NCBI GenBank assembly: GCA_964291235.2
Contig: OZ219816.1
Span: forward strand, 1,984,001-2,048,000
Length of the DNA stretch: 64,000 nucleotides
Direction of reading: 5' to 3'
Origin: Vicinamibacteria bacterium
GTDB taxonomy: Bacteria > Acidobacteriota > Vicinamibacteria > Marinacidobacterales > Marinacidobacteraceae
Shown here: one piece after another, positions 1 through 64,000 of the stretch
Layout of the letters: each line of letters opens with the position of its first letter
Numbering within the stretch: the first letter of the stretch is position 1
The notes under the pieces: generated by a model
The model's input: only the letters and a program-made list of their open reading frames with translations
The model's database searches: none
What the model was told of the DNA's origin: nothing
Translations under genes and position numbers: made by a program

Positions 1-1266
1 CGGCCCCAGCGTGGCCTCGAGCGGCGCGATCGCCTGCGGCAGCATGTGGACGGCGTAGGCGAAGACCAGGAGCGCCAGCGTCTGGTAGAGGAAGGGAGCC
101 ACGTTGACCGCGAAGAAGACGAGCGACAGGCCCACGACCAGTCCGGGCAGCCCGAAGCCGATGTGCGAAATGGCGCGCAGGGCGGAACTCCGCCGGGACG
201 GGAAGCGCACGGTCAGGAAAGCCACCGGAATCGCGAGTGCGGTCGTCGCGACCGCGGCGAGGAGGGATACGAGCCCCGTCCGGCCAAGTGCGGGAACCAG
301 TCCCGCCAGCGCTCCGTCAGGCGCCTGGATGAGCCAGTAGAGACACACCCCGACCGGCAGAACGAGCGCGGGGAGCAGCACGAGCAGGCAAAAGCCCAGA
401 CCGGCCCAGGTCCAGCGGCCGAGCGCGTGGATGCGGGGCGGGCGGGACTGGGTGGCGCCGGGCGACGGACCGGAAGCCTTGTCGAAGCGACTGGCGGCGG
501 CAAGCACCAGGAGGGTCGCGAGCACGAGCAGGAGCGCGAGTCCCGCCGCGGTGTGCCGGTCGAGGGATCCGCGCACCTGGTTGTAGATGGCCCAGGTGAA
601 CGTCTCGTAGCGCAGCAGGGAGACGGCGCCGAAGTCGCTTAGCGTGTAGAGCGCGGCGAGCAATCCGCCGGAAAGAAGCGCGGTGGACAACAGCGGCAGG
701 GTCACCCGCCGGAAGCGCCGCCAGCGGCCGGCGCCAAGCACTCGCGCGGCGTCGTCCAGCGAGGAATCGAGGACCGCGAACCGGGCGCGGGCCGCCAGGT
801 ACACGTAGGGGTAGTTGAGAAGTACGAGCACCAGAAAGGCGCCGGGGAAGCCGTAGATCTCGGGAAGCCGCTCCCAGCCGGTGAAGGGCTCGAGCGCGCG
901 TTGGAGGAGTCCGCGCGGGCCGAGGGCGGTAGCCACGGTGAATGCCGCCACGTAGGACGGCACCGCGAGCGGCAGGGCGAGAAGACCGGTCAGGATGCGC
1001 CGGCCCGGAAGATCGGTCCGCGCGGTGAGCCACGCGAGCGGCAGCCCCAGCGCTGCGGCTCCCACTGCCACCGCTCCCGTCAGGAGGAGCGTCCTTCCCG
1101 CGATCCCGATGCTGCGTTCGCGCAGCAGTACGTCGAACAGCCCCCCGCCGGCGATCGCCCGTCCGGCCAGATAGAGAAGCGGCAGCAGGCACATCGCCGC
1201 GACGACGATGCCGGCAGCACGAAGCCGCCGCGACGGCCAGCGGGTTCGGCGCGCCGGAATGCTCAT
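1..1266 (-). CDS. Iron(III) ABC transporter permease (FbpB-like), 3' end runs off the window
   Basis: Manual translation from ATG at 1266 gives MSIPARRTRWPSRRLRAAGIVVAAMCLLPLLYL..., with hydrophobic helices and a YTLSDFGAVSLLRYETFT segment typical of FbpB/ThiP permeases. It lies directly downstream of an Fe3+-binding protein gene. Absent from the ORF track because it is open at the window edge. Confidence 0.85.
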   Translation of the reverse strand, partial: MSIPARRTRWPSRRLRAAGIVVAAMCLLPLLYLAGRAIAGGGLFDVLLRERSIGIAGRTLLLTGAVAVGAAALGLPLAWLTARTDLPGRRILTGLLALPLAVPSYVAAFTVATALGPRGLLQRALEPFTGWERLPEIYGFPGAFLVLVLLNYPYVYLAARARFAVLDSSLDDAARVLGAGRWRRFRRVTLPLLSTALLSGGLLAALYTLSDFGAVSLLRYETFTWAIYNQVRGSLDRHTAAGLALLLVLATLLVLAAASRFDKASGPSPGATQSRPPRIHALGRWTWAGLGFCLLVLLPALVLPVGVCLYWLIQAPDGALAGLVPALGRTGLVSLLAAVATTALAIPVAFLTVRFPSRRSSALRAISHIGFGLPGLVVGLSLVFFAVNVAPFLYQTLALLVFAYAVHMLPQAIAPLEATLGP

Positions 1267-1362
1267 CGCTTCCGGTGAAGGCTGTTCATGATTTCGCCAC
1301 CTGCCACCGGTGGCGCGGACGGTGCTCCGGGCGGGGGACGCGCCCCGGACCCGGAGAACCGG

Positions 1363-2403
1363 CTATATCGCTCCTACCTCACGGAGGAGATCCAGCGTCC
1401 CCCGCAGGTCGTCGAGGTCCCCGAGCGCCAGATCCGGAGGGTTGATTTCGGCAAGCGGCGTAACCGCGGGATCCGTGGCGATCCCCGGGACCAGCGGGTA
1501 CTCGAAGGTTTCCCGGGCGAAGCGCTCCTGCGCGGACTCGGTGAGCAGGTACGCCAGAAAACGCTCGGCTCCCTCGGGGTTGGCCGCGGTGTTCACCACG
1601 CCTCCCCCCGAGATGTTGATGAGCCCGCCGGCGCCGCCTCCCCTGGGGCTCACCGTACGGGCCGCGAACTCTGGTCCATGCTGGACGAGGAAGCGGAACA
1701 GGTAGTAGTGGTTGGAGAGCGCGAGTTCCACCTCGCCGTCCGCAACCGCCTGGTAGATGGCCGAGTTGTTCGGATACGCCACCGGTTCGTTCGCCAGGAC
1801 GCCCTCGAGCCATGCCCGGGCAGCGTCCTCTCCCTCGAGCAGCCGGACCGCCGTCACGAACGCCTGGAACGATCCGTTCGTCGGCGCCCAGCCGATCCGG
1901 CCCTTCCAGCGAGGATCGGTCAGGCCCTCGATCGTGTCCGGCAGGTCCTCGGGGGCAAGAAGCTCGGTGTTATACACGAACACCCGGGCGCGGCCGGTGG
2001 TACCCACCCAGCGCCCATCCGGATCCCGGAAACGATCGGACACCCGGTCGAGGATCGACTCGGGAAGCGGGCTCAGGCGGCCTTCGCTGGCGAGTTGGCC
2101 GAGCGCCCCCGCGTCCTGGCCGTAGTACACGTCCGCCGGACTCTGGTCACCCTCTTCGAGGATCTGCGCAGCAAGGTCCGCGGTACCGCCGTAGCGGATC
2201 TCCACCTGAATCCCGGTCTCCGCCTGGAAGGCCTCCACCACCGGCCCGACGAGCGATTCGCCGCGGCCGCAGTAGATTGTGAGGGTCTCGGGTTCCGGCG
2301 CACCGGTGCAGCCGGCCGCCGCGGTGAGCACAATTGCGACGGCTGCCAGCGCGCCGGAACCCGGCGCCGACGGCCTCTTTTCGATATTGAAAGTGGGTTT
2401 CAT
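1363..2403 (-). CDS. Iron(III) ABC transporter substrate-binding lipoprotein (FbpA/FutA family)
   Basis: Lipobox-like AAAGC; EGDQSPADV and NHYY (tandem Tyr iron ligands) motifs; FEYPLVPG near the C-terminus. Start placed at ATG 2403 because the longer ORF overlaps the divergent gene. Confidence 0.88.
   Translation of the reverse strand: MKPTFNIEKRPSAPGSGALAAVAIVLTAAAGCTGAPEPETLTIYCGRGESLVGPVVEAFQAETGIQVEIRYGGTADLAAQILEEGDQSPADVYYGQDAGALGQLASEGRLSPLPESILDRVSDRFRDPDGRWVGTTGRARVFVYNTELLAPEDLPDTIEGLTDPRWKGRIGWAPTNGSFQAFVTAVRLLEGEDAARAWLEGVLANEPVAYPNNSAIYQAVADGEVELALSNHYYLFRFLVQHGPEFAARTVSPRGGGAGGLINISGGGVVNTAANPEGAERFLAYLLTESAQERFARETFEYPLVPGIATDPAVTPLAEINPPDLALGDLDDLRGTLDLLREVGAI
2388..2402. 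promoter_or_regulatory. Putative Fur-box-like 7-1-7 operator (TGAAAGTGGGTTTCA)
   Basis: AT-rich imperfect inverted repeat TGAAA-N5-TTTCA resembling TGATAAT-N-ATTATCA, located at the 5' end of an iron-uptake operon. Confidence 0.45.
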
Positions 2404-2467
2404 AGTTGATAACTCTAGCAAACGCCGGACTTCGGTGCGGGGATTGCAGGCTCGGAGTTCCCATCCC

Positions 2468-3583
2468 ATGCGCGTTCCAGTAATCCCCTTCCCGGCTGTC
2501 CTGGCGGTCCTGAGCCTTGCGGGCAGCGCTTTGGCGGCGCCCGGGGCCCAGATCGAACTGGAACGACGGGTCTCCGCGGTGTACCGCTCCGCAAGTCCGG
2601 CGGTCGTGAACATCACCGCGGAGATCCAGAGCTACGACTGGTTCCGCGGCCAGGTCACGCAGGAAGGCTCCGGCTCGGGATTCGTCTATGACCGGGACGG
2701 CCGCATCGTCACGAACTACCACGTCGTGGAGGGAGCCGATCAGCTCCAGGTCACCTTCGCCGACGGCGAAGTGCGCGACGCCCGGCTCGTGGGGGCCGAC
2801 CCTTCGAACGACCTGGCCGTTCTCGAGGTGGGAGCCGGCGCCAACGATCCGGAACCCCTCACCCTCGGTGACTCCGAGGCTCTTGAAGTCGGGCGGTTCG
2901 TGGTGGCCATCGGGCACCCGTTTGGCCTCGACCAGACCCTTACCACCGGGGTGGTGAGCGGCCTCGGCCGCGTCATCGAGAGTCCGGATCAGGGATTCAT
3001 CGGCGAGATCATTCAGACGGACGCGGCGATCAACCAGGGGAACTCCGGGGGGCCGCTCCTCGACCTCGACGGCCGCCTGGTCGGGGTGAACAGCGCCATC
3101 GTGAGCCCCACCGGGACCTCGGCGGGAATCGGATATGCGATTCCCGCCGCGACCCTGGTGCGCGTGGTGCCCGAACTCATTCGAAACGGCAGGTATCCCC
3201 ATCCCCACCTGGCGATCTCCGTTCAGGAAGTGCAACCCCGGTTCGCCGCCTACTTTCGCCGGGTCGGAATCCCCGCCCCTCCCGAGGGAGGGCTCATGAT
3301 CCGGGCGGTCGCCCGGGGCGGGCCGGCCGACAGCGCCGGACTGCGCGGAGCCGGCCAGGTGGGCCGGATCGGCAACCTGCGGGTGCGTTACGGCGGGGAC
3401 TACCTGCTGGCGGTGGACGGGCAGACGGTGACCGCCGAACGGGATCTCCTGCTCCTGCTGGAAACGAACTACCGGGTCGGGGACGAGGTCGAGCTTCGGA
3501 TCTGGCGGGATGATCTCGAACTCGACGTGCAGGTGCGGCTCATCGACCGCGACACCGTGGTGAGACGGCGGCGACGGCGCTGA
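2468..3583 (+). CDS. HtrA/DegP-like trypsin serine protease with PDZ domain
   Basis: Signal peptide; GSGSGF, TNYHVV (His), DLAVL (Asp) and QTDAAINQGNSGGPL (Ser) motifs; C-terminal PDZ-like region. Confidence 0.93.
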   Translation: MRVPVIPFPAVLAVLSLAGSALAAPGAQIELERRVSAVYRSASPAVVNITAEIQSYDWFRGQVTQEGSGSGFVYDRDGRIVTNYHVVEGADQLQVTFADGEVRDARLVGADPSNDLAVLEVGAGANDPEPLTLGDSEALEVGRFVVAIGHPFGLDQTLTTGVVSGLGRVIESPDQGFIGEIIQTDAAINQGNSGGPLLDLDGRLVGVNSAIVSPTGTSAGIGYAIPAATLVRVVPELIRNGRYPHPHLAISVQEVQPRFAAYFRRVGIPAPPEGGLMIRAVARGGPADSAGLRGAGQVGRIGNLRVRYGGDYLLAVDGQTVTAERDLLLLLETNYRVGDEVELRIWRDDLELDVQVRLIDRDTVVRRRRRR

Positions 3584-3587
3584 GACC

Positions 3588-5321
3588 TCAATGTCTCTTC
3601 AGTAACCGGAACAATAAAAAGGCTGAGGCCACCCCGAGGACCGCCCAGCCTACGAGGGCTGCGGTCCCGTGCGCGAAGAGCAGCGCCCCCACCCCGAACA
3701 GCACCGAATAGACCATCACGCAGGCCACCGGCCACGCGAGGAACGCGCGGGCCGCCGGCTCGGGGCGCGTCCCGGTGCGCGCGTACGCGGCGCCCCAGCC
3801 GGCCTGCGGCGGCCGGGTGCGCTCGACGAACGCGTCAAGCGTCGCTTTCGATTCCGGCCGCGTCATCAGCGTGGCGCCCAGCCAGACCACCGTGGTCGCG
3901 GCGAGGCCGATCACGAGACCGCGGATCGAGCCCGGTTCGATCCCGAGGAGCGGGAGGGACACCGCTACTGCCAGGGATCCCGCCATCGCGGCGATCTCGC
4001 TCCAGGCGTTGATGCGCCACCACAACCACCGGGCGATGAAGAGGGGGCCGGTGCCGGCGCCGATCTGGAGCAGCAGGCCGAAACCTCCCCGGGCGGTATC
4101 GATGAAGAGGGTGAGCAACCCTGCCGCCGCCATCAGCACGACGGTCGCGACGCGCGCGACCACCACGGATTCCCGGGCGCCGGCGCCCGACCGGAAGAAC
4201 CGCCGGTAAACATCCTCCACCACATAGGAGGCGCCCCAGTTGAGGTGGGTGTCCACGGTGGACATGTAGGCGCCGGCGAGCGAGGCGGCGGCCAGTCCCA
4301 ATAGTCCGGGCGGCAGCAGCCGGAGCATGAGCGGATACGCGAGGTCGTCACCGACCAGCGCCGGGTCGAGCCCGGGCAGCGCGTCGCGGAGCGCCGCGAC
4401 ATCCGGATACACGGCCAGGGAGGCCAGGGCGACGAGAATCCAGGGCCAGGGCCGCAGGGTGTAGTGCGCGATGTTGAACCAGAGCGTTCCCCGGAGAGCG
4501 TCCTTCTCGCTGCGGGCCGCCAGCATCCGCTGGGCGATGTAACCGCCGCCTCCGGGCTCCGCTCCGGGGTACCAGACGCTCCACCACTGGAGCGCGACCG
4601 GCACCACAAAGAGGACCGCGAACGCTTCGGTCCCGGTAGGCGGAACGACGGCGAGGCGATCCCCGAACTGCTCGACGAGTCCCGAAAGACCGCCCACCGC
4701 CGGATGGTCCAGCGCCCAGACGGCGGCCACCACCGCCCCCACCATGGACAGGACGAATTGCAGGAGGTCGGTAACCACCACGCCCCAAAAACCCGCCACC
4801 ACCGCGTACGCGGCCGCGAGACTGCCGGCGATCAGCACCGCGGTGGACTTTTCGAGGCCGAAGAGGACCCCTCCGATCTTGGCGCCCGCCAGGGTGACGG
4901 TGGCAATAACCACGCAGTTGAAGAAGACCCCGAGATAGACCGCGCGAAAACCTCGCAGGAAAGCGGCCGGCTTTCCCGAATAGCGGATCTCGTAGAACCC
5001 GAGATCGGTGGTCAGGCGGCTCCGCCGCCAGAGCGGCGCGAAGACGAACACCGTGAGCATGCCCGTGATGCAGAAAGCCCACCAGGCCCAATTGGCGGCC
5101 ACGCCGTTTTGGCGAACGAGCTCGGCGACGAGGTTCGGGGTGTCGGTGGAAAACGTCGTCGCCACCATGGAGGTGCCGAGCAGCCACCAGGGAAGCCGCC
5201 GGCCGGCGAGGAAGAAGGAGTCGCTGTCCTTGGCCGCGAAACGGACCGCCCAGAGGCCGATGGCGAGCACGGCGCCGAGGTAGAGCCCGAAGACGATCCA
5301 GTCGAGCCCGCCAAAAGCCAC
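3588..5321 (-). CDS. Sodium:solute symporter (SSS) family protein
   Basis: FFLAGRRLPWW, SMVATTFSTDTP, QRMLAA and AYMSTVDTHLNW motifs with many TM helices. Start is GTG 5321 or the upstream codon at 5363. Confidence 0.9.
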   Translation of the reverse strand: MAFGGLDWIVFGLYLGAVLAIGLWAVRFAAKDSDSFFLAGRRLPWWLLGTSMVATTFSTDTPNLVAELVRQNGVAANWAWWAFCITGMLTVFVFAPLWRRSRLTTDLGFYEIRYSGKPAAFLRGFRAVYLGVFFNCVVIATVTLAGAKIGGVLFGLEKSTAVLIAGSLAAAYAVVAGFWGVVVTDLLQFVLSMVGAVVAAVWALDHPAVGGLSGLVEQFGDRLAVVPPTGTEAFAVLFVVPVALQWWSVWYPGAEPGGGGYIAQRMLAARSEKDALRGTLWFNIAHYTLRPWPWILVALASLAVYPDVAALRDALPGLDPALVGDDLAYPLMLRLLPPGLLGLAAASLAGAYMSTVDTHLNWGASYVVEDVYRRFFRSGAGARESVVVARVATVVLMAAAGLLTLFIDTARGGFGLLLQIGAGTGPLFIARWLWWRINAWSEIAAMAGSLAVAVSLPLLGIEPGSIRGLVIGLAATTVVWLGATLMTRPESKATLDAFVERTRPPQAGWGAAYARTGTRPEPAARAFLAWPVACVMVYSVLFGVGALLFAHGTAALVGWAVLGVASAFLLFRLLKRH

Positions 5322-5449
5322 GCGCGAACCGTAACCCGTCGAGCGGATCCCGGATCGGGCCACCGGCCAAATCGATGCGTTTCCTTCGCCGCCATCCAGG
5401 TTGCGTTCCCCGCTGCCCGGTCGGGGCGCGCCCTAAACTCCCGTCCCCT

Positions 5450-6316
5450 ATGCGGGTGGCGGCGGTCCTCGGGATCTTCCTGGCGTCGGCTACTGCGGCG
5501 GCGGCCCAGGGGGTGCAGATCGGGGACAACCAGGCCGCGGTGGCGCTGCTCGAGCGGGTGCTGGAGCGCCGTCAGGAGGTCCGCCCCCTCGAGGGACACC
5601 TCACGTTCCGCCAGTTGATCACCACCGAGCGGCTCAACGAAGAGCGGAACGTCGTTTCCAGCGCCAACGCGCTGTACGAATACCGGCCGGAGCACGGCCG
5701 CCACCTCTGGAAGCTGCTGGAACTCGACGGGGATCCGATCGCGGGGCGGCGTCTTCGGCGGGAAGACCGGCGCTACCGGCGGGCCATCGAAGCGGCGAAG
5801 GAAGAGGCCGAAGAGGATCGCCTGGCTCGGGAGCGTCAGGATCCGGACTACGAAATGCGCCCCAAGAACGGGATGGACCTCTTCTACAAGATCGTGAAGG
5901 ACGCAATCGAAATGGAGATGTTCGAGGGCGAGTTGTTCGAAGGCCCGCACTGGCGCGGCCGGCCCATGCAGGTCATCCGTTTCCGGCCCCGCCCGGGGTT
6001 CGACGACGCTCCCAACCGGATGATGTCCGTCGTTTCCAAGTGCGAAGGGGAATTGTGGGTGGATACCGACAATCTCCAGATCGCCCGGGTGCGCACCGTT
6101 CTCCAGGAGGAGGAGAACTTCGTCGCCGGCCTCTTCGGGCGCCTCCACCGGGGGACGAGCGCCGACGTGGAGAGCGAGTTCGACGGGAACCTCTGGCTGC
6201 CGCAACGCGTGACCATGACCGTGGACGCCCGGATGTTCTTCTTCCGCCGAATTCGCAGGCGGGTTCTTTATGACTTTCTCGGCTTTCGTTCGCTCGCGGC
6301 GACAGCGGACCGATAG
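5450..6316 (+). CDS. Secreted hypothetical protein (possibly lipoprotein-sorting/LolA-like beta-rich fold)
   Basis: Signal peptide MRVAAVLGIFLASATAAAA; GELWVD...IAR and WLP beta-rich segments; good coding bias. Confidence 0.6.
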   Translation: MRVAAVLGIFLASATAAAAQGVQIGDNQAAVALLERVLERRQEVRPLEGHLTFRQLITTERLNEERNVVSSANALYEYRPEHGRHLWKLLELDGDPIAGRRLRREDRRYRRAIEAAKEEAEEDRLARERQDPDYEMRPKNGMDLFYKIVKDAIEMEMFEGELFEGPHWRGRPMQVIRFRPRPGFDDAPNRMMSVVSKCEGELWVDTDNLQIARVRTVLQEEENFVAGLFGRLHRGTSADVESEFDGNLWLPQRVTMTVDARMFFFRRIRRRVLYDFLGFRSLAATADR

Positions 6317-6335
6317 GCTTACGGATTCGCGCGTC

Positions 6336-7085
6336 ATGATGACCCTGGTCCCGCTGGAAGGACTCCCGGAAGTCCAACCGGGAGACGATCTGTCCCGTTT
6401 GCTGCTCGACGGGATGCTGCACGCGCACGTCGAGCCGGCCGACGGCGATGTTCTCGTCGTGTGCCACAAGGTGGTGTCCAAGGCCGAGGGCCGGCTGGTT
6501 TCCCTGGAACGCATGCAGCCGTCCAAGATCGCTCGTGCCTGGGCGCGCGCGAACGGGCGCGACGAGCGGGAGATCCAGGCGGTAATGGGCGAAGCGAAAG
6601 ACGTCGTCCGGGTCCAGCGCGGAGTTCTCATTACCCAGACCCGTCACGGTTTCGTCTGCGCCAACTCGGGGGTGGACCGTTCGAACGTGCCCGAGGGCCA
6701 CGTCTGCCTGCTGCCCGAGGACCCCGACCGGTCGGCGCACGAGCTCTGCGAGCGCCTCTCCTCGGCGACCGAAGCGGCTCTCGGAGTCGTCATTACCGAT
6801 ACCTGGGGCCGTCCCTTCCGTCTGGGAGCGATCAACGTCGCCATCGGGATCTCGGGCGCCTGTTCGCTCCTCGACTACCGCGGCCAGCAGGATCCGACCG
6901 GTCGCGCGCTGCAGTCGGCGACAACCGCGGTGGGGGACGAACTGGCCGCCGCCGCGGGCATTCTGATGGGCAAGCTGCGGCGGATTCCCGCGGTGCTGGT
7001 ACGGGGTGTGCCATCGGACCCGGCGGGGCAGCCGGGAACGGGGGCCTCCCTGCTCCGCGACCGCGGGAAAGACATCTTCCTGTGA
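6336..7085 (+). CDS. cofE: Coenzyme F420-0:L-glutamate ligase
   Basis: GLPEVQPGDDL, KVVSKAEGR, CANSGVDRSN, LLPEDPD and ITDTWGRPFRLG are characteristic CofE motifs. Confidence 0.92.
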   Translation: MMTLVPLEGLPEVQPGDDLSRLLLDGMLHAHVEPADGDVLVVCHKVVSKAEGRLVSLERMQPSKIARAWARANGRDEREIQAVMGEAKDVVRVQRGVLITQTRHGFVCANSGVDRSNVPEGHVCLLPEDPDRSAHELCERLSSATEAALGVVITDTWGRPFRLGAINVAIGISGACSLLDYRGQQDPTGRALQSATTAVGDELAAAAGILMGKLRRIPAVLVRGVPSDPAGQPGTGASLLRDRGKDIFL

Positions 7086-7780
7086 GCGGCCCCCGCTTTG
7101 CGGTGCTGGGCGGGAGCGGACAATTCGGGCTCGGGCTTGCCTGGAGACTCGCGCTCGGCGGAGCGGAGGTGGTGATCGGATCGCGCGATGCGCAGCGGGC
7201 CTCGGAGGCCGCGATCCGGGTACGGAGCGGTCTCGCGCCGGCGGAGGCGATGCCGGCGAGGAAACTCGCGGTGTCCGGCGCGACGAACCGGGCGGCCGCC
7301 GCAACCGGACAGGTGGTGTTCGTCTCGGTTCCTTTCGCCGGCCAAGCGGCCCTCCTCGAGGAACTTGGCTCCGAACTCGACGGGAAGCTGGTGATCTGCT
7401 GCGGCGTCATCTGGCCGCCGGGATCCCACCCCGAGACCTCCGCCGCGGAGGAAGCGGAACGCGTTCTCCGACAAGCGGGCGCCGCCAGGGCCCGCGTCGC
7501 CGCCGCTTTCCAGACGATCGCCGCCGGCCTCCTGCGACGCGCGCCCGAGCCGGCGGCGGAGAGTTCGGCGCCTGACGTCCTGGTCTTCGCCGACGAAGTT
7601 GCCGAGCGCGAGGCGGCATCCCGGGCCGCGGCACTCACCGGGCTCCGCGCGGTACCGGTCGGACCGCTCCGGAAATCCCGGGCGGCCGAAGCCGCTCTCG
7701 GAATCCTCCTCGACCTCAACCGGGGTGCCGCGCGACACGCCGGTCTGATGGTCACCGGACTGAAAACGCCTGCCGCGTGA
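7082..7780 (+). CDS. npdG: NADPH-dependent F420 reductase (F420H2:NADP+ oxidoreductase)
   Basis: GTG start overlaps the cofE stop (GTGA). Rossmann motif VLGGSGQFGLGLA, then VVIGSRD, SAAEE and AAFQTI; adjacent to cofE. Confidence 0.8.
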   Translation: MSGPRFAVLGGSGQFGLGLAWRLALGGAEVVIGSRDAQRASEAAIRVRSGLAPAEAMPARKLAVSGATNRAAAATGQVVFVSVPFAGQAALLEELGSELDGKLVICCGVIWPPGSHPETSAAEEAERVLRQAGAARARVAAAFQTIAAGLLRRAPEPAAESSAPDVLVFADEVAEREAASRAAALTGLRAVPVGPLRKSRAAEAALGILLDLNRGAARHAGLMVTGLKTPAA

Positions 7781-8832
7781 ACTCCCGTTTCGCACCGAAA
7801 CGGCTCCTGCTGGGGGTCCTGCCCTTCGGCGGAGCGGCGCTCATCCTGGCGCTGCTGTTTCGCCGCATCCCGCCGGAGCGGATGCTCGAGGCGCTCGCCG
7901 GAGCCGACCTGGTCCTGTTCTTCGCGGCGCTCGTCCCGGTCTCCGTGCTGTACGTCCTCCTGGACGGCGCGCTCCTGAGCGCGGTGCTCCGCTGGTTCCA
8001 CCCCCCCGGAATCGGCTTCCGCGAATCCCTCGCGGTCCGCGCGGTGGACTACCTCGTCTCGCTCTGGAACGGGCGCGCCTCGCAGGCCGCCATGGTGGGC
8101 ACCCTCGGGCGGCGCTTCGGAGGAGCGGGCGGCGGGAGCCGGCCGCACGCGGATTCGGGCTACTGGGAATGCGCCGGGACGATCCTCTTCCTGGATCTCT
8201 GCCAAAGGGGCCATCTCCTCCTCTGGGCGGCGGTTGGCGCGATCGTCCTTGGCGGCGCCGCGCCGGAGCACGTTCCGGCGGCCGCCGCGATCGGTTTCGC
8301 CGGCCTCTGCCTGCTCGTCGCCTTCCTGCGGGGCCGGCTCAAGGGCGCCGGGCTCGGGCCGCCCCGCTGGAGGCTGCTCCACTCGCTGCGGAGGGCGGCC
8401 CCCAGGCACTACGCCGCGGTGCTGGCCCTGAAGGCCCCCCTGATCGTGGCCGCCGCCGTCGGGCACCACTTCGCGCTTGGCGCCTTCGGTATCCAGATTC
8501 CGGTGGGAGCCCTCGTCGCCACCCTCCCGATCATCTTTCTGGCGGGGGCCCTCCCGATCGCGGTGGCGCGCGTTGGAACGAGCCAGGCCGCCTGGATCTA
8601 TTTCCACGCGGGAGCCGCGGCCGTCTCACCGGGAGGGGAAGCCGCTCTTCTCGCCTACAGCCTGTCGGCCCACCTCACCTTCCTGCTCCTGAACGCGGCG
8701 CTCAGCGCACCATTCCTCCCGGCCGCCTGGCGCACGATTCGCGGCGCGCCCCAGGCCGGCTCCCGGCCGTTCAGTCGAGCCGCCGGTACACGCTCCGGAG
8801 CAACAGCGGATCCCCTCTCCGCGGCATCTTGA
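7777..8832 (+). CDS. Lysylphosphatidylglycerol synthase TM / flippase-like membrane protein
   Basis: Multi-TM protein with LPIAVARVGTSQAAW (LPxxxxGxGxxE-like motif); translationally coupled to npdG. Confidence 0.65.
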   Translation: MNSRFAPKRLLLGVLPFGGAALILALLFRRIPPERMLEALAGADLVLFFAALVPVSVLYVLLDGALLSAVLRWFHPPGIGFRESLAVRAVDYLVSLWNGRASQAAMVGTLGRRFGGAGGGSRPHADSGYWECAGTILFLDLCQRGHLLLWAAVGAIVLGGAAPEHVPAAAAIGFAGLCLLVAFLRGRLKGAGLGPPRWRLLHSLRRAAPRHYAAVLALKAPLIVAAAVGHHFALGAFGIQIPVGALVATLPIIFLAGALPIAVARVGTSQAAWIYFHAGAAAVSPGGEAALLAYSLSAHLTFLLLNAALSAPFLPAAWRTIRGAPQAGSRPFSRAAGTRSGATADPLSAAS

Positions 8833-9466
8833 GTTCGGTCCGGACGACCAGCACGTCATCCGAGACCTGGAAGGTGCGGAACAGTTCGAGTTTGCCGAAG
8901 GCCAGTTCCCGTTCCTCGCGGACTCGCGCGATACCCCCGCGGAATTCGGCCACGCTGGTAATCCGCCCTCCGCGCCCGTCCTCGCGGGCGTGCTCTTCGC
9001 CGTCGAGGTAGAGGATCTGCACCCGCTCCTCGAGAACCAGGCGCAGTTCCGCCGCATCGGCTTCGATCTCCAGCAGATCCGGCAGACTCAGGACAGGGGC
9101 TCCGCCGCCGCCGGGGCCGCCTCCGCCCACGCCGCCTCTTCCCATACCGCCCCTTCCCATGCCACCCCTGCCGCCGGGCGGCCCGAAACCGCGCCCTCCG
9201 CGCGCGCCTCGCCGGTCCTCGGCTTCCGCCATGGCCTGCTGCATGACCTCGGCCGGGTCATCGCTTTGCTCGGGGTCGAGTTCCCAGAGCCCGGCAAGAT
9301 CCGCGGCATTCTGAGCGACCCCGGCTGCCGCCGGAGCCGTACCCCAGACGAAGAGGAGGACGCCCGTCAGAACGCCCGAAAAAACTCCGGCGAGGGCACT
9401 CGGGGAAGACCCGCGGGGGGGTGTCGCGATCGTCATCGGGGTCAGTCTATCGAGAGGTTTCCGCAT
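8771..9466 (-). CDS. Secreted hypothetical protein with Gly-rich low-complexity linker
   Basis: Signal-like hydrophobic stretch, DLAGLWELDPEQSDDP, GGRGGMGRGGMGRGG repeats and C-terminal RSVYRR; start uncertain (9466 or 9436). Confidence 0.65.
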   Translation of the reverse strand: MRKPLDRLTPMTIATPPRGSSPSALAGVFSGVLTGVLLFVWGTAPAAAGVAQNAADLAGLWELDPEQSDDPAEVMQQAMAEAEDRRGARGGRGFGPPGGRGGMGRGGMGRGGVGGGGPGGGGAPVLSLPDLLEIEADAAELRLVLEERVQILYLDGEEHAREDGRGGRITSVAEFRGGIARVREERELAFGKLELFRTFQVSDDVLVVRTELKMPRRGDPLLLRSVYRRLD

Positions 9467-9570
9467 GATGCACCGCATTCTGCAAGACCCGCGCCACCGC
9501 ATTTTCGGAGGCCGTTTGCCCATCCCCCGGAGCCTCCATAGAATGGCCTATTCGGAGACGTAACACGCGT

Positions 9571-11511
9571 ATGCCCAGCCCGTTTCGCGTGACCCTGTCG
9601 GCACTCTTGGCCGCCGGAGTCAGTATCGCCGCATTCGGCCAGCCGCCCCCGGCGCAGCCTGCGCCAGATCCGCAGGAAAGCCAGCAGGAGATACAGGACC
9701 GGCTGGCGGATCGGGCGCACCGGATTGCCGCCGAGGGCGAGACCGCGGGGGAGAAGGCGCGGCGGGCCATCGCCGCCGCCGATCGGCTGCCACGGGACGC
9801 CGGCACTACCGACGCGGTCGGCAGGCTCCCCCGCCGCACTCTGGTGGACGAGGTCCTCGGTGCGCAGCAGGAGGCGCTCGGGATTCCCCACGCCCCGCCG
9901 TCTTCCGACACCGCATTCCTGCGGCGAGCAACGCTCGACGCCACCGGCCTGATCCCCTCCCCCGAGCAGGTTCGCGCCTTCCTCGCCGACGACTCCCCCG
10001 ACAAGCGGACTCGGCTGGTGGACGAGCTGGTCGGCAGCCAGGAGTTCGCCGAGCAGTGGGCCTGGTTCTTCGGCGACCTGTTCCGCCTCGCCCACCAGGT
10101 AGGCGCCGTCCGCAACCCCTTCCAGAGCTGGATCAAGGAGTGGCTGACGACCGACCGGCCCTACGACGAAGTGGTGCGCGACCTGCTCACCGGAGTCGCC
10201 AAGGCCCACGGCAGCGTCCCCTCCCTCGCCTTCATGGCTCGCTCGCATCAGGCCAAGAGCCGGATCGTGATGAGTCCGGACGACTATTCCATCCACAACC
10301 GGTTGGACGCGATCGACCAGTTCAACGTGGACGTTTCGCGGATCTTTCTGGGAATCAACACCTCCTGTATCTCGTGCCACGACGGCGCCGCCCATCTCGA
10401 GCCGCTGAACGAATGGCTCTCGAAGCGGACGCGCGAGGAGTTCTACCGGCACTCGGCGTTTCTGGGCCATGCACGGCAGATCACCACCTGGGACGACCGG
10501 TCGAAGAACGTGGTGGTGGACCTGCTGGTAGATGACCTCGCCAAGGGTTATGACACCGGCGACGACGCCCCGTACCACACGCTCTCCGAGGGCCGCTTCC
10601 CGCGTTTTGAAGGACTGGCCTACGAGCCGGCCTTCATGCTGACCGGGGAAACGCCCGATCCCGGAGAAAACCCGCGCGACGCGCTGGCGCGGATGCTGAC
10701 CGATCACCCGCAGTTCGCGCGCGCCACCGTGAACCTGGTCTGGGGCAAACTCATGACGGTCGCCTTCGTGGAGCCGTACAACGCTTTCGACCTCGATCGC
10801 ATGGGTCGGCTCGCGGCCGGGGAAGAGGATCCCCTGCCCTCACGTCCCTTGAATCCCGAGCTCATGAACGCGCTGGCCGAGGACTTCCGAAGCAGCGGTT
10901 TCAGCTTCTGGCACCTCGTCAGGACCATCATGAAGTCCGAGACCTACGGGCTCTCCCCGCACTTCGACAAAGACTGGGACGACGCCTGGACCGGCTACTA
11001 CCCGCGCCGCTACGTCCGGGTGCTGACTGGGCCGGAACTCGTGGATTCGCTGGCGCGCGCCACCGACGTCCCCACCGAGTTCGCGTTCGCGGGCACGACC
11101 GTCGAGCGGGTCAAGGAACTCACCAGTCCCTCCGACCTCGGAGGGCGACGCGGACGGGGTGAGGGCGCCGAAGTGGACGCTCTCATGCAGAGCTTCTTCC
11201 AGAGCAACCGCATGACGCCCGCTCCGGTGGGGAACCGGGGCTCCATCCTGCAGGCGCTCCTGATGATGCAGTCCGGGGTCGTGAACCGCCGCGTCTCCAG
11301 TGAATCCGGAGGACGGGTAGCCGACCTCCTCGCCTCCGACAAGGGTGACAGCGACGTGGTCAACGAGCTGTTTCTGGGAACACTCGGACGCCTGCCCACG
11401 GCGTCCGAGGCGGAACTCGGCGCCGAGCGGATCGCCGCGGATCGCCAGCAGGGCACTCAGGACCTGCAGTGGGCGCTTCTCAACTCTCCGGAGTTCCTCC
11501 TGAACCACTGA
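9571..11511 (+). CDS. DUF1549/DUF1553 (PSD1-type) domain protein with one CxxCH heme-binding motif
   Basis: Signal peptide; FLRRATLDATG, CISCHD, HPQFARATVNLVW and DLQWALLNSPEFLLNH motifs. Confidence 0.88.
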   Translation: MPSPFRVTLSALLAAGVSIAAFGQPPPAQPAPDPQESQQEIQDRLADRAHRIAAEGETAGEKARRAIAAADRLPRDAGTTDAVGRLPRRTLVDEVLGAQQEALGIPHAPPSSDTAFLRRATLDATGLIPSPEQVRAFLADDSPDKRTRLVDELVGSQEFAEQWAWFFGDLFRLAHQVGAVRNPFQSWIKEWLTTDRPYDEVVRDLLTGVAKAHGSVPSLAFMARSHQAKSRIVMSPDDYSIHNRLDAIDQFNVDVSRIFLGINTSCISCHDGAAHLEPLNEWLSKRTREEFYRHSAFLGHARQITTWDDRSKNVVVDLLVDDLAKGYDTGDDAPYHTLSEGRFPRFEGLAYEPAFMLTGETPDPGENPRDALARMLTDHPQFARATVNLVWGKLMTVAFVEPYNAFDLDRMGRLAAGEEDPLPSRPLNPELMNALAEDFRSSGFSFWHLVRTIMKSETYGLSPHFDKDWDDAWTGYYPRRYVRVLTGPELVDSLARATDVPTEFAFAGTTVERVKELTSPSDLGGRRGRGEGAEVDALMQSFFQSNRMTPAPVGNRGSILQALLMMQSGVVNRRVSSESGGRVADLLASDKGDSDVVNELFLGTLGRLPTASEAELGAERIAADRQQGTQDLQWALLNSPEFLLNH

Positions 11512-11515
11512 GGGG

Positions 11516-12934
11516 TTGAATATGTGCACCTGCGAGCCCCGCGTCGCCGATCTCCTCCCGGCCCGCCGGGAAGTCCTCAAGATGGGCGGGCTGGCGCTCG
11601 CCGGATCCTTCGTCAACCAGGTCGTCTGGCCACTCAAGGCGCACGCGAACGGGAAGACGAATCCGCGGCGCACCGCCCGCTACTGCATCTTCATCGAGAT
11701 GGGCGGCGCGATCAGCCCCATGGATACCTGGGACTTCAAGCAGACCCGCTGGACCCCCAAGGATCTGGACATGGTCCAGATCAACGATGAGGTCTCACTG
11801 TCCCGGGCCCTCTTCCCGACGCTCGTGGACCGGGTGGACGAGGTCGCCTTCGTGCGCTCGATGCGGGCTCCGGAGCTGATTCACTTCAACGGGCAGTACC
11901 ACACCCAGACCGGCCGGGTGCTGAACGTGGCGCTCGCCCGTGAGGTCCCCGCTTTCGGGAGCATCATCGCCGCCGAACTCGACAAGGAGCGGCGCGAAAC
12001 GGACAGCTTCCCGACCTATGTCAGCACCTATCTCACCCGGGCGCGCGCCGGATCCATCGGGGCAGGCTTCCTGCCCACGCGGTTCTCCGGCCTCGACCTC
12101 GACCCGACCACGGTCTTCGACTCGTTTGGGGGCAACGTGGAGGGCAGCCGGCGGGTGCTCGAAGAGCGCTTCCGCCTGCTGAACCGGCTCGCCGAGGTCT
12201 CCATCCCGGAGCGGGCCTCGCTCGGGGACAAGGAAAACGACTATCGGGACTACTACAAGTCCGCCTACGGGCTGCTCACCGACGAACGTTGGCCGAAGCT
12301 CTTCGTCGCGAGCGATCAGGACAAGGCGCGCTACGGTGAGGACGAGTTCGGTCTCGGCTGCATCCTCGCGCGCAACCTGCTCGAAGCCGACGCCGGCACC
12401 CGCTTCATCTACATCTACGACGGGGACAAGTGGGACCACCACGCCGGCATCTTCGACCGCTCGCGCACCTGGAACCATTACACGACCTGCCCGCGGCTGG
12501 ACAAGGGGTTCACTTCGCTGCTCACCGACCTCGGCGCCCGCCCGGGCAGCGAACCCGGTACGACTCTCCTCGACGAGACGCTCATCGTGGTCACCAGCGA
12601 GTTCGGCCGTACCCCGGAGATGAACCCGGTGGCCGGCCGCGACCACTACCGCTTCGCCTACACCAGCATGTTTGCGGGGGGAGGGGTCCAGGGTGGCCGG
12701 GTGGTCGGCAAGACCAACGAAGACGGTTCGGAAGTCATCGATCCCGGCTGGAAGCATGACGGGCAGCCGTTCATGGACAACACGGTGGCGACCATCTACT
12801 CGGCGCTGGGCATCGACTGGAAGAAGGTGGTCCACAACACCCCGTCGGGCCGCGAGTACGTGTACGTGGATTCGGTCTCGCTCGGCGGGTCGGAGATGAT
12901 GTTCGCCGACGAGATCGCCGAGATCTTCGCCTGA
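11516..12934 (+). CDS. DUF1501 domain protein (Tat-exported)
   Basis: ARREVLK twin-arginine motif; GGAISPMDTWDFK, WDHH, SEFGRTP, GRDH and FAGGGVQGGRVVG motifs; canonical partner of DUF1553. Confidence 0.9.
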   Translation: MNMCTCEPRVADLLPARREVLKMGGLALAGSFVNQVVWPLKAHANGKTNPRRTARYCIFIEMGGAISPMDTWDFKQTRWTPKDLDMVQINDEVSLSRALFPTLVDRVDEVAFVRSMRAPELIHFNGQYHTQTGRVLNVALAREVPAFGSIIAAELDKERRETDSFPTYVSTYLTRARAGSIGAGFLPTRFSGLDLDPTTVFDSFGGNVEGSRRVLEERFRLLNRLAEVSIPERASLGDKENDYRDYYKSAYGLLTDERWPKLFVASDQDKARYGEDEFGLGCILARNLLEADAGTRFIYIYDGDKWDHHAGIFDRSRTWNHYTTCPRLDKGFTSLLTDLGARPGSEPGTTLLDETLIVVTSEFGRTPEMNPVAGRDHYRFAYTSMFAGGGVQGGRVVGKTNEDGSEVIDPGWKHDGQPFMDNTVATIYSALGIDWKKVVHNTPSGREYVYVDSVSLGGSEMMFADEIAEIFA

Positions 12935-12990
12935 TCCGGACTTCGCGGTACCGCCCGAAAGATCCCCAAAAGCGTTCCGGACCGGCGGCG

Positions 12991-13878
12991 ATGGGCACAC
13001 GGCGCCGGCTCCCCGCTCTCGCGGGGCTCGTGACCGGCGTACTCTTGATCTGGCCCGTCATCGGGACGGAGGCGGCGGGAAACGACCCTCCCGAGCCGCA
13101 TTGCAGCGACGACCGCGCGGAGAACATCTGCTGGGTTCCGCCCGGCGACTTCTGGATGGGGAGAACCCGACTCTGGCTGATTGACGAGATCCACTGGCAG
13201 ACCCGGGACCGCGTGGACGCCCGCCCGGTGCACCTGGTGACGCTCCCGGGCTTCTGGATCGACCAGAAGGAGGTCACCCACGAGGCCTATCGGAAGTACA
13301 CCCTTTCGACCGGACTGCCCGAGCCGTTCCACTGGCGACAGGAATTCCCGGAGGAGAAGGCACAGTTCCCGGTGTACAACGTGAATTGGAGCGAAGCGGG
13401 CGAGTACTGCGCATTCCGGGGAAAGCGGCTGCCGACGGAGGCCGAGTGGGAAAAGGCGGCACGGGGCGGGCTCGTGGGAGCGCCCTGGCCGTGGGGCGAC
13501 CAGTACCGGCCCGATCCGGAAGAGGGGGCCCCCGAGGGAACGCGGGTGCCGCCACCGGCCCGCGTAGCCCACCCCGCGTCGCCGACGGACGTGGGATCGT
13601 TTCCTCCGAACGGCTACGGCCTTTACGACATGGTCGGGAACATCGCCGAGTGGGTGGCGGACGGCTACGACCTCGGGTACTACGCAGTGAGCCCGCCGGT
13701 GGACCCGCGCGGGCCCGAGAACGCACCCTACCGGATCTTCCGGGGCGGGAGCTGGGCGGATGCCGACGAGCGGATCGCCAGCGTCCATTACCGGAACTTC
13801 ACGAGACCCGACACCAGAATTCACAGCATCGGCTTCCGGTGCGTACTCGACCACTCCCAGGAAGGGGATACCGAATGA
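12991..13878 (+). CDS. Formylglycine-generating enzyme (SUMF1/FGE-sulfatase) family protein
   Basis: RLPTEAEWEKAARGG, NGYGLYDMVGNIAEW, RGGSW and GFRC motifs; signal peptide. Confidence 0.9.
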   Translation: MGTRRRLPALAGLVTGVLLIWPVIGTEAAGNDPPEPHCSDDRAENICWVPPGDFWMGRTRLWLIDEIHWQTRDRVDARPVHLVTLPGFWIDQKEVTHEAYRKYTLSTGLPEPFHWRQEFPEEKAQFPVYNVNWSEAGEYCAFRGKRLPTEAEWEKAARGGLVGAPWPWGDQYRPDPEEGAPEGTRVPPPARVAHPASPTDVGSFPPNGYGLYDMVGNIAEWVADGYDLGYYAVSPPVDPRGPENAPYRIFRGGSWADADERIASVHYRNFTRPDTRIHSIGFRCVLDHSQEGDTE

Positions 13879-14897
13879 CCAACACACCAACCAACGGAAT
13901 GAGACGCCGCGAAGCGCTTCGGCGCATCTCGGCCGGCACCGGCGGAGCGGCGCTCGGCGCCGCCGGAGGGGCGGCCTTCGGGAGCGGAGCGGCGGGCGCC
14001 GCCTGCGCTCCGGCGGGTTCTCAGGCCCCTTCGGATCCCGGCCACCGCTTCCGTTCGATGCTTGCCGGCGGGGACCCGGTGATCTGCCCCGGCGCCTTCG
14101 ACATCATTTCGGCGCGACTGATCGTCGAAATGGGCTTCAAGACGCTGCTCCTCGGGGGTAGCGCCGGTTCGGCCGCGAACTTCGGGGTTCCGGACTACGG
14201 GCTCGCCTCGATCACCGAGCTGATCGAAATGGCCGCCCGGATCGCCGACAGCGTTCCGGTTCCGGTCTTTGCCGACGCCGATGATGGGGGCGGCAGTCCG
14301 CTGGCGGTAGGCCGGGCAGTCCGGGGCTACGAACGGGCGGGGCTCGCCGCCGTGATGATCGAGGACCACGTGCAGGCGAAACACCTCGGCGAAGGGGGTG
14401 TCCTGGTCGAGACGGCCTACATGCAGGACAAGTTGCGGGCGGCCGTGGACGCCCGGAAGGGAGGAATGATGATCGTCGCGCGCTGCGACTCCGTTTCGAT
14501 CGGACAGAGCGAGGCGGAAGCAACGGAACGGGGCGCCGCCTACGTGGAGGCCGGCGCGGACCTGCTCTTTTTCGCCGGACTCCCTCCAGAGAGCATGGGC
14601 CGGGTATCGGAGGCTTGCGGCCGGCCGGCGATCGCGAGCGTCCACGACACCCCGATGGCGACGCTCAGGGAAAACAACGTGCCTCTCGTCCTCTATGCGG
14701 GACAGATGCTCCGACTCGCCCTCGGCGCGATGCGGCAGGGGCTTCAGGACATCCACGACGGCGCGACCTGGCCCGGCTATGCCGACCGCGCCCTGCCGGG
14801 CGATGTTTACCAGAACCTCATCCGGTCGCCGCAGTGGCGGGAGGATGCCCGCCGCTACAACCTGGTGGACGAAAGCGGCCGCCAGGTCCGGGGCTAG
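13875..14897 (+). CDS. Isocitrate lyase/PEP mutase superfamily protein with Tat-like signal
   Basis: PGAFDIISARL, GVPDYGL, ADADDGGG, IED and IVARCD motifs; N-terminal RRREALRR followed by a Gly/Ala-rich stretch; start overlaps the upstream stop (ATGA). Confidence 0.85.
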   Translation: MTNTPTNGMRRREALRRISAGTGGAALGAAGGAAFGSGAAGAACAPAGSQAPSDPGHRFRSMLAGGDPVICPGAFDIISARLIVEMGFKTLLLGGSAGSAANFGVPDYGLASITELIEMAARIADSVPVPVFADADDGGGSPLAVGRAVRGYERAGLAAVMIEDHVQAKHLGEGGVLVETAYMQDKLRAAVDARKGGMMIVARCDSVSIGQSEAEATERGAAYVEAGADLLFFAGLPPESMGRVSEACGRPAIASVHDTPMATLRENNVPLVLYAGQMLRLALGAMRQGLQDIHDGATWPGYADRALPGDVYQNLIRSPQWREDARRYNLVDESGRQVRG

Positions 14898-14956
14898 CAG
14901 CCTGTGGCAAAACCCCCGCGGCGTTCGAGTGGCGATGCATCCCGCCTGATCCGCCC

Positions 14957-14974
14957 CCCCACCGGGAGAACTGG
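14957..14974 (+). repeat. 18-bp dispersed unit CCCCACCGGGAGAACTGG (copy 1)
   Basis: Exact match to the copies at 15052-15087. Confidence 0.85.
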
Positions 14975-15051
14975 CGCGTTGCGGCGCTCTGCGTTGCGTT
15001 TCGGTCGAAATACACTCGGTATTCCTCCCTCACGCGCCTTGTCAGCCGGGC

Positions 15052-15087
15052 CCCCACCGGGAGAACTGGCCCCACCGGGAGAACTGG
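15052..15087 (+). repeat. Perfect tandem dimer of the 18-bp unit (copies 2 and 3)
   Basis: CCCCACCGGGAGAACTGG x2, flanked by GGGC and GCCTCG. Confidence 0.9.
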
Positions 15088-15274
15088 GCCTCGCCCCTCT
15101 CGGCGCTCACGGGGGTTTCACCACAGGTTGCTAGGAACGCCGGCACCCGCTGGCCGCAGGCCGGTGGAACGGTGCGTCCCCGATCGCTGCCGGTCGGCAA
15201 ACGGGTCGACCGGCTCCCCGTGACCCCCGATCACGGGAACGCCGCCTAGCCCCCGCCAACCGGACCACTCCGCG

Positions 15275-15868
15275 ATGACCCATCCTGCCCTCCCCGGCCG
15301 CCATCTCACTCCCCGGAACCGGCACGCCTGGCGCCGCTGGCTCGACGCGAACCACGCGGCCGTTGCCGAGGTCTGGGTCGTCTTCTACAAGAAGCCCGCG
15401 CAGCGTCCTGGCCGTCCTAACCTCACCTACGGACAGGCCGTCGAGCACGCCATCTGTTTCGGCTGGATCGACGGCCTCAAGCGGCGTATCGACAACGACC
15501 GCTACGCCCACCGGTTCAGCCCGCGCAAGACGGACAGCCGCTGGTCGGAGAGCAATCGCGAGCGGCTGGCGCGAATGCGGGAGCGGAACCTTATGACCCC
15601 CGCCGGCGAAGAAGCGGTCGCGGCCTCGATCCGAACGGGAGCATGGGACCAACCCGCGTTCTCGGCGCCCGCCGAAGCACCACCGGAGCTGCTCGCGGCT
15701 CTTGACGACGATCACGAGGCCCGCGCGGGATGGGAGGGGCTTTCCCCTTCCGCCCAGCGTCGCTACAAGGTCTGGATCGGGATGGCCAAACGGGACGAAA
15801 CCCGGGCCCGCCGGCTGGCGGAGAGCCTTCGGCTGCTCCGCCGGGGCGAGAAACTGGGAATGCGGTAG
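15275..15868 (+). CDS. YdeI/OmpD-associated (bacteriocin-protection) family protein
   Basis: WRRWLDANH, AICFGWIDG, FSPRKTDSRWSESN and AKRDETRARR motifs. Confidence 0.9.
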   Translation: MTHPALPGRHLTPRNRHAWRRWLDANHAAVAEVWVVFYKKPAQRPGRPNLTYGQAVEHAICFGWIDGLKRRIDNDRYAHRFSPRKTDSRWSESNRERLARMRERNLMTPAGEEAVAASIRTGAWDQPAFSAPAEAPPELLAALDDDHEARAGWEGLSPSAQRRYKVWIGMAKRDETRARRLAESLRLLRRGEKLGMR

Positions 15869-15957
15869 CCCGTGCCCGCGCACTTTGAGCTCCTTCCGGC
15901 CGGCCCGGGCGCGGCGACTCCGGAGTAGCGAAAACGAGCGGTTCACCAGCCGGAGGC

Positions 15958-17204
15958 ATGCCGCGGTTCGGGTTTTGGGCGCGGGTCTTCGGCCCGTTCG
16001 CTTTCGGGTACTTCATCTCGTACCTCCTGCGCTCGGTCACCGCGATCATCGCCCCCGACCTGGTCCGGGATCTCGGGCTGTCCGCTTTCGGGGTCGGCCT
16101 CCTGGGAAGCACCTACCTGCTCGCCTTCGCGGTGGCCCAGATACCGATCGGCGGGGCGCTGGACCATTTCGGACCACGGCGGACCAACGGAGTCCTCCTG
16201 GTGGCCGGCGCGGTGGGCTGTTTCCTCTTCGGGGTCGCCGAGTCGTTCCCGATTCTGATCGTGGGACGCTTCCTCGCCGGCCTCGGGGTCGCCGCATGCC
16301 TGATGGCTTCGTTCAAGGCATTCGTGCTCTGGGCGCCCCCGGCCCGGCTCCCGTTCCTGAACGGGTTCGTCATGGCGGTCGGGTCCACCGGAGCGCTGGT
16401 GGCCACCACCCCGACCGAATGGCTGCTCGGTCTGGTGAGTTGGCGCGAGCTGTTCGTCCTGCTCGCCGTGTCCCTGGTTGCCGGCTCCGCGGTCTTGTTC
16501 GCCCTGGTTCCTCGGGACCCGAAACCCGCTGGCCGGGACGCGCCCTCCGGCCTCCTCGCGGCCACCGTGGGCATCCGCGAGGTGGTGCGGCGGCGGCTGT
16601 TCTGGAGCATCGCTCCGCTGGGAGTGGTCCACCAGGCCACCTTCCTGGGGATTCAGAGCCTTTGGGCGGGCCCGTGGCTCTCCGGCATCGCGGCAATGGA
16701 TCGGGACGCAGTCGCAATCCACCTCCTGATCCTCGCCGTCGCCATGGTGCTCGGCTACCTGATCACCGGAGCGGTCGCGGGAACGCTCGCGAAGCGGGGG
16801 TTCTCGTCGCTCACCCTGCTGGGCGCCACCAACCTGGCGTTCACCGCTACGCTCGTGGTGCTGGCGTCCGGGTGGACGGGAGCGCCAGCCGCGCTGTGGG
16901 CGGCGTCGGGGCGGCGTTCGGTTTCTTCGGCTCGTCCGGGATGCTGAGCTTCGCGATTCTCGTGGCCCGCTATCCCTCGGGACTCGCGGGAAGGGTGACC
17001 TCCGCGCTCAACCTGCTCATCTTCGCGGCGGCCTTTTCGGTGCAGACCGGATTTGGCGCGGTGATCGACGGGTTCCGGGACGACGGCCTCGAGCTCCCCT
17101 TCGCGGGTGCCGGGTTTGCCGTCGCGTTCCTGATCGCCGCCGCCCTCCAGGGCCTCGCGCTGGCCTGGTTACGGCTCACCCGCTCCTGGCGGACCGAGAG
17201 CTAG
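15958..17204 (+). pseudogene. MFS transporter interrupted by a frameshift (11-nt duplication near 16898-16917)
   Basis: N-terminal part (LDHFGPRR MFS motif A) is in one frame to about 16900; C-terminal helices (AAFGFFGSSGMLSFAIL...GRVTSALN) are in another frame ending at 17204. Confidence 0.75.
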
Positions 17205-17648
17205 CCCGCATTTCTTATGCTCGTATCCCCAGCGCAGATCACGCCAACCTCTTGATGATTTCGGGAGACACGCGTCAGGGGCGGCCCCAACTGCGCGGAC
17301 AGCGTGAAGGGGCGGACGAGCCCCCACCGGGAGAACTGTGCCGGCCTCCATCCAGGCCGGCACAGCGAGCCGCAGGCCCGCGTTGGCATGGGCCCCGCCC
17401 GTCGGCATGGTTCCCGTCTCGGCCCGTACCCCATTCGGCTAGGTGGCCCGACCTTGTCTGTCGCCAACGTGGCCCAGTTCTGGATGTCGATTGACACGCA
17501 CGGAACCAGGAACGGTGTAACGCCCCCTGCCGCTGCGACCTCAGGGCTGGTTGGGCTCCCCGTCGGGAGCGGGACCATCCTGACACTGGGGGGCCCGTCC
17601 CGCCGCCCGCCTACGGCGGGCTGTGCCGGTCTGGAGACCGGCGCTCCC
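17202..17648. mobile_element. Non-coding composite repeat (family B): one TIR-like end plus an inverted pair of REP-like palindromes
   Basis: 17202-17315 aligns by eye with the reverse complement of 58681-58800, and 17595-17642 matches the reverse complement of 58523-58570. REP-like hairpins at about 17340-17367 and 17620-17648. Confidence 0.7.
17322..17339 (+). repeat. 18-bp dispersed unit (copy 4; CCCCACCGGGAGAACTGT), an empty predicted IS110 target
   Basis: Sits between GAGC and GCCGGCC of a REP-like palindrome; the context GAGCCCCCACCG matches both bridge-RNA target guides. Confidence 0.8.
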
Positions 17649-17652
17649 GATC

Positions 17653-18600
17653 CTACCGGGACGACAGGCTGCGGTGGACCAGGCGCACAAAGCGTTCGGC
17701 GTTCACGAACCCGGCGGCATCGGGGGACCAGCCGATGTCCGTGCCGATCCCGGTGACCAGCGCGACGTAGTCGGCAGCGGCGTCATCCTCACTCTGGCCG
17801 GCGGCGACGCGCTCGCTGATCCGCTCGCGGGCCATCTTGAGGGCCTCCGCGTACTTCATCAGGTTGGCGCGGTCGGTGACCGGGCCGTGGCCGGGAATGA
17901 TCTTCGTCTGGCCGTCGGTTGCCCCGGCGACCTTTTCCGCGGCCGCGATCAGGCCGTCAACATGCCCCCCGGAATCCACATCGATGAACGGGAAGGCGCC
18001 GTTGAAAAACAGATCTCCCATGTGGACGACGTTGGCGCCCCGGAAAAAGATGATGGAGTCACCGTCGGTATGGGCGGTGGGAGCGTGGACCGCCTCGATG
18101 GCGAGACCGTTCCAGTGCAGGGTGACGCCGTGCTCAAAGGTCACCACCGGCAGCGCTTCCGGAGCCGCCTGGTCACTGCGGCCAACCAGGTCGGCGAATT
18201 CCGCCGGGTTCATCCGCCGCCGCACGTTTTCGTGGGCGACGATCAGGCTGCCCGCCTTCCCGAGATTCTCGTTCCCCCCGGTGTGGTCGCCGTGCCAGTG
18301 CGTGTTCACCACGAAGCGCACGGGATCGGTAGTAATCGCGCGCACCGCGGCGAGGATCTTGTCGGTGAGAGGCGCGTACTGGTCGTCCACCAGCAGAGCG
18401 CCGTCGGCGCCGGTGGAGAGACCGATGTTGCCCCCGCGCCCGAAAAGAACGTGGACGCCGCCGCCCAGGTCCTCACTGGTGATCGCGACCGCGTCCCAGT
18501 CCTGGTCCTGGGCCGCCACCGGCACTGCGGCAAGCAATAGGCAGATGGCGAAGAGGGCAAACCGCCACGGGCGGCGATGGGATGGATCAGTCAGGAACAT
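17653..18600 (-). CDS. Secreted MBL-fold metallo-hydrolase (cyclase-like)
   Basis: NTHWHGDHTGGN, AHTDGD, HMGD and IPGHG motifs; signal peptide. Confidence 0.92.
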   Translation of the reverse strand: MFLTDPSHRRPWRFALFAICLLLAAVPVAAQDQDWDAVAITSEDLGGGVHVLFGRGGNIGLSTGADGALLVDDQYAPLTDKILAAVRAITTDPVRFVVNTHWHGDHTGGNENLGKAGSLIVAHENVRRRMNPAEFADLVGRSDQAAPEALPVVTFEHGVTLHWNGLAIEAVHAPTAHTDGDSIIFFRGANVVHMGDLFFNGAFPFIDVDSGGHVDGLIAAAEKVAGATDGQTKIIPGHGPVTDRANLMKYAEALKMARERISERVAAGQSEDDAAADYVALVTGIGTDIGWSPDAAGFVNAERFVRLVHRSLSSR

Positions 18601-18678
18601 GGCGAAACAAACTCCGGAAGAGGGACACGCGTGGCCACCGGGGTCCCGGCGGCCTGACGAAGGACCCGGCGAGGGAAA

Positions 18679-20487
18679 TCAGCAGCCGACGCAGGCGTTG
18701 TTGTTCTGGGCGCCGTAGCTGGCGAGGAGCGCGATCGTCTCCGGGAATGGATTGATGCGCTGAACGGGGCCGTTGGCGAGGTCGATGGTCGTCTGCCCCG
18801 TGCGGGCCACCGCGAGCGGATCCGCACCGTGGTCGATCAGGTACTGCACCATCTCGGTGTGGCCGCGGGAGGCCGCGTGGTGGATGGTGGTGTAGCCGTT
18901 GTGGTCGCGCACGGCTGCATCGGCGCCCACTTCCTCCACGAGGTACTGGACCGCCGGGAGCCAGGCCTCCGGCGCGTGCCGGTGGGAGTTCGCCGCGAGT
19001 CCGAGGCCATAGCCCACCCCGGCCGCGGCATGGATCGGATACACCGCCGGATCGCCGTACTCGGCCGGCGGCAGGCCGGACGGATCCGGATCTCCCTCCT
19101 CGATGAGCATCGGCAGACGCCGCCGCTCCGCCACCTTGACGGTCGGGATGTGGGGGTCGGCGCCGTTCGCCACCAGCAACTTCATCGCCGGGATGTCCAG
19201 CGCGTAGGCAGCGCGCCAGAAGGCGGTCGCTCCGCTGCGGTCCACCCCGAGCTGGTCCACGTTGTAAACGGTGTACCAGAGCGAGCTGTCGATGCGGGCA
19301 TTCACGTCGGCCCCCGCGTCGATCAGCGCCTGAATGAGCTCAAGGTGGGACGTCTCCTGCTGGAGATAGTCGGCGGGCTGCGGGTGACGGGCCTTCGGAA
19401 TCCACTGGGTGTTGACCGCCCCGTAGAGCGGGGTGGCGTTTTGCGAATCCGCGAGGGTCGGGTCGCCGCCGCGCTCGAGCAGTTTCATGGCCAGGTCGAA
19501 ATGGCCGTTCACGGTCGCCATCAGCAACGGGGTGGTGCGGCTCCCCTCGGCGCGCTGGTTCACGTCGGCGCCCGCGTCGATCAGCGCCGTCGCGGTCTCG
19601 ATCCGGCCCTCGCGAGCCGCAAAGAGCAGCGCGGTCAATCCACCGTGGGTGCCGACGCGGTCCTCATAGGTGAGCGGCCGCGGCTCGTCGGGATCCCGCC
19701 GGTCGTACTCGTCCGGGTTCAGGGGATCCGGCGGAAGGCCCGCGGCCCCCGTACCTCCCGTTCCGGAAGGCCGGCGGTCCGTCCCGTTGGCGGGGAGCGG
19801 GCGCTCGGCCTGCAGGATGCCGCTTCCGCCGCGCTGCTCGGCAAGGCGCGCCTGCCGTTCGCGACGTTCTTCCATGTCCAGCCGCGCGCGCTCGACCACG
19901 TCCAGCACTCCGGCGGTCACCGAGGCGTCGGCACCGGCGTCCATCAGGGTCTTGACCGCCGCGACCCGGCCCCGGACCGCCGCGAACATCAGCGGAGTGA
20001 GCCCCCATTCCTCCTCCCGCGCGTCCACGGAAGCCCCGTGGGCGAGCAGGGAAGACACCACCTCCGGCACCCCTGCGGTCGCCGCCAGGTGGAGCGGTTG
20101 GGCTCCGGTCGAAGTGAAGGGGTCCGCCGGAGCCCCCGCCAACAGCAGGGCCTCGGCAACGCCCGCCTTCCCGGCCGCCGCAGCCACATGGAGCGGCATA
20201 TGGCTTCCCAGCCGCGTCGTCGCCTCAAGATCCGCACCGGCCGCGATCAACACCTCGGCAACCTCGCGGTTCCCCGTCTTCGCCGCCCAGTGGAGCGCCG
20301 TAAAGCCGTCGCCCTGCGCCGCGTTCACGTCCGCTCCCGAACGGAGCTCCACCTTCAGGGTCTCGACGTCACCGCGCTTCGCCGCATCCAGAACGGGGGA
20401 CATCAGCGCCGCGTACCCCACTCCGACCAGCACGCCCACCACCGTGAGCAGCGCCGCCAGGCCAATCCATCGCTTTCCGATCTTCAT
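18679..20487 (-). CDS. Secreted ankyrin-repeat protein (cassette copy 2)
   Basis: Multiple GxTALHWAA/TPLMFAA repeats; RBS AAGAGAGG upstream of ATG 20487; C-terminal NNNACVGC. Confidence 0.9.
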   Translation of the reverse strand: MKIGKRWIGLAALLTVVGVLVGVGYAALMSPVLDAAKRGDVETLKVELRSGADVNAAQGDGFTALHWAAKTGNREVAEVLIAAGADLEATTRLGSHMPLHVAAAAGKAGVAEALLLAGAPADPFTSTGAQPLHLAATAGVPEVVSSLLAHGASVDAREEEWGLTPLMFAAVRGRVAAVKTLMDAGADASVTAGVLDVVERARLDMEERRERQARLAEQRGGSGILQAERPLPANGTDRRPSGTGGTGAAGLPPDPLNPDEYDRRDPDEPRPLTYEDRVGTHGGLTALLFAAREGRIETATALIDAGADVNQRAEGSRTTPLLMATVNGHFDLAMKLLERGGDPTLADSQNATPLYGAVNTQWIPKARHPQPADYLQQETSHLELIQALIDAGADVNARIDSSLWYTVYNVDQLGVDRSGATAFWRAAYALDIPAMKLLVANGADPHIPTVKVAERRRLPMLIEEGDPDPSGLPPAEYGDPAVYPIHAAAGVGYGLGLAANSHRHAPEAWLPAVQYLVEEVGADAAVRDHNGYTTIHHAASRGHTEMVQYLIDHGADPLAVARTGQTTIDLANGPVQRINPFPETIALLASYGAQNNNACVGC

Positions 20488-20563
20488 GCCCTTACCTCTC
20501 TTGCTGGTCAGTCTGTTCCGGTGGGTTCGTTTCCTGTGGGTTTGGGCTGTGGATCTCTCCCGG

Positions 20564-21952
20564 CTACACCGCCTGCGACAGGGAGAACGCTCCGGTGCTG
20601 TTCCCGAAGGTCTCCACATCATCCAGCCCCAGCTTGTGCAGCAACGTCAGCATCACGTTCGCCAGCGGGGTTCCCGGCTTGGCCCGCAGGTGCAGATTGT
20701 GCTCGAGCGCGCCGTTGGCGCCGCCCGCCACGAAGAACGGAACCCGCTTGTGGTTGTGGATGTTCGGGTCGCCCATCGGAGACCCGTAGAGGATCATCGT
20801 CTTGTCCAGCATCGTCCGATCGTCTTCCTCAATGCTCCGCAGCTTCTCCATGAAGTAGGGAACCAGGCTCACGTGATACCGGTTGATGCGGCCGAGGACC
20901 TCGACGCGCTCGGGATCGTTCCCGTGGTGCGAAGCCGGGTGGAACGCGGTGGCTTCGCCGCTCTCGGGGTACACGCGGCTCGACGCGTCCCGTCCCAGCT
21001 TGAGGCTGAACACCCGGGTCATATCCGACTGGAAGGCGAGCGCCTGCAGGTCGAACATGATCTTCACGTGCTCGTCGAACGAATCCGGCACCCCTGACGG
21101 GGCGTCGGGAAGCTCGCGAAGCTCGCCGCTCGTGTTCCGCTCGACAATCCGCTGGATCCGCCGCTCCATCTCCCGGATGTCGGTCATGTAGCGGTCCATC
21201 CGGCGCAGATCCTGGGGGTCCAGCGCGGTCTTCAACCGGCTCACCTCGGAGCCGATGAAATCGAGCACGCTCTGGCGCGCCTGCTGCCGGGCCACACGAC
21301 CTTCGGGGGTGCCCCCCGCCCCGAACAACTGGTCGAAGACGATCCGCGGATCCCGGGTCATCGGGAGCGGCTCCGTCGGCGACGCCCAACTGATGGTGTC
21401 CGTGTACACGCAGGCATACCCGTAGGCGCAGCCGCCCGCCTGGTCCACCGTCTCGATGCAGAGCTGCATCGAGGGAATCGGCGTGTCCTGGCCGAAACGC
21501 TGCGCGTACATCTGGTCCAGCGAGGTTCCCGCGAACACATCCGAACTCTCGGTCTGCTTGGGATACGACTGGGTCAGGAACGCCGCGCTGGAACGGAAGT
21601 GGTCGCCGCCGATCTCGCGCGCGGTGCGCGCCTCCGCGGGCTCCACGTCGCAATCGCTCACGATCGTGACGTAATCCCGAACCGGTTCCAGGGAACTGAG
21701 GGCGCCCTTCGAAAGATCGAAGTCCGCGCCTTCCTGCTCCGGCGTCCACAGATGCTGCGAGCGTCCGTACTTGTTGCTGCCGGCTGCGCCGTGCACGATC
21801 TCGATCGCCACGAGCCGCGTCGGGTCGTCGGCGGTCGGTTTCGCCATCACGCTCGCCGGAACCATCGCGTCCAAGAACGGGAGCGCCACCGTTGCTCCCG
21901 CTCCGCGAAGGAACGTACGCCGGGGAAGGCTCTTGCCGGTCAGGTAGTTCAT
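20564..21952 (-). CDS. DUF1552 domain protein (Tat-exported; cassette copy 2)
   Basis: PRRTFLRGAGATVALPFLDAM, LAFQSDMTRV, FHPASHH and GSPMGDPNIHNH motifs. Confidence 0.9.
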   Translation of the reverse strand: MNYLTGKSLPRRTFLRGAGATVALPFLDAMVPASVMAKPTADDPTRLVAIEIVHGAAGSNKYGRSQHLWTPEQEGADFDLSKGALSSLEPVRDYVTIVSDCDVEPAEARTAREIGGDHFRSSAAFLTQSYPKQTESSDVFAGTSLDQMYAQRFGQDTPIPSMQLCIETVDQAGGCAYGYACVYTDTISWASPTEPLPMTRDPRIVFDQLFGAGGTPEGRVARQQARQSVLDFIGSEVSRLKTALDPQDLRRMDRYMTDIREMERRIQRIVERNTSGELRELPDAPSGVPDSFDEHVKIMFDLQALAFQSDMTRVFSLKLGRDASSRVYPESGEATAFHPASHHGNDPERVEVLGRINRYHVSLVPYFMEKLRSIEEDDRTMLDKTMILYGSPMGDPNIHNHKRVPFFVAGGANGALEHNLHLRAKPGTPLANVMLTLLHKLGLDDVETFGNSTGAFSLSQAV

Positions 21953-22216
21953 GGTGTTCTCCTGTCAGGGCGTCCCGGCCGTCGTGTCCGCGGACGGCGG
22001 GACTGGAGTCTGCGCGCGGGGATGGGCTCCCCACAAAGTACGGGATCGTTGAGCTCCCATAGCCGGACTAGGATAGGAAATCAACCGGCCCGGCGCAAGC
22101 GGCAATCGATTGGTCGGAAGCGCTCGGAGAAAGACCGCGGGACACCGCCCGGGCCCACGGGAACCGGGCGGGCTCGACGCGTGGCGCGGCGCCGCGTCCC
22201 CTGGAAGGGCAGAAGC

Positions 22217-24736
22217 TCAGGGCTCGTCCGCGACGGTGGTTTCGATCTCTTCGAGCACCTCGCCCTTCATCTGGAAGGCAGGGCTCTCGACGACCCCCAG
22301 GATGAACGCGGACATCCGGTAATCGGAGTCTTCCGCCTCCCGAACGATCTCCCGAATCCGCGGCTGGTCGAAGTACTCCACCCGCCGGCCGAGCGCATAC
22401 GCCATCAGGTTCTCGGTGAACGTTCGCAGCAGCGGGGTCGGACGCTTCAGGAGCGCCTCCCGCAGATCGCCGATGTCCTGGATCGGAGTTCCGTCATAGA
22501 ACTCACCCGACGCATCGATCGGCTGGCCGGCGTCCTTCACCCGCACGCGCCCCGTCACGTCGAACTGCTCGAGCGCCAGCCCGATCGGATCCATCATCCG
22601 GTGGCACGAGCGGCACGCCGGGTTGTCGCGGTGGATCTCCAGCCGCTCCCGGGCGGTCAGTTCGCGACCGCCGTCCGCGGCCGCCGTCGCGTCCAGGTCC
22701 GGAACGTCCGGCGGCGGAGGCGGCGGCGGACTCCCGAGCAGGACCTCCATCACCCACTTCCCACGAAGCACCGCGGACGTCCGGTAGGGATGCGACGTCA
22801 GCGTCAGCATGCTCCCGTGGGCGAAGATCCCGCGCCGGTTCGGATCCTGATACTCCACCATCCGGTGCTCCGGACCGGTGACCCCCACCATCCCGTAGTG
22901 TTTGGCGAGACGCTCGTTCACGAACGTGTAGTCCGCAGTGAACAGGTCAAAGACGCTCTTGTCCTCAGACACCAGGTGGTGGAAGAAGCGCTCGGTCTCC
23001 TCGACCATCGCGGTCTTCAACTGCTGGTGGAAGTCCGGGTAGAGCCGCACGTTCGGGTTGATCTTCTTGAGATCCTGCAGCCGGAACCACTGATAGGCGA
23101 AGCGCTTCGCGAGCGCCTCCGAGCGGGGGTCCGCCAGCATCCGGCGAACCTGGGTCTCGAACCCGGCGGGTTCCGACAACTGGCCCGACTCGGCCGCATC
23201 CAGGAGTGCATCGTCGGGGATCGTTCCCCAGAGGAAGAACGAAAGCCGTGACGCCAGGTCGAAGTCCGTCAGCCGATAGCCGAACTCGGCCTCCCGCGGG
23301 TCCAGCGGTTCCTCGATCCGGAACACGAAGTTGGGGCTCGCGAGGATTCCCTCGACCCCCATGCGGATCCCTTCCTCGAAGCCAACCGTCTCGGCCCCCG
23401 CGTCGTAGAGCGACATCAGCGCCGCCAGACCTTCTTCATCCATCGTCCGGCGATAGGCCAGCCGGCCCAGCCGCGACAGGATCTGCTCGGCGCAGGGGCG
23501 CGCCTCGTCCGGTGACAGCGGACGACAGTTGAAGATCGCCTGCCGGCTCGGCGTTTCCGAAACCCCGGTCGTGTCGAACGGACCGCGAATCAGGACGTCC
23601 CGGAGGTGCGGAAGGCTGTGGATGCCATAGGTGAGCGCGATGTTGGTGCTCGCGAGCGACCACTCGTGCGGCGAGATGAGATCCAGCGTCGTGCCGTCGA
23701 ACTGGCGCAAGAAGGCCGCCGCCACCGTCCGGGGACCGGCCTTGACGAAGATCGGCTCGGTGATCATCGTCGCGCCATCAGGATCGGAGGTGTGCATCCA
23801 CGGATCGATCGAGAGGAGCGCGACCCGCTCCCCGTCAATGGAGATCTCGAGCTGCTCGGGATTCTCCTCCGAATTCAGCGCCCCTACCGCGGTGCCGACC
23901 ACGGGGCCGCACACTTCATGATGGAGGGAAACCCGGAACACGTAGTTCCCGTCCGCGGCGAAGGTGTGATCCGCCGCGATCCCGCCCCGCGTGCCGTAGG
24001 GCGCGCCTTCGACCTGGCGCCGCTGGGAGGCCCAGCGGGAGACGAAATAGCTGGTTTCGGCCGGTGCGGCGTCCGGATCCCCTACCGCCAGCCGGCTGAT
24101 TTCGCTGGCCGCGCGCAGATAGGAGTCCATGAGCGTCGCCGACAGCAACTGGACGTCCGCGATGTTGTCGAAGTTCGCGCTGATGGTGTCTTGCGGCAGG
24201 TACTCGGCCGCGTCCAGATCGAGCGCCAGCAGATCCCGGATGGCCGCCGTGTACTCGGCTCGGTTCAGCCGCTGGAAGGAACGGCGGCCCGGGTTCGGCG
24301 CTTCCTCCGCGCTGGTGTCGAGCTGGTCCTCGAGCGATTCGGCGACTTCTGCCAGTGTTTCCTCGGCGGGCCGCCGGGCGCCGGGTGGAGGCATCATCCC
24401 AAGCCGCAGCTTCGAGACCATTTTCTCGGCCAGCGCCGCGCTCTCGGGTGCGTTGCCGGCGTCGAAGCCGGAGAGCGTCATGTTCCCGGTCTGCATCCGG
24501 TCGTTGTGGCAGACCATGCAGTAGGTCCGCAGCATCCGGTTGTGGGCCGCCGCGTTCTCCGGGGAAACGGCTGGAGCGGTTTCCCCCGAAGAAGCGGGTT
24601 CCCAGGATCTGGCAGCCTCGAGCGTCGGCGCCTCGAGCGACGAAGCGGCCGGCGCCGCCAGCAGACCGGCGAAGAGGAACGGAATCAGGGAAAGCCGGCT
24701 GGCTTTTCCTGCCGCATCAATCCGGGAACTCCCCAT
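22217..24736 (-). CDS. DUF1592/1588/1585/1587/1595 planctomycete-type cytochrome c protein (cassette copy 2)
   Basis: CMVCH and CRSCH heme motifs; RLNRAEY, LASRLSFFLW and RTSAVLRGKWV. Confidence 0.9.
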   Translation of the reverse strand: MGSSRIDAAGKASRLSLIPFLFAGLLAAPAASSLEAPTLEAARSWEPASSGETAPAVSPENAAAHNRMLRTYCMVCHNDRMQTGNMTLSGFDAGNAPESAALAEKMVSKLRLGMMPPPGARRPAEETLAEVAESLEDQLDTSAEEAPNPGRRSFQRLNRAEYTAAIRDLLALDLDAAEYLPQDTISANFDNIADVQLLSATLMDSYLRAASEISRLAVGDPDAAPAETSYFVSRWASQRRQVEGAPYGTRGGIAADHTFAADGNYVFRVSLHHEVCGPVVGTAVGALNSEENPEQLEISIDGERVALLSIDPWMHTSDPDGATMITEPIFVKAGPRTVAAAFLRQFDGTTLDLISPHEWSLASTNIALTYGIHSLPHLRDVLIRGPFDTTGVSETPSRQAIFNCRPLSPDEARPCAEQILSRLGRLAYRRTMDEEGLAALMSLYDAGAETVGFEEGIRMGVEGILASPNFVFRIEEPLDPREAEFGYRLTDFDLASRLSFFLWGTIPDDALLDAAESGQLSEPAGFETQVRRMLADPRSEALAKRFAYQWFRLQDLKKINPNVRLYPDFHQQLKTAMVEETERFFHHLVSEDKSVFDLFTADYTFVNERLAKHYGMVGVTGPEHRMVEYQDPNRRGIFAHGSMLTLTSHPYRTSAVLRGKWVMEVLLGSPPPPPPPDVPDLDATAAADGGRELTARERLEIHRDNPACRSCHRMMDPIGLALEQFDVTGRVRVKDAGQPIDASGEFYDGTPIQDIGDLREALLKRPTPLLRTFTENLMAYALGRRVEYFDQPRIREIVREAEDSDYRMSAFILGVVESPAFQMKGEVLEEIETTVADEP

Positions 24737-24745
24737 GGTGGCGCC

Positions 24746-26728
24746 TCAGCAACCCACGCAGCGGTTGTTGTTCTTGGCCCCGTAACCCTCGAGGAGCGCG
24801 ATGGTTTCCGGGAAGGGGTTGATCCGCTGCGCCGGGCCGTTCGCCAGATCCACGGTGGTCTGCCCGGTCCGGGCGACCGCCAGCGGATCGGCGCCCTTGG
24901 AGATGAGGTAGAGGATCATCTCGTTGTCGCCCCGGGAGGCCGCGTGGTGGATCACGTTGTAGCCGTTGTGGTCGCGGGCATCCGGATCGGCGCCCAGTTC
25001 CTCCACGAGGTACTTGACCGCCGGCAGCCACGCGTCCGGCGCGTGCCGATGCGAGTTCGCCGCCAGTCCAAGCCCGTAGCCCACCCCGGCAGCGGCGTGG
25101 ATCGGATGGACCCCCGGGCCCCCGTAGGGAACCTCGGGGAGGCCCGAAGGATCCTCCTCGGGTTCTTCCGCCGTCAGATCGGTCAGCCGGCGAAGGACCC
25201 GCTCCGGCACCTTCTGCGTCGGGATGTGCGGGTCCGCCCCGCGCGCGACCAGCATCTTCATCACTGGAATGTCGAGCGCATAGGCCGCGCGCCAGAACGC
25301 TGTCGCACCGGCCCGGTTCACGCCGAGCTGGTCCGTGTTGTAGGTGGTGTACCACTGCTTCCGTTCCAGCCGGGCATCGATTTCCGCACCGGCGTCGAGG
25401 AGAGCTTCCATGAACTCGATGTGCGAGGTCTCCTGCCGGAGGTGATCCGCGGGCTGCGGATGGAACGGCTGGGCGATCCAGCGAGAGTTGATCGCGCCGT
25501 AGAGCGGCGCCCCGCCGGAGACGTTCGTCAGGTTCGGATCCGCGCCGCGCTCCAGCAGCTCCATTCCGATGTCGTAGTGGCCGTTGATGGCCGCCATCAG
25601 GAGCGGCGTGGTGCGGTGCCCCTCGGCCCGCTGGTTGACGTCGGCCCCGCCGTCCACGAGGGCGACGGCGGTTTCCAGATGCCCGTCACGAGCGGCAAGC
25701 AGTAGCGCGGTGAGGCCCCCGTGCGTACCCACGAGTTCCGCATAACGAAGTGGCTGCAGGCGGTCGCGATTCCGCGCCCGCGCCGCTCTCCGCTTCTTCG
25801 CTTCTTCGATGGCCTTGGCCCGGGCCAGTTCATCCTCGGGGTGGCCGTGGGCCGCGGCGTGCTCGTCCTCCTCCGCGGCGACTTCTTCCGCCGTCGGCTT
25901 CTTCAGGTCGGCGAGGTCGGCGGAACCGCCGGTGGACGCAGTCAACGGCGCTTCCTCAGTGCGGCCCTTCTCCTTCGCCGCCTTGGCAGCTGCCGCGCGC
26001 GCCCGGCGCTGAGCCGCCTTCGCCCGCTTGTCCCGTTCCCGCTCGTCGTAGATCACGTCCGCGCCGCCGCCCCGCTCACGGGCGATCCGCTGCTGCCGGG
26101 CGCGGCGGGCAATCAGATCCTGTTCGGCGCGGGCGGCGACATCGAGCACCGCGGCGGTGACCGCGGGATTCGCTCCGACTTCGAGGAGCGTCTCGACCGC
26201 GGCGGTGCGGCCAATGCCGGCCGCGAACATGAGCGGCGTCTGGCCCCACTGGGGCTCCACGGCGTCCACGTCCGCCCCGTGGCCAGCAAGCACGGTAACC
26301 GTCGCCGGGTCACCGGACGCCGCGGCGAAATGGATCGCGCGAGCACCGGTTTCGGTCGCTACCGCCACTGGGGCTCCGGCCGTCAGGAGGATTTCGGCGA
26401 CCTCCGCCTGTCCTGCCGCCGCCGCCACGTGAAGCGGCATGTGGCTTCCCAGGCGCGTCGTGGCGCGAATGTCCGCACCAGCGAAAATCAGGAGTTCGGC
26501 AACCTCGCGGTTTCCGTTCTTGGCCGCCCAGTGGAGGGCGGTGAACCCGTCACCCTGGGCCGCGTTCACGTCGGCGCCCGAGCGCAGCTCCGCTTTCAGA
26601 GCTTCCACGTCACCGCGCTTCGCGGCATCCAGCACCGGCGCCAGCCGGGCCGCATACCCGGCGCTCACCAGGATGCCGAGTGCGCAGCAAAGCGCAACCA
26701 AGCCAACCCATCGCTTTCCGATTTTCAT
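24746..26728 (-). CDS. Secreted ankyrin-repeat protein (cassette copy 1)
   Basis: Paralogue of 18679-20487 with a longer charged insert; C-terminal NNNRCVGC. Confidence 0.9.
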   Translation of the reverse strand: MKIGKRWVGLVALCCALGILVSAGYAARLAPVLDAAKRGDVEALKAELRSGADVNAAQGDGFTALHWAAKNGNREVAELLIFAGADIRATTRLGSHMPLHVAAAAGQAEVAEILLTAGAPVAVATETGARAIHFAAASGDPATVTVLAGHGADVDAVEPQWGQTPLMFAAGIGRTAAVETLLEVGANPAVTAAVLDVAARAEQDLIARRARQQRIARERGGGADVIYDERERDKRAKAAQRRARAAAAKAAKEKGRTEEAPLTASTGGSADLADLKKPTAEEVAAEEDEHAAAHGHPEDELARAKAIEEAKKRRAARARNRDRLQPLRYAELVGTHGGLTALLLAARDGHLETAVALVDGGADVNQRAEGHRTTPLLMAAINGHYDIGMELLERGADPNLTNVSGGAPLYGAINSRWIAQPFHPQPADHLRQETSHIEFMEALLDAGAEIDARLERKQWYTTYNTDQLGVNRAGATAFWRAAYALDIPVMKMLVARGADPHIPTQKVPERVLRRLTDLTAEEPEEDPSGLPEVPYGGPGVHPIHAAAGVGYGLGLAANSHRHAPDAWLPAVKYLVEELGADPDARDHNGYNVIHHAASRGDNEMILYLISKGADPLAVARTGQTTVDLANGPAQRINPFPETIALLEGYGAKNNNRCVGC

Positions 26729-26779
26729 GGCCGTCCCTCTCCGTTTGTTGAAAGTCTTCGCCTCGGGATACCCCACCAC

Positions 26780-28168
26780 CTAGACCGCCTGCGACAGCGA
26801 GAAGGCGCCCGTGCTGTTCCCGAAGGTCTCCAGGTCATCCATCCCCAGCTTGTGCAGCAATGTGAGCATCACGTTCGCGAGTGGGGTCCCGGGCTGGGCC
26901 CGCAAGTGCAGGTTGTTCTCGAGCGCGCCGTTCGCACCGCCCGCCACGAAGAACGGAACCCGCTTGTGGTTGTGGATGTTCGGGTCCCCCATCGGAGACC
27001 CGTAGAGGATCATCGTCTTGTCGAGGAGTGTCCGATCCTCTTCCTGAATGCTCCGTAGCTTCTCCATGAAGTACGGAATCAGGCTCACGTGATACCGGTT
27101 GATCCGGCTCAGGATCTCGACGCGCTCCTCATCGTTCCCATGGTGCGACGCGGGGTGGAACGCCGTGGGCTCGCCGCTGTCCGGAAACACCCGGCTCGAC
27201 GCGTCCCGGCCCAGCTTGAAGCTGAACACCCGGGTCATGTCCGACTGGAAGGCCAGCGCCTGCAGGTCGAACATGATCTTCACGTGCTCGTCGAACGAAT
27301 CCGGCACCCCTGAAGGCGCGTCCGGAAGCTCCCGCATCGCCCCGCTGGTGTTCCGTTCCACGATCCGCTCGATCCGCCGCTCCATCTCCCGGATGTCCGT
27401 CAGGTAGCGGTCCATCCGGCGCACGTCCTGCGGGTCCAGCGCGGCCTGCAGGTCGCGAACCTCTTCGCCGATGAAATCCAGGACGCTCTGCCGCGCCGTC
27501 TGCCGGGCGATCCGGCCCTCCGGGGTACCTCCCGCGCCGAACAACTGGTCGAAAACGATCCGCGGATCCCGGGTCATCGGGAGCGGCTCCGTCGGCGATG
27601 CCCAACTGATGGTGTCGGTGTACACGCACGCGTATCCGTAAGCGCAGCCACCCGCCTGATCGACGGTTTCGATGCAGAGCTGCATCGAGGGGATCGGGGT
27701 GTTCTGGCCGAAGCGCCGCGCATACATCTGATCGAGCGAGGTTCCGGCGAAGACGTCGGATCCCTCCGTCTGCCGCGGATGGGAGGCGGTCAGGAACGTC
27801 GAACTCGAACGGAAATGGTCCCCGCCGATCTCCCGTGCGGTCTCGGCCTCCGCCGGCTCGTTGTCGCAGTCGCTCACGATCGTGACGTAGTCCCGGACCG
27901 ACTCGAGGGGACTGAGCGAACCCTTCGACAGGTCGAAGTCCGCGCCTTCCTTCTCCGGCGACCACAGATGCTGATCGCGGCCGTACTTGTTGCTGCCCGC
28001 CGCGCCGTGCACGATTTCCACCGCCACGAGCCGGGTCGGATCCTCGGCCGTCGGTTTGGCGATCACGCTCGCCGGAATCATCGCGTCCAGGAACGGCAAC
28101 GCGACCGTCGCCCCCGCTCCCCGCAGGAACGTGCGGCGTGGAAGGCTCTTACCGGTCAGGTAGTTCAT
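26780..28168 (-). CDS. DUF1552 domain protein (cassette copy 1)
   Basis: Near-identical to 20564-21952; start MNYLTGKSLPRRTFL after RBS AAGGAG. Confidence 0.9.
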   Translation of the reverse strand: MNYLTGKSLPRRTFLRGAGATVALPFLDAMIPASVIAKPTAEDPTRLVAVEIVHGAAGSNKYGRDQHLWSPEKEGADFDLSKGSLSPLESVRDYVTIVSDCDNEPAEAETAREIGGDHFRSSSTFLTASHPRQTEGSDVFAGTSLDQMYARRFGQNTPIPSMQLCIETVDQAGGCAYGYACVYTDTISWASPTEPLPMTRDPRIVFDQLFGAGGTPEGRIARQTARQSVLDFIGEEVRDLQAALDPQDVRRMDRYLTDIREMERRIERIVERNTSGAMRELPDAPSGVPDSFDEHVKIMFDLQALAFQSDMTRVFSFKLGRDASSRVFPDSGEPTAFHPASHHGNDEERVEILSRINRYHVSLIPYFMEKLRSIQEEDRTLLDKTMILYGSPMGDPNIHNHKRVPFFVAGGANGALENNLHLRAQPGTPLANVMLTLLHKLGMDDLETFGNSTGAFSLSQAV

Positions 28169-28233
28169 TGCGGTCTCCTTGTGGTCAGTCTGACGTTGTC
28201 GGTTGGCTTCCCGTCGGTTTCGCTTCAGGACTC

Positions 28234-30771
28234 CTAGTGCTCCGCGGCGGCCGTCGTTTCGGTCTCGGCTTCGACCCGGCCCTTCATCTGGAAGGCCGGG
28301 CTCTTCGCCACCCCGAGAATGAACGCCGACATCCGGTAGTCGGATTCCTCCGCCTCCCGAACGATCTCCCGGATCCGCGGCTGGTCGTAGTACTCCACCC
28401 GCCGTCCTAGCGCGTACGCCATCAGGTTCTCGGTGAACGTCCGCAGCAACGGCGCCGGACGCTTCAGGAGCGCCTCCCGCAGGTCTCCGATGTCCCGGAT
28501 CGGGGTTCCGTCGTAGAACTCGCCCGACGCGTCGATCGGCTGGCCGGCATCCTTCACCCGGACCCGGCCGGTGACGTCGAACTGCTCGAGCGCCAGCCCG
28601 ATCGGGTCCATCATCCGGTGGCACGAGCGGCACGCCGGGTTGTCCCGGTGAATCTCCAGGGCCTGGCGCGCGGTGAGTTTCTTGACCGTCTCACCTGATT
28701 CCCCGGAATCGAGGTCCGGAACGTTGGGCGGCGGGGGCGGCGGCGGGCTCCCGAGCAGCACCTCCATCACCCACTTCCCGCGAAGCACCGCCGAGGTCCG
28801 GTAGGGATGCGACGTCAGCGTCAGCATGCTCCCGTGGGCGAAGATCCCGCGCCGGTTCGGATCCTGATACGCCACCATCCGGTGCTCCGGACCGGCGACC
28901 CCCTTCATCCCGTAGTGGTGCGCGAGCCGCTGGTTCACGAACGTGTAGTCGGCGGTGAAGAGATCGAAGACGCTTTTGTCCTCCGCCACCAGGTGGTGGA
29001 AGAAGCGCTCGGTCTCCTCGACCATCGCGGTCTTCAACTGCTGGTGGAAGTCCGGGTAGAGCCGCACGTTCGGGTTGATCTTCTTGAGATCCTGCAGCCG
29101 GAACCACTGGTAGGCGAAGCGTTTCGCCAGCGCTTCCGAGCGGGGGTCCGCCAGCATCCGGCGAACCTGCGTCTCGAACCCGGCGGGTTCCGACAACCGG
29201 CCGGCCTCGGCCGCATCCAGCAGCTCATCGTCGGGGATCGTCCCCCAGAGGAAGAACGAAAGCCGCGACGCCAGATCGATGTCCGTCAGCCGATAGCCGA
29301 ACTCGGCCTCCCGCGGATCCAGCGGTTCCTCGATCCGGAACACGAAGTTGGGACTCGCGAGGATTCCCTCGATCCCCATCCGGATCCCTTCCTCGAAGCC
29401 GACCCGCGAGACCCCCGCGTCATAGAGCGACATCAGCGAGTCGAGGTTGCGCTCGGTGAGACTGCGCCGATACGCAAGGCGCCCGATACGCGAAAGGATC
29501 TGCTCGGCGCAGGGACGCGCTTCGTCCGGCGAGAGCGGGCGGCAGGTGAAGATGGCCCGGCGGCTCGGCGTCTCGGACACCCCGGTCGCATCGAAAGGAC
29601 CGGTCATGAACAGATCCCGCAGGTGGGGCACGTTGTGGATGCCGTAGGTCCGGGAGGTCGCGGTGCTGGCAAGGGACCATTCGTGCGGAGAAATCAGGTC
29701 GAGGACCGGCCCCTCGTAGTGCTTCAGGAAGACCGCTGCCACCTTCCGCGGCCCGCCGCGCACGAAGACCGGTTCGGTCCGCAGGTTGACGCCGTCCGGG
29801 TCGGAAACGTGCATCCAGCGTCCCACGTCCACCAGCGCCACCCGTTCACCGTCAACGGAGATCTCGACCTGCTCCGGTTTGTCGAAGGTGTGGAGCGAAC
29901 TCGATCCCGAACCCACGATGGCGCCGGTGGTCTCGTGGTGGAAGGCAACCCGGAACCGGTACTCCCCATCCGCCGGAAAAACGTGGTCCACCACGATCCC
30001 GCCGCGCGTTCCGTAAGGGGCCCCTTCGACCTGATCCAGTTGTTCGGCCCAGCGGGACACGTGATAGCCGGATTCAGCCGCCACCGCGTCCGCGTCTCCG
30101 ACGGCGAGGTAGCTGATTTCACTCGCGGCGCGCAGGTAGGAATCCATGAGCGTCGCGGAGAGCAACTGGACGTCGGCGATGTTGTCGAAGTTGGCGCTGA
30201 TGGTGTCCTGCGGCAGGTACTGCGCGGCATCCAGCGGGAGATCGAGCAAGTCGCGGATCGCCGCGCTGTACTCGGAACGGTTCAGCCGCTGGAACGAACG
30301 GCGTCCGGGATTCGGGTTCTCGGCGGCGCTGAGGTCAAGCTGCGTCTCGAGGGACTCGGCAACTTCGGTGAGCATCTCCTCGCCCGGACGCCGCGCGCCC
30401 GGCGGCGGCATCATCCCGAGCCGGAGCTTCGAAACCATCTTCTCCGCGAGCGCCGGATTGGCCGGAGCGTCTCCGGCGTCGAAGCCGGCGAGCGACATGT
30501 TGCCCGTCTTCATCCGGTCGTTGTGGCAGACCATGCAGTAGGTCCGGAGCATCCCGTTGTGCGCCGCGGCGGTTTCCGCGTTCAAAGAGCCGGCTTCGGA
30601 GGCGGAAGCCGGACCCGAACTTTCCGGGGTCCAGGTGCGGGCGGAGGCGACCGTGGGAAGACCCGATCCGGCGGGCCCGGAGCCCGGCCGTTCTCCGGCG
30701 TTCGCCAACGGCGACAACACGAAGACGCCCGCGCTGAGGGACCACGCGGCGACGAAAGTGAGTAGGCGCAT
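28234..30771 (-). CDS. DUF1592-family planctomycete-type cytochrome c protein (cassette copy 1)
   Basis: Signal peptide MRLLTFVAAW...; CMVCH and CRSCH motifs; paralogue of 22217-24736. Confidence 0.9.
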   Translation of the reverse strand: MRLLTFVAAWSLSAGVFVLSPLANAGERPGSGPAGSGLPTVASARTWTPESSGPASASEAGSLNAETAAAHNGMLRTYCMVCHNDRMKTGNMSLAGFDAGDAPANPALAEKMVSKLRLGMMPPPGARRPGEEMLTEVAESLETQLDLSAAENPNPGRRSFQRLNRSEYSAAIRDLLDLPLDAAQYLPQDTISANFDNIADVQLLSATLMDSYLRAASEISYLAVGDADAVAAESGYHVSRWAEQLDQVEGAPYGTRGGIVVDHVFPADGEYRFRVAFHHETTGAIVGSGSSSLHTFDKPEQVEISVDGERVALVDVGRWMHVSDPDGVNLRTEPVFVRGGPRKVAAVFLKHYEGPVLDLISPHEWSLASTATSRTYGIHNVPHLRDLFMTGPFDATGVSETPSRRAIFTCRPLSPDEARPCAEQILSRIGRLAYRRSLTERNLDSLMSLYDAGVSRVGFEEGIRMGIEGILASPNFVFRIEEPLDPREAEFGYRLTDIDLASRLSFFLWGTIPDDELLDAAEAGRLSEPAGFETQVRRMLADPRSEALAKRFAYQWFRLQDLKKINPNVRLYPDFHQQLKTAMVEETERFFHHLVAEDKSVFDLFTADYTFVNQRLAHHYGMKGVAGPEHRMVAYQDPNRRGIFAHGSMLTLTSHPYRTSAVLRGKWVMEVLLGSPPPPPPPNVPDLDSGESGETVKKLTARQALEIHRDNPACRSCHRMMDPIGLALEQFDVTGRVRVKDAGQPIDASGEFYDGTPIRDIGDLREALLKRPAPLLRTFTENLMAYALGRRVEYYDQPRIREIVREAEESDYRMSAFILGVAKSPAFQMKGRVEAETETTAAAEH

Positions 30772-31075
30772 GGGACGTTTTGCCGGACGTCGCAGGGCAG
30801 CTTTTCCGCCCCCCAAGACGCTCCAGTGCAATTGGAAAAGGATAGTCCCGAGCGCGCCTGCTTGCAAGGAGTCGGAGTCCGTGTCCGAGGAGCGCTGCGT
30901 TGAGGTGTCACAGGTCCCCGAACACGAGCAGGATCCGGCCCCTTGCAGCCCGCGCGGCCGTCCCGCGGTCCACGCTGCGGGGTTGCCTCCGGAGGACTCT
31001 CGGAGGTTCCCGGACGCCGGACGCCCGGCCCGGCCCCGGCCGGCCGGCCGATGGCACCGCGGCCGCGCTCGCCGA

Positions 31076-31891
31076 TCAGGCGTCGAGATCGCAGAGGACC
31101 GGCGCGTGGTCCGAGGGAACGTCGTCTCCCTTCTTCTGACGCCGCTCATCCCGGTCCACCCGCACTCCGCCGATCCGCCCGATCAGCGGGGCCGTCAGGT
31201 AGATGTGGTCGATGCGGGCGCCCACGTTCCGGGCGAACGCCAGGCGGGTGTAGTCCCACCACGTGTAGAGGCCCTTCTCGGGCTCCTCCCCTTCGGCATA
31301 GACCCGCCGATACGCGTCCGCGAGCCCCCAGGCGACAAGGTCGGCGAGAGCGGCGCGGGCGTCCGGATGACAGAGCACCCCACCCGGGTCCGCGGTCGCG
31401 GAATCGCGGTCGGTAGGCGCCACGTTGAAGTCCCCGCAGAGCACGAGCGGCTCCGAGGGATCGGCGTTCGTTGCGAGGTGGTCGCGGAGGGCTCGCAGCC
31501 ACTCCAGCTTGTACTTCCAGTCCTCGACCCGGGTCACCGCCTTTCCGTTCGGAACATACGCGGTGATGACCCGAGCGCCTGCGATCCGGACATCCAGCAG
31601 CCGGGCCTCACCCCGCGACCGGCAGGGGGGCAGGCCGCGCGCCAGCACCTCGGGCGACTCGCGCGCCAGCACCGCCACCCCGTTTCGCGCGGCCTGGGCG
31701 TGGACCACCGCACGGTAGCCGGCCGCCTCGACGTCCAGCCAGGGAAAGGTCTCCGCGGGGGCGCGAAGCTCCTGCAGGCACAGGACGTCGGGTTCGTGCC
31801 GCTCCAGGAGCCGCAGCAGGCGAGCCCGGCGGGTGCGGATCGAATTCAGGTTCCAGGTGATAACGCGCAAGGACGAAGCGGGCCGGATCAT
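31076..31891 (-). CDS. xth: Exodeoxyribonuclease III
   Basis: TWNLNSIR, LCLQE, YVPNG, GDFNVAP, YTWWDY, RIDHI and SDHAPV motifs. Confidence 0.95.
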   Translation of the reverse strand: MIRPASSLRVITWNLNSIRTRRARLLRLLERHEPDVLCLQELRAPAETFPWLDVEAAGYRAVVHAQAARNGVAVLARESPEVLARGLPPCRSRGEARLLDVRIAGARVITAYVPNGKAVTRVEDWKYKLEWLRALRDHLATNADPSEPLVLCGDFNVAPTDRDSATADPGGVLCHPDARAALADLVAWGLADAYRRVYAEGEEPEKGLYTWWDYTRLAFARNVGARIDHIYLTAPLIGRIGGVRVDRDERRQKKGDDVPSDHAPVLCDLDA

Positions 31892-31930
31892 ATGCGGGCG
31901 AAGCCCCTACACTTCGTCCCCTTCCCCGGC

Positions 31931-32179
31931 ATGAATTCGTTCTTCCCGATGCGGCGTCCGGAACGCATCGCACTCTTCGTCCTGATTCTCTTTTCGACGA
32001 TCGCTTTCCTGCCTTTCTTCGGAGAGATCTCGGTGCTCGGGGTCGCCGTCTTCGGCTGGCTGATGGCGATCCTCCTGCTCGGGTCGCCGGCGATTCTCCT
32101 TCTGTTGCTGTTCACCGAACCGGAGACCGGCAGCGCTCCGGAGTCGAAGAAGCCGGCCGAACCGGCCTCGGGCCCATGA
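31931..32179 (+). CDS. Small two-TM membrane protein, likely accessory subunit of the downstream SSS symporter
   Basis: Two hydrophobic helices; stop overlaps the SSS start (ATGA), an arrangement known for DUF485/DUF997-type partners. Start 31931 or 31949. Confidence 0.65.
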   Translation: MNSFFPMRRPERIALFVLILFSTIAFLPFFGEISVLGVAVFGWLMAILLLGSPAILLLLLFTEPETGSAPESKKPAEPASGP

Positions 32180-33606
32180 TCGAACGCTGGCTCGTCCTCG
32201 CCTACCTGCTGGTATGCGTGGTGGTGGGGGCACTGGCCACGCGCCGGGTGCTCGGCTCGGCGGACGAGTACTGGGTGGCCGGGCGCCGCGTCGGCACCGG
32301 GGTCAACGCGCTCGCCATCATGGCGAGCCTGGCAAGCGGCGGCTCGCTGGTGGGAGTGCTGGGCCTCGCCTACCGGGACGGGATTCCCGCGACCCTTGCG
32401 CTGTTCGCAGGGGCGGTCGTCGGTTTCCCCCTCGCCACCATCCTGGTCGCCGCTCCCCTGCGCCGGCTCGCCAAGTTCACGATCACGGACTTCATGGTGT
32501 TCCGCTATCCGCACGGAATCGTGCGGGCGCTGGTCCCCACGATCATCGTGGTGTCACTCACCGTGTACATGGTGGCCCAGATGAAGGCCGCCGGCATCAC
32601 CGCCGAAGCCCTCCTCGGGGTGGACTACGGGACCGCGATCACGGTCGCCACCCTGGTGTTCATTCTCTACGTGTCCTTCGGGGGCATGGTCGCCGTCACC
32701 GTCACCGACGTGATGCAGGGAGCTTTGCTCTTTCTCCTGATGGGGGCGACCGCGGTCGTACTCGCCACCTCCGCCGGATCGCCGCTCGGCTCGCTCCAGG
32801 CGGCAACCGCGGCCTCCCCGGCTTTCGGGCAACTGCCCTCCGGAGGCTCCGGCTATCTCAGCTATTTCGTGATCTGGGCCTCTGCGATTCCCGTGATTCC
32901 GCACATCGTGATGCGGGTCTCCACCGCCCGGGACCCGCGGAGCGCCCGGGTGTCGCTGAACCTCGCGACCGTCATGTACGGAGTGATGATCCTGGCGGCG
33001 ATCCTGCTGATCGCTCCCGTGGGCATCCTGGAGTTTCCCGGGCTGACCGATCCCGACGAGGTGTTCCTGCGGGTCATCGGCGACCACTTTCCTCCGGTCT
33101 TCCGGGGGCTCGCGGTGGCGGCAGTGCTGGCCGCGGTGATGTCCACCACCGACGCCTTCCTGCTCGCGGTCAGTTCGGCGGTCGCCCACGACCTGTTGGG
33201 CGGCTTCCTGGCGCGGAAGAGCAAGCGGGCCCAGGCCGCCGCCCGCCTCGGGGCTACCTGGCTCGTCGGCGCCGCCGCGCTCTACTGGGCCTGGTCCCCG
33301 CCGGAACTGCTCACCCAGTTCTATACCGCCGGCGTGGGCCTGCTCTCCGCAGGACTCTTCGTGCCGGTGGTCTTCGGCATCTGGTGGCGGCGGGCAAATC
33401 TGGTGGGCGGCGTGGCGGCTCTCGTTTCCGGCGTCGCCGTCTATTCGTTCGTGCTGCTCGCCGGCCCGCAATTCGGGATTGGCGCCGGGCCGATCCTGGT
33501 GGCGCTCCCGATCAGCCTGCTGGCGATGCTGGCGGGCGGGCTATGGGGCGGACGCGATCCCGACGAGCGGGCGAGCGCCGTCGAACGACTGCACCGGCCC
33601 GACTGA
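32176..33606 (+). CDS. Sodium:solute symporter family protein
   Basis: YWVAGRR, GGMVAVTVTDVMQG and AAVMSTTDAFLL motifs. Confidence 0.9.
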   Translation: MIERWLVLAYLLVCVVVGALATRRVLGSADEYWVAGRRVGTGVNALAIMASLASGGSLVGVLGLAYRDGIPATLALFAGAVVGFPLATILVAAPLRRLAKFTITDFMVFRYPHGIVRALVPTIIVVSLTVYMVAQMKAAGITAEALLGVDYGTAITVATLVFILYVSFGGMVAVTVTDVMQGALLFLLMGATAVVLATSAGSPLGSLQAATAASPAFGQLPSGGSGYLSYFVIWASAIPVIPHIVMRVSTARDPRSARVSLNLATVMYGVMILAAILLIAPVGILEFPGLTDPDEVFLRVIGDHFPPVFRGLAVAAVLAAVMSTTDAFLLAVSSAVAHDLLGGFLARKSKRAQAAARLGATWLVGAAALYWAWSPPELLTQFYTAGVGLLSAGLFVPVVFGIWWRRANLVGGVAALVSGVAVYSFVLLAGPQFGIGAGPILVALPISLLAMLAGGLWGGRDPDERASAVERLHRPD

Positions 33607-33616
33607 AAACCCGTCC

Positions 33617-35059
33617 TTGTTGACGAGTCTTTCCGCCGCGGTCCTTCTCCTTTACACGGGACTTCTGTTCGGGCTGGCCTGGATCGCCAGCCGCCGCGTC
33701 CACAACTTCTCCGACTACCTGGTCGCGGGCCGGCGCCTCGGGACGCCACTGGCCTCGCTCAGCCTGCTGGCCACCTGGTTCGGGGCGGGCACGCTCCTCG
33801 CTTCGGCCGAGGAAGTCCGGTCCGTGGGTCTGTCGGCGGCTGCCCTGGAACCCATCGGTCCGGGAATCTGTCTGCTTCTGGTCGGCCTGTTCTACGCGGC
33901 CCCACTTCGGCGCCTGCGGCTCCTGACGCTTGGCGACTTCTTTGCCCGCCGTTTTGGCCGGAGCGCGGAGATCAGCTCCGCCGCCATCATGGTGCCCAGT
34001 TTCTTCGGCTGGATCGCGGCCCAGTTCTCGGTGCTGGCCGCGCTCCTCGGCGAGCTCTTCGGAATCCCGCTCGGTGTGGGTCTCGCGCTGGTGGCGGCGG
34101 TTGCCGTCGGCTATACGTTGATCGGGGGGATGTGGTCGGTGACGCTGACCGATGCGGTGCAGGGCGTGATCGTCGGCTTCGCGCTCTTGGCGCTCGGCAT
34201 TTCGGCGCTCGCGGAACTGGGAGGGGGGTCGCTGGGCGGGGGGCTGGCGCGGCTCGGACGCGACACGCCTCCGGATCTGCTCGCGGTGATTCCCGGCGAA
34301 ATGACCGCTTTCCTCGCCTGGTCGGGACTGCTCGTGGCCGGGGCGCTCGGCAACATCCCGGGCCAGGACGTGCTGCAACGGGTGTTCGCGTCGCGGTCGG
34401 AGCGGGTGGCGCGCCGCGCCTGCCTGATTGCGGGGGGGCTTTATCTGGGACTCGGCGCGATTCCCGTGCTGCTTGGACTTGCGACCCGGCTGCTCCTTCC
34501 CGGATCCGAGAGCGAGATGCTCGCGGCGCTCGGCCGCATCCTCTTCAGCCCGTTGGCGGCGCTCGGGTTGATCCTGCTGGTCGTGTCGGCGCTCCTTTCG
34601 ACCGTGGACAGCGCGCTAATATCGGCCGCGTCCGTACTGGCGCAGAACCTGCTCCGCCACCCCCTGCCCCGGGTGGGGCTCCTACGGTTGAGCCGAATCT
34701 CGGTGGTGATCGTCGGTGCGGCGAGTCTTTTCTATGCGTTCCGTGGCTTCAGTGCGTACTCCCTGCTCGAAGACGCGTACGAACTCACGCTCGTGGGCCT
34801 GTTCGTGCCGCTGACCGCCGGACTCTTCTCGGAACGCGGCGGCCGCGTGGCCGCGCTCACCGCAATGGGCGGCGGCGCCGTCTTGTGGGCCCTTCACCTG
34901 ACGCTCGGGTGGGAGTGGTTCCTGGAGCCCGCGCTGTTTTCCGCCGGCGTACCGATTCCGAAGGCGATCGGCCTGACGGCCGCGAGCTGCGCCGGCTACG
35001 TGCTCGGGACCGCCTTCGACCGCACGAGCCCGGAGCGGCGCCCGGCGGCCGCGGATTGA
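33617..35059 (+). CDS. Sodium:solute symporter family protein (choline-transporter-like)
   Basis: YLVAGRRL, ATWFGAG, GGMWSVTLTDAVQ and LGNIPGQDVLQRVFA motifs; TTG start inferred. Confidence 0.88.
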   Translation: MLTSLSAAVLLLYTGLLFGLAWIASRRVHNFSDYLVAGRRLGTPLASLSLLATWFGAGTLLASAEEVRSVGLSAAALEPIGPGICLLLVGLFYAAPLRRLRLLTLGDFFARRFGRSAEISSAAIMVPSFFGWIAAQFSVLAALLGELFGIPLGVGLALVAAVAVGYTLIGGMWSVTLTDAVQGVIVGFALLALGISALAELGGGSLGGGLARLGRDTPPDLLAVIPGEMTAFLAWSGLLVAGALGNIPGQDVLQRVFASRSERVARRACLIAGGLYLGLGAIPVLLGLATRLLLPGSESEMLAALGRILFSPLAALGLILLVVSALLSTVDSALISAASVLAQNLLRHPLPRVGLLRLSRISVVIVGAASLFYAFRGFSAYSLLEDAYELTLVGLFVPLTAGLFSERGGRVAALTAMGGGAVLWALHLTLGWEWFLEPALFSAGVPIPKAIGLTAASCAGYVLGTAFDRTSPERRPAAAD

Positions 35060-35066
35060 GCCACCG

Positions 35067-36506
35067 GTGAGCGAGCTCCGCACGCGCGCCGAGGCGCTGC
35101 GGCGCCGCGCCCGGTCGCTTGAGCCCGACGCGGACGAGCGGGAGGTGCTCACCGGCGCCACCATCCGGCATTCCGAGGAGTTCCTTGAGGGCCTGAAGAC
35201 CGGTCCGTCGTGGTACCCGCCGCGGGAGGCCTCGGAACTGACCGACCTGCCGATCGGACCGCAGGGCCAACCCTTGCCGGAAATCCTCGACCTGATCCGG
35301 CGGGAGGTCGAACAGGAGGGGCTGAATCCGGCGTCGCCGCGCGATCTCGGCTACGTGCCCGGCGGCGGGATCTATACATCCGCGCTCGGGGACTTTCTGG
35401 CGGCGGTTGGGAATGCTTTCTCCGGCTACTTCCCAGCATCACCGGGGGCGGCCCGGGTGGAGAACCGCCTGGTGGAATGGATCGCCGAGATCGTGGGGTA
35501 TCCAAAGGAAGCCGGCGGCACCCTGACTTCGGGCGGAAGCGTCGCCGCCCTGACCGCGATCATCGCGGCTCGCGAGGCAAAGGGACTCAGGTCGCGCGAC
35601 TACGCCCGGGCGTGTGTGTACGTCACGAGCCAGGAGCACTATTCGGTGCGCAAGGCGGTGCACCTGGCGGGCGTTGGGGAAGCGCCCTGCCGGATCGTCG
35701 CGGTGGATGAGGCCTACCGGCTGGAGCCCGCGTCGCTCGCCGCCCACATCCGGAAGGACCGGGCCGACGGACTCATTCCCTGGCTGGTGGTGAGCACCGC
35801 CGGGACGACGAACACCGGGGCCGTGGATCCGCTGGACGCGGTGTCCGGGATCGCCCGGGCCGAGGGGGTCTGGCACCACGTGGATGCCGCCTACGGGGGG
35901 TTTTTCGTGCTGGTTCCGGCGCGGCGGGATGTCTTCCGGGGAATCGAGGAATCGGACTCCGTGGTGCTCGACCCCCACAAGAGCCTGTTCCTCCCCTACG
36001 GGAGCGGCGCGGTGGTGGTCCGCAACGCGGCGCACCTCGAAACGTTCCGCTTCAAGGCCCCCTACCTGGTGGACAAGCCCCAGGCCGAAAGTTCCCCCTC
36101 GGAATGTTCGATCGAACTGACCCGCCATTTCCGGGGGCTACGCCTTTTGCTGCCCCTGCTGCTCCACGGAACCGACGCGTTCGCGGCCGCTCTCGAGGAG
36201 CGGTGGGTGCTGGCCTGCTATCTCCAGGACGAACTGCGCACGTGGGACGACATCGAGGTCGGTCCGGAGCCCGAACTCTCCACGATGTGTTTCCGCTACC
36301 GGCCGCAAGGGCGCACCGACGCGGAAGTGGACGAACTCAACCGGCGGCTCACCCGGGCCCTCCACGCCGACGGCCGCATCTTCGTCTCGGCCACCTACCT
36401 GAACGACCGGTTCTGGCTGAGGCCCTCGCCCGGCATCTTCCGGACGCACGCCGAGCACATCGACGAGTTCCTGGACATCCTCAAGGACTTCATCGCGGAC
36501 CTCTGA
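35067..36506 (+). CDS. Group II PLP-dependent amino-acid decarboxylase
   Basis: TSGGS, EHYSV, TAGTTNTGAVD, HVDAAYGG and LDPHK (PLP lysine) motifs. Confidence 0.92.
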   Translation: MSELRTRAEALRRRARSLEPDADEREVLTGATIRHSEEFLEGLKTGPSWYPPREASELTDLPIGPQGQPLPEILDLIRREVEQEGLNPASPRDLGYVPGGGIYTSALGDFLAAVGNAFSGYFPASPGAARVENRLVEWIAEIVGYPKEAGGTLTSGGSVAALTAIIAAREAKGLRSRDYARACVYVTSQEHYSVRKAVHLAGVGEAPCRIVAVDEAYRLEPASLAAHIRKDRADGLIPWLVVSTAGTTNTGAVDPLDAVSGIARAEGVWHHVDAAYGGFFVLVPARRDVFRGIEESDSVVLDPHKSLFLPYGSGAVVVRNAAHLETFRFKAPYLVDKPQAESSPSECSIELTRHFRGLRLLLPLLLHGTDAFAAALEERWVLACYLQDELRTWDDIEVGPEPELSTMCFRYRPQGRTDAEVDELNRRLTRALHADGRIFVSATYLNDRFWLRPSPGIFRTHAEHIDEFLDILKDFIADL

Positions 36507-36548
36507 GCGGGGAGCCGCGGTCCACGGTGTTCCCGGCGGCGGCGTCCG

Positions 36549-37847
36549 TTACGGGCTCTTGACCACCTCGCCGCCCTTCATCACGAACTTCACGTCCTCG
36601 AGCAGGGTGATGTCTTCGAGCGGGTTCCCCGCCACCGCGATGATGTCGGCCAACTTGCCGTCCTCGATGGAACCGAGGTCGGCTTCCCAGCGAAGCAACT
36701 CCGCGGCATTGAGAGTGGCCGTCTGGATCGCCGCCATCGGCGAGATGTCCATCTCGTCCACCATGATCGCGAAGTCCCTGGCGTTCCTGCCGTGCGGGAA
36801 CACCGCAGCGTCCGTCCCGTAAGCGAACTTCACGCCGGCGTGGAAGGCGGCGGCGAGCCGCTCGCGCTGCATGGCCGCCATCTCGGTCGCCTTCTGGATC
36901 GCGTACTCGGGGACGTCGTTCTCGGCGCCCTCGTCGATGATGTAGTCGAGCGTATAGAGGGTGGGAACGACGAAGGTTCCGTGCTCCTTCGCGAGCCGAA
37001 TCCCCTCGTCGTCGATCAGGGTGCCGTGCTCGATGCTGGCCACCCCGGCGCGGATGGCGTCGTTCATGGCGGCCGGTGAATGGGCGTGCGCCCCCACGGG
37101 GGTGTCGAGCATGTTGGCGGTATCGACAATGGCCTTCAGTTCCTCGAAGGAGTACGCCTGGTCGTAGACCGAGTCACCGTGGGAGAGCACGCCGCCGGAG
37201 GCGGTCACCTTGATCACGTCCGCCCCGTACTTGACCTGGTAGCGCACCGCCTTGCGCAACTCGTCCACCCCGTCCGCGATCATCGCGTAGCCGGGCGTCG
37301 GGACATCCGCGTTCCAGCCGTTGATGTCGGCATGGCCGCCCGTGGAACCCACGCCCCAGGTCGCCGCCTGGATGCGCGGACCGGGCACGATGCCCCGGTC
37401 CACCATGTCGCGGAGCGCCGCGTCGTGGTAGTTGCCGGCGCCGATGTTGCGGACGCTGGTGAAGCCCTTCTCGAGAGTGATCTTGGCGTGCGCGACGGCG
37501 TAGATCGCTTCGTGGGCGACCGTCTCCCGCATCTTCTGCGTGTCGCCGCCGTCCCCCGGGATACCGCCGAGGTGGATATGGCAATCGAAGAGCCCGGGGA
37601 GGATCGTGTGGCCGCTCAGGTCGATCACGGTCGCACCGCGCGGAATGGGAACCGCGCCCGTCGGGCCGACTGCGGTAATCCGCTCGCCTTCGATCACCAC
37701 CTCCGGGTTCAGGACGGGCGGCGCGTCGGTTCCGATGATGAGCCGGTCGGCGCGGATCACCACGGCGGTGTCCGCGTCCTGGGCGGCGGCCGGAAGAGCC
37801 AGCAGAACGGCAAGGCAAGCAAGAGCAGGACGGGACATGAAGCGCAT
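36549..37847 (-). CDS. Secreted metal-dependent amidohydrolase (imidazolonepropionase/Xaa-Pro dipeptidase-like)
   Basis: PGLFDCHIH, GADVIK, AHAH, SIEHG, GTDA and GKLADIIAV motifs; signal peptide. Confidence 0.9.
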   Translation of the reverse strand: MRFMSRPALACLAVLLALPAAAQDADTAVVIRADRLIIGTDAPPVLNPEVVIEGERITAVGPTGAVPIPRGATVIDLSGHTILPGLFDCHIHLGGIPGDGGDTQKMRETVAHEAIYAVAHAKITLEKGFTSVRNIGAGNYHDAALRDMVDRGIVPGPRIQAATWGVGSTGGHADINGWNADVPTPGYAMIADGVDELRKAVRYQVKYGADVIKVTASGGVLSHGDSVYDQAYSFEELKAIVDTANMLDTPVGAHAHSPAAMNDAIRAGVASIEHGTLIDDEGIRLAKEHGTFVVPTLYTLDYIIDEGAENDVPEYAIQKATEMAAMQRERLAAAFHAGVKFAYGTDAAVFPHGRNARDFAIMVDEMDISPMAAIQTATLNAAELLRWEADLGSIEDGKLADIIAVAGNPLEDITLLEDVKFVMKGGEVVKSP

Positions 37848-38000
37848 CGGGTTCCTCCGGAAGAAGCGGGCGATCGTACCCGGAATTGAGGCCGTTTGGA
37901 GGCTTCGGGAGCCGCAGCACGGGTGTTTGGCGCGGGGAGTTTCGCCACTGTCCGGGCGACACCGGGCACAACCCCGGGGTTCCCCGGATAATCGCCGCCC

Positions 38001-40211
38001 ATGAAGACCCGCGTTTCCCTTTTCGCCGCCGCCGCCCTACTTGTCGCTACCGGAGCCCCGGCCCAGACGGAGCCCATCGAACTGGGCCACCTCTACGGAC
38101 CCGACGCGCTCGAGTTCTCCCCTGACCTCCCGAGCATCCGCTGGCTGCCGGGAGGAACGCACTACCTGTCCGGAACCGGCGAGGGCGCCGAACGGACGTG
38201 GACGGTGATCGAGGCCGCGACCGGGACCTCCCGGCCCCTTTACGACGCCGGAGCGCTGGCCGCCGCGCTCGTGGAAACGCTGTCCCTCCCCGACGAGGAA
38301 GCGGCGCGCGCCGCGCGCCCCGGGAGGCTCGTCATGCCGGATACGGGCGACCGGCTGCTCCTGAACCTGGCCTCCGATCTGTTCGTCTGGGAGACGGCCG
38401 GGAACACCCTGCGCCGCCTCACCCGCACCCCCGAACCCGAGGAACTGGCGCGCTTCTCACCGGACAGACGCCGCCTCGCCTTCATCCGGGACAACGATCT
38501 GTACGTGACGGACCTCGAGGGTGCGGAGCTGCAACTCACGACCGGGGGCGGGCCGGACTTGTTCAACGGGAAGCTGGACTGGGTCTATCAGGAGGAGATC
38601 TACGGGCGCGGCAACTTCTTCGCCCACTGGTGGAGTCCGGACGGCAGCCGAATCGCTTTCCTGCAGACCGACGAACGGGACGTTCCCCGTTTCACCGTGG
38701 TGGACCACATTCCCTACCACCTGGATCTGGAGGTCTATCCGTACCCCAAGGCCGGCGATCCCAACCCACGGGTGCGGCTCGGGGTGGTCCCCGCGTCCGG
38801 CGGCAACATCGTCTGGGTGCATCCGGGCGGCTACGGCAACCAGGAAACGCTCATCGTGAACGTCGCCTTCTCGCCGGACGGTCGGCTCTGGTACCAGGTG
38901 CAGGACCGGACGCAGACCTTCCTGGACCTCCACCGGGCCGACGCCCGCACCGGGGAATCCGTCCGCGTCCTGCGGGAAGACGCCGGCCCGTGGGTCAATG
39001 GGCACGGCGCGCCCCACTTCCTCTCCGAGGCAAACGGGGGCGGATTCTTGTGGTTCAGCGAACGGACCGGGTTCAAGCACCTCTACCGCTACGACGCGGC
39101 CGGTGAACTCGTGGGTTCGCTGACCGAGGGCCGCTACGAGCTCCGGCGCCTCCATGCCGTGGACGAGGATGCCGGCGTCGCATTCGCTTCGGGCACCTAC
39201 CGTTCCTCCCTGGGCTCCGACATCCTGAAGGTGGCGCTCGACGGATCCGGCGTCACGCTGCTCGACGACGCGCCGGGCACGCATCAGGCCAACTTCCCGG
39301 AAGGGCCCCGTATCGAAACCTACATGGCGGTCTCCCATGACCTGAGCAGCCCGCCGCGAATGAGTCTGCGCGCCGCCGACGACGGATCCGCCCTCCGCGA
39401 CCTCGGCGGCGGCAGCGTCCCCGACCTCGAGCGGTTCGAGGTCTCCCCGCCCGAGCTGCTTCAGGTTCCCACCGAAGACGGAACGGAGCTCGAGGCCATG
39501 ATGATCCGTCCCCACGGCTTCGACGCCTCCCGGGTCTATCCCGCCTGGGTGCACGTCTATGGCGGACCGCACGCGCCCCAGGTCAGAAACGCCTGGCCGG
39601 GAACCCGCGGCATGTGGTTCCAGTACCTGGCGCAGCAGGGGATCGTGGTCTTCGTGGTGGACAACCGCATCGCCTCCGGCAAGGGGGTGGAGTCCACCTG
39701 GCCCGTTTACGGGAACTTCGGCGAACAAGAACTCAGCGACCTCGTCGAGGCGGTGGAGTGGCTGGGCTCACGCGACTTCGTGGACGCGGCCCGGATCGGG
39801 GTGGACGGCTGGAGTTTCGGGGGATACATGACGCTGACGGCGCTCACCAAGTCCGACCGTTTCCGGGCCGGCATTGCCGGCGGCAGCGTGGTGGACTGGC
39901 GCGACTACGACTCGGTGTACACCGAGCGATACATGAGCACTCCGGACGAAAACCCGTCGGGATACCGGAAGAGTTCCGTGCGCGAGGCAGCCGGGAACCT
40001 CACCGGTGAGTTGCTCCTGATCCACGGGACGATGGACGACAACGTCCATTTGCAGAACACCATCCAGTTCGTGCACGACCTGCAAAAGGCGGGAAAGCCC
40101 TTTGAGTTGATGGTGTATCCCAAGTCCCGTCACGGGGTCCGGGATCCGAATCTCGTCCTTCATCTGCGCGAAACCATGGCGCGCTTCATTCTGAAGACTC
40201 TCTCCCCCTAG
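38001..40211 (+). CDS. Dipeptidyl peptidase IV (peptidase S9B)
   Basis: DWVYQEEI, YPKAG, YGGP, GWSFGG (Ser), HGTMDDNVH (Asp) and SRHG (His). Confidence 0.95.
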   Translation: MKTRVSLFAAAALLVATGAPAQTEPIELGHLYGPDALEFSPDLPSIRWLPGGTHYLSGTGEGAERTWTVIEAATGTSRPLYDAGALAAALVETLSLPDEEAARAARPGRLVMPDTGDRLLLNLASDLFVWETAGNTLRRLTRTPEPEELARFSPDRRRLAFIRDNDLYVTDLEGAELQLTTGGGPDLFNGKLDWVYQEEIYGRGNFFAHWWSPDGSRIAFLQTDERDVPRFTVVDHIPYHLDLEVYPYPKAGDPNPRVRLGVVPASGGNIVWVHPGGYGNQETLIVNVAFSPDGRLWYQVQDRTQTFLDLHRADARTGESVRVLREDAGPWVNGHGAPHFLSEANGGGFLWFSERTGFKHLYRYDAAGELVGSLTEGRYELRRLHAVDEDAGVAFASGTYRSSLGSDILKVALDGSGVTLLDDAPGTHQANFPEGPRIETYMAVSHDLSSPPRMSLRAADDGSALRDLGGGSVPDLERFEVSPPELLQVPTEDGTELEAMMIRPHGFDASRVYPAWVHVYGGPHAPQVRNAWPGTRGMWFQYLAQQGIVVFVVDNRIASGKGVESTWPVYGNFGEQELSDLVEAVEWLGSRDFVDAARIGVDGWSFGGYMTLTALTKSDRFRAGIAGGSVVDWRDYDSVYTERYMSTPDENPSGYRKSSVREAAGNLTGELLLIHGTMDDNVHLQNTIQFVHDLQKAGKPFELMVYPKSRHGVRDPNLVLHLRETMARFILKTLSP

Positions 40212-40276
40212 CTGGGCGTTCGTGTCTCTTGACACAACCGGTTCCGATATCGCCCCGGCTCCACCCCGCCGGTATC

Positions 40277-40660
40277 GCTACTGCGACATGTTCAACCCGG
40301 AAATCCGGCTACTGCGACATGTTCCCCCTCGGCCGGTGTCGCTACTGCGACATGTTGGCCCTCGAAATCCCGGCTACTGCGACATGTTGAACCCCGGCAG
40401 GTAGCGCTACTGCGACATGTTGATTCGGGAATTCCGGCTACTGCGACATGTTCCCACCCGGCCGGTATCGCTACTGCGACATGTTCAGCCGGAAATCCGG
40501 CTACTGCGACATGTTCACCCCCCGCCGGTATTGCTAGTGCGACATGTTCAGCCCGGAAAACCGGCTACTGCGACATGTTCCCACTCCGGCCGGTATCGCT
40601 ACTGCGACATGTTGAACCGGGAAACCGGCTACTGCGACATGTGAGCCCCCGGCCGGTATC
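40277..40660. repeat. Tandem array of 12 copies of GCTACTGCGACATGTT with alternating 14-18 nt linkers
   Basis: Cores start at 40277, 40308, 40341, 40373, 40406, 40437, 40470, 40500, 40533, 40564, 40598 and 40628; ten are exact and two carry one mismatch. Confidence 0.95.
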
Positions 40661-40669
40661 GCCAGCCGG

Positions 40670-41884
40670 CTATTCCTCCCCCGCCAGCGCCGCCACCTGC
40701 TCCGCAATCGCGAGCGACGCCGTCGCCGCGGGCGAGGGAGCGTTCAGCACGTGGATGCGGCTACCCCGGCGGACGATCCGGAAGTCGTCCGCGATCCGGC
40801 CGTCCGGGAGCACGGCGATCGCCCGGATCCCGGAGGGGCCGGGGGTGAGGTCCTCCGTCTTGAGTTCCGGGACGAGCCGCTGGAGACGCCGGGTGAAGGC
40901 CCGCTTGGAGAGCGACCGGTGGATCTCGTCCACCCCGGCGCGCCACTCCCGGAGCGCCAGCCGGCGGAACCCGGAATACCCCGCCATCTCGCGGAGGTCG
41001 CGAAAATCCAGGTCCCGGCGGCGGTAGCCCTCGCGGGCGAGCGCGAGCACCGCGTTCGGTCCGGCATCCACCTCCCCGTCCAGGTTTCGGTGGAGGTGGA
41101 CCCCGAGGAACGGGAACCGCGGATCGGGGGTCGGGTAGATGAGGCCGCGCACCAGTCCGGCGCGTTCCGGCCGCACCCGGTAGTACTCCCCGCGAAAGGG
41201 CATCACCTGCAGTTCCGGCTCGTCCCCGGCGCGGCGGGCCACCCGGTCCGCGTGGAGGCCGGCGCAGGTGACCAGCCGCCGGCAGGCAAACTCGCCCCCG
41301 GTGGTGAGCACGCGGAGTCCATTGGCGGAATTCACGATCTCCAGGACCCGGGCGCCGGTCTCCACCCGCCCTCCCGCGGCTTCGAAGAGGCGGCGCAGCG
41401 CCAAGGCCACGTCCCGGAAACGGACCACCCCCGAGGTCGGAGAATGAAGCGCCGCCACCCCCTCGGCATGGGGCTCGATGTCCCGGAGTCCGGCCCGGTC
41501 CAGAAGCCGCAATCCGGGGACGCCGTTCGCTTCGCCGCGTCGCAGCAGCGCCTCCAGCCGGACTCGCTCGGACTGGTTCGCCGCGACGATCACCTTGCCC
41601 GAAAGGGAGAAGGGAATCCCCTGTTCCCGGCAGAACCGGAGCAGCAGCTCCACCCCGCGCCGGCAGTTCCGCGCCCGTAGCGATCCTGGCGCGTAGTAGA
41701 TCCCGGAGTGGATGACCCCACTGTTCCTTCCCGTCTGGTGGCGGGCGACGTCCGCCTCTTTTTCGAGAACCAGAACCGACGTCGAGGGCGCCGCCTGCTG
41801 TAATCGGCGCGCGACCGCCAGCCCGACGATGCCGCCGCCGACCACCGCCACGTCGAGGAATCCCGCCCGCTTGGTCCCGTTCAT
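40670..41884 (-). CDS. lhgO: L-2-hydroxyglutarate oxidase
   Basis: VVGGGIVG FAD motif; HQTGRNSGVIHSGIYY, PFRGEYY, PFLGVH, GPNAV and NAPSPAATASL. Confidence 0.93.
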   Translation of the reverse strand: MNGTKRAGFLDVAVVGGGIVGLAVARRLQQAAPSTSVLVLEKEADVARHQTGRNSGVIHSGIYYAPGSLRARNCRRGVELLLRFCREQGIPFSLSGKVIVAANQSERVRLEALLRRGEANGVPGLRLLDRAGLRDIEPHAEGVAALHSPTSGVVRFRDVALALRRLFEAAGGRVETGARVLEIVNSANGLRVLTTGGEFACRRLVTCAGLHADRVARRAGDEPELQVMPFRGEYYRVRPERAGLVRGLIYPTPDPRFPFLGVHLHRNLDGEVDAGPNAVLALAREGYRRRDLDFRDLREMAGYSGFRRLALREWRAGVDEIHRSLSKRAFTRRLQRLVPELKTEDLTPGPSGIRAIAVLPDGRIADDFRIVRRGSRIHVLNAPSPAATASLAIAEQVAALAGEE

Positions 41885-42027
41885 TGGCCCGCCGCCCGCA
41901 TCGTGTCAGAAGCCGGCAGTATCGCGAGAGCGGCCACCCTCTTGAACGCGAATTCAGAACTTCCCCGCATTTCCTTGAATTCGGGGGCAATTCCGAACCG
42001 GCCGGCGTTCCCGGCGTTGCCGGGGAC

Positions 42028-42702
42028 ATGCACCTCCGGCTCCGCTCCCTGCTTCTCTCGGGCGTTCTCCTGACCGCTTCGAACTCTGCCGCCGTCTCTC
42101 CCGGACTCCTGCTTCCCCCGGTCGAGGTCCCACCGGCCGCCCGGAACGAACCGCTGCAGGTCCGGTTTTACGACCCGTACCACCTGCTCTCGACCGAGGC
42201 CGCCGACCTGCTCCAGGGCGAGGTGGTCCGGGCGTTCGAAGCGAGCGAGATCGGGCTCCGTTTCGTCAGCCGGGGCGGTCCGGCAGTGATTCCGGCGACC
42301 CTCTATCCCGAACTGCCCGACCGCTGGGATGTTGCTCCCGAGGCCATCGGAGTCGCGATCGGGGTACAGGGCGAGCGCCGCTCCGTCTTCTTGTCGCTCG
42401 GGGCCGCCGAGCGCGCCCTGGGGCTCCCCCTGGCGGCCCGTACGAAGTGGGAGCGGGGGAAGCGACCGCAACGCCGCAGACCACATGCTGCGCCGCGGCG
42501 CCTCGGGATCGCCCTCGGCCGCGTCCTCGCCCACGAACTCGCCCACACGATCGCACCGGCATGCCCCCATACGAAGAGCGGGCTGATGGCGAGGCGGCTC
42601 AGCCGCCGGATGCTGACGGCGCCGGGAATCGGATTCGACGCCCTCGCCACCCGCCACCTGCGGCTCGCTACGACAGGAACGGACGCTCCCGAATCCGGCT
42701 GA
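42028..42702 (+). CDS. Secreted hypothetical protein with HExxH zincin-like motif
   Basis: Signal peptide; GRVLAHELAH followed by H...GLM (metzincin-like). Confidence 0.6.
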   Translation: MHLRLRSLLLSGVLLTASNSAAVSPGLLLPPVEVPPAARNEPLQVRFYDPYHLLSTEAADLLQGEVVRAFEASEIGLRFVSRGGPAVIPATLYPELPDRWDVAPEAIGVAIGVQGERRSVFLSLGAAERALGLPLAARTKWERGKRPQRRRPHAAPRRLGIALGRVLAHELAHTIAPACPHTKSGLMARRLSRRMLTAPGIGFDALATRHLRLATTGTDAPESG

Positions 42703-42783
42703 AGCGGAAGTCCTGAGCGCGTAGCGCGAGAGCGGCCCCCGGGGACCGCACCGATGGCCGATCGAGCCGGTTAGAGTTTGCCT

Positions 42784-43995
42784 ATGCGGCTTCCGAGTCC
42801 GCGGCGGCAGCGGATTCTCGTGCTCGCCGGCCTTGGCGCCGGCGCCCTCGGGGTTGCCCTGTTCCAGGGCGCGCTGACCATGCCGGAGCGGGTGGAGTCG
42901 CTCTACACGACCGGTATCTATCCGCTGGTCGTGCGCGGGTTCTCCTTCCTGAGCGGCCTCGTTCCCTTCTCGCTGGCGGAACTGCTCATCGCGGCGGCGG
43001 CCCTGTTCGTCATCGGGCGCCTTACCTGGCGGATGACGGCGCGCTTCCGGCAGGTGTCCCGACCGCGGGAGGCACCAGCCGGGGAACCGCCCTCGGCGCT
43101 CCGCAGGCTCGTGCACGTTGCTGCGCTCCGCCGGCTCGCGCACATCGCCGCCTTCGCACTCGCCGTGTCCGGCGCCCTCTATCTGGTCTTCGTCGCGGTC
43201 TGGGGGTTGAACTACGCCCGTCCCCGCCTCGAACACCGGCTCGATCTCCCGACGGGACAAGTCGAGGAATCCGAACTCATCCGGTTGGCCACCCGGGTCG
43301 CTGCCGACACGACCCGCCTCCATCGGATCGCCCGCCTTCCAACCCATGCGGTGTCCGCGAACCCCCTCGATTTCGCAACGCTCAGCAGCGCCATCGACGA
43401 GGCGTACGACGAGCTGGAGCTTCCCGGCGATCCCGGCCCGGGAGGATTGAGCCCGGTCAAACCGGCGGTCTTCTCCGGACTCATGTCCCGGCTCGGCATC
43501 AGCGGCATCTTCGTTCCCTTCACCGGGGAGCCCACCGTCAACACCGGCCCGCCGGACGTGGCCGTCGCGTTCACGGCCGCCCACGAGAAAGCGCACCAGC
43601 GCGCCATCACCCACGAAGGCGAGGCCAGTTTCGCCGCCTACCTGGCGCTCTCCCGGCAGCGGCGGCATCCCTATCTCTCCTATGCCGCTTCCTTCTTCGC
43701 CGCCCGCCACCTGCTGGCGGCCGTGCGTCACGTGGACACGGAGGACCGGGATCGCGCCTGGGCCGCGCTTGGGCCCGGACCCCGGCGCGACCTCGACGCG
43801 CTCAACGCCTTTTGGGCCCAACACCGGGGCATGGTCCGCGGCGCCGCAAGGCGGGTGAATGACTCCTACCTGCGCACGATGCGGATCCCCGATGGCGCCC
43901 GCAGTTACGGCACCGTGGTGCGGCTGCTCATCGCCGACCTGCGCCGGCGCCCCGCGCCGCCGCCGGCCGTCACGACCGACGACAGCGAGGGCTGA
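42784..43995 (+). CDS. DUF3810-like membrane protein (putative Zn peptidase)
   Basis: LVPFSLAE, WGLNYAR, GIFVPFTGE and AHEKAHQ...EGEA motifs. Confidence 0.8.
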   Translation: MRLPSPRRQRILVLAGLGAGALGVALFQGALTMPERVESLYTTGIYPLVVRGFSFLSGLVPFSLAELLIAAAALFVIGRLTWRMTARFRQVSRPREAPAGEPPSALRRLVHVAALRRLAHIAAFALAVSGALYLVFVAVWGLNYARPRLEHRLDLPTGQVEESELIRLATRVAADTTRLHRIARLPTHAVSANPLDFATLSSAIDEAYDELELPGDPGPGGLSPVKPAVFSGLMSRLGISGIFVPFTGEPTVNTGPPDVAVAFTAAHEKAHQRAITHEGEASFAAYLALSRQRRHPYLSYAASFFAARHLLAAVRHVDTEDRDRAWAALGPGPRRDLDALNAFWAQHRGMVRGAARRVNDSYLRTMRIPDGARSYGTVVRLLIADLRRRPAPPPAVTTDDSEG

Positions 43996-44121
43996 AACCG
44001 AGCGAACTGCACCGTAGTTTCGGCGTCACGGCTCAGGGCCAGGTGACGGGGAAACCTGGCGAACGGAGTTCCGCTCGCATCGCGGGCGATGCCGCTCTTG
44101 AAGAGCGGTGCTCCCGGCGCG

Positions 44122-45612
44122 CTATTCCTCCGCGGCCCCGCAGAACCGCGCCGCGGTTTCAAAAAGCGTCCGCACGCTGAAGCCGGTGGCGCCCTTCGGG
44201 TAGTACTTCCAGGGCTTTTCCACGATGAACGGCCCGGCGATGTCGAGATGGGCCCACTTCGCGCCTTCCGGCACGAATTCCTGCAAGAAGAGCGCCGCGG
44301 TGATCGTGCCGGCGTTGATGCCGCCGATGTTCTTGAGGTCGGCGGAGTCACAGCGCAGTTCCTCGGCGTACTCCTTCACGAGCGGCAGCTCCCAGAACAC
44401 CTCGCCGTGCGGAGCGCCCGCCTCGATGACGGCGCGTACCCATTCGGCGTCGTTCCCCATCACCCCGGCAACTCCGGTGCCGAGCGCCCGCACGGCGGCC
44501 CCGGTCAGGGTGGCGACGTCCACGATGTGCGTCGCACCTTCTTCACCGGCGCGGGCCAGCGCGTCGGTCAGGACCAGCCGGCCTTCGGCATCGGTGTTGT
44601 CCACCATGACGTGTTTGCCGTTCCGGGCGCGGAAGATGTCTCCCGGCCGGGTCGCCGACGGCCCCGGGTAGTTCTCCGCCGTCGCCACGATCCCCGTGAC
44701 GGTCGCCGGAACCCCCGCGCGCGCCACCGCCGACATCGCCGCGAGCACGGCCGCGGCTCCCGACATGTCGCCCTTCATGGTCCACATTCCGGAAGGCGGC
44801 TTCAGCGATATCCCGCCGGTGTCGAAGGTAATGCCCTTGCCCACGAGAGCAAGGTGATCTCCATTCTCCGCTCCCGGCGGGCGGTGACGGAGCACGATGA
44901 GTCGCGGAGGCCGGTCGCTCCCCTGCCCCACGGAAATCAGGCCCGGGTACCCCTGTTCCCGGAGCGCCTTCTCATTCCAGACCTGGACCTCCAGCCCGGT
45001 GTCCGCCGCGATGCGATGGGCTTCGCGCGCCAGGATCTCCGGAGTCACCGCTTCGGCGGGCTCGTTGATGAGGTCCCGCGCGCGATTCACTTCCGAAGCC
45101 AGCCGCAGCGCCCGTTGCACTTCGTCCCGAACCTCCTCAAGCGCCTCTTCAGCCACCACGATGCGCACCACGGGCGACGCGGGATCTCCGGGATCCTTGA
45201 AATAGCGCGTGAAGCGGTACGCCCCCAGCGTCGCTCCTTCCGCCACCGCGCCCGCGAAGCGGGGCCCGTCGGCGCCCTGGAGGGAGAAGATCAGTTCCCG
45301 ATGATGGAAGTCGCGGGCGTGCCTGAGAGCCCGGGCCGCCAGGATGCGGATTCCGTCGGAGACCGGATAGTTGCTCGTCCCCCGGGTGTGGAGGGCGAGC
45401 GTGGATGCGCTCCGCGGGCCCCCGTGACCCGCGATCGCCCGCTTCACCTTCGCGTCGGTGAAGATCCGGCGGGCGTTGGACACGGCGTCGTTTTCCCACC
45501 CCGACCGCGGGGCGGCGAGTTCGAGGCCGTCGTCGAGCAGGTAGGCGACCAGCGAGCCGCCCCGGGCGGAGACGTCCGCCGAAACCTGAACCTTCGGTGT
45601 TTCAGTCTTCAT
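44122..45612 (-). CDS. pepA: Leucyl aminopeptidase (M17)
   Basis: [27 protein letters not shown] and WAHLDIAG motifs. Confidence 0.93.
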
Positions 45613-47551
45613 CGCCGTAGTCCTCTCTTAGTTTTTGCACCACCGCCGGATCCGCCAGCGTGGTGGTATCGCCGATCGCCTTGCCCGCCGCGATGTCCCG
45701 GAGCAGGCGCCGCATGATCTTCCCGGACCGGGTCTTGGGGACGTCCGCGGCCAGCACGATGTCGTCGGGGCGGGCGATGGGACCGATCGCTTCCGCAACG
45801 TGCGCCTTCAGTTCGGCGACGAGCCCGGCGTGGGATGCGGCGCTCTCCTTGAGGACGACGAACGCGGCGATTCCCTCTCCCTTGATCTCGTGCGGCCGGC
45901 CGACGACCGCGGCCTCGGCAACGGCCTCGTGTTCGACCAGCGCGCTCTCGACTTCTGCCGCCCCGAGCCGGTGGCCGGAGACGTTCAGGACGTCGTCCAC
46001 CCGCCCCATGACCCAGAAGTAGCCCTCTTCGTCGCGCCGGGCGCCGTCCGCCGGGAAGTAGATGTCCTTCCATTGGCTCCAGTAGGTCTGCCGGAAGCGT
46101 TCTTCATCGCCCCAGATGCCGCGCAGCATGGAGGGCCAGGGCCGGGTGATGGCGAGCAGCCCCCCGCCCACTTCGACCCGCTCTCCCCGCCGGTCGAAGA
46201 TGTCGAGGGATATCCCGGGGAAGGCGTGCGTCGCGGACCCGGGCTTCAGAGTGGTCACCCCCGGGAGCGGAGTCGCCATGATCGCGCCGGTCTCCGTCTG
46301 CCACCAGGTGTCCACGACGGGGCAGCGTCCACCCCCGATCTCCCGGTGGTACCAGACCCAGGCTTCGGGGTTGATGGGCTCTCCCACCGTTCCCAGCAGG
46401 CGCAACGAGGTGAGGTCGTGCGAGGACGGGTGCTCCGTTCCCCACTTCATGAAGGCGCGGATGGCCGTCGGCGCGGTGTAGAGGCAGGTCACCCCGTAGC
46501 GCTCCACGATGGACCAGATCCGGGCGCGGTTCGGAAAGTCGGGCGCCCCCTCGTACATGACCTGGGTGACCCCGAGTGCGAGCGGTCCGTAAACGATGTA
46601 GGAGTGGCCCGTCACCCAGCCGATGTCGGCCGCCGCCCACCAGACATCCGAGTCCTTCAGGTCGAAGACCGCCCGGGCGGTAGCGGTGGCCTGGGTGAGA
46701 TAGCCGCCGGTGGTATGCACGATCCCCTTGGGCTTTCCGGTGGTGCCCGAGGTGTAGAGGATGTAGAGGATGTCCTCGGAGTCCATCTCCTCCGGCTCGG
46801 CGGTGTCGGCGGCTCCCGCCATGAGTTCCGCCCAGACGTGGTCCCGGCCGGCCACCATGGCCACGTCCTCGCCGGTGCGGCGCACCATGACCACGCCGGT
46901 GATCGAAGGGGTGTCCCGAACCGCCTCGTCGGAAATCGCCTTCAACGGCACGATGCCGCCGCGCCGGTGGCCGCCGTCGGCGGTAATCAGCACCTTGGCC
47001 TCGGCGTCGTTGATGCGGTCCCGGAGCGACTGGGCCGAAAACCCGGCGAAGACCACGCTGTGGGGCGCTCCGATCCGGGCGCAGGCGAGCATGGCGACCG
47101 GCAGTTCCGGAATCATGGGCAGGTAGATCGCCACCCGGTCGCCCTTCTTCACTCCGAGCCCCCGGAGTACGTTCGTGAAGCGGCAGACCTCGCGGTGGAG
47201 GTCGGCGTAGGTCAGGGTCCTGGTGTCTCCAGGCTCGCCCTCCCAGAGGATCGCCGGCCGGTCCCCGCGCCCGTTCGCCAGGTGCCGGTCCAGGCAGTTG
47301 ACGCTGGCGTTCAGTTTTCCGCCGACGAACCAGCGCGCGAAGGGCGGCTTCCAGTCCAGAACCTGGTCCCAGCGCCGGCTCCAGTCGAGGCTCTCCGCCT
47401 GGGCGGCCCAAAACGCTTCCGGATCGGCCTCCGCTTCCCGGTAGATGGAATCGTCCCGGACCCACGCCCGCTCCCGGAATTCCTCCGGAGGCGGGTAGGC
47501 GCGCTGCTCGTCGAGCAGGACTTCGATTTCCTGTTGGGGTCGCTCGGCCAT
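45602..47551 (-). CDS. acs: Acetyl-CoA synthetase
   Basis: [33 protein letters not shown] and [11 protein letters not shown] motifs. Confidence 0.97.
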
Positions 47552-47645
47552 CGGGCGATTGTAGTGAGGAGCCCCCGCCGCAAGACCGGCATGAACGCCC
47601 GGCGACAGGCCCCGGGGCGACGTGATCCGGTTCGGAGGCTGGCTG

Positions 47646-49187
47646 TTAGAAGAGGGTCTGGCGGACGCGGCGCCGCAGCGAGTGGGCGGGGCCGAGGAGA
47701 AGGACCGCCACGGTGATGATTTCGAGACGGCCCGCGATCATCAGGGCGGCAAGCAGGAGCTTGGCCGGCGCGGGGAGGTACGCGTAGCTGGCCGCCGGAC
47801 CGACGGCCCCGAGTCCGGGGCCGACGTTCGTTACCGCGGCGGCGGAGGCGCTGAAGGCGGTCAGCAGATCCACCCCCATCGCGGAGATGGCCAGGGCCCC
47901 GGCGACTGCGAGCCCGACGAACAGCAGCACGACCTCGCCGATCGTCGCGCTGAGCGACGAGGCAACCGGCCGGCGGCCGATATGGACACGCAACTCGGTG
48001 TGGGGCTGGGTGTGCACCCGCAGCGCGAGCGGCACCTTGCGGAACAGGATCACCCAGCGGAGGATCTTGATGGAACCGGCCGTCGAGCCCGCGCAGCCGC
48101 CTGCGAACATGAGAACCAGCACGAGCATTCTCGAAAAGTCCGGCCACTGGTTGTAGTCGGTGACGGCATACCCCGTCGTGGTGATGATCGCCACCGCCGT
48201 GAACACCGCCTCACGCAGACTGTCCCCCGTTCCCTGCCCCGCGAGGTGGACACTGAGGAACAGGAGGCCGGCGCTGACCGCGACGACCCCGATGTAGAGG
48301 CGCAGTTCCGGATCCGAGAAGTAGCTGGCGGCCGGCGCCGCGGGCACCCGCTTCCAGGGACGACCCCGGAGGCGTCGCCAGACCCGGGCGAGGCCGGCGA
48401 AAAGACGCCTCACTTCGTAGATGTGGATGGCGAACCGCATGCCGCCGATCACCATGAACGCGATGATGACCCACTGCACGATCGGCTCGAAGGCGCCCAC
48501 ACTCTCGTTCCGAGGGGAGAAGCCGCCGGTCGCCAGGGTGGTGAACGCGTGGCAGACCGCGTCGAACGCGGGGACGTCGAGGAACAGCAGGATCCCGACG
48601 AGGATCGCGGTGAGCACCGTCCCGACGATCACCGTGTCGCGAGCCGTCTCGGTGATCTTGGGTTCGGTCTTTTCCGGAGTGGGGCCGGGCGCCTCGGCGG
48701 TCAGGACGTCCACCCCCCACTGGCGGCGGCCGAGCAGCCAGACGAAGATGATGATGATCCCCAGCCCGCCGAGCCACTGGGTCATCGCCCGCCAGAGCAG
48801 CAGGGAGCGCGGGAGCGACTCCACATCGGGAAAGATGGTCGCCCCGGTCGTGGAAAAGCCGGAGGCTGATTCGAACAGCCCGTTCACGGCGAACCCGAGG
48901 CCGAACTCTGCGACGTACGGCAGGGCTCCGAAAACGGTGGCGAGGCACCACGCCAGCACCACGAAGCGATAGGCGCGGCCGCCGCCCGCGGAGGGACCGG
49001 TGCCGGCGGCCAGCGGGGCGAATCGGCGGCCGAGCAGACCGATTCCGAGTCCCAGCGCCGCCGGAACGGCGAAGGCCAACCAGGCCGGCTCCCCAAGGGC
49101 CAGCGCGACGGCCAGCGGAATGAACAGCGCCACCCCCAGCACCTCCGCCATCCGGCCCAGCAGGGCGATGGTCTCGGCGCGGGTCAT
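47646..49187 (-). CDS. trkH: Trk potassium uptake membrane protein
   Basis: [33 protein letters not shown] and NVGPG pore loops. Confidence 0.93.
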
Positions 49188-49219
49188 GGGTGTGGGAGCG
49201 GCTCCGGGCGCGACGGAAA

Positions 49220-50593
49220 CTAGGTGCTGCGGGCGAACAGGTCCTCGAGTTCGCAAAGTAGCGAATCGGGCTCGCCCGACGTGCCGACGGCGTCCTGTCC
49301 CATGAACAGGGCCACCCGGTCGCCGGCAACGAAGCGGGTGTCGCCGTTCGGGACGAAGGGCGCCGACGGGGCGCGGACCACCTCGCCGACGATGCAGGTG
49401 TGCGGGACGTGGAGGGCGCGGAGTGGCGCCCGGGTCGCCGGGCTGCCTTCGGCAACCTCGATCTCCACGAGTTCCCCACCGCCCTCCACGAAATCGAGGC
49501 GGACCATGGCGCGGCCATGCAGAAGCTTCATGAGAGCTCCCGCGGAGACCTCTCCCGGAGAAATCGGATAGTCCACCCCGAGATCCTCCATGGCCTCGTG
49601 GAGATCGTCCCGGTTGTGAAGGGCCACGGTGCGCCGGGCGCCGGCTTTCTTCGCCAGGTGGGCCGCCATCAGGTTCACCTCGTCGGCATCCGTCGCGGCC
49701 ACGAAGAAGTCCGCATCGCCTACCTCGGCTTCCTGGAGAATGTCCTCGTCGGTCGCATCGCCCACGATGGTGTGGGCGGCCAGCGGGAACCCCGAGGTCG
49801 GATGCCGGCGGATGGCGGTGAGGTCCACGCCGTCGTCGAGCAGGAGTTCTCCCAGCCGGTGGCCAACCTGTCCCAGACCCGCAACCACCACGCGCCGGGC
49901 CGGCCGCTGGTCCACGCCGATCGCCTTCAGGAAGTTCCGCGCCTCGTTGGCCGGCCCCACCGCGAAGACCTCGTCGCCCTCCCGGACCTGAGCCCGGCCG
50001 CGCGGGATCTCGAGTGGTCCGCCGCCCTTGCGGAGAATCCCGGTAAGGATCCAGCCGCGCGGCCCGGTGTCGATCTCCTCGAGCGGCCGGTCGAACGGCG
50101 CCGGCGGCTGGGGCGCGGCGCGCAGCAGCACGAGCACCCCGTCTCCGAAGGAGCGGACCGACTGCGCACCCGGATAGCGCAGGATGCCGAGGATCTCTTT
50201 AGCGACCAGCTCCTCCGGGAAAATGGTCTCGATCGCCCGTGGCCGGCCCTGCTCGGCCAGCAGCGGATTCTCCCGGTGCCGCTGGTCGCTCAGGCGGACC
50301 ACCGCGCGCTGTACCCCGATCGCCGGATCGGTGGCCGTCAGGGCGGCGAGCATGTTCGTGGCGTCGTCGTTGGTGAGCGCAAACAACACGTCGGCGCCCG
50401 CGCAGTTCTGGGTGAGGATCGCCGGGACCCGGGCATCACCCTCGGCAATCGCGATGTCGTACTTCCGCTGCAGATGGATCCGGGTGTCGGAATCCCGCTC
50501 CACGAGGGTGATGTCGTGGTGCTCCGGGAGCTGGCTCAACTGCCGGATCAGGTGTTCCCCCATCCGGCCCGCACCCAGGACTGCGAGATGCAT
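49220..50593 (-). CDS. trkA: Trk potassium uptake regulatory subunit
   Basis: Two RCK/NAD-binding halves (GAGRMG and GLGQVG); upstream of trkH. Confidence 0.9.
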   Translation of the reverse strand: MHLAVLGAGRMGEHLIRQLSQLPEHHDITLVERDSDTRIHLQRKYDIAIAEGDARVPAILTQNCAGADVLFALTNDDATNMLAALTATDPAIGVQRAVVRLSDQRHRENPLLAEQGRPRAIETIFPEELVAKEILGILRYPGAQSVRSFGDGVLVLLRAAPQPPAPFDRPLEEIDTGPRGWILTGILRKGGGPLEIPRGRAQVREGDEVFAVGPANEARNFLKAIGVDQRPARRVVVAGLGQVGHRLGELLLDDGVDLTAIRRHPTSGFPLAAHTIVGDATDEDILQEAEVGDADFFVAATDADEVNLMAAHLAKKAGARRTVALHNRDDLHEAMEDLGVDYPISPGEVSAGALMKLLHGRAMVRLDFVEGGGELVEIEVAEGSPATRAPLRALHVPHTCIVGEVVRAPSAPFVPNGDTRFVAGDRVALFMGQDAVGTSGEPDSLLCELEDLFARST

Positions 50594-50694
50594 GAAAGAT
50601 CCTCCCCCGGGGCCCGCGGCGCGGAGAAACTACCCTAAACGGCCTGTGAACGAAATGAGGCGCCCCCGTTCCTCCGGTTCGGGCTACTGACCGC

Positions 50695-51756
50695 GTGTCC
50701 GAGGAAAGGCTGCCCGAGGGGAAGGTCCCGCCCCGCCTGTTGCGGGAGTTGCTCGAGCGACTCGGGGACGGCGCCGGGCTCGAAATCGGCCCCGCGACCG
50801 GTGAGGATGCCGCGGTAGCACTCGCCGGCAGCGAGCCGCGGCTGGTGCTCGCCGCGGATCCGATCACGTTTCCGGCGGCTGATCCGGGCTGGCACGCGGT
50901 GATCGTGAATGCCAACGACGTGGCCGCCACCGGTGGTGAGTCGCGCTGGTTCCTCTCCTCGGTGCTCCTCCCTCCCGGAACGGGCGAAGCCCAGCTGGCG
51001 GGGATCGCCGAGGGGATCCGCCGCGGGTGTGAGGAAGTGGGCGCGGTTCCGGCGGGCGGTCACACCGAGATCACCGCGGCGGTCCGGCGCCCGGTGGTCG
51101 CCGGCACGATGGTGGGCACCGCGACGCCCGAGCGGATCAAACCGAGCGGGGGCGCCCGGGAAGGCGACATGCTCGTCATCACCAAGGGAATCGCCATCGA
51201 GGCCACCGCGATCCTCGCCACCGACCGGGCCGAAGACGTCGGGCGAACCTTCGGAGCGGACTTCCAGCGGCGCGCCGCCACGTTCCTGCGCGATCCGGGG
51301 ATCAGCGTCGTCGACGAAGCCCGGATCGCTGCCGGCCTGCTCGAAGTGCACGCGATGCACGACGTCACCGAAGGGGGGATCGCCGCCGCGGTCCGGGAGA
51401 TGGCCGACGCCGCGGAACTTGGGGCCGCCCTCGCGGAGGCCGAGATTCCCCGCTACTACGAGGCGAAACGGCTAATGCAGCACTTCGGCCTCGACATTCT
51501 GGGCGCCATCGGTTCGGGCGCCCTCCTGATCGCCTGCGGCGAACCGGGGACCGGGGAACTGCTGGAGCGCTTCGAAAAAGCCGGGATTCCCGCGTTCGTC
51601 ATCGGGCGCTTCCTGCGGCGCTCCGCCGGGATGCAACTGCTGCGGGGATCCGTACGCCGCGATCTGCCCGTCTTCGAAGTGGACGAGCTGGCCCGGCTCG
51701 GAGCGGACGGACGCGACGGACTCGCGAAGAGCGGGCGTCAGCGTCCTCGCGCCTAG
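50695..51756 (+). CDS. AIR synthase-related (HypE/ThiL/PurM superfamily) protein
   Basis: GEDAAV, DPIT, NANDVA, GGHTE and MHDVTEGG motifs. Confidence 0.85.
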   Translation: MSEERLPEGKVPPRLLRELLERLGDGAGLEIGPATGEDAAVALAGSEPRLVLAADPITFPAADPGWHAVIVNANDVAATGGESRWFLSSVLLPPGTGEAQLAGIAEGIRRGCEEVGAVPAGGHTEITAAVRRPVVAGTMVGTATPERIKPSGGAREGDMLVITKGIAIEATAILATDRAEDVGRTFGADFQRRAATFLRDPGISVVDEARIAAGLLEVHAMHDVTEGGIAAAVREMADAAELGAALAEAEIPRYYEAKRLMQHFGLDILGAIGSGALLIACGEPGTGELLERFEKAGIPAFVIGRFLRRSAGMQLLRGSVRRDLPVFEVDELARLGADGRDGLAKSGRQRPRA

Positions 51757-51757
51757 A

Positions 51758-52219
51758 ATGCACCGGATGCCGCGTCCCCGCGCCCGGAGCGCCAACGCGT
51801 TCGGACTGCTGCTTTTGGCCGGACTCCTCATCACCGGTTGCAACTCGGGGACCACGCCCGGGTTCCCCGTTCCCGACTTCCAGGTTGCGCTCGACAACCC
51901 GTTCCCGCTTCGGCTGGGTGATCTCGGCTACGTTCAGGCCCCGGACGGCTTCTTGTATCTGAGCATCCAGTCGGTGGGCATCGACACTCGTTGCCCACCG
52001 GATTCCACCTGCGATGAACCCGGTTTCCTGGAAGTGTTCATGGAGCTTGAGACCGCCGAATCCCAGGGGTCGTCGGCAATGCAGATTCCGCCCGCGGGGG
52101 ATGGGGTCATCACCTATCGGGGTTTCGAGATCCGGGCCCACGAGGTGCAGCCTCCCGGCCGGGCGGGCCGGATCCCGCCCACCGATTACATCCTTCTGAT
52201 GTCGGTCACGCGGCGGTAG
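51758..52219 (+). CDS. Hypothetical lipoprotein
   Basis: Lipobox LITGC; DTRCPPDSTC Cys pair. Confidence 0.65.
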   Translation: MHRMPRPRARSANAFGLLLLAGLLITGCNSGTTPGFPVPDFQVALDNPFPLRLGDLGYVQAPDGFLYLSIQSVGIDTRCPPDSTCDEPGFLEVFMELETAESQGSSAMQIPPAGDGVITYRGFEIRAHEVQPPGRAGRIPPTDYILLMSVTRR

Positions 52220-52301
52220 CAGCCTGTGGCAAGACCCCCACAGCCCAGTCCTCCCGGTGGGGGTCTCGGCGCTCACGGGAGTCTCACCACAGGACTGCCA
52301 G
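52217..52301. mobile_element. Internally deleted family-A MITE carrying an inverted 18-bp unit (copy 5, 52245-52262)
   Basis: Ends TAGCAGCCTGTGGCAAGACCCCC and CTCGGCGCTCACGGGAGTCTCACCACAGGACTGCCAG match the 14894-15134 element; the interior contains the reverse complement of CCCCACCGGGAGGACTGG. Confidence 0.7.
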
Positions 52302-52364
52302 GCGAGCACCGGCCGTTCGGAACCTAGAATCCCGGCTTCGCCGAGCGCGGAAACGGAGGAATTC

Positions 52365-53447
52365 ATGCGTTACTTCAAGGACATCCTGACAATCACCGGA
52401 GCGGCGGTGCTGGTCGGATCCGCCGCGTGCGGCGGAAGCGAAATGGAGGAGCCTGCGGAACCGCAGGAAATGGTTTCGGAGCACGACGACTTCCCCAACC
52501 CCTTCACCGCCGAAGCGATGTGGGGCGACCTGCCCGGCGATCGCACCTGGGGTGCGGTCAGCGCCATCTATCCGGCCGCCGACGGCAACCTGTGGGCGGC
52601 GGAGCGGTGCGGGGCCAACTTCTGCGGCGACCGGCCGGACGTGGACACCGTCGTCCTCTTCAGCCCCGAGGGTGAAGCGCTGCAGAGTTTCGGCGCCGGC
52701 CTCATCGCCTGGCCCCACGGGATGTTCGTGGACCATGAAGGCAACGTCTGGGTCACCGACGCGAAGGGCTTCGTTCCCGACGAGCGGGTGCCGGAAGGCC
52801 TCGGCCACTTCGTCATCAAGTTCAGCCCCGAAGGCGAGGTGCTGATGCGGCTCGGCGAGCCCGGGATGGCGGGAGACGCGGACGGACAGTTCAACATGCC
52901 CTCCGATGTGCTCGTGACGCCGGACGGCGTCATCTTCGTAGCCGACGGCCACAACGCTTCGGGGAACAACCGGATCGTCAAGTTCTCGGCGGACGGGGAG
53001 TTCCTGATGAGCTTCGGGGAGACGGGAACCGGCCCCGGTCAGTTCCGGGATCCGCACGCCCTGGCGCTCGATTCGATGGGCCGTCTCTTCGTGGGTGACC
53101 GGGCCAACAACCGCATCCAGCTCTTCGACCAGGAAGGCAACTTCATCGAGGAGTGGCTGCAGTTCGGGCGGCCGAGCGGCGTCTTCATCACCGCCGACGA
53201 CACGATCTATGTCGCGGATTCCGAGTCCACCTCGGAAGCGAACCCGGGCTTCGGCCGGGGCATCCGGGTCGGGAGCGCCGTTGACGGCACGGTCCACTAC
53301 TACCTGCCGGACGACGTGTCGGATCTCGAGCCCGGCGCGGAACCCGTCACCAGCGGACCGGAAGGCATCGCGGTGGACGCGATGGGGAACGTCTATGGGG
53401 GCGAGGTCCGCCAACAGATGGTCCGAAAGTTCACGCGGAGCGAGTAG
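52365..53447 (+). CDS. NHL-repeat beta-propeller lipoprotein (peptidyl-alpha-hydroxyglycine amidating lyase-like)
   Basis: Lipobox SAAC; PHGMFVD, FNMPSDV, FVADG, DPHALA and DRANNRIQ repeats. Confidence 0.85.
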   Translation: MRYFKDILTITGAAVLVGSAACGGSEMEEPAEPQEMVSEHDDFPNPFTAEAMWGDLPGDRTWGAVSAIYPAADGNLWAAERCGANFCGDRPDVDTVVLFSPEGEALQSFGAGLIAWPHGMFVDHEGNVWVTDAKGFVPDERVPEGLGHFVIKFSPEGEVLMRLGEPGMAGDADGQFNMPSDVLVTPDGVIFVADGHNASGNNRIVKFSADGEFLMSFGETGTGPGQFRDPHALALDSMGRLFVGDRANNRIQLFDQEGNFIEEWLQFGRPSGVFITADDTIYVADSESTSEANPGFGRGIRVGSAVDGTVHYYLPDDVSDLEPGAEPVTSGPEGIAVDAMGNVYGGEVRQQMVRKFTRSE

Positions 53448-53455
53448 CCGGCGGC

Positions 53456-54049
53456 GTGTCCTGCGCGGGTGTCGCCGCGGTCTCTTTCGACGTGGACGGC
53501 ACTCTCTTTTCCGACCGCTTTCTCAGGATCGAGGTCGCGCTGGAGGCCATCCGGCGGGGTTCACCCGGGCCCCTCCTCGAACTCGGTCGGCTTGCCCGGC
53601 GCGCCGAATCCTCCCGGCGCGCCGGCGCTCTCGACCCTGCCTGGGAGTCTGACCGTCCCGGCCGTCTCGAAGCGGAGGATCGTCTGCTGCTTCCGGTCAT
53701 CCGGCGCCGGGGGCCCCGGGCCGGCGCCGCCGGCCTCCTGGCCCGCCTCCGTCCCCGCCCCGTCATCGCCGTCTCGGACTTCGTCGCGGAAGCCAAGCTG
53801 CGGGCGCTCGGCCTCCGCGACCGTTTCGATCACACCTACGCCGCCGAGGCCCATGGCGCCCTGAAGCCCGATCCCCGGGTCTTTCACGCCGCCCTCGCCG
53901 ACCTCCGCATCCTGCCGGCCGCCCTTCTCCACATCGGCAACCGGCCGGACACCGACGGAGAAGCCGCCCGCGCCGCCGGCTGCCGCGTCCTCATCCTGGG
54001 CGCCGACATTGCGTCGCTCGGCGAGGTCGAGAACCTGCTCGAACCCTGA
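53456..54049 (+). CDS. HAD-superfamily hydrolase
   Basis: FDVDGTL (motif I), KPDP (motif III) and HIGNRPDTD (motif IV variant). Confidence 0.8.
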   Translation: MSCAGVAAVSFDVDGTLFSDRFLRIEVALEAIRRGSPGPLLELGRLARRAESSRRAGALDPAWESDRPGRLEAEDRLLLPVIRRRGPRAGAAGLLARLRPRPVIAVSDFVAEAKLRALGLRDRFDHTYAAEAHGALKPDPRVFHAALADLRILPAALLHIGNRPDTDGEAARAAGCRVLILGADIASLGEVENLLEP

Positions 54050-54150
54050 GTCCAGGCGGCCCCTGGCAGCGAAAGCTCGCGAATCCGGACACAATGGGAC
54101 GGTGGCGCGCCGGCCGGCCGCCGCCCCAACCCTCCGAGGAGGTGCTGTCA

Positions 54151-55296
54151 ATGAAGATCGAACCGGTGGTAATGACCACTCTCGCCGCCGCCGGGTTCGC
54201 CCTGCTGTCCGGCTGCGCGGGCGAGCCTCCGGACCGGATGGAGCCCGCGTCCCCGGGACCGGCGGTCAAGGGCGGCGACGACCGGACCGGCGAGTACGAC
54301 CCGGTCCCCGGCTGGTGGAAACCCGCGCCGGACCATGTGGAACCCTGGGTCTGGGGACAGGTTTCGGGGGTGGCGGTGGACACCCCGGACCGGATCCTCG
54401 TGGGCATCTGGGGCGACCGGGATGCCGAGGGCCGCGAGCGCGAGGGGAGCACCAACTACGTTGTCGCCGTGGACCGGGACGGCAACATCACCGAGAACTG
54501 GTCCCAATGGGACTCGATCTTCAACAAGCCCCACCAGCTCTACATCAGTCCCTACGACCCCGAGCGCCACGTCTGGATCGTGGAGCGCGGGGGCGGCAAG
54601 AACGTCCACATGCAGATCCTCAAGTTCTCGAACGACGGGAGCGAACTGGTGATGCAGCTCGTAGATCCGGATCACCCCACCACCCGGGCGGAGGCGCGCG
54701 CCAACCCGAACCCGGGCCCCTTCGAGTACGGCGATCCCGCGGTGATGGCGTTCCTGCCGAACGGCGACTTTCTGGTCGGTGACGGCTACTGGCACTCACG
54801 GATCATCAAGTACAACGCGGAGGGCGAGCACCTGATGGAGTGGGGCGAACTTGGAAGCGGTCCGGGACAGTTCGACCTGGTTCACGGGCTGGCGGTGGAC
54901 CGGAACCGCCGCGTTTACGTCGGAGATCGCTCCAACGACCGGGTCCAGATCTTCACCGAGGACGGCGAGTACATCGACGAGTGGCCCGACATCTCCGACC
55001 CGGTCGGGGTCTTCATCGACGAGAACGACGCCGTCTGGGTCATCTCCGCGGTGCTGAACCGCATCCTGAAGTACAGCCCGGACGGGGAACTCCAATACCA
55101 CCTGGGCGCCTACGGGGGCACCCGGGGCGGCTTCCCCGGCGGCCTGTCGCGGCCGCACCAGATCGATGTGGACGAGGAGGGCAACCTCTACATCGCAAGT
55201 TGGGACGGGGGTTGGATGGACAAGTTCATTCCCAAGCCGGACGCGGATCCGACCAAACTGGTGGGAAGAGGGCTGGTTCTGGAGAACCCGGAATGA
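54151..55296 (+). CDS. NHL-repeat beta-propeller lipoprotein (PAL-like)
   Basis: Lipobox LSGC; VGDGY, GPGQFDLVHGLAVD and DRSNDRVQ motifs. Confidence 0.85.
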   Translation: MKIEPVVMTTLAAAGFALLSGCAGEPPDRMEPASPGPAVKGGDDRTGEYDPVPGWWKPAPDHVEPWVWGQVSGVAVDTPDRILVGIWGDRDAEGREREGSTNYVVAVDRDGNITENWSQWDSIFNKPHQLYISPYDPERHVWIVERGGGKNVHMQILKFSNDGSELVMQLVDPDHPTTRAEARANPNPGPFEYGDPAVMAFLPNGDFLVGDGYWHSRIIKYNAEGEHLMEWGELGSGPGQFDLVHGLAVDRNRRVYVGDRSNDRVQIFTEDGEYIDEWPDISDPVGVFIDENDAVWVISAVLNRILKYSPDGELQYHLGAYGGTRGGFPGGLSRPHQIDVDEEGNLYIASWDGGWMDKFIPKPDADPTKLVGRGLVLENPE

Positions 55297-55356
55297 CCTG
55301 ATGTCATTCCCGCTCGCCTGCCGTCACCGGGGAGTCCACCCACCTGGAGTGCCGAC

Positions 55357-56361
55357 ATGACCCGCCAGACATCGATACCGCTGCTGGCCCTGGGGCTCAC
55401 CCTGCTTTGGCCCGCACCGCGCCTCGGCGCCCAGGTCGTGAACGAGGCCGGTGAGGAGATCGTCGCCACCTTCTCGATCGTCGCGCGTGATCCAGCCACC
55501 GGGGAACTGGGCGTGGCCGTGCAGTCGCGGGCGTTTCGCGCCGGCGCCATCGTTTCGTACGCCCGGGCGGGGGTCGGAGCCATCGCGACCCAGGCGGCGG
55601 CGAATCAGACCTACGGACCGCGCGGACTCGAACTCCTGGGGCTGGGGCTTTCGCCCGACGAGGTGGTCGAACACCTGACCGGTTCGGACCCGGGGCGTGA
55701 CCGCCGCCAACTCGCCGTCATCGACGACCGGGGACGGGTCCGCGCGTACACCGGATCCGCGACGAGCGCCTGGGCGGGACACCTCGAGGGCGAGAACTAC
55801 TCGGTACAAGGCAACATCCTGGCCGGAGAAGCGGTCGTCGCGGCGATGGCCGAGGCATTCGAGTCGTCCAGCGGGCCTCTCGCACTCCGGCTGATGGACG
55901 CCCTCGATGCCGGCGAGGCCGCCGGGGGCGACGCGCGCGGCAAGCAGGCGGGCGGGGTTTTGGTGGTGAAACCGATCGGCGACTCCGGCCGAACCAACGA
56001 CCGCTGGGTGGACGTACGGGTGGACGACCACGAAGAGCCGTTCAAGGAACTGCGCCGCCTGGTCAACATGTCCGTTTCGCGCATTCACACGCGCGACGCC
56101 CGGACGCTCGCCGCGGCGGGCCGCTTCCCCGAAGCCATTGCCGCGCAGCGGGAAGCCATCGCCATCGTGCCCGGGGAAGATCAGCTCTATTACGGGCTGG
56201 CCCGGCTCTACGCCCGCGCGGGCGACGCCGCGGGTGCGGTAGCGGCGCTCGGCCAAGCCATCGGTATCGACGCGCGCTGGCGCGAACTGGCGGCATCACA
56301 GACCGACTTCGACACCATCCGCGAAAACGCGGCGTTCCAGAGACTGCTTACCAGCCGGTAG
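55357..56361 (+). CDS. DUF1028 (Ntn-hydrolase-like) protein with C-terminal TPR
   Basis: TFSIVARD, GAIATQA, QGNIL, GGDARGKQ and RVDDHEEP motifs; signal peptide. Confidence 0.88.
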   Translation: MTRQTSIPLLALGLTLLWPAPRLGAQVVNEAGEEIVATFSIVARDPATGELGVAVQSRAFRAGAIVSYARAGVGAIATQAAANQTYGPRGLELLGLGLSPDEVVEHLTGSDPGRDRRQLAVIDDRGRVRAYTGSATSAWAGHLEGENYSVQGNILAGEAVVAAMAEAFESSSGPLALRLMDALDAGEAAGGDARGKQAGGVLVVKPIGDSGRTNDRWVDVRVDDHEEPFKELRRLVNMSVSRIHTRDARTLAAAGRFPEAIAAQREAIAIVPGEDQLYYGLARLYARAGDAAGAVAALGQAIGIDARWRELAASQTDFDTIRENAAFQRLLTSR

Positions 56362-56385
56362 GGAAAACCCGGGAGGAACCCTGTC

Positions 56386-56868
56386 ATGACCCATCGCCAG
56401 ATCCCGCTTCTGTTCGCTCTGACGTTACCCCTGGCCTGCGCCACCGAAACCGCCCCCCAGCAGGAGACTCCCGAGGAGGCTGCCGGGCTGGAGCGGCACT
56501 ACATCAACCCCCGCTCGGCGGCGGATCCCGATGTACCGCCCTTCAGCGGCGGCGTGATGGTGGGCGACACCTTCTACGTCGCGGGAACCATCGGGCTGCT
56601 CCCCGATCAGACGGTGCCCGAGACCGCCCAGGAAGAGGCTCGCCTCGTCATGACCAGTGTGCAAAACACCCTGGAGGCGGCCGGACTGACCATGGACGAC
56701 CTGGTATTCGTGCAGGTCTATTCGTCGGACGTCGCGGACTACGACGCCTTCAACGAGGTGTACCGCACGTTCTTCACCCAGGAATACCCGGCCCGCGCCT
56801 ACCTGGGCTCGGGCACGCTGCTCTTCGGGGCGCGGTTCGAGGTGCTGGGGTTCGCGGCGAAGCGCTAG
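56386..56868 (+). CDS. RidA/YjgF family protein with lipoprotein signal
   Basis: PPFS, FNEVY..FF, PAR (catalytic Arg) and FEV motifs; N-terminal LPLAC lipobox. Confidence 0.85.
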   Translation: MTHRQIPLLFALTLPLACATETAPQQETPEEAAGLERHYINPRSAADPDVPPFSGGVMVGDTFYVAGTIGLLPDQTVPETAQEEARLVMTSVQNTLEAAGLTMDDLVFVQVYSSDVADYDAFNEVYRTFFTQEYPARAYLGSGTLLFGARFEVLGFAAKR

Positions 56869-56984
56869 TTCGGATTTCTCATACTTCCGCCGTAGAGATC
56901 GATGCAGGATGGTGCTCCTCTTCGGCGGGAACCCAACTAGCCTTGATGTCGGACAGGCACGGGAGCCCCCTATAGGATCGGCGA

Positions 56985-57175
56985 CGTCCTGCGGGAGCCG
57001 AGATTCGGCTGCCGTTGTATCAACTCAGGTTGGCCAATCCGCCGGGAGTACTAACTGAGCCCCGGTGCCGCGAGCACCTACGGTGGACACGTACCCCGAC
57101 GGATGGCCGTGATGGACGACCAGTGGAGAGTCGGTTCCAATCGAGAACCAGTATAGGGGCTGGACAGCATCGCGG
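56985..57175 (+). ncRNA. Predicted IS110 bridge RNA (5' hairpin, target-binding loop, donor-binding loop)
   Basis: Two stem/internal-loop/hairpin modules (57032-57108 and 57111-57171) whose loop strands match the target flanks and the element ends; boundaries approximate. Confidence 0.8.
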
Positions 57176-57219
57176 CGCGGCGGACCTCCGGCGGAGCGCA
57201 AGCTCGAAGGAAGACAGCG

Positions 57220-58482
57220 ATGAAGCAGAAGCTGAGCTGGTTCGTGGGCATCGACTGGGGCGAGCAGAGCCACCAGGTGTGCCTGTGCGACAGGCGCGGG
57301 AAGGTGCGCGGGGAGCGCGCCTTCGCGCACAAGGGATCGGGGCTGGCGGCCCTGGTGAAGTGGCTTAGGAAGCAGACGGGTGTGCCGCCGGCGCGGGTGG
57401 CGGTCGCGATCGAGCGGCCGGATGGGGCGGTGGTGGCGACGCTGCTGGAGGCGGGGTTTGCGGTCTATGCGGTGAACCCGCGGCAGACGAGCCACCTGCG
57501 GAAGTTCATCTCCCACCCGGGGCACAAGAACGACCGGCGGGACGCCCGGATGTTGGCCACCACGCTGCAGGCGAGCCTGGCGGGGTTCCGCCTGCTGGTG
57601 CCGCTACCGGGGTTGGTGCTGCGGCTGCGGGAGCGGACCCGGACGGCGGACCGTCTGCTCCAGGAGCAGGTCCGGCAGTGCCTGCGGATCCGGAGTGCGC
57701 TGGTGGACTACTTCCCGCAACTGCTGGAGGTGGCCGGCGAGGCGAAGAACCTGGGGGCTCCGTTCTTCCGGGAGTTGTGGGCTCGGGCTTCTACGCCGGC
57801 GAAAGCGCGGAAGGTGTGGTTGTCCACGTTGGAGAAGCTGGTCCGGCGGTATGGAGTGACCCGGATCAGCGCCGCGCGGATCCAGGCGTTGTTCCGGGAG
57901 CCGGCGCTGGTGATGGCGCCGGGGGCGACCGAGGCGGCGGTGGAGACGATCCGCACGGCGCTCGCACAGTTGGAGGTTGTGCGGGCGGAACTCGTCCGGG
58001 CGGAGGGCCAGATGACCCAACTGCTGGACGAGTTCTCGGAGACGGCGGAGGCCGGGGGTGGTTCGGATGCCACGGGCCCGGATCTGGTGAGCGCGTTGCG
58101 CTCGCGCCCGGGCGCGGGGGACAAGGCGCTGGCCCGGTTGTTCGCCTGGGGCTTCGAGGCGCTCTCGGAGGGGAACTACCGCCGTCTGCGCGCCTACTGT
58201 GGGGTAGCCCCGATCGAGGACCAGTCCGGCAAGTCCGCACAGCTCCGGCAACGGCGCGCCGTTCCCAGTTCGCTGCAACACGCCACCTACATCCTGGCGC
58301 GGGGGGTCGTCCGCTGGGACGAGAAGGTGGCGGCCTACAACCGGAAGTTGAAGGCGGAAGGGAAGCACACGGCCCGGCGCCACCGGAGCATCGCGGATCA
58401 ACAACTCCGGGTGCTGTGCGCGATGGCCCGGAACCGAACCCTCTTTGATCCCAACTTCTCCCAGAAGCGGAGGGCCGCCTAA
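57220..58482 (+). CDS. IS110-family transposase/recombinase
   Basis: RuvC-like DEDD residues (GIDWG, AIERP, KNDRRDA), coiled-coil region, and a C-terminal domain with GVAPIEDQSGK (catalytic Ser). Confidence 0.95.
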   Translation: MKQKLSWFVGIDWGEQSHQVCLCDRRGKVRGERAFAHKGSGLAALVKWLRKQTGVPPARVAVAIERPDGAVVATLLEAGFAVYAVNPRQTSHLRKFISHPGHKNDRRDARMLATTLQASLAGFRLLVPLPGLVLRLRERTRTADRLLQEQVRQCLRIRSALVDYFPQLLEVAGEAKNLGAPFFRELWARASTPAKARKVWLSTLEKLVRRYGVTRISAARIQALFREPALVMAPGATEAAVETIRTALAQLEVVRAELVRAEGQMTQLLDEFSETAEAGGGSDATGPDLVSALRSRPGAGDKALARLFAWGFEALSEGNYRRLRAYCGVAPIEDQSGKSAQLRQRRAVPSSLQHATYILARGVVRWDEKVAAYNRKLKAEGKHTARRHRSIADQQLRVLCAMARNRTLFDPNFSQKRRAA

Positions 58483-58487
58483 CGCTC

Positions 58488-58493
58488 TTGCGT
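58488..58493 (+). promoter_or_regulatory. -35 hexamer of the IS110 circle-junction promoter
   Basis: TTGCGT lies exactly 17 nt from TAGGAT (56973-56978) once the right end is joined to the left end through the core. Confidence 0.7.
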
Positions 58494-58857
58494 TCTCGTG
58501 GAAAGTCCACCAGGAGAACTGGGCCGGCCTCCAGGCCGGCACAGCCCGCCGTAGGCGGGCGGCGGGACGGACCTGGCTGGCCGGGATGGCTCCCTCTTTC
58601 GGAGGGACCCCGTGAGCGCGAGTGGCGAGGAACCGCCCGCGGCGCTCCGCGCCGCTGTGCCGACCTGGAGGTCGGCGTTCCCGTGCCTACCCGCTGTCCG
58701 TGCGGTCGGGGTCAGCGCCTGACGCGTTCTCCCGACATTGTCAACAGGTTGGCGTGATCCGCGCGGCACGTGGGGCCATGAGTATGAGAAACCCGGGCTA
58801 AGACACCCGGGGGCTCGCACCGCCCGGCGGGACCAGCCGGGGAGCCCTTCCCCGCGC

Positions 58858-60432
58858 CTATCCCTCCTCCCAAAGACGCGGATAGAAGGGCTGGAATTTG
58901 AATTGGGAGTCGGGGTCGGCCAGTCCGCCGCCGGAGGCGCGGCGGACGAACTCCGCCGGTTCCAGAGTCGCGGAGCGCACCGCGCCGAGACGGCGGCTCG
59001 CGCGCTTCGCCCGGTACTCCAGATTCTGCCCGGCAAGCAGCTCGTCGAGTCGTTCCGCCAGCCCCGGCGGAAGCGCACCCGACCCGTTTTCCCGCCGAAC
59101 CACGGCGAGTTGGTAGCAGGGAAGCTCCGCTCCGCCTGGATCCCGCGGGAAGATCGCCAGCCAGAATTCCTCGCGCAAGCCGGGATGCTCGGTGTCCAGA
59201 ACCTCGAGAGCACATCCGACCTGTTCGGCGGTGATCTTTTCGCCCGTGAAAGACCAGCCAAGGCCGCGTCGGCCGACAAAGCGCAGATCCGGCAGGCCGG
59301 CGATGAATCTCTCGACCCGAAAGAGATCCCCCGTTGCGTAGCGCCGGAGGCCGAACCGGTGACTCACCACCATCTCGTACGTCGTATCCGGGTTCAGATC
59401 GCGGGCGCCCGACAGGGAAGCCAGCGGTCCCGCCGCGGACGACTCCCGGAACTCGTGAAGGACTCCGGGGGCGGCTGGCAGAAACGCCGTATCCCCCCGG
59501 CGGTAGTCCGGAATGGTCTCGATCGTTTCGGTGGACATCGAAAACATCGGCTCCCGCCGATAGCGCGGCAGGGGAAGACGCCGGTCCAGCCGTTCGAGAA
59601 ACGGCCGCACACTGCCTCCCGTCCAGCACACGTAGGTCGTGAAAGCCGGATTCCAGAGCGCCGCCGGGAGCGGCGACGAGCTTTCCGACACCCGCCGCAG
59701 GCGGGCTGCCGAGCCCCGCGAAGCGAGCCTCCCGAGAATCCGCCGGGCGAACGGAGATACCCCTTTCCCGTCGCGCACGACGTCCCGGACGAGCCTCCGG
59801 GCTGCCTTCCAGTCCGCCTCCAATTCCTCAAGAAAACCGCTCAGCGTGGACGGGTTCGTGGCGTAGAGGATCCCGGGATTCGAGAGCGTGAGCACCAGCA
59901 AGCGCAGCGCGGTGGCCCCGTACCGGTCCTTCAGATCGAGGAAAGCCGGATCCGACTGAGCGCGGTAGGGAGCCTGGAGCAACACGAACCAGGGCGGTGC
60001 GCGGCGCTCGCGGACGAGCAGCCAGCTCAGCGAGCGATCCGGCTCAAGCGCCCCGAAGACGTAAAGGCTGGGACGCCGGATCCGGCGCTCCGCAATGAGG
60101 CGGAGCATCCCGTCCACGAATACGGCGCGGGTCGCTCGCACCCGCTCCGGCGAATACGGGATGCGTTTCGGCTCACCCGCGGTGCCGGAGGTGAGTGCTA
60201 CCGGGGTCCCGCTGCGGTCATCCACCGCCGGCAGCGCAGGAGTGACCGGGGTGGCGGAAGTGATTCCCAGGCGCCTCGGCAGACGTCGTTCGCGATACGG
60301 ATGGAGCCGCAGCCGCGCCCGGTGGCGCAAAACGGCGGCGAGGCCCGCCAGGTGCAGGAGGGCGCCAATGGCCGAGCGACCGAGGTCATTCAGGAAACCT
60401 CGGAAATCGCGCCTCAATGAGGGCGCACCCAA
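58858..60432 (-). CDS. GH3-family acyl-adenylate/amido synthetase
   Basis: LTSGTAGEPKRIPY (GH3 motif I), MSTE, GLRRYATGD and FTGEKIT motifs. Confidence 0.85.
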   Translation of the reverse strand: MGAPSLRRDFRGFLNDLGRSAIGALLHLAGLAAVLRHRARLRLHPYRERRLPRRLGITSATPVTPALPAVDDRSGTPVALTSGTAGEPKRIPYSPERVRATRAVFVDGMLRLIAERRIRRPSLYVFGALEPDRSLSWLLVRERRAPPWFVLLQAPYRAQSDPAFLDLKDRYGATALRLLVLTLSNPGILYATNPSTLSGFLEELEADWKAARRLVRDVVRDGKGVSPFARRILGRLASRGSAARLRRVSESSSPLPAALWNPAFTTYVCWTGGSVRPFLERLDRRLPLPRYRREPMFSMSTETIETIPDYRRGDTAFLPAAPGVLHEFRESSAAGPLASLSGARDLNPDTTYEMVVSHRFGLRRYATGDLFRVERFIAGLPDLRFVGRRGLGWSFTGEKITAEQVGCALEVLDTEHPGLREEFWLAIFPRDPGGAELPCYQLAVVRRENGSGALPPGLAERLDELLAGQNLEYRAKRASRRLGAVRSATLEPAEFVRRASGGGLADPDSQFKFQPFYPRLWEEG

Positions 60433-61796
60433 GGCTCTCCCGAGCGCAGGAACGGCGGATCGGCCAAGGGCGCCACGAAGGCGTTCGCGATGAAGTCGAT
60501 GTCTTCCTCGCGGAGGAGGGCGGGATCCCAGGTGATCGTGACCACGGTCTGGTCGCTCTGAGACATGGCTGCGAAGTAGAGCGGATGCTGGCGGTGCAGG
60601 CAGCCGATCACCTCCATACCCGACACGTCGTTCAGCACCGGGTCGTCATCTCCCGGCCAGTGCTCCAGATGGGTGAAGCCGGCGCTCCCGAAGTCCGCCC
60701 ACGGCCGGTAGAGCCACCGGCGGAGGAACGGCGCCGCGACCGGAAAGAGCGCGGGAGGCACCGGCAGCGCGGGAATGGCCCATTCCCCCTGGCGTTTTTT
60801 CCGGTACACCAGCCGGCGCACCGAGCGGCAGCGCTCGAGAAACATCCGGCTCCTGACGGCGGACAACGGTTCCCGGTGAATCCGGATCCGCGAGGCGCCG
60901 TTTCCGAACCCGCGAAGCCACTCCTGCCGGGTGTTCACCGGCACCCACAAACCGATCCGATCCGCGGCCGCTCCACGATGCTCGTTCCAGGCCGCCAGCG
61001 CATCGAGCGCCGCCGCGAGCAGGCAGTCGTTCCAGCGGAATCCCCCGACCGTCTGCGCCAGGGAGGTAAGCGGCTCGCGCGGCACCTCGAAGGTGCGCCA
61101 GCAGCGGGCCGCCGACGGCGGCCCCGGACGCGTCGCGACGGGAGTGGAGGACCGGGCGCCGGGATTCCGGCGAGCCCCCTTGGGGGCTTCGTGGAGTTTG
61201 AGCGATCCGCGTTGCGGGCGGGGAAGCATCGTGTCGAGGCCGCGCGCCATCCGTAGTTGCCGCTGCACGAAGAGCAGCGTCCCGACGAGGTCGGACGCGG
61301 CATGGTGTACCTGGGTGACGAGGCTCCAGGAAGAGGGATCCCCGATTCCGAGCAACATCTGCCGCAGCGGAGGCCCCGCGGCGAGCGGGAACGGGGCCTC
61401 CAGAAACTCCTGGATCCGGGCAATGCGCTCTCCCTCCGGGAAGACCCGGATCGCGAGAGCGGGAGGCGCCGCGGGCTGCGGTTCCCACCTCGGTATGTCG
61501 AACGGCGGCCGGTACAGCCGGCTCGACGAGACCGGGTACACCAGGCGCGCGCCCTGAGCTCCGCGGTAGAGCGGCTCGAAGTCCGTCAGCGCCTGGGACG
61601 ACTGGCCGAGATCGAGTACGAACGCGAAGTCCAGTGGGCGTTCGGTCGAGTCCGCCAGCAGACACGCCAGGTCCGGCGTCGCGAGCGGGATGCGTCCGGT
61701 CAGGCGGCTTCCGACGGCGTTTCGCGCCAGATGTCGCGCCGGGGGATCCAGCGCCGATCGGGATCGCGCTCGACAAGCTGGTGGAGCTCGATCCAC
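60414..61796 (-). CDS. Condensation-domain-like / CoA-dependent acyltransferase
   Basis: VHHAASDLVG (HHxxxD), NDCLLAA and VPVNTR...FGN motifs. Start uncertain; the functional N-terminus is probably near 61700. Confidence 0.7.
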   Translation of the reverse strand: MDRAPPACRARSRSALDPPARHLARNAVGSRLTGRIPLATPDLACLLADSTERPLDFAFVLDLGQSSQALTDFEPLYRGAQGARLVYPVSSSRLYRPPFDIPRWEPQPAAPPALAIRVFPEGERIARIQEFLEAPFPLAAGPPLRQMLLGIGDPSSWSLVTQVHHAASDLVGTLLFVQRQLRMARGLDTMLPRPQRGSLKLHEAPKGARRNPGARSSTPVATRPGPPSAARCWRTFEVPREPLTSLAQTVGGFRWNDCLLAAALDALAAWNEHRGAAADRIGLWVPVNTRQEWLRGFGNGASRIRIHREPLSAVRSRMFLERCRSVRRLVYRKKRQGEWAIPALPVPPALFPVAAPFLRRWLYRPWADFGSAGFTHLEHWPGDDDPVLNDVSGMEVIGCLHRQHPLYFAAMSQSDQTVVTITWDPALLREEDIDFIANAFVAPLADPPFLRSGEPWVRPH

Positions 61797-62560
61797 GCGA
61801 GGTGCGGTCTCAGGTGGTGTTCCCGATGCATCGACAACCCGAAAGAGAACCAGTAAGCCAAACGGCCGAAGTAGTTGTGGGACCGGGCCGCGGGATCGCC
61901 GGTGGAGTACCCCTCATGGGTGAGATGGGCGAAGGGAATCCAGAGCACGAGCGATACCAGCACGCAGACCGGCAAGACCCCGGACACCAACCGCCAGGGG
62001 CCGACCAGCGCGGCGACCGGAAGATAGCAGGCCGCGATCGCCAGGTAGTTCCACACGAGATCGCGCGCATGGCCCCTTGGGAGGCCGCCGTGTCGCCGAA
62101 TCCAGAAGAACCATTGGTGCGGCATCGCGAGTGCCCGAAACGGGAGTTGCCAGCGGTGGGGCGTGTCCAGGAATAGATCCGGATCCTTCCCCGGCTGGTT
62201 GGTGTACTGGTGGTGCTGGAGGTGGGTGCCCCGGAAATTCGTGAAGGGAACCAGGCACGGCACGAGGGCCAGGCGGCCCCAGAAGGTGTTGGCCCGGCGC
62301 GTCCCGCCGAGAAGGCCGTGAACGCCTTCATGGGCCATCACCGTGCCGACGAAGGCGAGCCAGGTGCGGAAGAGCAGGTCCGCAGTCCAGCCCCACCAGG
62401 TGGTGGGAACCACGAGCAGCCCGGCAAAACTCAGCGTCATCAGCGAGAGAATTACCGTCCGGCTCAAAAGGTGCACCCGGCGAACCCGCCAGCGGCGGAG
62501 CGGCGCCGCAGTGGCGGGAGAATGGGCGCCGGGAACTGCGCGGTAGCGGTCTTCCGTCAC
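61700..62560 (-). CDS. Membrane fatty acid desaturase family protein
   Basis: Three His boxes HEGVH, HLQHH and HREHH, plus TM segments. Confidence 0.9.
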   Translation of the reverse strand: MTEDRYRAVPGAHSPATAAPLRRWRVRRVHLLSRTVILSLMTLSFAGLLVVPTTWWGWTADLLFRTWLAFVGTVMAHEGVHGLLGGTRRANTFWGRLALVPCLVPFTNFRGTHLQHHQYTNQPGKDPDLFLDTPHRWQLPFRALAMPHQWFFWIRRHGGLPRGHARDLVWNYLAIAACYLPVAALVGPWRLVSGVLPVCVLVSLVLWIPFAHLTHEGYSTGDPAARSHNYFGRLAYWFSFGLSMHREHHLRPHLAWIELHQLVERDPDRRWIPRRDIWRETPSEAA

Positions 62561-62676
62561 GGCCGTTCCTTACAACTTGTCCGGTCTTCACTCTAGCATT
62601 CGCCGTACCGCGAGATGGTCGGCCGGCAGGCCGCGCGTCAGCGGCCCAATTCCCGGAAGAAGGAGGGAAGCGCTCC

Positions 62677-64000
62677 ATGCCCCCAGCCACCTGTGACAAC
62701 GGCTATTTCCCCGCGGCAACCCGGCTCTCCCGGCGCCGCAAATCCACGGCGTGGCTCACGGCGGCAATCCTGGTGGCCGGCAGTCTCGCGGCTGGCCAGA
62801 CCGCCGACTCGGATTCCGGATCGGTCGCCACCGCAATCGGGGGTCTGAAGCTCCGCGGCATTGGCCCGGCCCTCATGGGCGGCCGCATCGCCGACATCGC
62901 GGTGCATCCGGAGCGGCGGTCCACCTGGTACGTCGTGGTGGGTTCCGGCGGGCTCTGGAAGACCGAAAACGGTGGCACCACCTGGAAACCGATCTTCGAC
63001 GAGTATCCGTCCTATTCCATCGGGACGGTGGCGCTCGACCCGTCGAACCCGGAGGTCGTATGGCTCGGCACCGGAGAGAACGTGAGCGGCCGCCACGTCG
63101 GCTGGGGCGACGGGGTGTACCGCAGCCGGGACGGTGGCGCCTCGTGGGACCAGGTCGGCCTGGCCGGTTCGCAGCACATCGGCAAGATCCTGGTGGATCC
63201 GCGCGACAGCGACACGGTGCTGGTGGCCGCCGAGGGACCGCTGTGGAACGGTGGGGGCGAGCGGGGCGTGTACCGGACCGAGGACGGAGGCACTACCTGG
63301 ACGCAGACGCTCGACCTCGGCCCCGATACGGGAACGACCGACCTGGAATTCGCGCCGGACGACCCGGACACCGTTTACGCCGCGGCCTACCAGCGGCGCC
63401 GGCACGTCTGGTCGTTCCTCGCTGGCGGCCCCGGTTCCGGAATCCACAAATCCGACGACGGCGGCCGCACCTTCCGGAAGATCACGACCGGCCTCCCCAA
63501 GGGAGACATCGGGAAGATCGGGCTCGCGGTGACGCCCGCCGACCCGCGCCTCGTCTACGCGACGATCGAGGCCGACGAGGAGGAACGGGGCTTTTACCGC
63601 TCGACCGACCGGGGCGAGAGCTTCGAACGCCGCAACCCGTACATCTCGGGTGGCACCGGGCCGCACTATTACCAGGAGATCGAGGCGTCCCCCACCGATC
63701 CGGACCTCGTTTACCAGATGGACGTCTTCTTCCACGTCACCCGGGACGGGGGCAAGACCTTCGACTATCTCGGCACCGGGCGCGAAAAGCACAGCGACAA
63801 CCACGCCCTCTGGATCGACCCCGATGACCCCGGCCACCTGCTCGGCGGCACGGACTCGGGGCTCTACGAGACCTACGACGAGGGCGTGACCTGGCGCCAC
63901 TTCCCGAACATGCCGGTCTCGCAGTTCTACAAAGTGGCCCTCAGCAACGCCGAACCGTTCTACGACGTGCTCGGGGGGGCGCAGGACCTCGGCACCGTGC
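62677..64000 (+). CDS. Secreted BNR/Asp-box (VPS10/sortilin-like) beta-propeller glycosyl hydrolase, truncated by the window end
   Basis: Manual translation from ATG 62677 (RBS AGGAGG) gives LRGIGPALMGGRIAD, GGLWKTENGGTTW, YRSRDGGASW, HSDNHALWIDP and GGAQD. Confidence 0.88.
   Translation, partial: MPPATCDNGYFPAATRLSRRRKSTAWLTAAILVAGSLAAGQTADSDSGSVATAIGGLKLRGIGPALMGGRIADIAVHPERRSTWYVVVGSGGLWKTENGGTTWKPIFDEYPSYSIGTVALDPSNPEVVWLGTGENVSGRHVGWGDGVYRSRDGGASWDQVGLAGSQHIGKILVDPRDSDTVLVAAEGPLWNGGGERGVYRTEDGGTTWTQTLDLGPDTGTTDLEFAPDDPDTVYAAAYQRRRHVWSFLAGGPGSGIHKSDDGGRTFRKITTGLPKGDIGKIGLAVTPADPRLVYATIEADEEERGFYRSTDRGESFERRNPYISGGTGPHYYQEIEASPTDPDLVYQMDVFFHVTRDGGKTFDYLGTGREKHSDNHALWIDPDDPGHLLGGTDSGLYETYDEGVTWRHFPNMPVSQFYKVALSNAEPFYDVLGGAQDLGTV

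What the first reader, a model, noticed from the sequence alone, without database searches (positions are those of the whole stretch)
14957..58522. An 18-bp unit (CCCCACCGGGAGAACTGG) that behaves like a micro-insertion element
Six copies are present: 14957-14974; a perfect tandem pair at 15052-15087; 17322-17339; inverted at 52245-52262; and one split by IS110 (56967-56970 + 58509-58522). All lie inside other non-coding repeats, and I saw none in genes. At four of five loci the flanks read C^GC (GGGC^GCC, GAGC^GCC twice, AGAC^GCT). Removing exactly 18 nt at the IS110 locus restores GGGAGCGCCGGCCTCCAGGCCGGCACAG, the same REP form seen uninterrupted on the reverse strand at 17621-17648. Fixed length, precise insertion, no duplication, both orientations and tandem addition suggest enzymatic insertion or a recombination scar. 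I know of no described element this small. The mechanism (scar of an IS110/HUH-type enzyme, or templated addition) is inference.
Basis: partly seen in the sequence, partly recalled or inferred. Interest (0 to 1): 0.8.

Follow-up and report, generated by a model that had tools for sequence, protein, structure and literature searches.

The report
18-base insert unit, IS110 landing pad
A fixed 18-base DNA word found in many copies across one family of sponge-associated Acidobacteria is present or absent as a discrete block inside other intergenic repeats, and an RNA-guided IS110 element inserts into it; what writes the word into new places is not known.

Summary
The 18-mer has 83 exact and 77 one- or two-mismatch copies in this 3.45-Mb genome. 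With up to one mismatch it has 7 to 1,566 copies in relatives from four genera of one Vicinamibacteria family. None was found in 12 genomes of two sister families. It is not a fixed part of a longer repeat. Paralogous "empty" sites exist for 84 of 160 copies, at 10 or more positions of a 179-nt MITE, at two positions of REP hairpins, and elsewhere.

New points:
- The block written in is about 20-21 nt ((G/A/C)C + 18 + G/C) and overwrites 2-3 target bases. Position -2 differs from the empty paralogue in 58 of 66 and 180 of 198 comparisons. Net gain is +18 in 139 of 191 cases.
- Copies are full length, intergenic only, and far less diverged (1.9%) than their host repeats (about 15%).
- Related IS110 elements in three genomes sit at one fixed position inside the unit, and their left-end RNA region keeps blocks matching it.
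- Some MITE deletion derivatives join exactly at one unit.

The IS110-scar and reverse-transcriptase readings are not supported. Neither the REP-associated transposase nor IS110 co-occurs strictly with the unit. The writing mechanism is unresolved. The closest analogue is Neisseria dRS3/NIME.

The parts
14957..14974 (+). 18-nt unit, exact copy, inside the MITE (consensus position about 59); left flank CC, right flank CGC ('type 2' flanks)
15052..15087 (+). two exact units head to tail at MITE consensus position about 136 (tcagccgggc^gcctcg)
   Evidence: the same doublet site is filled in other MITE copies and in other genomes
14898..15130 (+). host element: MITE-like repeat (about 179 nt without units) with inverted ends CAGCCTGTGG...CCACAGG(C/T)TG, flanked by CTAG; carries 3 units here
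   Evidence: absent from the syntenic intergenic region of the 8 relatives whose intergenic region was printed (gaps of 20-43 nt in 7 relatives)
17322..17339 (+). unit (1 mismatch) directly 5' of a REP hairpin ('site 1'); left flank GAGC
17340..17361 (+). REP hairpin next to the unit; it folds strongly while the unit itself does not
   Evidence: 53-nt stretch: -17.4 kcal/mol, z -4.29; unit alone -1.4 kcal/mol, z +0.4 to +0.9
17621..17648 (-). REP of the same family without a unit (the rare GGGAGC form)
52245..52262 (-). unit (1 mismatch) forming the only junction between the left and right ends of a MITE whose interior is missing
   Evidence: C2:2036245 is listed among the 7 deletion junctions
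52220..52297 (+). MITE deletion derivative: left end + one unit + right end
56967..56970 (+). first 4 bases (CCCC) of the unit split by IS110, preceded by the REP flank GGGAGC
56971..58506 (+). IS110-family element (5 copies of 97-100% identity in the genome), inserted inside the unit; CC stands on both sides
   Evidence: (NF033542, 141.6 bits, cut-off 140)
56971..57219 (+). non-coding left end of the IS (expected bridge-RNA region) with blocks ATCCGCCGGGAG and GCCCCGGTGC, invariant among ISs of 65-100% protein identity, that match GC + unit positions 1-12
   Evidence: no Rfam match
57220..58482 (+). IS110 transposase gene, 420 aa (DEDD_Tnp_IS110 + Transposase_20)
58507..58522 (+). rest of the split unit (CC ACCAGGAGAACTGG; G8>A), followed by the REP hairpin

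Best explanation
The 18-mer (here S) is a self-contained sequence module of one Vicinamibacteria family. It is gained and lost as a unit inside other intergenic repeats, and it serves as the chromosomal landing site of a lineage of IS110 RNA-guided recombinases.

Shown:
- S is added as a full-length block of about 20-21 nt, (G/A/C)C + 18 + (G/C), that overwrites 2-3 bases of the target. Net gain is mostly +18.
- This happens at many different GC-rich sites of REPs and a MITE, in both orientations, and only between genes.
- The word is identical across four genera, while copy number ranges from 7 to 1,566 and positions are not shared between species.
- Related IS110 elements always insert after the 4th C of S.
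- Some repeat derivatives are joined exactly at one S.

Inferred:
- New copies are made by a sequence-specific DNA strand-transfer reaction that moves a fixed unit, rather than by slippage, by reverse transcription, or by descent alone.
- S-by-S recombination reshuffles the host repeats.

My best guess for the agent is the S-specific IS110 recombinase, or a host-encoded enzyme that recognises the same word, acting on single strands. I give about 0.3 to IS110, 0.15 to the REP-associated HUH transposase, and 0.3 to an unidentified host enzyme. The remaining 0.25 goes to rare illegitimate events followed by selection or gene conversion. No model I could build explains the overwritten bases.
For: - Copy counts: 83 exact, 38 one-mismatch and 39 two-mismatch copies in G000. 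The reversed-word control gave 0 in all genomes with copies.
- Empty paralogues: found for 84 of 160 copies. In G000 plus 114 loci of other genomes, 191 of 391 isolated copies had one, with net +18 in 139, +19 in 43, +17 in 4 and other values in 5.
- Flank rewriting: position -2 differs from the best empty paralogue in 58 of 66 and -1 in 20 of 66, against 0-9% at the other positions. In the pool the figures are 180, 70 and 62 of 198 at -2, -1 and +1. Examples are GAATACCG>GAGC[S]CCCG and GAACGCCG>GAGC[S]GCCG.
- Sites: 296 of 447 copies map into the MITE at 10 or more positions or orientations.
- Integrity: 430 of 448 head matches and 384 of 394 tail matches are full length.
- Age: S copies are 1.9% from consensus, against 14.7% for the MITE backbone columns. 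MITE backbones are 85-88% identical pairwise in five genomes.
- Turnover: at 0 of 27 S loci of low-copy relatives does G000 have an S at the syntenic place.
- Scatter: carriers are spread over the MITE tree, with 5, 5, 10 and 5 changes for 5, 5, 12 and 5 carriers, no better than shuffles.
- IS110: the right junction ...AGT CC|ACCGGGAGAACTGG is present in 14 of 15 related copies and the left junction GC CCCC|TATA(G/C)G in 14 of 15, across G000, G014 and G004 and in different host contexts. Guide-like blocks are conserved.
- Deletion junctions: 7 of 371 scored copies.
- Published preprints report single-strand transfer by IS110 enzymes, including transfer guided by the target-binding loop alone (abstract, section 8).
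Against: - The agent is not identified.
- IS110 number does not follow S number. G013 has 1,566 copies and 1 IS110. The closed genome G031 has 70 copies, no IS110 and no RAYT orthologue.
- The IS110 crossover lies inside S, not at its ends, and standard IS110 chemistry predicts neither an 18-nt insert nor overwritten bases.
- Many copies may share descent with their host repeat, so the number of independent insertions is far below the copy number.
- The tree test has a weak control: only 3 control columns (5, 3 and 3 changes for 5, 8 and 10 carriers) and 15 of 36 branches supported.
- The low divergence of S could reflect selection on a binding site rather than youth.
- No filled/empty pair at one orthologous locus was obtained. 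Short-read contigs break at the repeats and species-level orthologues do not align there.
Confidence: 0.6

Rival explanations
1. Passive spread. S entered each kind of site once, or a few times, by rare illegitimate recombination or template switching from another S copy, taking 2-3 flanking bases along. It then multiplied only because the MITE and REP hosts multiplied and exchanged short patches by gene conversion. The word stays constant because a conserved host protein or RNA binds it and selection keeps it.
For: - Within a site family, the filled copies share the same rewritten flank. The doublet at MITE position 136 shows the same internal variant order in two copies of another genome. 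Both point to descent.
- S is kept in closed genomes that lack IS110 and RAYT.
- Net length varies from 17 to 20, as microhomology joins would.
- In a few cases a longer left flank is converted (AAACGCCG>GAGC[S]GCCG, 4 copies).
Against: - The rewritten zone ends sharply. Position -3 differs in only 3 of 66 and 3 of 198 comparisons, against 88-91% at -2. Copying of variable length should decay gradually.
- Truncated copies are rare.
- Host MITE copies are old (85-88% identity), yet their S copies are nearly identical and scattered on the host tree.
- A 100-fold range in copy number within one genus looks like bursts.
Confidence: 0.25
2. The REP-associated tyrosine transposase (RAYT, an HUH enzyme) cuts and rejoins single-stranded DNA at the borders of S and pastes it next to or inside hairpin-forming repeats.
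For: - A RAYT gene lies at G000:C1:16193-16921 (NF047646, 92 bits, cut-off 80). It is flanked by REP arrays in inverted orientation.
- S sits at the 5' foot or in the 3' arm of REP hairpins.
- Part of S (CACCGGGAGAAC) resembles the REP 5' flank CACGGGAAC. This is by inspection and is weak.
- No target duplication is seen.
Against: - No RAYT orthologue was found in G004 (776 copies, 3 contigs), G018 (259, closed) or G031 (70, closed).
- Two thirds of the copies lie in the MITE, not in REPs.
- HUH cut-and-paste does not change flanking bases.
- There is no bias for one replication strand.
- S has no hairpin of its own.
Confidence: 0.12
3. S is the scar of IS110. The element carries the two halves of S as its own ends, inserts into S-free sites, and later excises its interior, leaving S behind.
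For: - All 15 related IS copies are flanked by the two halves of S, in the same kinds of host context as solo S.
- Excision between the two CC dinucleotides would leave exactly S.
Against: - The conserved guide-like blocks in the IS left end match S itself (GCCCC, CCGGGAG, and GGTG complementary to CACC), which is what a target guide should do.
- S copies outnumber IS copies by 24 to 1,566 to one, and G031 has S without any IS110.
- Published IS110 chemistry restores the pre-existing target (abstract; listing of PMC11208160).
Confidence: 0.05
4. Templated addition by a reverse transcriptase (telomerase- or prime-editing-like), which would explain tandem units and overwritten bases.
For: Overwriting of 2-3 target bases, tandem doublets and triplets (17 and 2 in the pool) and a variable first base would all fit primer extension on a fixed template.
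Against: - RVT_1 was found in only 3 of 26 family genomes. G000, G004, G008, G009 and G014 had no match.
- There are no 5'-truncated copies.
- No conserved master locus carrying S was found among 27 syntenic comparisons.
Confidence: 0.03

Closest known systems
Neisseria dRS3 repeats and neisserial intergenic mosaic elements (NIMEs)
   Same: - A word of about 20 bp, present in hundreds of copies and confined to one group of related bacteria.
- It lies between or inside other intergenic repeat modules.
- It is the integration target of a transposase/recombinase of mobile elements.
- It has been proposed as a site-specific recombination site that reshuffles modules (PMC1797815, passages read).
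- Here: the IS110 target, deletion junctions and chimeric flanks.
   Different: - dRS3 has 6-bp terminal inverted repeats and a variable centre. S is asymmetric, invariant over 18 nt and has no fold.
- dRS3 flanks RS modules in arrays. S is found as a presence/absence block inside otherwise contiguous repeats, with 2-3 bases overwritten.
- The passages I read describe no such filled/empty pairs for dRS3.
REP sequences as targets of IS110-family elements (IS621, ISPpu10 and others) guided by bridge RNA
   Same: An IS110 element with a non-coding left end inserts at one fixed position of a high-copy intergenic word. Sources: PMC11208160, 10.64898/2026.03.19.712850 and PMC1525189, seen only as search listings or the start of the abstract.
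   Different: The target here is not the REP palindrome but a separate 18-nt word that is itself variably present in REPs and in a MITE. The same target position is kept by ISs down to 65% protein identity in three species.
REPINs / RAYT systems and E. coli BIMEs
   Same: The genome has a RAYT flanked by its REPs. REP clusters that contain short constant extra motifs are known from BIMEs (recalled, not checked in a paper). REPIN/RAYT background: PMC3116915 and PMC3337134, seen as listings.
   Different: S is not a palindrome, does not flank the RAYT gene, occurs mostly in a MITE, and persists in genomes without the RAYT.
MITEs and other miniature non-autonomous elements
   Same: High copy number, intergenic location, presence/absence among paralogues.
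   Different: S has no terminal inverted repeats and makes no target duplication. At 18-21 nt it is several-fold below the size I recall for the smallest known MITEs and REPINs. It also overwrites target bases.
DNA uptake sequences (DUS/USS)
   Same: A short word conserved across related genera, in hundreds to more than a thousand copies, in both orientations, sometimes as inverted pairs, and with 'dialect' variants (GAGGAC against GAGAAC).
   Different: As I recall, uptake sequences arise by point mutation, are common inside genes, and have similar counts in related species. S is an insert, is never in genes, and varies 100-fold in number within one genus.

Membership tests
IS110 family (for the 1.5-kb element that splits one unit) | DEDD-type transposase domain plus the IS116/IS110/IS902 C-terminal domain | tested here: met
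   PF01548, 98.6 bits; PF02371, 35.4 bits; NF033542, 141.6 bits, cut-off 140
IS110 family (for the 1.5-kb element that splits one unit) | Site-specific insertion without a long target duplication; a short core repeated at both junctions; a non-coding end that holds guides matching target and donor | tested here: met
   CC on both sides and the same junction in 14 of 15 copies; invariant blocks matching the target, and TATAGGG matching the IS start. The RNA itself was not shown: no Rfam match and no RNA data.
IS110 family (for the 18-mer itself) | Encodes or is bounded by IS110 ends (donor sequences) | tested here: not met
   S shares no sequence with the IS ends. It is the target, not a part of the element.
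REP / REPIN | Imperfect palindrome of 20-40 nt that folds as a hairpin | tested here: not met
   S with flanks gives -1.4 kcal/mol, z +0.4 to +0.9; the neighbouring REP gives z -4.29
REP / REPIN | Copies flank a single-copy RAYT gene and co-occur with it | tested here: not met
   The arrays around the RAYT are REPs without S. S-rich genomes G004, G018 and G031 lack the RAYT orthologue.
MITE | Terminal inverted repeats and a target-site duplication | tested here: not met
   No inverted ends in S; there is no duplication, and instead 2-3 bases are replaced
dRS3 / NIME-like recombination module | High-copy word of about 20 bp that is the target of a mobile-element recombinase | tested here: met
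dRS3 / NIME-like recombination module | Terminal 6-bp inverted repeats (ATTCCC...GGGAAT) and arrays in which the word alternates with RS modules | tested here: not met
   S is asymmetric. It mostly occurs singly inside a repeat; arrays of S with short modules do exist in S-rich genomes.
dRS3 / NIME-like recombination module | Recombination between copies | tested here: inconclusive
   7 deletion junctions and chimeric flanks fit this, but homologous or replicative routes are not excluded
DNA uptake sequence | Biased uptake by a competence system; copies also inside genes | tested here: not met
   0 of 160 copies in genes. Uptake cannot be tested with these tools.
RT-templated repeat addition | A reverse transcriptase in the genome | tested here: not met
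   no RVT_1 match in G000 (0 first-look candidates) and none in 22 of the 25 other family genomes

The most novel reading that the evidence does not exclude
S is the smallest mobile DNA unit yet seen: an 18-nt cargo-less module (written as a 20-21-nt block). A sequence-specific single-strand transferase copies it into new GC-rich sites with replacement of 2-3 target bases. That chemistry is not known from IS, HUH, integron or retro-elements. By spreading, S seeds the genome with landing pads for bridge-RNA recombinases.
Probability: 0.35. Interest if true: 0.9.

Novelty: new variant of a known kind. Interest (0 to 1): 0.75.

Why it matters
- If S is actively written, it would define a new minimal class of mobile DNA and a new insertion chemistry: a fixed block that replaces 2-3 bases, with no duplication.
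- It would also show how bacteria, or their IS110 elements, create and renew safe landing sites for RNA-guided recombinases. That bears on how bridge recombinases choose natural targets and on their use in genome engineering.
- Even on the conservative reading, this would be an analogue outside Neisseria of the dRS3/NIME arrangement; the 2007 paper read said NIME arrays had not been seen in non-neisserial genomes.
- The material is good for study. There are several closed genomes of one genus with 15 to 1,566 copies, and clean filled/empty paralogues.

Tried and rejected
- **Chance.** Rejected (reversed-word controls).
- **Constant part of a longer repeat.** Rejected by the empty paralogues.
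- **Assembly or adapter artefact.** Rejected.
- **Reverse transcriptase.** Rejected.
- **Replication-strand bias expected for single-strand transposons.** None seen (+ and - copies about equal on both arms).
- **Phage attachment site.** 1 exact hit in the viral contig collection.
- **Conserved master locus.** 0 of 27 syntenic places shared.
- **Hairpin in S.** None. The whole MITE copy folds through its inverted ends, but not beyond shuffles (z -1.48).
- **Rfam family in the IS and flanks.** None.
- **Alleles in reads.** Four runs were laid on window 13800-17800. All are contigs that stop at the repeats (about 14920 and 15098), so they say nothing on filled versus empty alleles at these loci. 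The joints listed there come from paralogous copies.
- **Orthologous filled/empty pairs between species.** The intergenic DNA is not alignable, or the whole host repeat is missing.
- **Models of an 18-nt circle recombining at a 2- or 3-nt core,** at the IS110 core or at the unit border. Worked through by hand; none reproduces the observed flanks.
- **Match CGGGAGCC at IS position 22.** Dropped as a guide, because one search shows it lies in a covarying stem.
- **Literature.** No paper holds 'Marinacidobacterium', and none holds Vicinamibacteria + sponge + repeat + transposase. I did not search for the word itself, and supplements were not seen.
- **The search of earlier findings.** It was closed.

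Full report
**What is there.** Three copies are exact, two have one mismatch, and one is split by an IS110 element. Chance expects 0.12 matches in the window. The window is G000:C2:1984001-2048000 of a 3.45-Mb, 68% G+C genome in two contigs. Genome-wide there are 83 exact copies, 38 with one mismatch, 39 with two and 34 with three; the last group is partly chance.

**Where it occurs.** With up to one mismatch, S is found in all 15 other genomes searched of the same genus. Counts run from 8 to 1,566: G013 1,566, G004 776, G001 747, G008 692, G000 121, and the closed G009 only 15. In a second draw of the family it was found in genus g1 13 of 13, g2 1 of 1, g4 3 of 3 and g13 1 of 1. In g14 it was found in 1 of 4 genomes, as a single copy. 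It was not found in g3 (0 of 2) or g15 (0 of 1). It was also not found in the 12 genomes of two sister families. The reversed word gave 0 in every genome that has copies. Of the 80 rows shown, all but three single hits (a Georgenia, a Pseudarthrobacter and a gammaproteobacterial MAG) are MAGs titled Vicinamibacteria, Candidatus Marinacidobacterium or Acidobacteria. Sponge metagenome runs hold parts of the window. So the word is identical across at least four genera, while the repeats that carry it differ between them.

**It is a discrete present/absent block.** I joined the 22 nt left and right of each of the 160 copies (two mismatches or fewer). This finds ungapped "empty" paralogues elsewhere in the genome for 84 of them. 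The main host is a MITE-like element of about 179 nt, with inverted ends and CTAG/TTAA flanks. Of 51 full copies in G000, 31 carry no S and the others carry 1 to 5. In G000 plus 114 loci of other genomes, 296 of 447 copies map into this element at 10 or more positions or orientations. The other hosts are REP hairpins, filled either directly 5' of the stem or inside the 3' arm, and further small repeats. Filled and empty paralogues can be 95-97% identical over 150-200 nt of flank. Copies are full length: 430 of 448 matches to the first 11 bases, and 384 of 394 matches to the last 11, have the rest of S. The exceptions are chance words in genes, one-base indels and a few partial tandem pieces. 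Tandem arrays exist, with 17 doublets and 2 triplets in the pool. No copy lies clearly in a gene, and there is no bias for a replication arm.

**The flanks are rewritten.** This is new relative to the finding. Against the best empty paralogue, the base two to the left of S differs in 58 of 66 comparisons and the base next to S in 20 of 66. All other 42 positions differ in 0-9%. In the pool of other genomes the figures are 180, 70 and 62 of 198 for -2, -1 and +1, and 3 of 198 for -3.

- The common REP reads GGGAAC|GCCGR when empty (131 copies; only 2 read GGGAGC) and mostly GGGAGC[S]GCCGR when filled (6 of 9).
- Other conversions are GAATACCG>GAGC[S]CCCG (44 copies), CCTTGTCA>CCGC[S]GTCA and TGAACCGC>TGGC[S]CCGC.
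- Where the target already had GC, the filled form often has AC or CC, as in GGGCGCCT>GGAC[S]GCCT.
- The net change is +18 in 139 of 191 cases, +19 in 43, +17 in 4 and other values in 5.

So the block written in is about 20-21 nt, (G/A/C)C + S + (G/C), and it replaces 2-3 target bases with a sharp left limit. Part of this uniformity is shared descent within a site family. That the changed position is always the same one, in every family and genome, is not explained by descent.

**Age and turnover.** S copies inside the MITE set differ from the S consensus at 1.9% of positions (19 of 990). The host backbone columns, which include 12-nt outer flanks, differ from their consensus at 14.7%. MITE backbones stripped of S are 85-88% identical pairwise in five genomes. 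Carriers of S at a given MITE site are not grouped on a tree of the backbones: 5, 5, 10 and 5 changes are needed for 5, 5, 12 and 5 carriers, as with shuffled labels. The control is weak, however. Only three backbone columns qualified, needing 5, 3 and 3 changes for 5, 8 and 10 carriers, and 15 of 36 branches have support of 80 or more. For 27 S loci of low-copy relatives that map with both flanks into G000, G000 has no S at the syntenic place. The MITE at 14898-15130 is itself missing at the syntenic spot in the 8 relatives whose intergenic region I printed. Hence S is either young and repeatedly added, or it is kept constant by selection or conversion.

**Link to IS110.**
- The 1.5-kb element at 56971-58506 encodes an IS110-family transposase and has five copies of 97-100% identity.
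- It sits after the fourth C of S, with CC on both sides.
- Related elements in G014 (82% and 68% protein identity) and G004 (64-65%) show the same right junction (...AGT CC|ACCGGGAGAACTGG) in 14 of 15 copies and the same left junction (GC CCCC|TATA...) in 14 of 15.
- Their outer flanks belong to different hosts: REP, MITE end, REP arm.
- Their non-coding left ends keep two invariant blocks, ATCCGCCGGGAG and GCCCCGGTGC. These match GC + S positions 1-12. They also keep TATAGGG, which matches the IS start. This is what target and donor guides of a bridge RNA should look like (background: listing; abstract). No RNA evidence was obtained, and Rfam gave nothing.

So S, with its GC prefix, is the programmed landing site of this IS lineage. 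It is not the IS's scar.

**Recombination at S.** Seven of 371 scored copies are the only junction between two non-adjacent parts of the MITE, including the window copy at 52245. Some copies have a MITE flank on one side and a REP on the other. This fits exchange between S copies. A preprint reports that an IS110 enzyme can transfer a top strand between target-type junctions with the target-binding loop alone (section 8). Another reports single-strand excision (abstract).

**Who writes S.**
- Reverse transcriptase is out. RVT_1 was found in 3 of 26 family genomes and not in G000.
- The RAYT is real and is flanked by inverted REP arrays. Its orthologue was not found in G004, G018 and G031, which hold 776, 259 and 70 copies.
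- IS110 family genes number 1 in G013, which has the most copies, and 0 in G031.
- Thus no known candidate co-occurs strictly with S, although old copies could outlive their enzyme.
- I could not derive the overwritten bases from IS110, HUH or integron chemistry.

I therefore commit only to this: S is a discrete module that is moved or copied as a fixed unit by a sequence-specific DNA transaction, and it is used by IS110 as its target. For the agent I give 0.3 to IS110, 0.15 to RAYT, 0.3 to an unknown host enzyme and 0.25 to the passive reading.

**Comparison with what is known.** The nearest described case is the Neisseria dRS3 word in NIME arrays. It is 20 bp, present in hundreds of copies, the target of a phage-borne transposase, and proposed as a recombination site (PMC1797815, passages). 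S differs from it in being asymmetric and invariant, and in lying inside otherwise contiguous repeats as a filled/empty block with flank rewriting. REPs as IS110 targets are known (listings). S fails the defining tests for REP/REPIN, MITE and uptake sequences.

**Verdict.** On novelty I call it a new variant of a known kind (dRS3/NIME-like recombination word), with a real chance (about 0.35) that it is a new minimal class of mobile DNA.

Noticed in passing
window 16898: All four public runs laid on the window have contigs that lack 11 bases present here, inside a coding-looking stretch. This is either an indel error of the assembly or a real strain difference.
   Followed up: no
G000:C1:15800-17600 (outside the window; locus L179): The RAYT gene (243 aa; NF047646, 92 bits) has three REPs upstream and five in the opposite orientation downstream, spaced about 120 nt apart. 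This is a textbook RAYT-REP arrangement in an acidobacterium.
   Followed up: partly
G000:C2:1720154-1720719 (outside the window): Five tandem units of about 137 nt, each holding a mutated unit plus a REP-like hairpin. Two unit variants alternate, which suggests the whole block was amplified after the unit was in place.
   Followed up: no
window 14898-15130 and about 50 other places in the genome: The host MITE has inverted ends and is flanked by CTAG or TTAA. By recall, this points to an IS5-type transposase as its mobiliser. No autonomous partner was looked for.
   Followed up: no
G000:C1:784252-784300, C1:932094-932142, C2:204557-204605, C2:1262436-1262484, C2:1533441-1533489: One REP carries two units in opposite orientation, one at the 5' foot and one in the 3' arm. 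This turns a 7-bp stem into a potential 18-bp inverted repeat with a 13-nt loop.
   Followed up: no
G031, G016, G009 and others: A variant of the unit with A13>G (GAGGAC) is common in several genomes, like a dialect. In one S-rich genome the doublet at MITE position 136 is variant + standard in both copies seen (locus L040).
   Followed up: partly
locus L220 (G008) and G004/G008 IS110 copies of 43% identity: In the one copy where the junction was visible, a distant IS110 lineage also ends ...AGT CC|ACCGGGAGGACTGG. This suggests that a second lineage uses the same target position.
   Followed up: partly

Follow-up and report, generated by a model that had tools for sequence, protein, structure and literature searches.

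An IS110-group insertion sequence with a putative bridge RNA and a CC core in a Vicinamibacteria genome

The guides of the IS621 bridge RNA follow an orientation rule, as described in PMC11208160. In each loop, the 5' guide (LTG in the target loop, LDG in the donor loop) is sense to the left half of the DNA, and the 3' guide (RTG, RDG) is antisense to the core and the right half. In the same source, the IS621 LTG has nine bases and the RTG four, on a target of 11 bp, and both bases of the natural CT core take part in all four guide pairings (PMC11208160). This pairing of both core bases is a detail of IS621 and not a criterion for the IS110 family. Another natural core in print is the AG of ISPpu9 (PMC12288879), and the concept of two-base handshake guides comes from PMC11208158.

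Here we analysed a window of 64,000 nucleotides from contig OZ219816.1 of an acidobacterial genome (Vicinamibacteria bacterium). An intact IS110-family element lies in the region 56961-58530 of this window. With high confidence, we interpret it as a complete, recently active IS110-group insertion sequence (IS), in which a bridge RNA of about 190 nt encoded in the left non-coding end guides insertion; transcription of this RNA is presumed from homology with IS621. The element is a further example of the already known bridge-RNA-guided recombinases.

Element boundaries, genomic copies and target site

The inserted DNA comprises 56971-58508 or, equivalently, 56969-58506. The element body (56971-58506, forward strand) consists of a left end of 249 nt (56971-57219), the recombinase gene and a right end of 24 nt (58483-58506), and the longer left non-coding end encodes a putative structured RNA with two internal loops. 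A previous sequence-only reading had placed the element at 56961-58530, which located it correctly and overshot its limits.

Five copies of the element with 97-100% identity, the window copy included, were found in its own genome. Their 420-aa frames are open, and at the protein level two copies are 100% and two 99% identical. The outer flanks of the five copies diverge, and all five are inserted in one and the same 12-bp site, bordered by CC on either side. The left junction reads GAGCCCCC followed by TATAGG in 5/5 copies, and the right junction reads GGAAAGT-CC-ACCG in four of the five, with ACCA in the window copy only. Comparison of the other genomic copies, which the sequence-only reading had proposed, thus returned the same ends with flanks as predicted. 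A related genome contains six copies, each with differing flanks. Truncated and stop-containing copies were found in a congener (G161), where matches start at residue 124 or 175, one of them with a TAG.

The target, GAGCCC-CC-ACCG, is 12 bp long and lies inside a very abundant REP-like repeat. In the window, the left target (LT) GAGCCC at 56963-56968 is identical in all five copies and equals LTG bases 1-6. It is followed by the left copy of the CC core (56969-56970), and the right copy lies at 58507-58508. The bases at 58509-58522, which comprise the right target (ACCA here, ACCG in the four other copies) and the remaining repeat motif, GGAGAACTGG, belong to the repeat and not to the IS. Unoccupied sites read GAGCCCCCACCG, and 21 perfect ones are present in the same genome. 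The repeat motif without IS occurs there 72 times with five C and 11 times with four C, and 22, 512 and 983 times in three congeners. All 16 unoccupied sites of the form GAG, C-run and ACCGGGAGAAC have five C, which fixes the register of the core. The CC core proposed from sequence stands; the accompanying statements on core and LTG were one base apart: the core is 56969-56970, and the LTG match ends at 56969, on the first core C. The natural CC core is common to the whole clade and is not peculiar to this element.

Three other readings were considered and rejected. A right end reaching 58522 was suggested by BLAST flank matches that resume at 58523 and by ACCGGGAGAACTGG, which all copies share; this sequence is part of the repeat motif found IS-free 72 times here and 22-983 times in the congeners. 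A 5-bp direct repeat, GGGAG, taken as a target duplication is not kept in relatives (L033). The segment C2:1533214-1533375, taken as an excision footprint, has G for A relative to the predicted empty site and is better read as an unoccupied variant. A metagenome contig scan with a three-protein alignment gave 105 pattern matches and no relatives. In Logan contigs, the element assembles as a separate contig covering 56966-58526. None of the sequencing runs listed as containing this stretch is an RNA run.

Recombinase, putative bridge RNA and guides

The recombinase gene (57220-58482, forward strand, stop included) encodes 420 aa with the domains PF01548 (4e-28, residues 9-166) and PF02371 (1.4e-8, residues 292-373). 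It also matches NF033542, 'IS110 family RNA-guided transposase', with 141.6 bits, only 1.6 bits above the cut-off of 140. Residues D12, D105, D108 and S336 align with D11, D102, D105 and S241 of IS621 (chain numbering +2), and phmmer puts E65 two residues off. Across 23 clade proteins, no variation occurs at E65, D105, D108 or S336, and conservation of D12 is 90% or higher. Each of the five catalytic positions is retained in 27-28 of 29 picked ORFs, among which at least two (L037, L045) are visibly mis-called and do not align. The AF2 model (pLDDT 86.9, pTM 0.78) has the IS621 fold. Its best Foldseek match in the PDB is the IS621 recombinase (E 3.4e-11, TM 0.73), and IS621 or ISCro4 chains fill the top 10 places (E 3.4e-11 to 1.6e-9, target-normalised TM 0.72-0.76). 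Pfam, NCBIfam, residue alignment and fold thus agree with the earlier proposal of a 420-aa IS110 recombinase with intact DEDD and Ser residues.

The putative bridge RNA begins with a 5' stem-loop at 56991-57015, for which a consensus fold of four relatives gives 17 pairs, six of them with compensatory changes. It is followed by a target-binding module (57032-57108) and a donor-binding module (57111-57171). The target-binding module has an outer stem, 57032-57051/57091-57108, and an internal loop with the hairpin GGTGC-cgcga-GCACC at 57064-57078. The donor-binding module has stems at 57111-57114/57168-57171 and 57120-57123/57160-57163 and the hairpin GGTTC-caatcga-GAACC at 57133-57149. The minimum-energy fold contains both modules, in agreement with the two parallel modules and the outer stems of the sequence-only reading. 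Fold energy relative to shuffles is unremarkable (z -1.41 and -1.24; 19 and 18 of 200 shuffles fold equally well), and no Rfam family matched 56500-59000 at E ≤ 1.

The RNA structure is conserved among relatives. At E ≤ 1e-5, the covariance model R1 recovered it upstream of the recombinase gene in 33 of the 34 sources, which comprise the window itself and 33 homologue loci. Base pairs were counted on the alignment fitted to this model, over 34 distinct rows. Helices 1-3 of the target module are 81-98% paired, with compensatory change in 16 of 22 pairs, and helices 4-6 of the donor module are 74-99% paired, with compensatory change in 12 of 13 pairs. Over the whole RNA, 88.3% of cells pair, compared with 29-47% when the partners are slid, and compensatory changes occur in 28 of 35 pairs. 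Locus L066 (unpublished genome G244) contributes one row to the RNA, covariation and promoter counts and is absent from alignment A5 and the structure.

All four guides can be read in the window copy. The LTG, GAGCCCC (57057-57063), is sense to the LT plus the first core C and gives a 7-nt match to its own flank at 56963-56969. The RTG, CGGUGG (57081-57086), is antisense to the core and right target, CCACCG; the window copy itself has one mismatch to it, an A at 58512. The LDG, GUGGAGAGUC (57123-57132), is sense to the right end plus the first core C with one G:T wobble. It matches the left donor (LD) GTGGAAAGT, the last right-end bases at 58498-58506, which are identical in the five copies. 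Compared directly, GTGGAGAGTC at 57123-57132 and GTGGAAAGTC at 58498-58507 differ by one G/A, which would form an RNA-G:DNA-T wobble; at this position, guide and end are A/A or G/G in relatives. The RDG, UAUAGG (57152-57157), is antisense to the core and left end, CCTATA, and the homologous position is UACAGG where the left end is TGTA. LDG and RDG match the element ends both in the window and in its relatives. In 20,000 mononucleotide shuffles of 56985-57219, the four guide matches arose singly 847, 8028, 127 and 475 times and jointly in none.

The RTG and RDG (GG) span both core bases, whereas the LTG and LDG reach only the first, because the LTG has four C and the target five; the next RNA base is G, for which the bottom-strand G is no pairing partner. 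In most members of the clade, the LTG carries CC and the LDG carries UU, so that U:G wobbles would form in the donor loop; in this lineage, only one core base would be paired.

Most of the sequence-only reading of the guides stands. The strings GAGCCCC, CGGTGG, TATAGG and GTGGAGAGTC/GTGGAAAGTC, as well as both hairpins, were found where it had placed them, and its architecture, with a 5' guide sense to the left half and a 3' guide antisense to the core and right half, is the one seen here. Its RTG with a single mismatch at the occupied site fits the copies, since four read CCACCG and only the window copy reads CCACCA. Its LDG holds as a sequence match and covers only the first core C.

The target-side guides covary with the insertion flanks of homologues. 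The LTG matches its own flank over at least 7 nt in 16 of 22 guide sets, compared with 12 of 460 cross pairs, and the RTG matches its own flank over at least 6 nt in 13 of 19 sets, compared with 0 of 320 cross pairs; the homologues are kin, and these counts do not represent independent events. Without L066, the values are 15/21 (own) and 12/418 (cross) for the LTG and 12/18 and 0/284 for the RTG. The guide columns shift together with the flanks over 16 LT hexamers and 15 right-target (RT) tetramers, at fixed RNA positions. Matches shorter than 6 nt were obtained for the LTG in four of 22 sets (L060, L069, L048, L055) and for the RTG in six of 19 (the window, L047, L062, L063, L055 and L067), where some of the misses stem from automatic end-finding. 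These counts bear out the guide-target covariation that had been proposed for examination (LTG 16/22 against 12/460, RTG 13/19 against 0/320). Copies with other ends or unrelated flanks, and homologues lacking covariation, had been named as evidence against the bridge RNA reading; both were looked for and neither was found.

Two putative handshake guides were also recognized. In the target loop, AC (57087-57088) is complementary to the GT that closes the right end (58505-58506) but not to the CC of the target; pairing of both bases was counted in 17 of 19 sets for the donor end and in 0 of 21 for the own target. In the donor loop, GG (57158-57159) pairs with CC, the last two LT bases (56967-56968), and two-base pairing is seen there in only 8 of 22 sets.

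Proposed mechanism and alternative readings

We propose that the target loop would read the 12-bp GAGCCC-CC-ACCG site within the abundant REP-like repeat. The donor loop would read the joined ends of the excised circle, ...GTGGAAAGT-CC-TATA..., through the LDG (57123-57132) and RDG (57152-57157). The 420-aa DEDD/Ser recombinase would exchange strands at the CC core, so that insertion would be conservative and leave CC on both sides. Handshake pairing of AC and GG with the partner DNA would follow the first strand exchange. By homology with IS621, we infer RNA transcription, recombinase binding, circle formation, the strand-exchange chemistry and reprogrammability.

The unoccupied sites favour ...AAAGT-CC-TATAGG... 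as the predicted circle junction. Joining of the ends would also assemble a promoter present only in the circle, with a -35 hexamer from the right end and a -10 hexamer from the left end. The -35-like hexamer TTGCGT (58488-58493) lies at a fixed distance from the core, and the -10-like hexamer TAGGAT (56973-56978) would lie 17 nt from it. Among 22 distinct homologue junctions, TAnnnT occurs at the -10-like position in 20 and TTG at the -35-like position in 19 (a perfect TTGACA in three), and the combination of TTG, 17 nt and TAnnnT across the junction occurs in 18. No sigma-70-like promoter was found within the integrated element, and expression probably depends on the circle-only promoter. 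Neither a right-end-to-left-end junction nor a locus-specific empty site was found in the Logan contigs of X1, X3, X5 and X6, which as contigs cannot show rare forms. The joints 56921>58523, 56997>58507 and 56902>58679 seen in Logan agree with other repeat copies, their short sides measuring 20-30 letters.

A different core register can be drawn from the same occupied junctions, which look alike under both models. The target would then be GAGCC-CC-ACCG with four C, the left end CTATAGG and the junction AAAGT-CC-CTATAGG, and the LTG would lie on both core bases as in IS621. The exactly four C of the LTG before its hairpin would suit this register, as would the LTG of most clade members (e.g. 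L047, L065, L054 and L068), which covers both core bases, and the RDG region UAUAGGGG pairs either way. The unoccupied sites speak against it, as the 16 GAG, C-run and ACCGGGAGAAC sites include none with four C, and the whole motif with five C outnumbers that with four by 72 to 11. In addition, the RDG and handshake columns align with UACAGG and GA of relatives whose left end is unambiguous, and the related lineages L042, L037, L044 and L061 also fit best in the first-core-only register. We therefore consider the four-C register unlikely.

Somewhat less likely still is that all parts are present and the element is immobile here, its copies being fixed relics or spread by repeat duplication. 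Such immobility would agree with the Logan contigs of the four runs, which contain neither circle junction nor locus-specific empty site, with the mismatch of the window copy to its own RTG and with the truncated and stop-containing copies in congener G161. It is at odds with five copies of 97-100% identity, open 420-aa frames and different outer flanks, and with the six differently flanked copies of the related genome. It is very improbable that a true IS110 element carries guide-like strings that are REP-like leftovers in its left end, with the target chosen by the protein alone or by the repeat hairpin. A target repeat present in hundreds of copies does make short matches likelier than a random site would, the RTG match alone arose in 8028 of 20,000 shuffles, and target structure adds specificity for ISPpu10 according to a 2026 preprint (10.64898/2026.03.19.712850). 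Against this, 16 LT hexamers and 15 RT tetramers change in step with the guides, whose positions in the conserved RNA structure are fixed. The donor-side guides moreover match the ends of the element itself, where the sequence is not that of the repeat, and the four matches never occurred jointly in the shuffles. Guidance by a bridge RNA in the five-C register remains our preferred interpretation.

Comparison with described IS110-family systems

The element is a clean case, in which target, donor, four guides, handshake bases, split promoter and catalytic residues are all readable from sequence, and five copies, 21 unoccupied sites and about 20 divergent relatives are available for checking these parts. 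With this element, the documented range of the mechanism widens to include Acidobacteriota, a CC core and recombinases that share only about 19% identity with those of solved structure. It provides one more candidate with natural guide variants for core rules and orthogonality, and leaves the picture of how such elements work unchanged. Full-text searches returned no paper that connects IS110 with 'CC core', or Acidobacteriota with both IS110 and bridge RNA; the supplementary tables of large IS110 surveys may list the clade. A broader reading, which we hold to be possible though rather doubtful, is that a clade of long bridge recombinases (about 410-435 aa) extends across Vicinamibacteria, all with a natural CC core and with a weak or missing bottom-strand core contact of the left guides. 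If this is a true mechanistic relaxation, the core rule would be unlike that of IS621 and ISCro4, and the clade would offer CC-core, possibly orthogonal, programmable recombinases.

The IS1111 group (seekRNA) shares the recombinase family and, as predicted here, RNA-guided target choice (PMC11187229, PMC11208160). Its RNA lies in a long right end, and its ends carry subterminal inverted repeats of 7-17 bp. In the present element, by contrast, the left end is the long one (249 nt against 24 nt), and no terminal inverted repeat joins the two ends among the 25 longest of 50 inverted repeats. ISPpu9 and ISPpu10 of Pseudomonas putida resemble it in that a genome carries several identical copies, each placed in a REP-type repeat at a fixed dinucleotide, and their circles are described to form by joining of the ends at that dinucleotide (PMC12288879). 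ISPpu9 differs in its AG core and in its RNA gene ssr9, located downstream of the transposase (PMC12288879), whereas here the core is CC and the RNA lies upstream.

IS621 has been tested experimentally, while the present element is known from sequence and model. Like the present protein, IS621 and ISCro4/IS622 combine a DEDD RuvC-like domain with a Tnp domain that has a catalytic Ser, and the modelled fold of the present recombinase is the same. As in IS621, the long left end encodes the putative RNA, and each of its two loops carries a sense guide on the 5' side and an antisense guide on the 3' side, separated by an inner hairpin and overlapping at a 2-nt core. Putative handshake guides are likewise present, and insertion takes place in repetitive extragenic elements. 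The -35 box of IS621 also lies in the right end, with a promoter complete only in the circle (PMC11208160), as predicted here. The two recombinases share about 19% identity in the structural alignment (phmmer E 2e-6). The present protein has 420 aa, compared with chains of 328 and 341 aa, and extra helices at about 166-235 in the AF2 model, which appear to be placed as an insert. Compared with IS621, the core is CC instead of CT, the natural target is 6+2+4 bp, and pairing of the LTG and LDG would stop at the first core base.

Insertion sites and the target repeat

The IS110 element (56971-58506, plus strand) is flanked by the 3' ends of two genes, one of the L-PSP and one of the GH3 family, and has a CC core at both junctions (56969-56970 and 58507-58508). 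Its left end is 249 nt and its right end 24 nt. The host genome (3.45 Mb in two contigs, C1 and C2; 68% G+C) contains five copies with 97-100% identity, and their outer flanks differ, indicating separate insertions. All five share the left junction GAGCCCCC/TATAGG... and the right junction ...GTGGAAAGT/CC/ACCGGGAGAACTGG, with ACCA for ACCG in the window copy alone. Thus the ends are the same in every copy and the flanks are as the guides predict; the mismatch (CCACCA) noted in the sequence-only reading is real but private to the window copy, and the right target guide (RTG) predicts the other four exactly. At 57069, 57191 and 58512 the window's C, G and A are replaced by T, A and G in element contigs from public sequencing runs, indicating that the window copy is a minority variant; 58512 is the base mismatching the RTG. 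Neither a circle junction nor a locus-specific empty site was seen in contigs of four DNA runs. A look for RNA sequencing runs covering the stretch found none.

The sequence right of the element, CCCCCACCGGGAGAACTGG, is a repeat motif rather than element sequence. This REP-like motif (58509-58545; elsewhere e.g. C2:282880, C2:451800 and C1:932146 of the same genome, G000) is frequently arranged as inverted pairs. Without the element, the motif with exactly five C occurs 72 times in the genome, and the full 12-mer GAGCCCCCACCG is present at 21 unoccupied sites. CACCGGGAGAAC has 115 occurrences in the host genome. Three genomes of the same genus contain 22, 512 and 983 occurrences of GCCCCCACCGGGAGAAC (reversed control, 0), a roughly 40-fold copy-number difference between congeners.

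These unoccupied sites also bear on the register of the insertion. In an alternative register of the same element and mechanism, the target would have four C and the left end would start one base earlier. The left target guide (LTG) of the window has four C directly ahead of the inner hairpin, which begins with G; five C are found at 16/16 GAG-type motif sites, and we regard this register as unlikely. With five C left and two C right of the occupied site, the target reads GAGCCC-CC-ACCG, so the joined ends must read ...AAAGT-CC-TATAGG.... This is the circle junction proposed from sequence alone.

A larger repeat unit of ~145 nt encloses the insertion (56900-56964 and 58523-58600), with more than 100 copies in the genome, e.g. 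C1:931885-932028, C2:339261-339793 and C1:1118492-1118897, some of them arranged in tandem at a spacing of ~120 nt. The junction is GGGAACGCCGG, without the IS target motif, in 15 of the 16 units listed, and target-carrying units look like variants of it. One unoccupied unit (C2:1533214-1533375; loci L006/L024) has the target motif with G for A at the first right-target base, reading GAGCCCCC-G-CCGGGAG. Either this is natural variation or the mismatch protects the site from insertion.

Predicted bridge RNA and recombinase

The two modules described earlier for the left end were recovered in its minimum-energy folds, with energies no better than those of shuffles. Joint occurrence of all four guide matches was seen in none of 20,000 left-end shuffles. 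Guide orientation is that given for IS621 (PMC11208160), with bottom-strand pairing by the left guides and top-strand pairing by the right ones. Immediately 3' of the RTG, the dinucleotide AC pairs with GT, the last two right-end bases; immediately 3' of the right donor guide (RDG), the dinucleotide GG pairs with CC, the last two left-target bases. AC and GG correspond to predicted handshake guides as in PMC11208158. No sigma-70-like promoter was found in the integrated element. Joining of the ends places TTGCGT (58488-58493, right end) 17 nt from TAGGAT (56973-56978, left end). Of 22 distinct junctions among relatives, 18 keep the putative promoter halves at this spacing, and three have a perfect TTGACA. 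The handshake bases and split promoter would fit the published model. A further RNA-model match at 61520-61640 (plus strand; 14.1 bits, E 0.38), with no adjoining recombinase gene, is probably due to chance.

The recombinase ORF (57220-58482, plus strand) encodes 420 aa with both IS110 domains (PF01548, 4e-28; PF02371, 1.4e-8) and scores just above the cut-off of NCBIfam NF033542 (141.6 versus 140 bits), the model named 'IS110 family RNA-guided transposase'. Its sole phmmer matches among PDB chains are ISCro4 (E 1.9e-7) and IS621 (E 2.4e-6). D12, D105, D108 and S336 align with IS621 catalytic residues D11, D102, D105 and S241; the catalytic Glu is offset by two residues in this alignment, and E65 is invariant among 23 aligned clade proteins. 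The ten best PDB matches of the AlphaFold2 model (pLDDT 86.9, pTM 0.78) are all IS621 and ISCro4 chains (E 3.4e-11 to 1.6e-9; TM 0.72-0.76 on target; 18-20% identity). Domains, catalytic alignment and fold agree with the earlier assignment as a 420-aa IS110 recombinase with intact DEDD and Ser. The protein is ~90 aa longer than the IS621 and ISCro4 chains, and the short additional helices modelled between long helices 131-164 and 236-273 would form an insert within the coiled-coil part.

Relatives and guide-target covariation

A species-genome scan retrieved 10 loci in Vicinamibacteria MAGs, and a class-wide search of 401 genomes gave matches in 42, the window's own included. A covariance model of the RNA, built from four close relatives, matches 33 of 34 sources (the window and 33 loci) at E ≤ 1e-5, the RNA being absent only from the degenerate locus L039. 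An ORF of 380 aa or more begins no further than 160 nt downstream in 29 distinct cases. In the RNA alignment 88.3% of cells are paired (29-47% after sliding the partners), and compensatory changes occur at 28 of 35 pairs; fitting the alignment to the model favours these counts. The 5' hairpin (56991-57015) is also conserved, with compensatory changes. The variable columns are the guide columns.

L047 has two matches (2791-2936 and 1037-1181, minus strand, ~1.75 kb apart), apparently two adjoining related elements with slightly different target loops. L038, L039, L040 and L044, from a congener, are decayed copies whose recombinase matches begin only at residue 124-175, one with a TAG; they reside in the genome richest in target motifs (983).

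Guides and targets covary among homologues, a check the sequence-only reading had suggested, for both LTG and RTG. Left ends were located from the RDG and right ends from the left donor guide (LDG), and the 34 rows were collapsed to 24 distinct guide sets, covering 16 left hexamers and 15 right tetramers, all different. An own-flank LTG match of 7 or more contiguous bases occurs in 16/22 sets (two others lack a detectable left end), versus 12/460 cross pairs, all among elements with near-identical guides. For the RTG, 6 or more bases match the element's own right flank in 13/19 sets (five others lack a detectable right end), versus 0/320 cross pairs. Removing the unpublished locus L066 gives 15/21 versus 12/418 and 12/18 versus 0/284. 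Among the misses (L048, L069, L055, L063, L060, L047, L062 and L067), L048 and L069 arise because a U facing a core C breaks the exact match, and automatic end-finding is doubtful for L055 and L063.

Core contacts and comparison with known elements

RTG and RDG both read the core with GG in all members, indicating that the CC core is a clade property. In the window, the target has five C, and the LDG ends in one C followed by G; from these C-run lengths and that of the LTG, the left guides reach the first core base only, a departure from IS621. In most clade members the LTG spans both core bases (CC) and the LDG has UU facing the core, which permits wobble pairs only. Donor and target core contacts are systematically unequal in the clade (donor-loop columns of homologue alignment A3; L046-L068). 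Between clade members, the distance from core-reading bases to hairpin differs by one base in either direction, which may reflect tolerance in C-runs or a real relaxation.

By every sequence-level criterion, the element is an IS110-family member belonging to the IS110 group. The original observation is confirmed, and its interpretation as an RNA-guided CC-core element gains support. In searches of article full texts, no paper turned up that pairs IS110 with 'CC core' or links IS110 and bridge RNA to Acidobacteriota; the clade may be listed in supplementary tables. Bridge RNAs are predicted in 85.7% of catalogued IS110s (PMC11208160), and natural non-CT cores have already been published, such as the AG core reported for ISPpu9 (PMC12288879). 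Judged by its sequence, the element would work like IS621.
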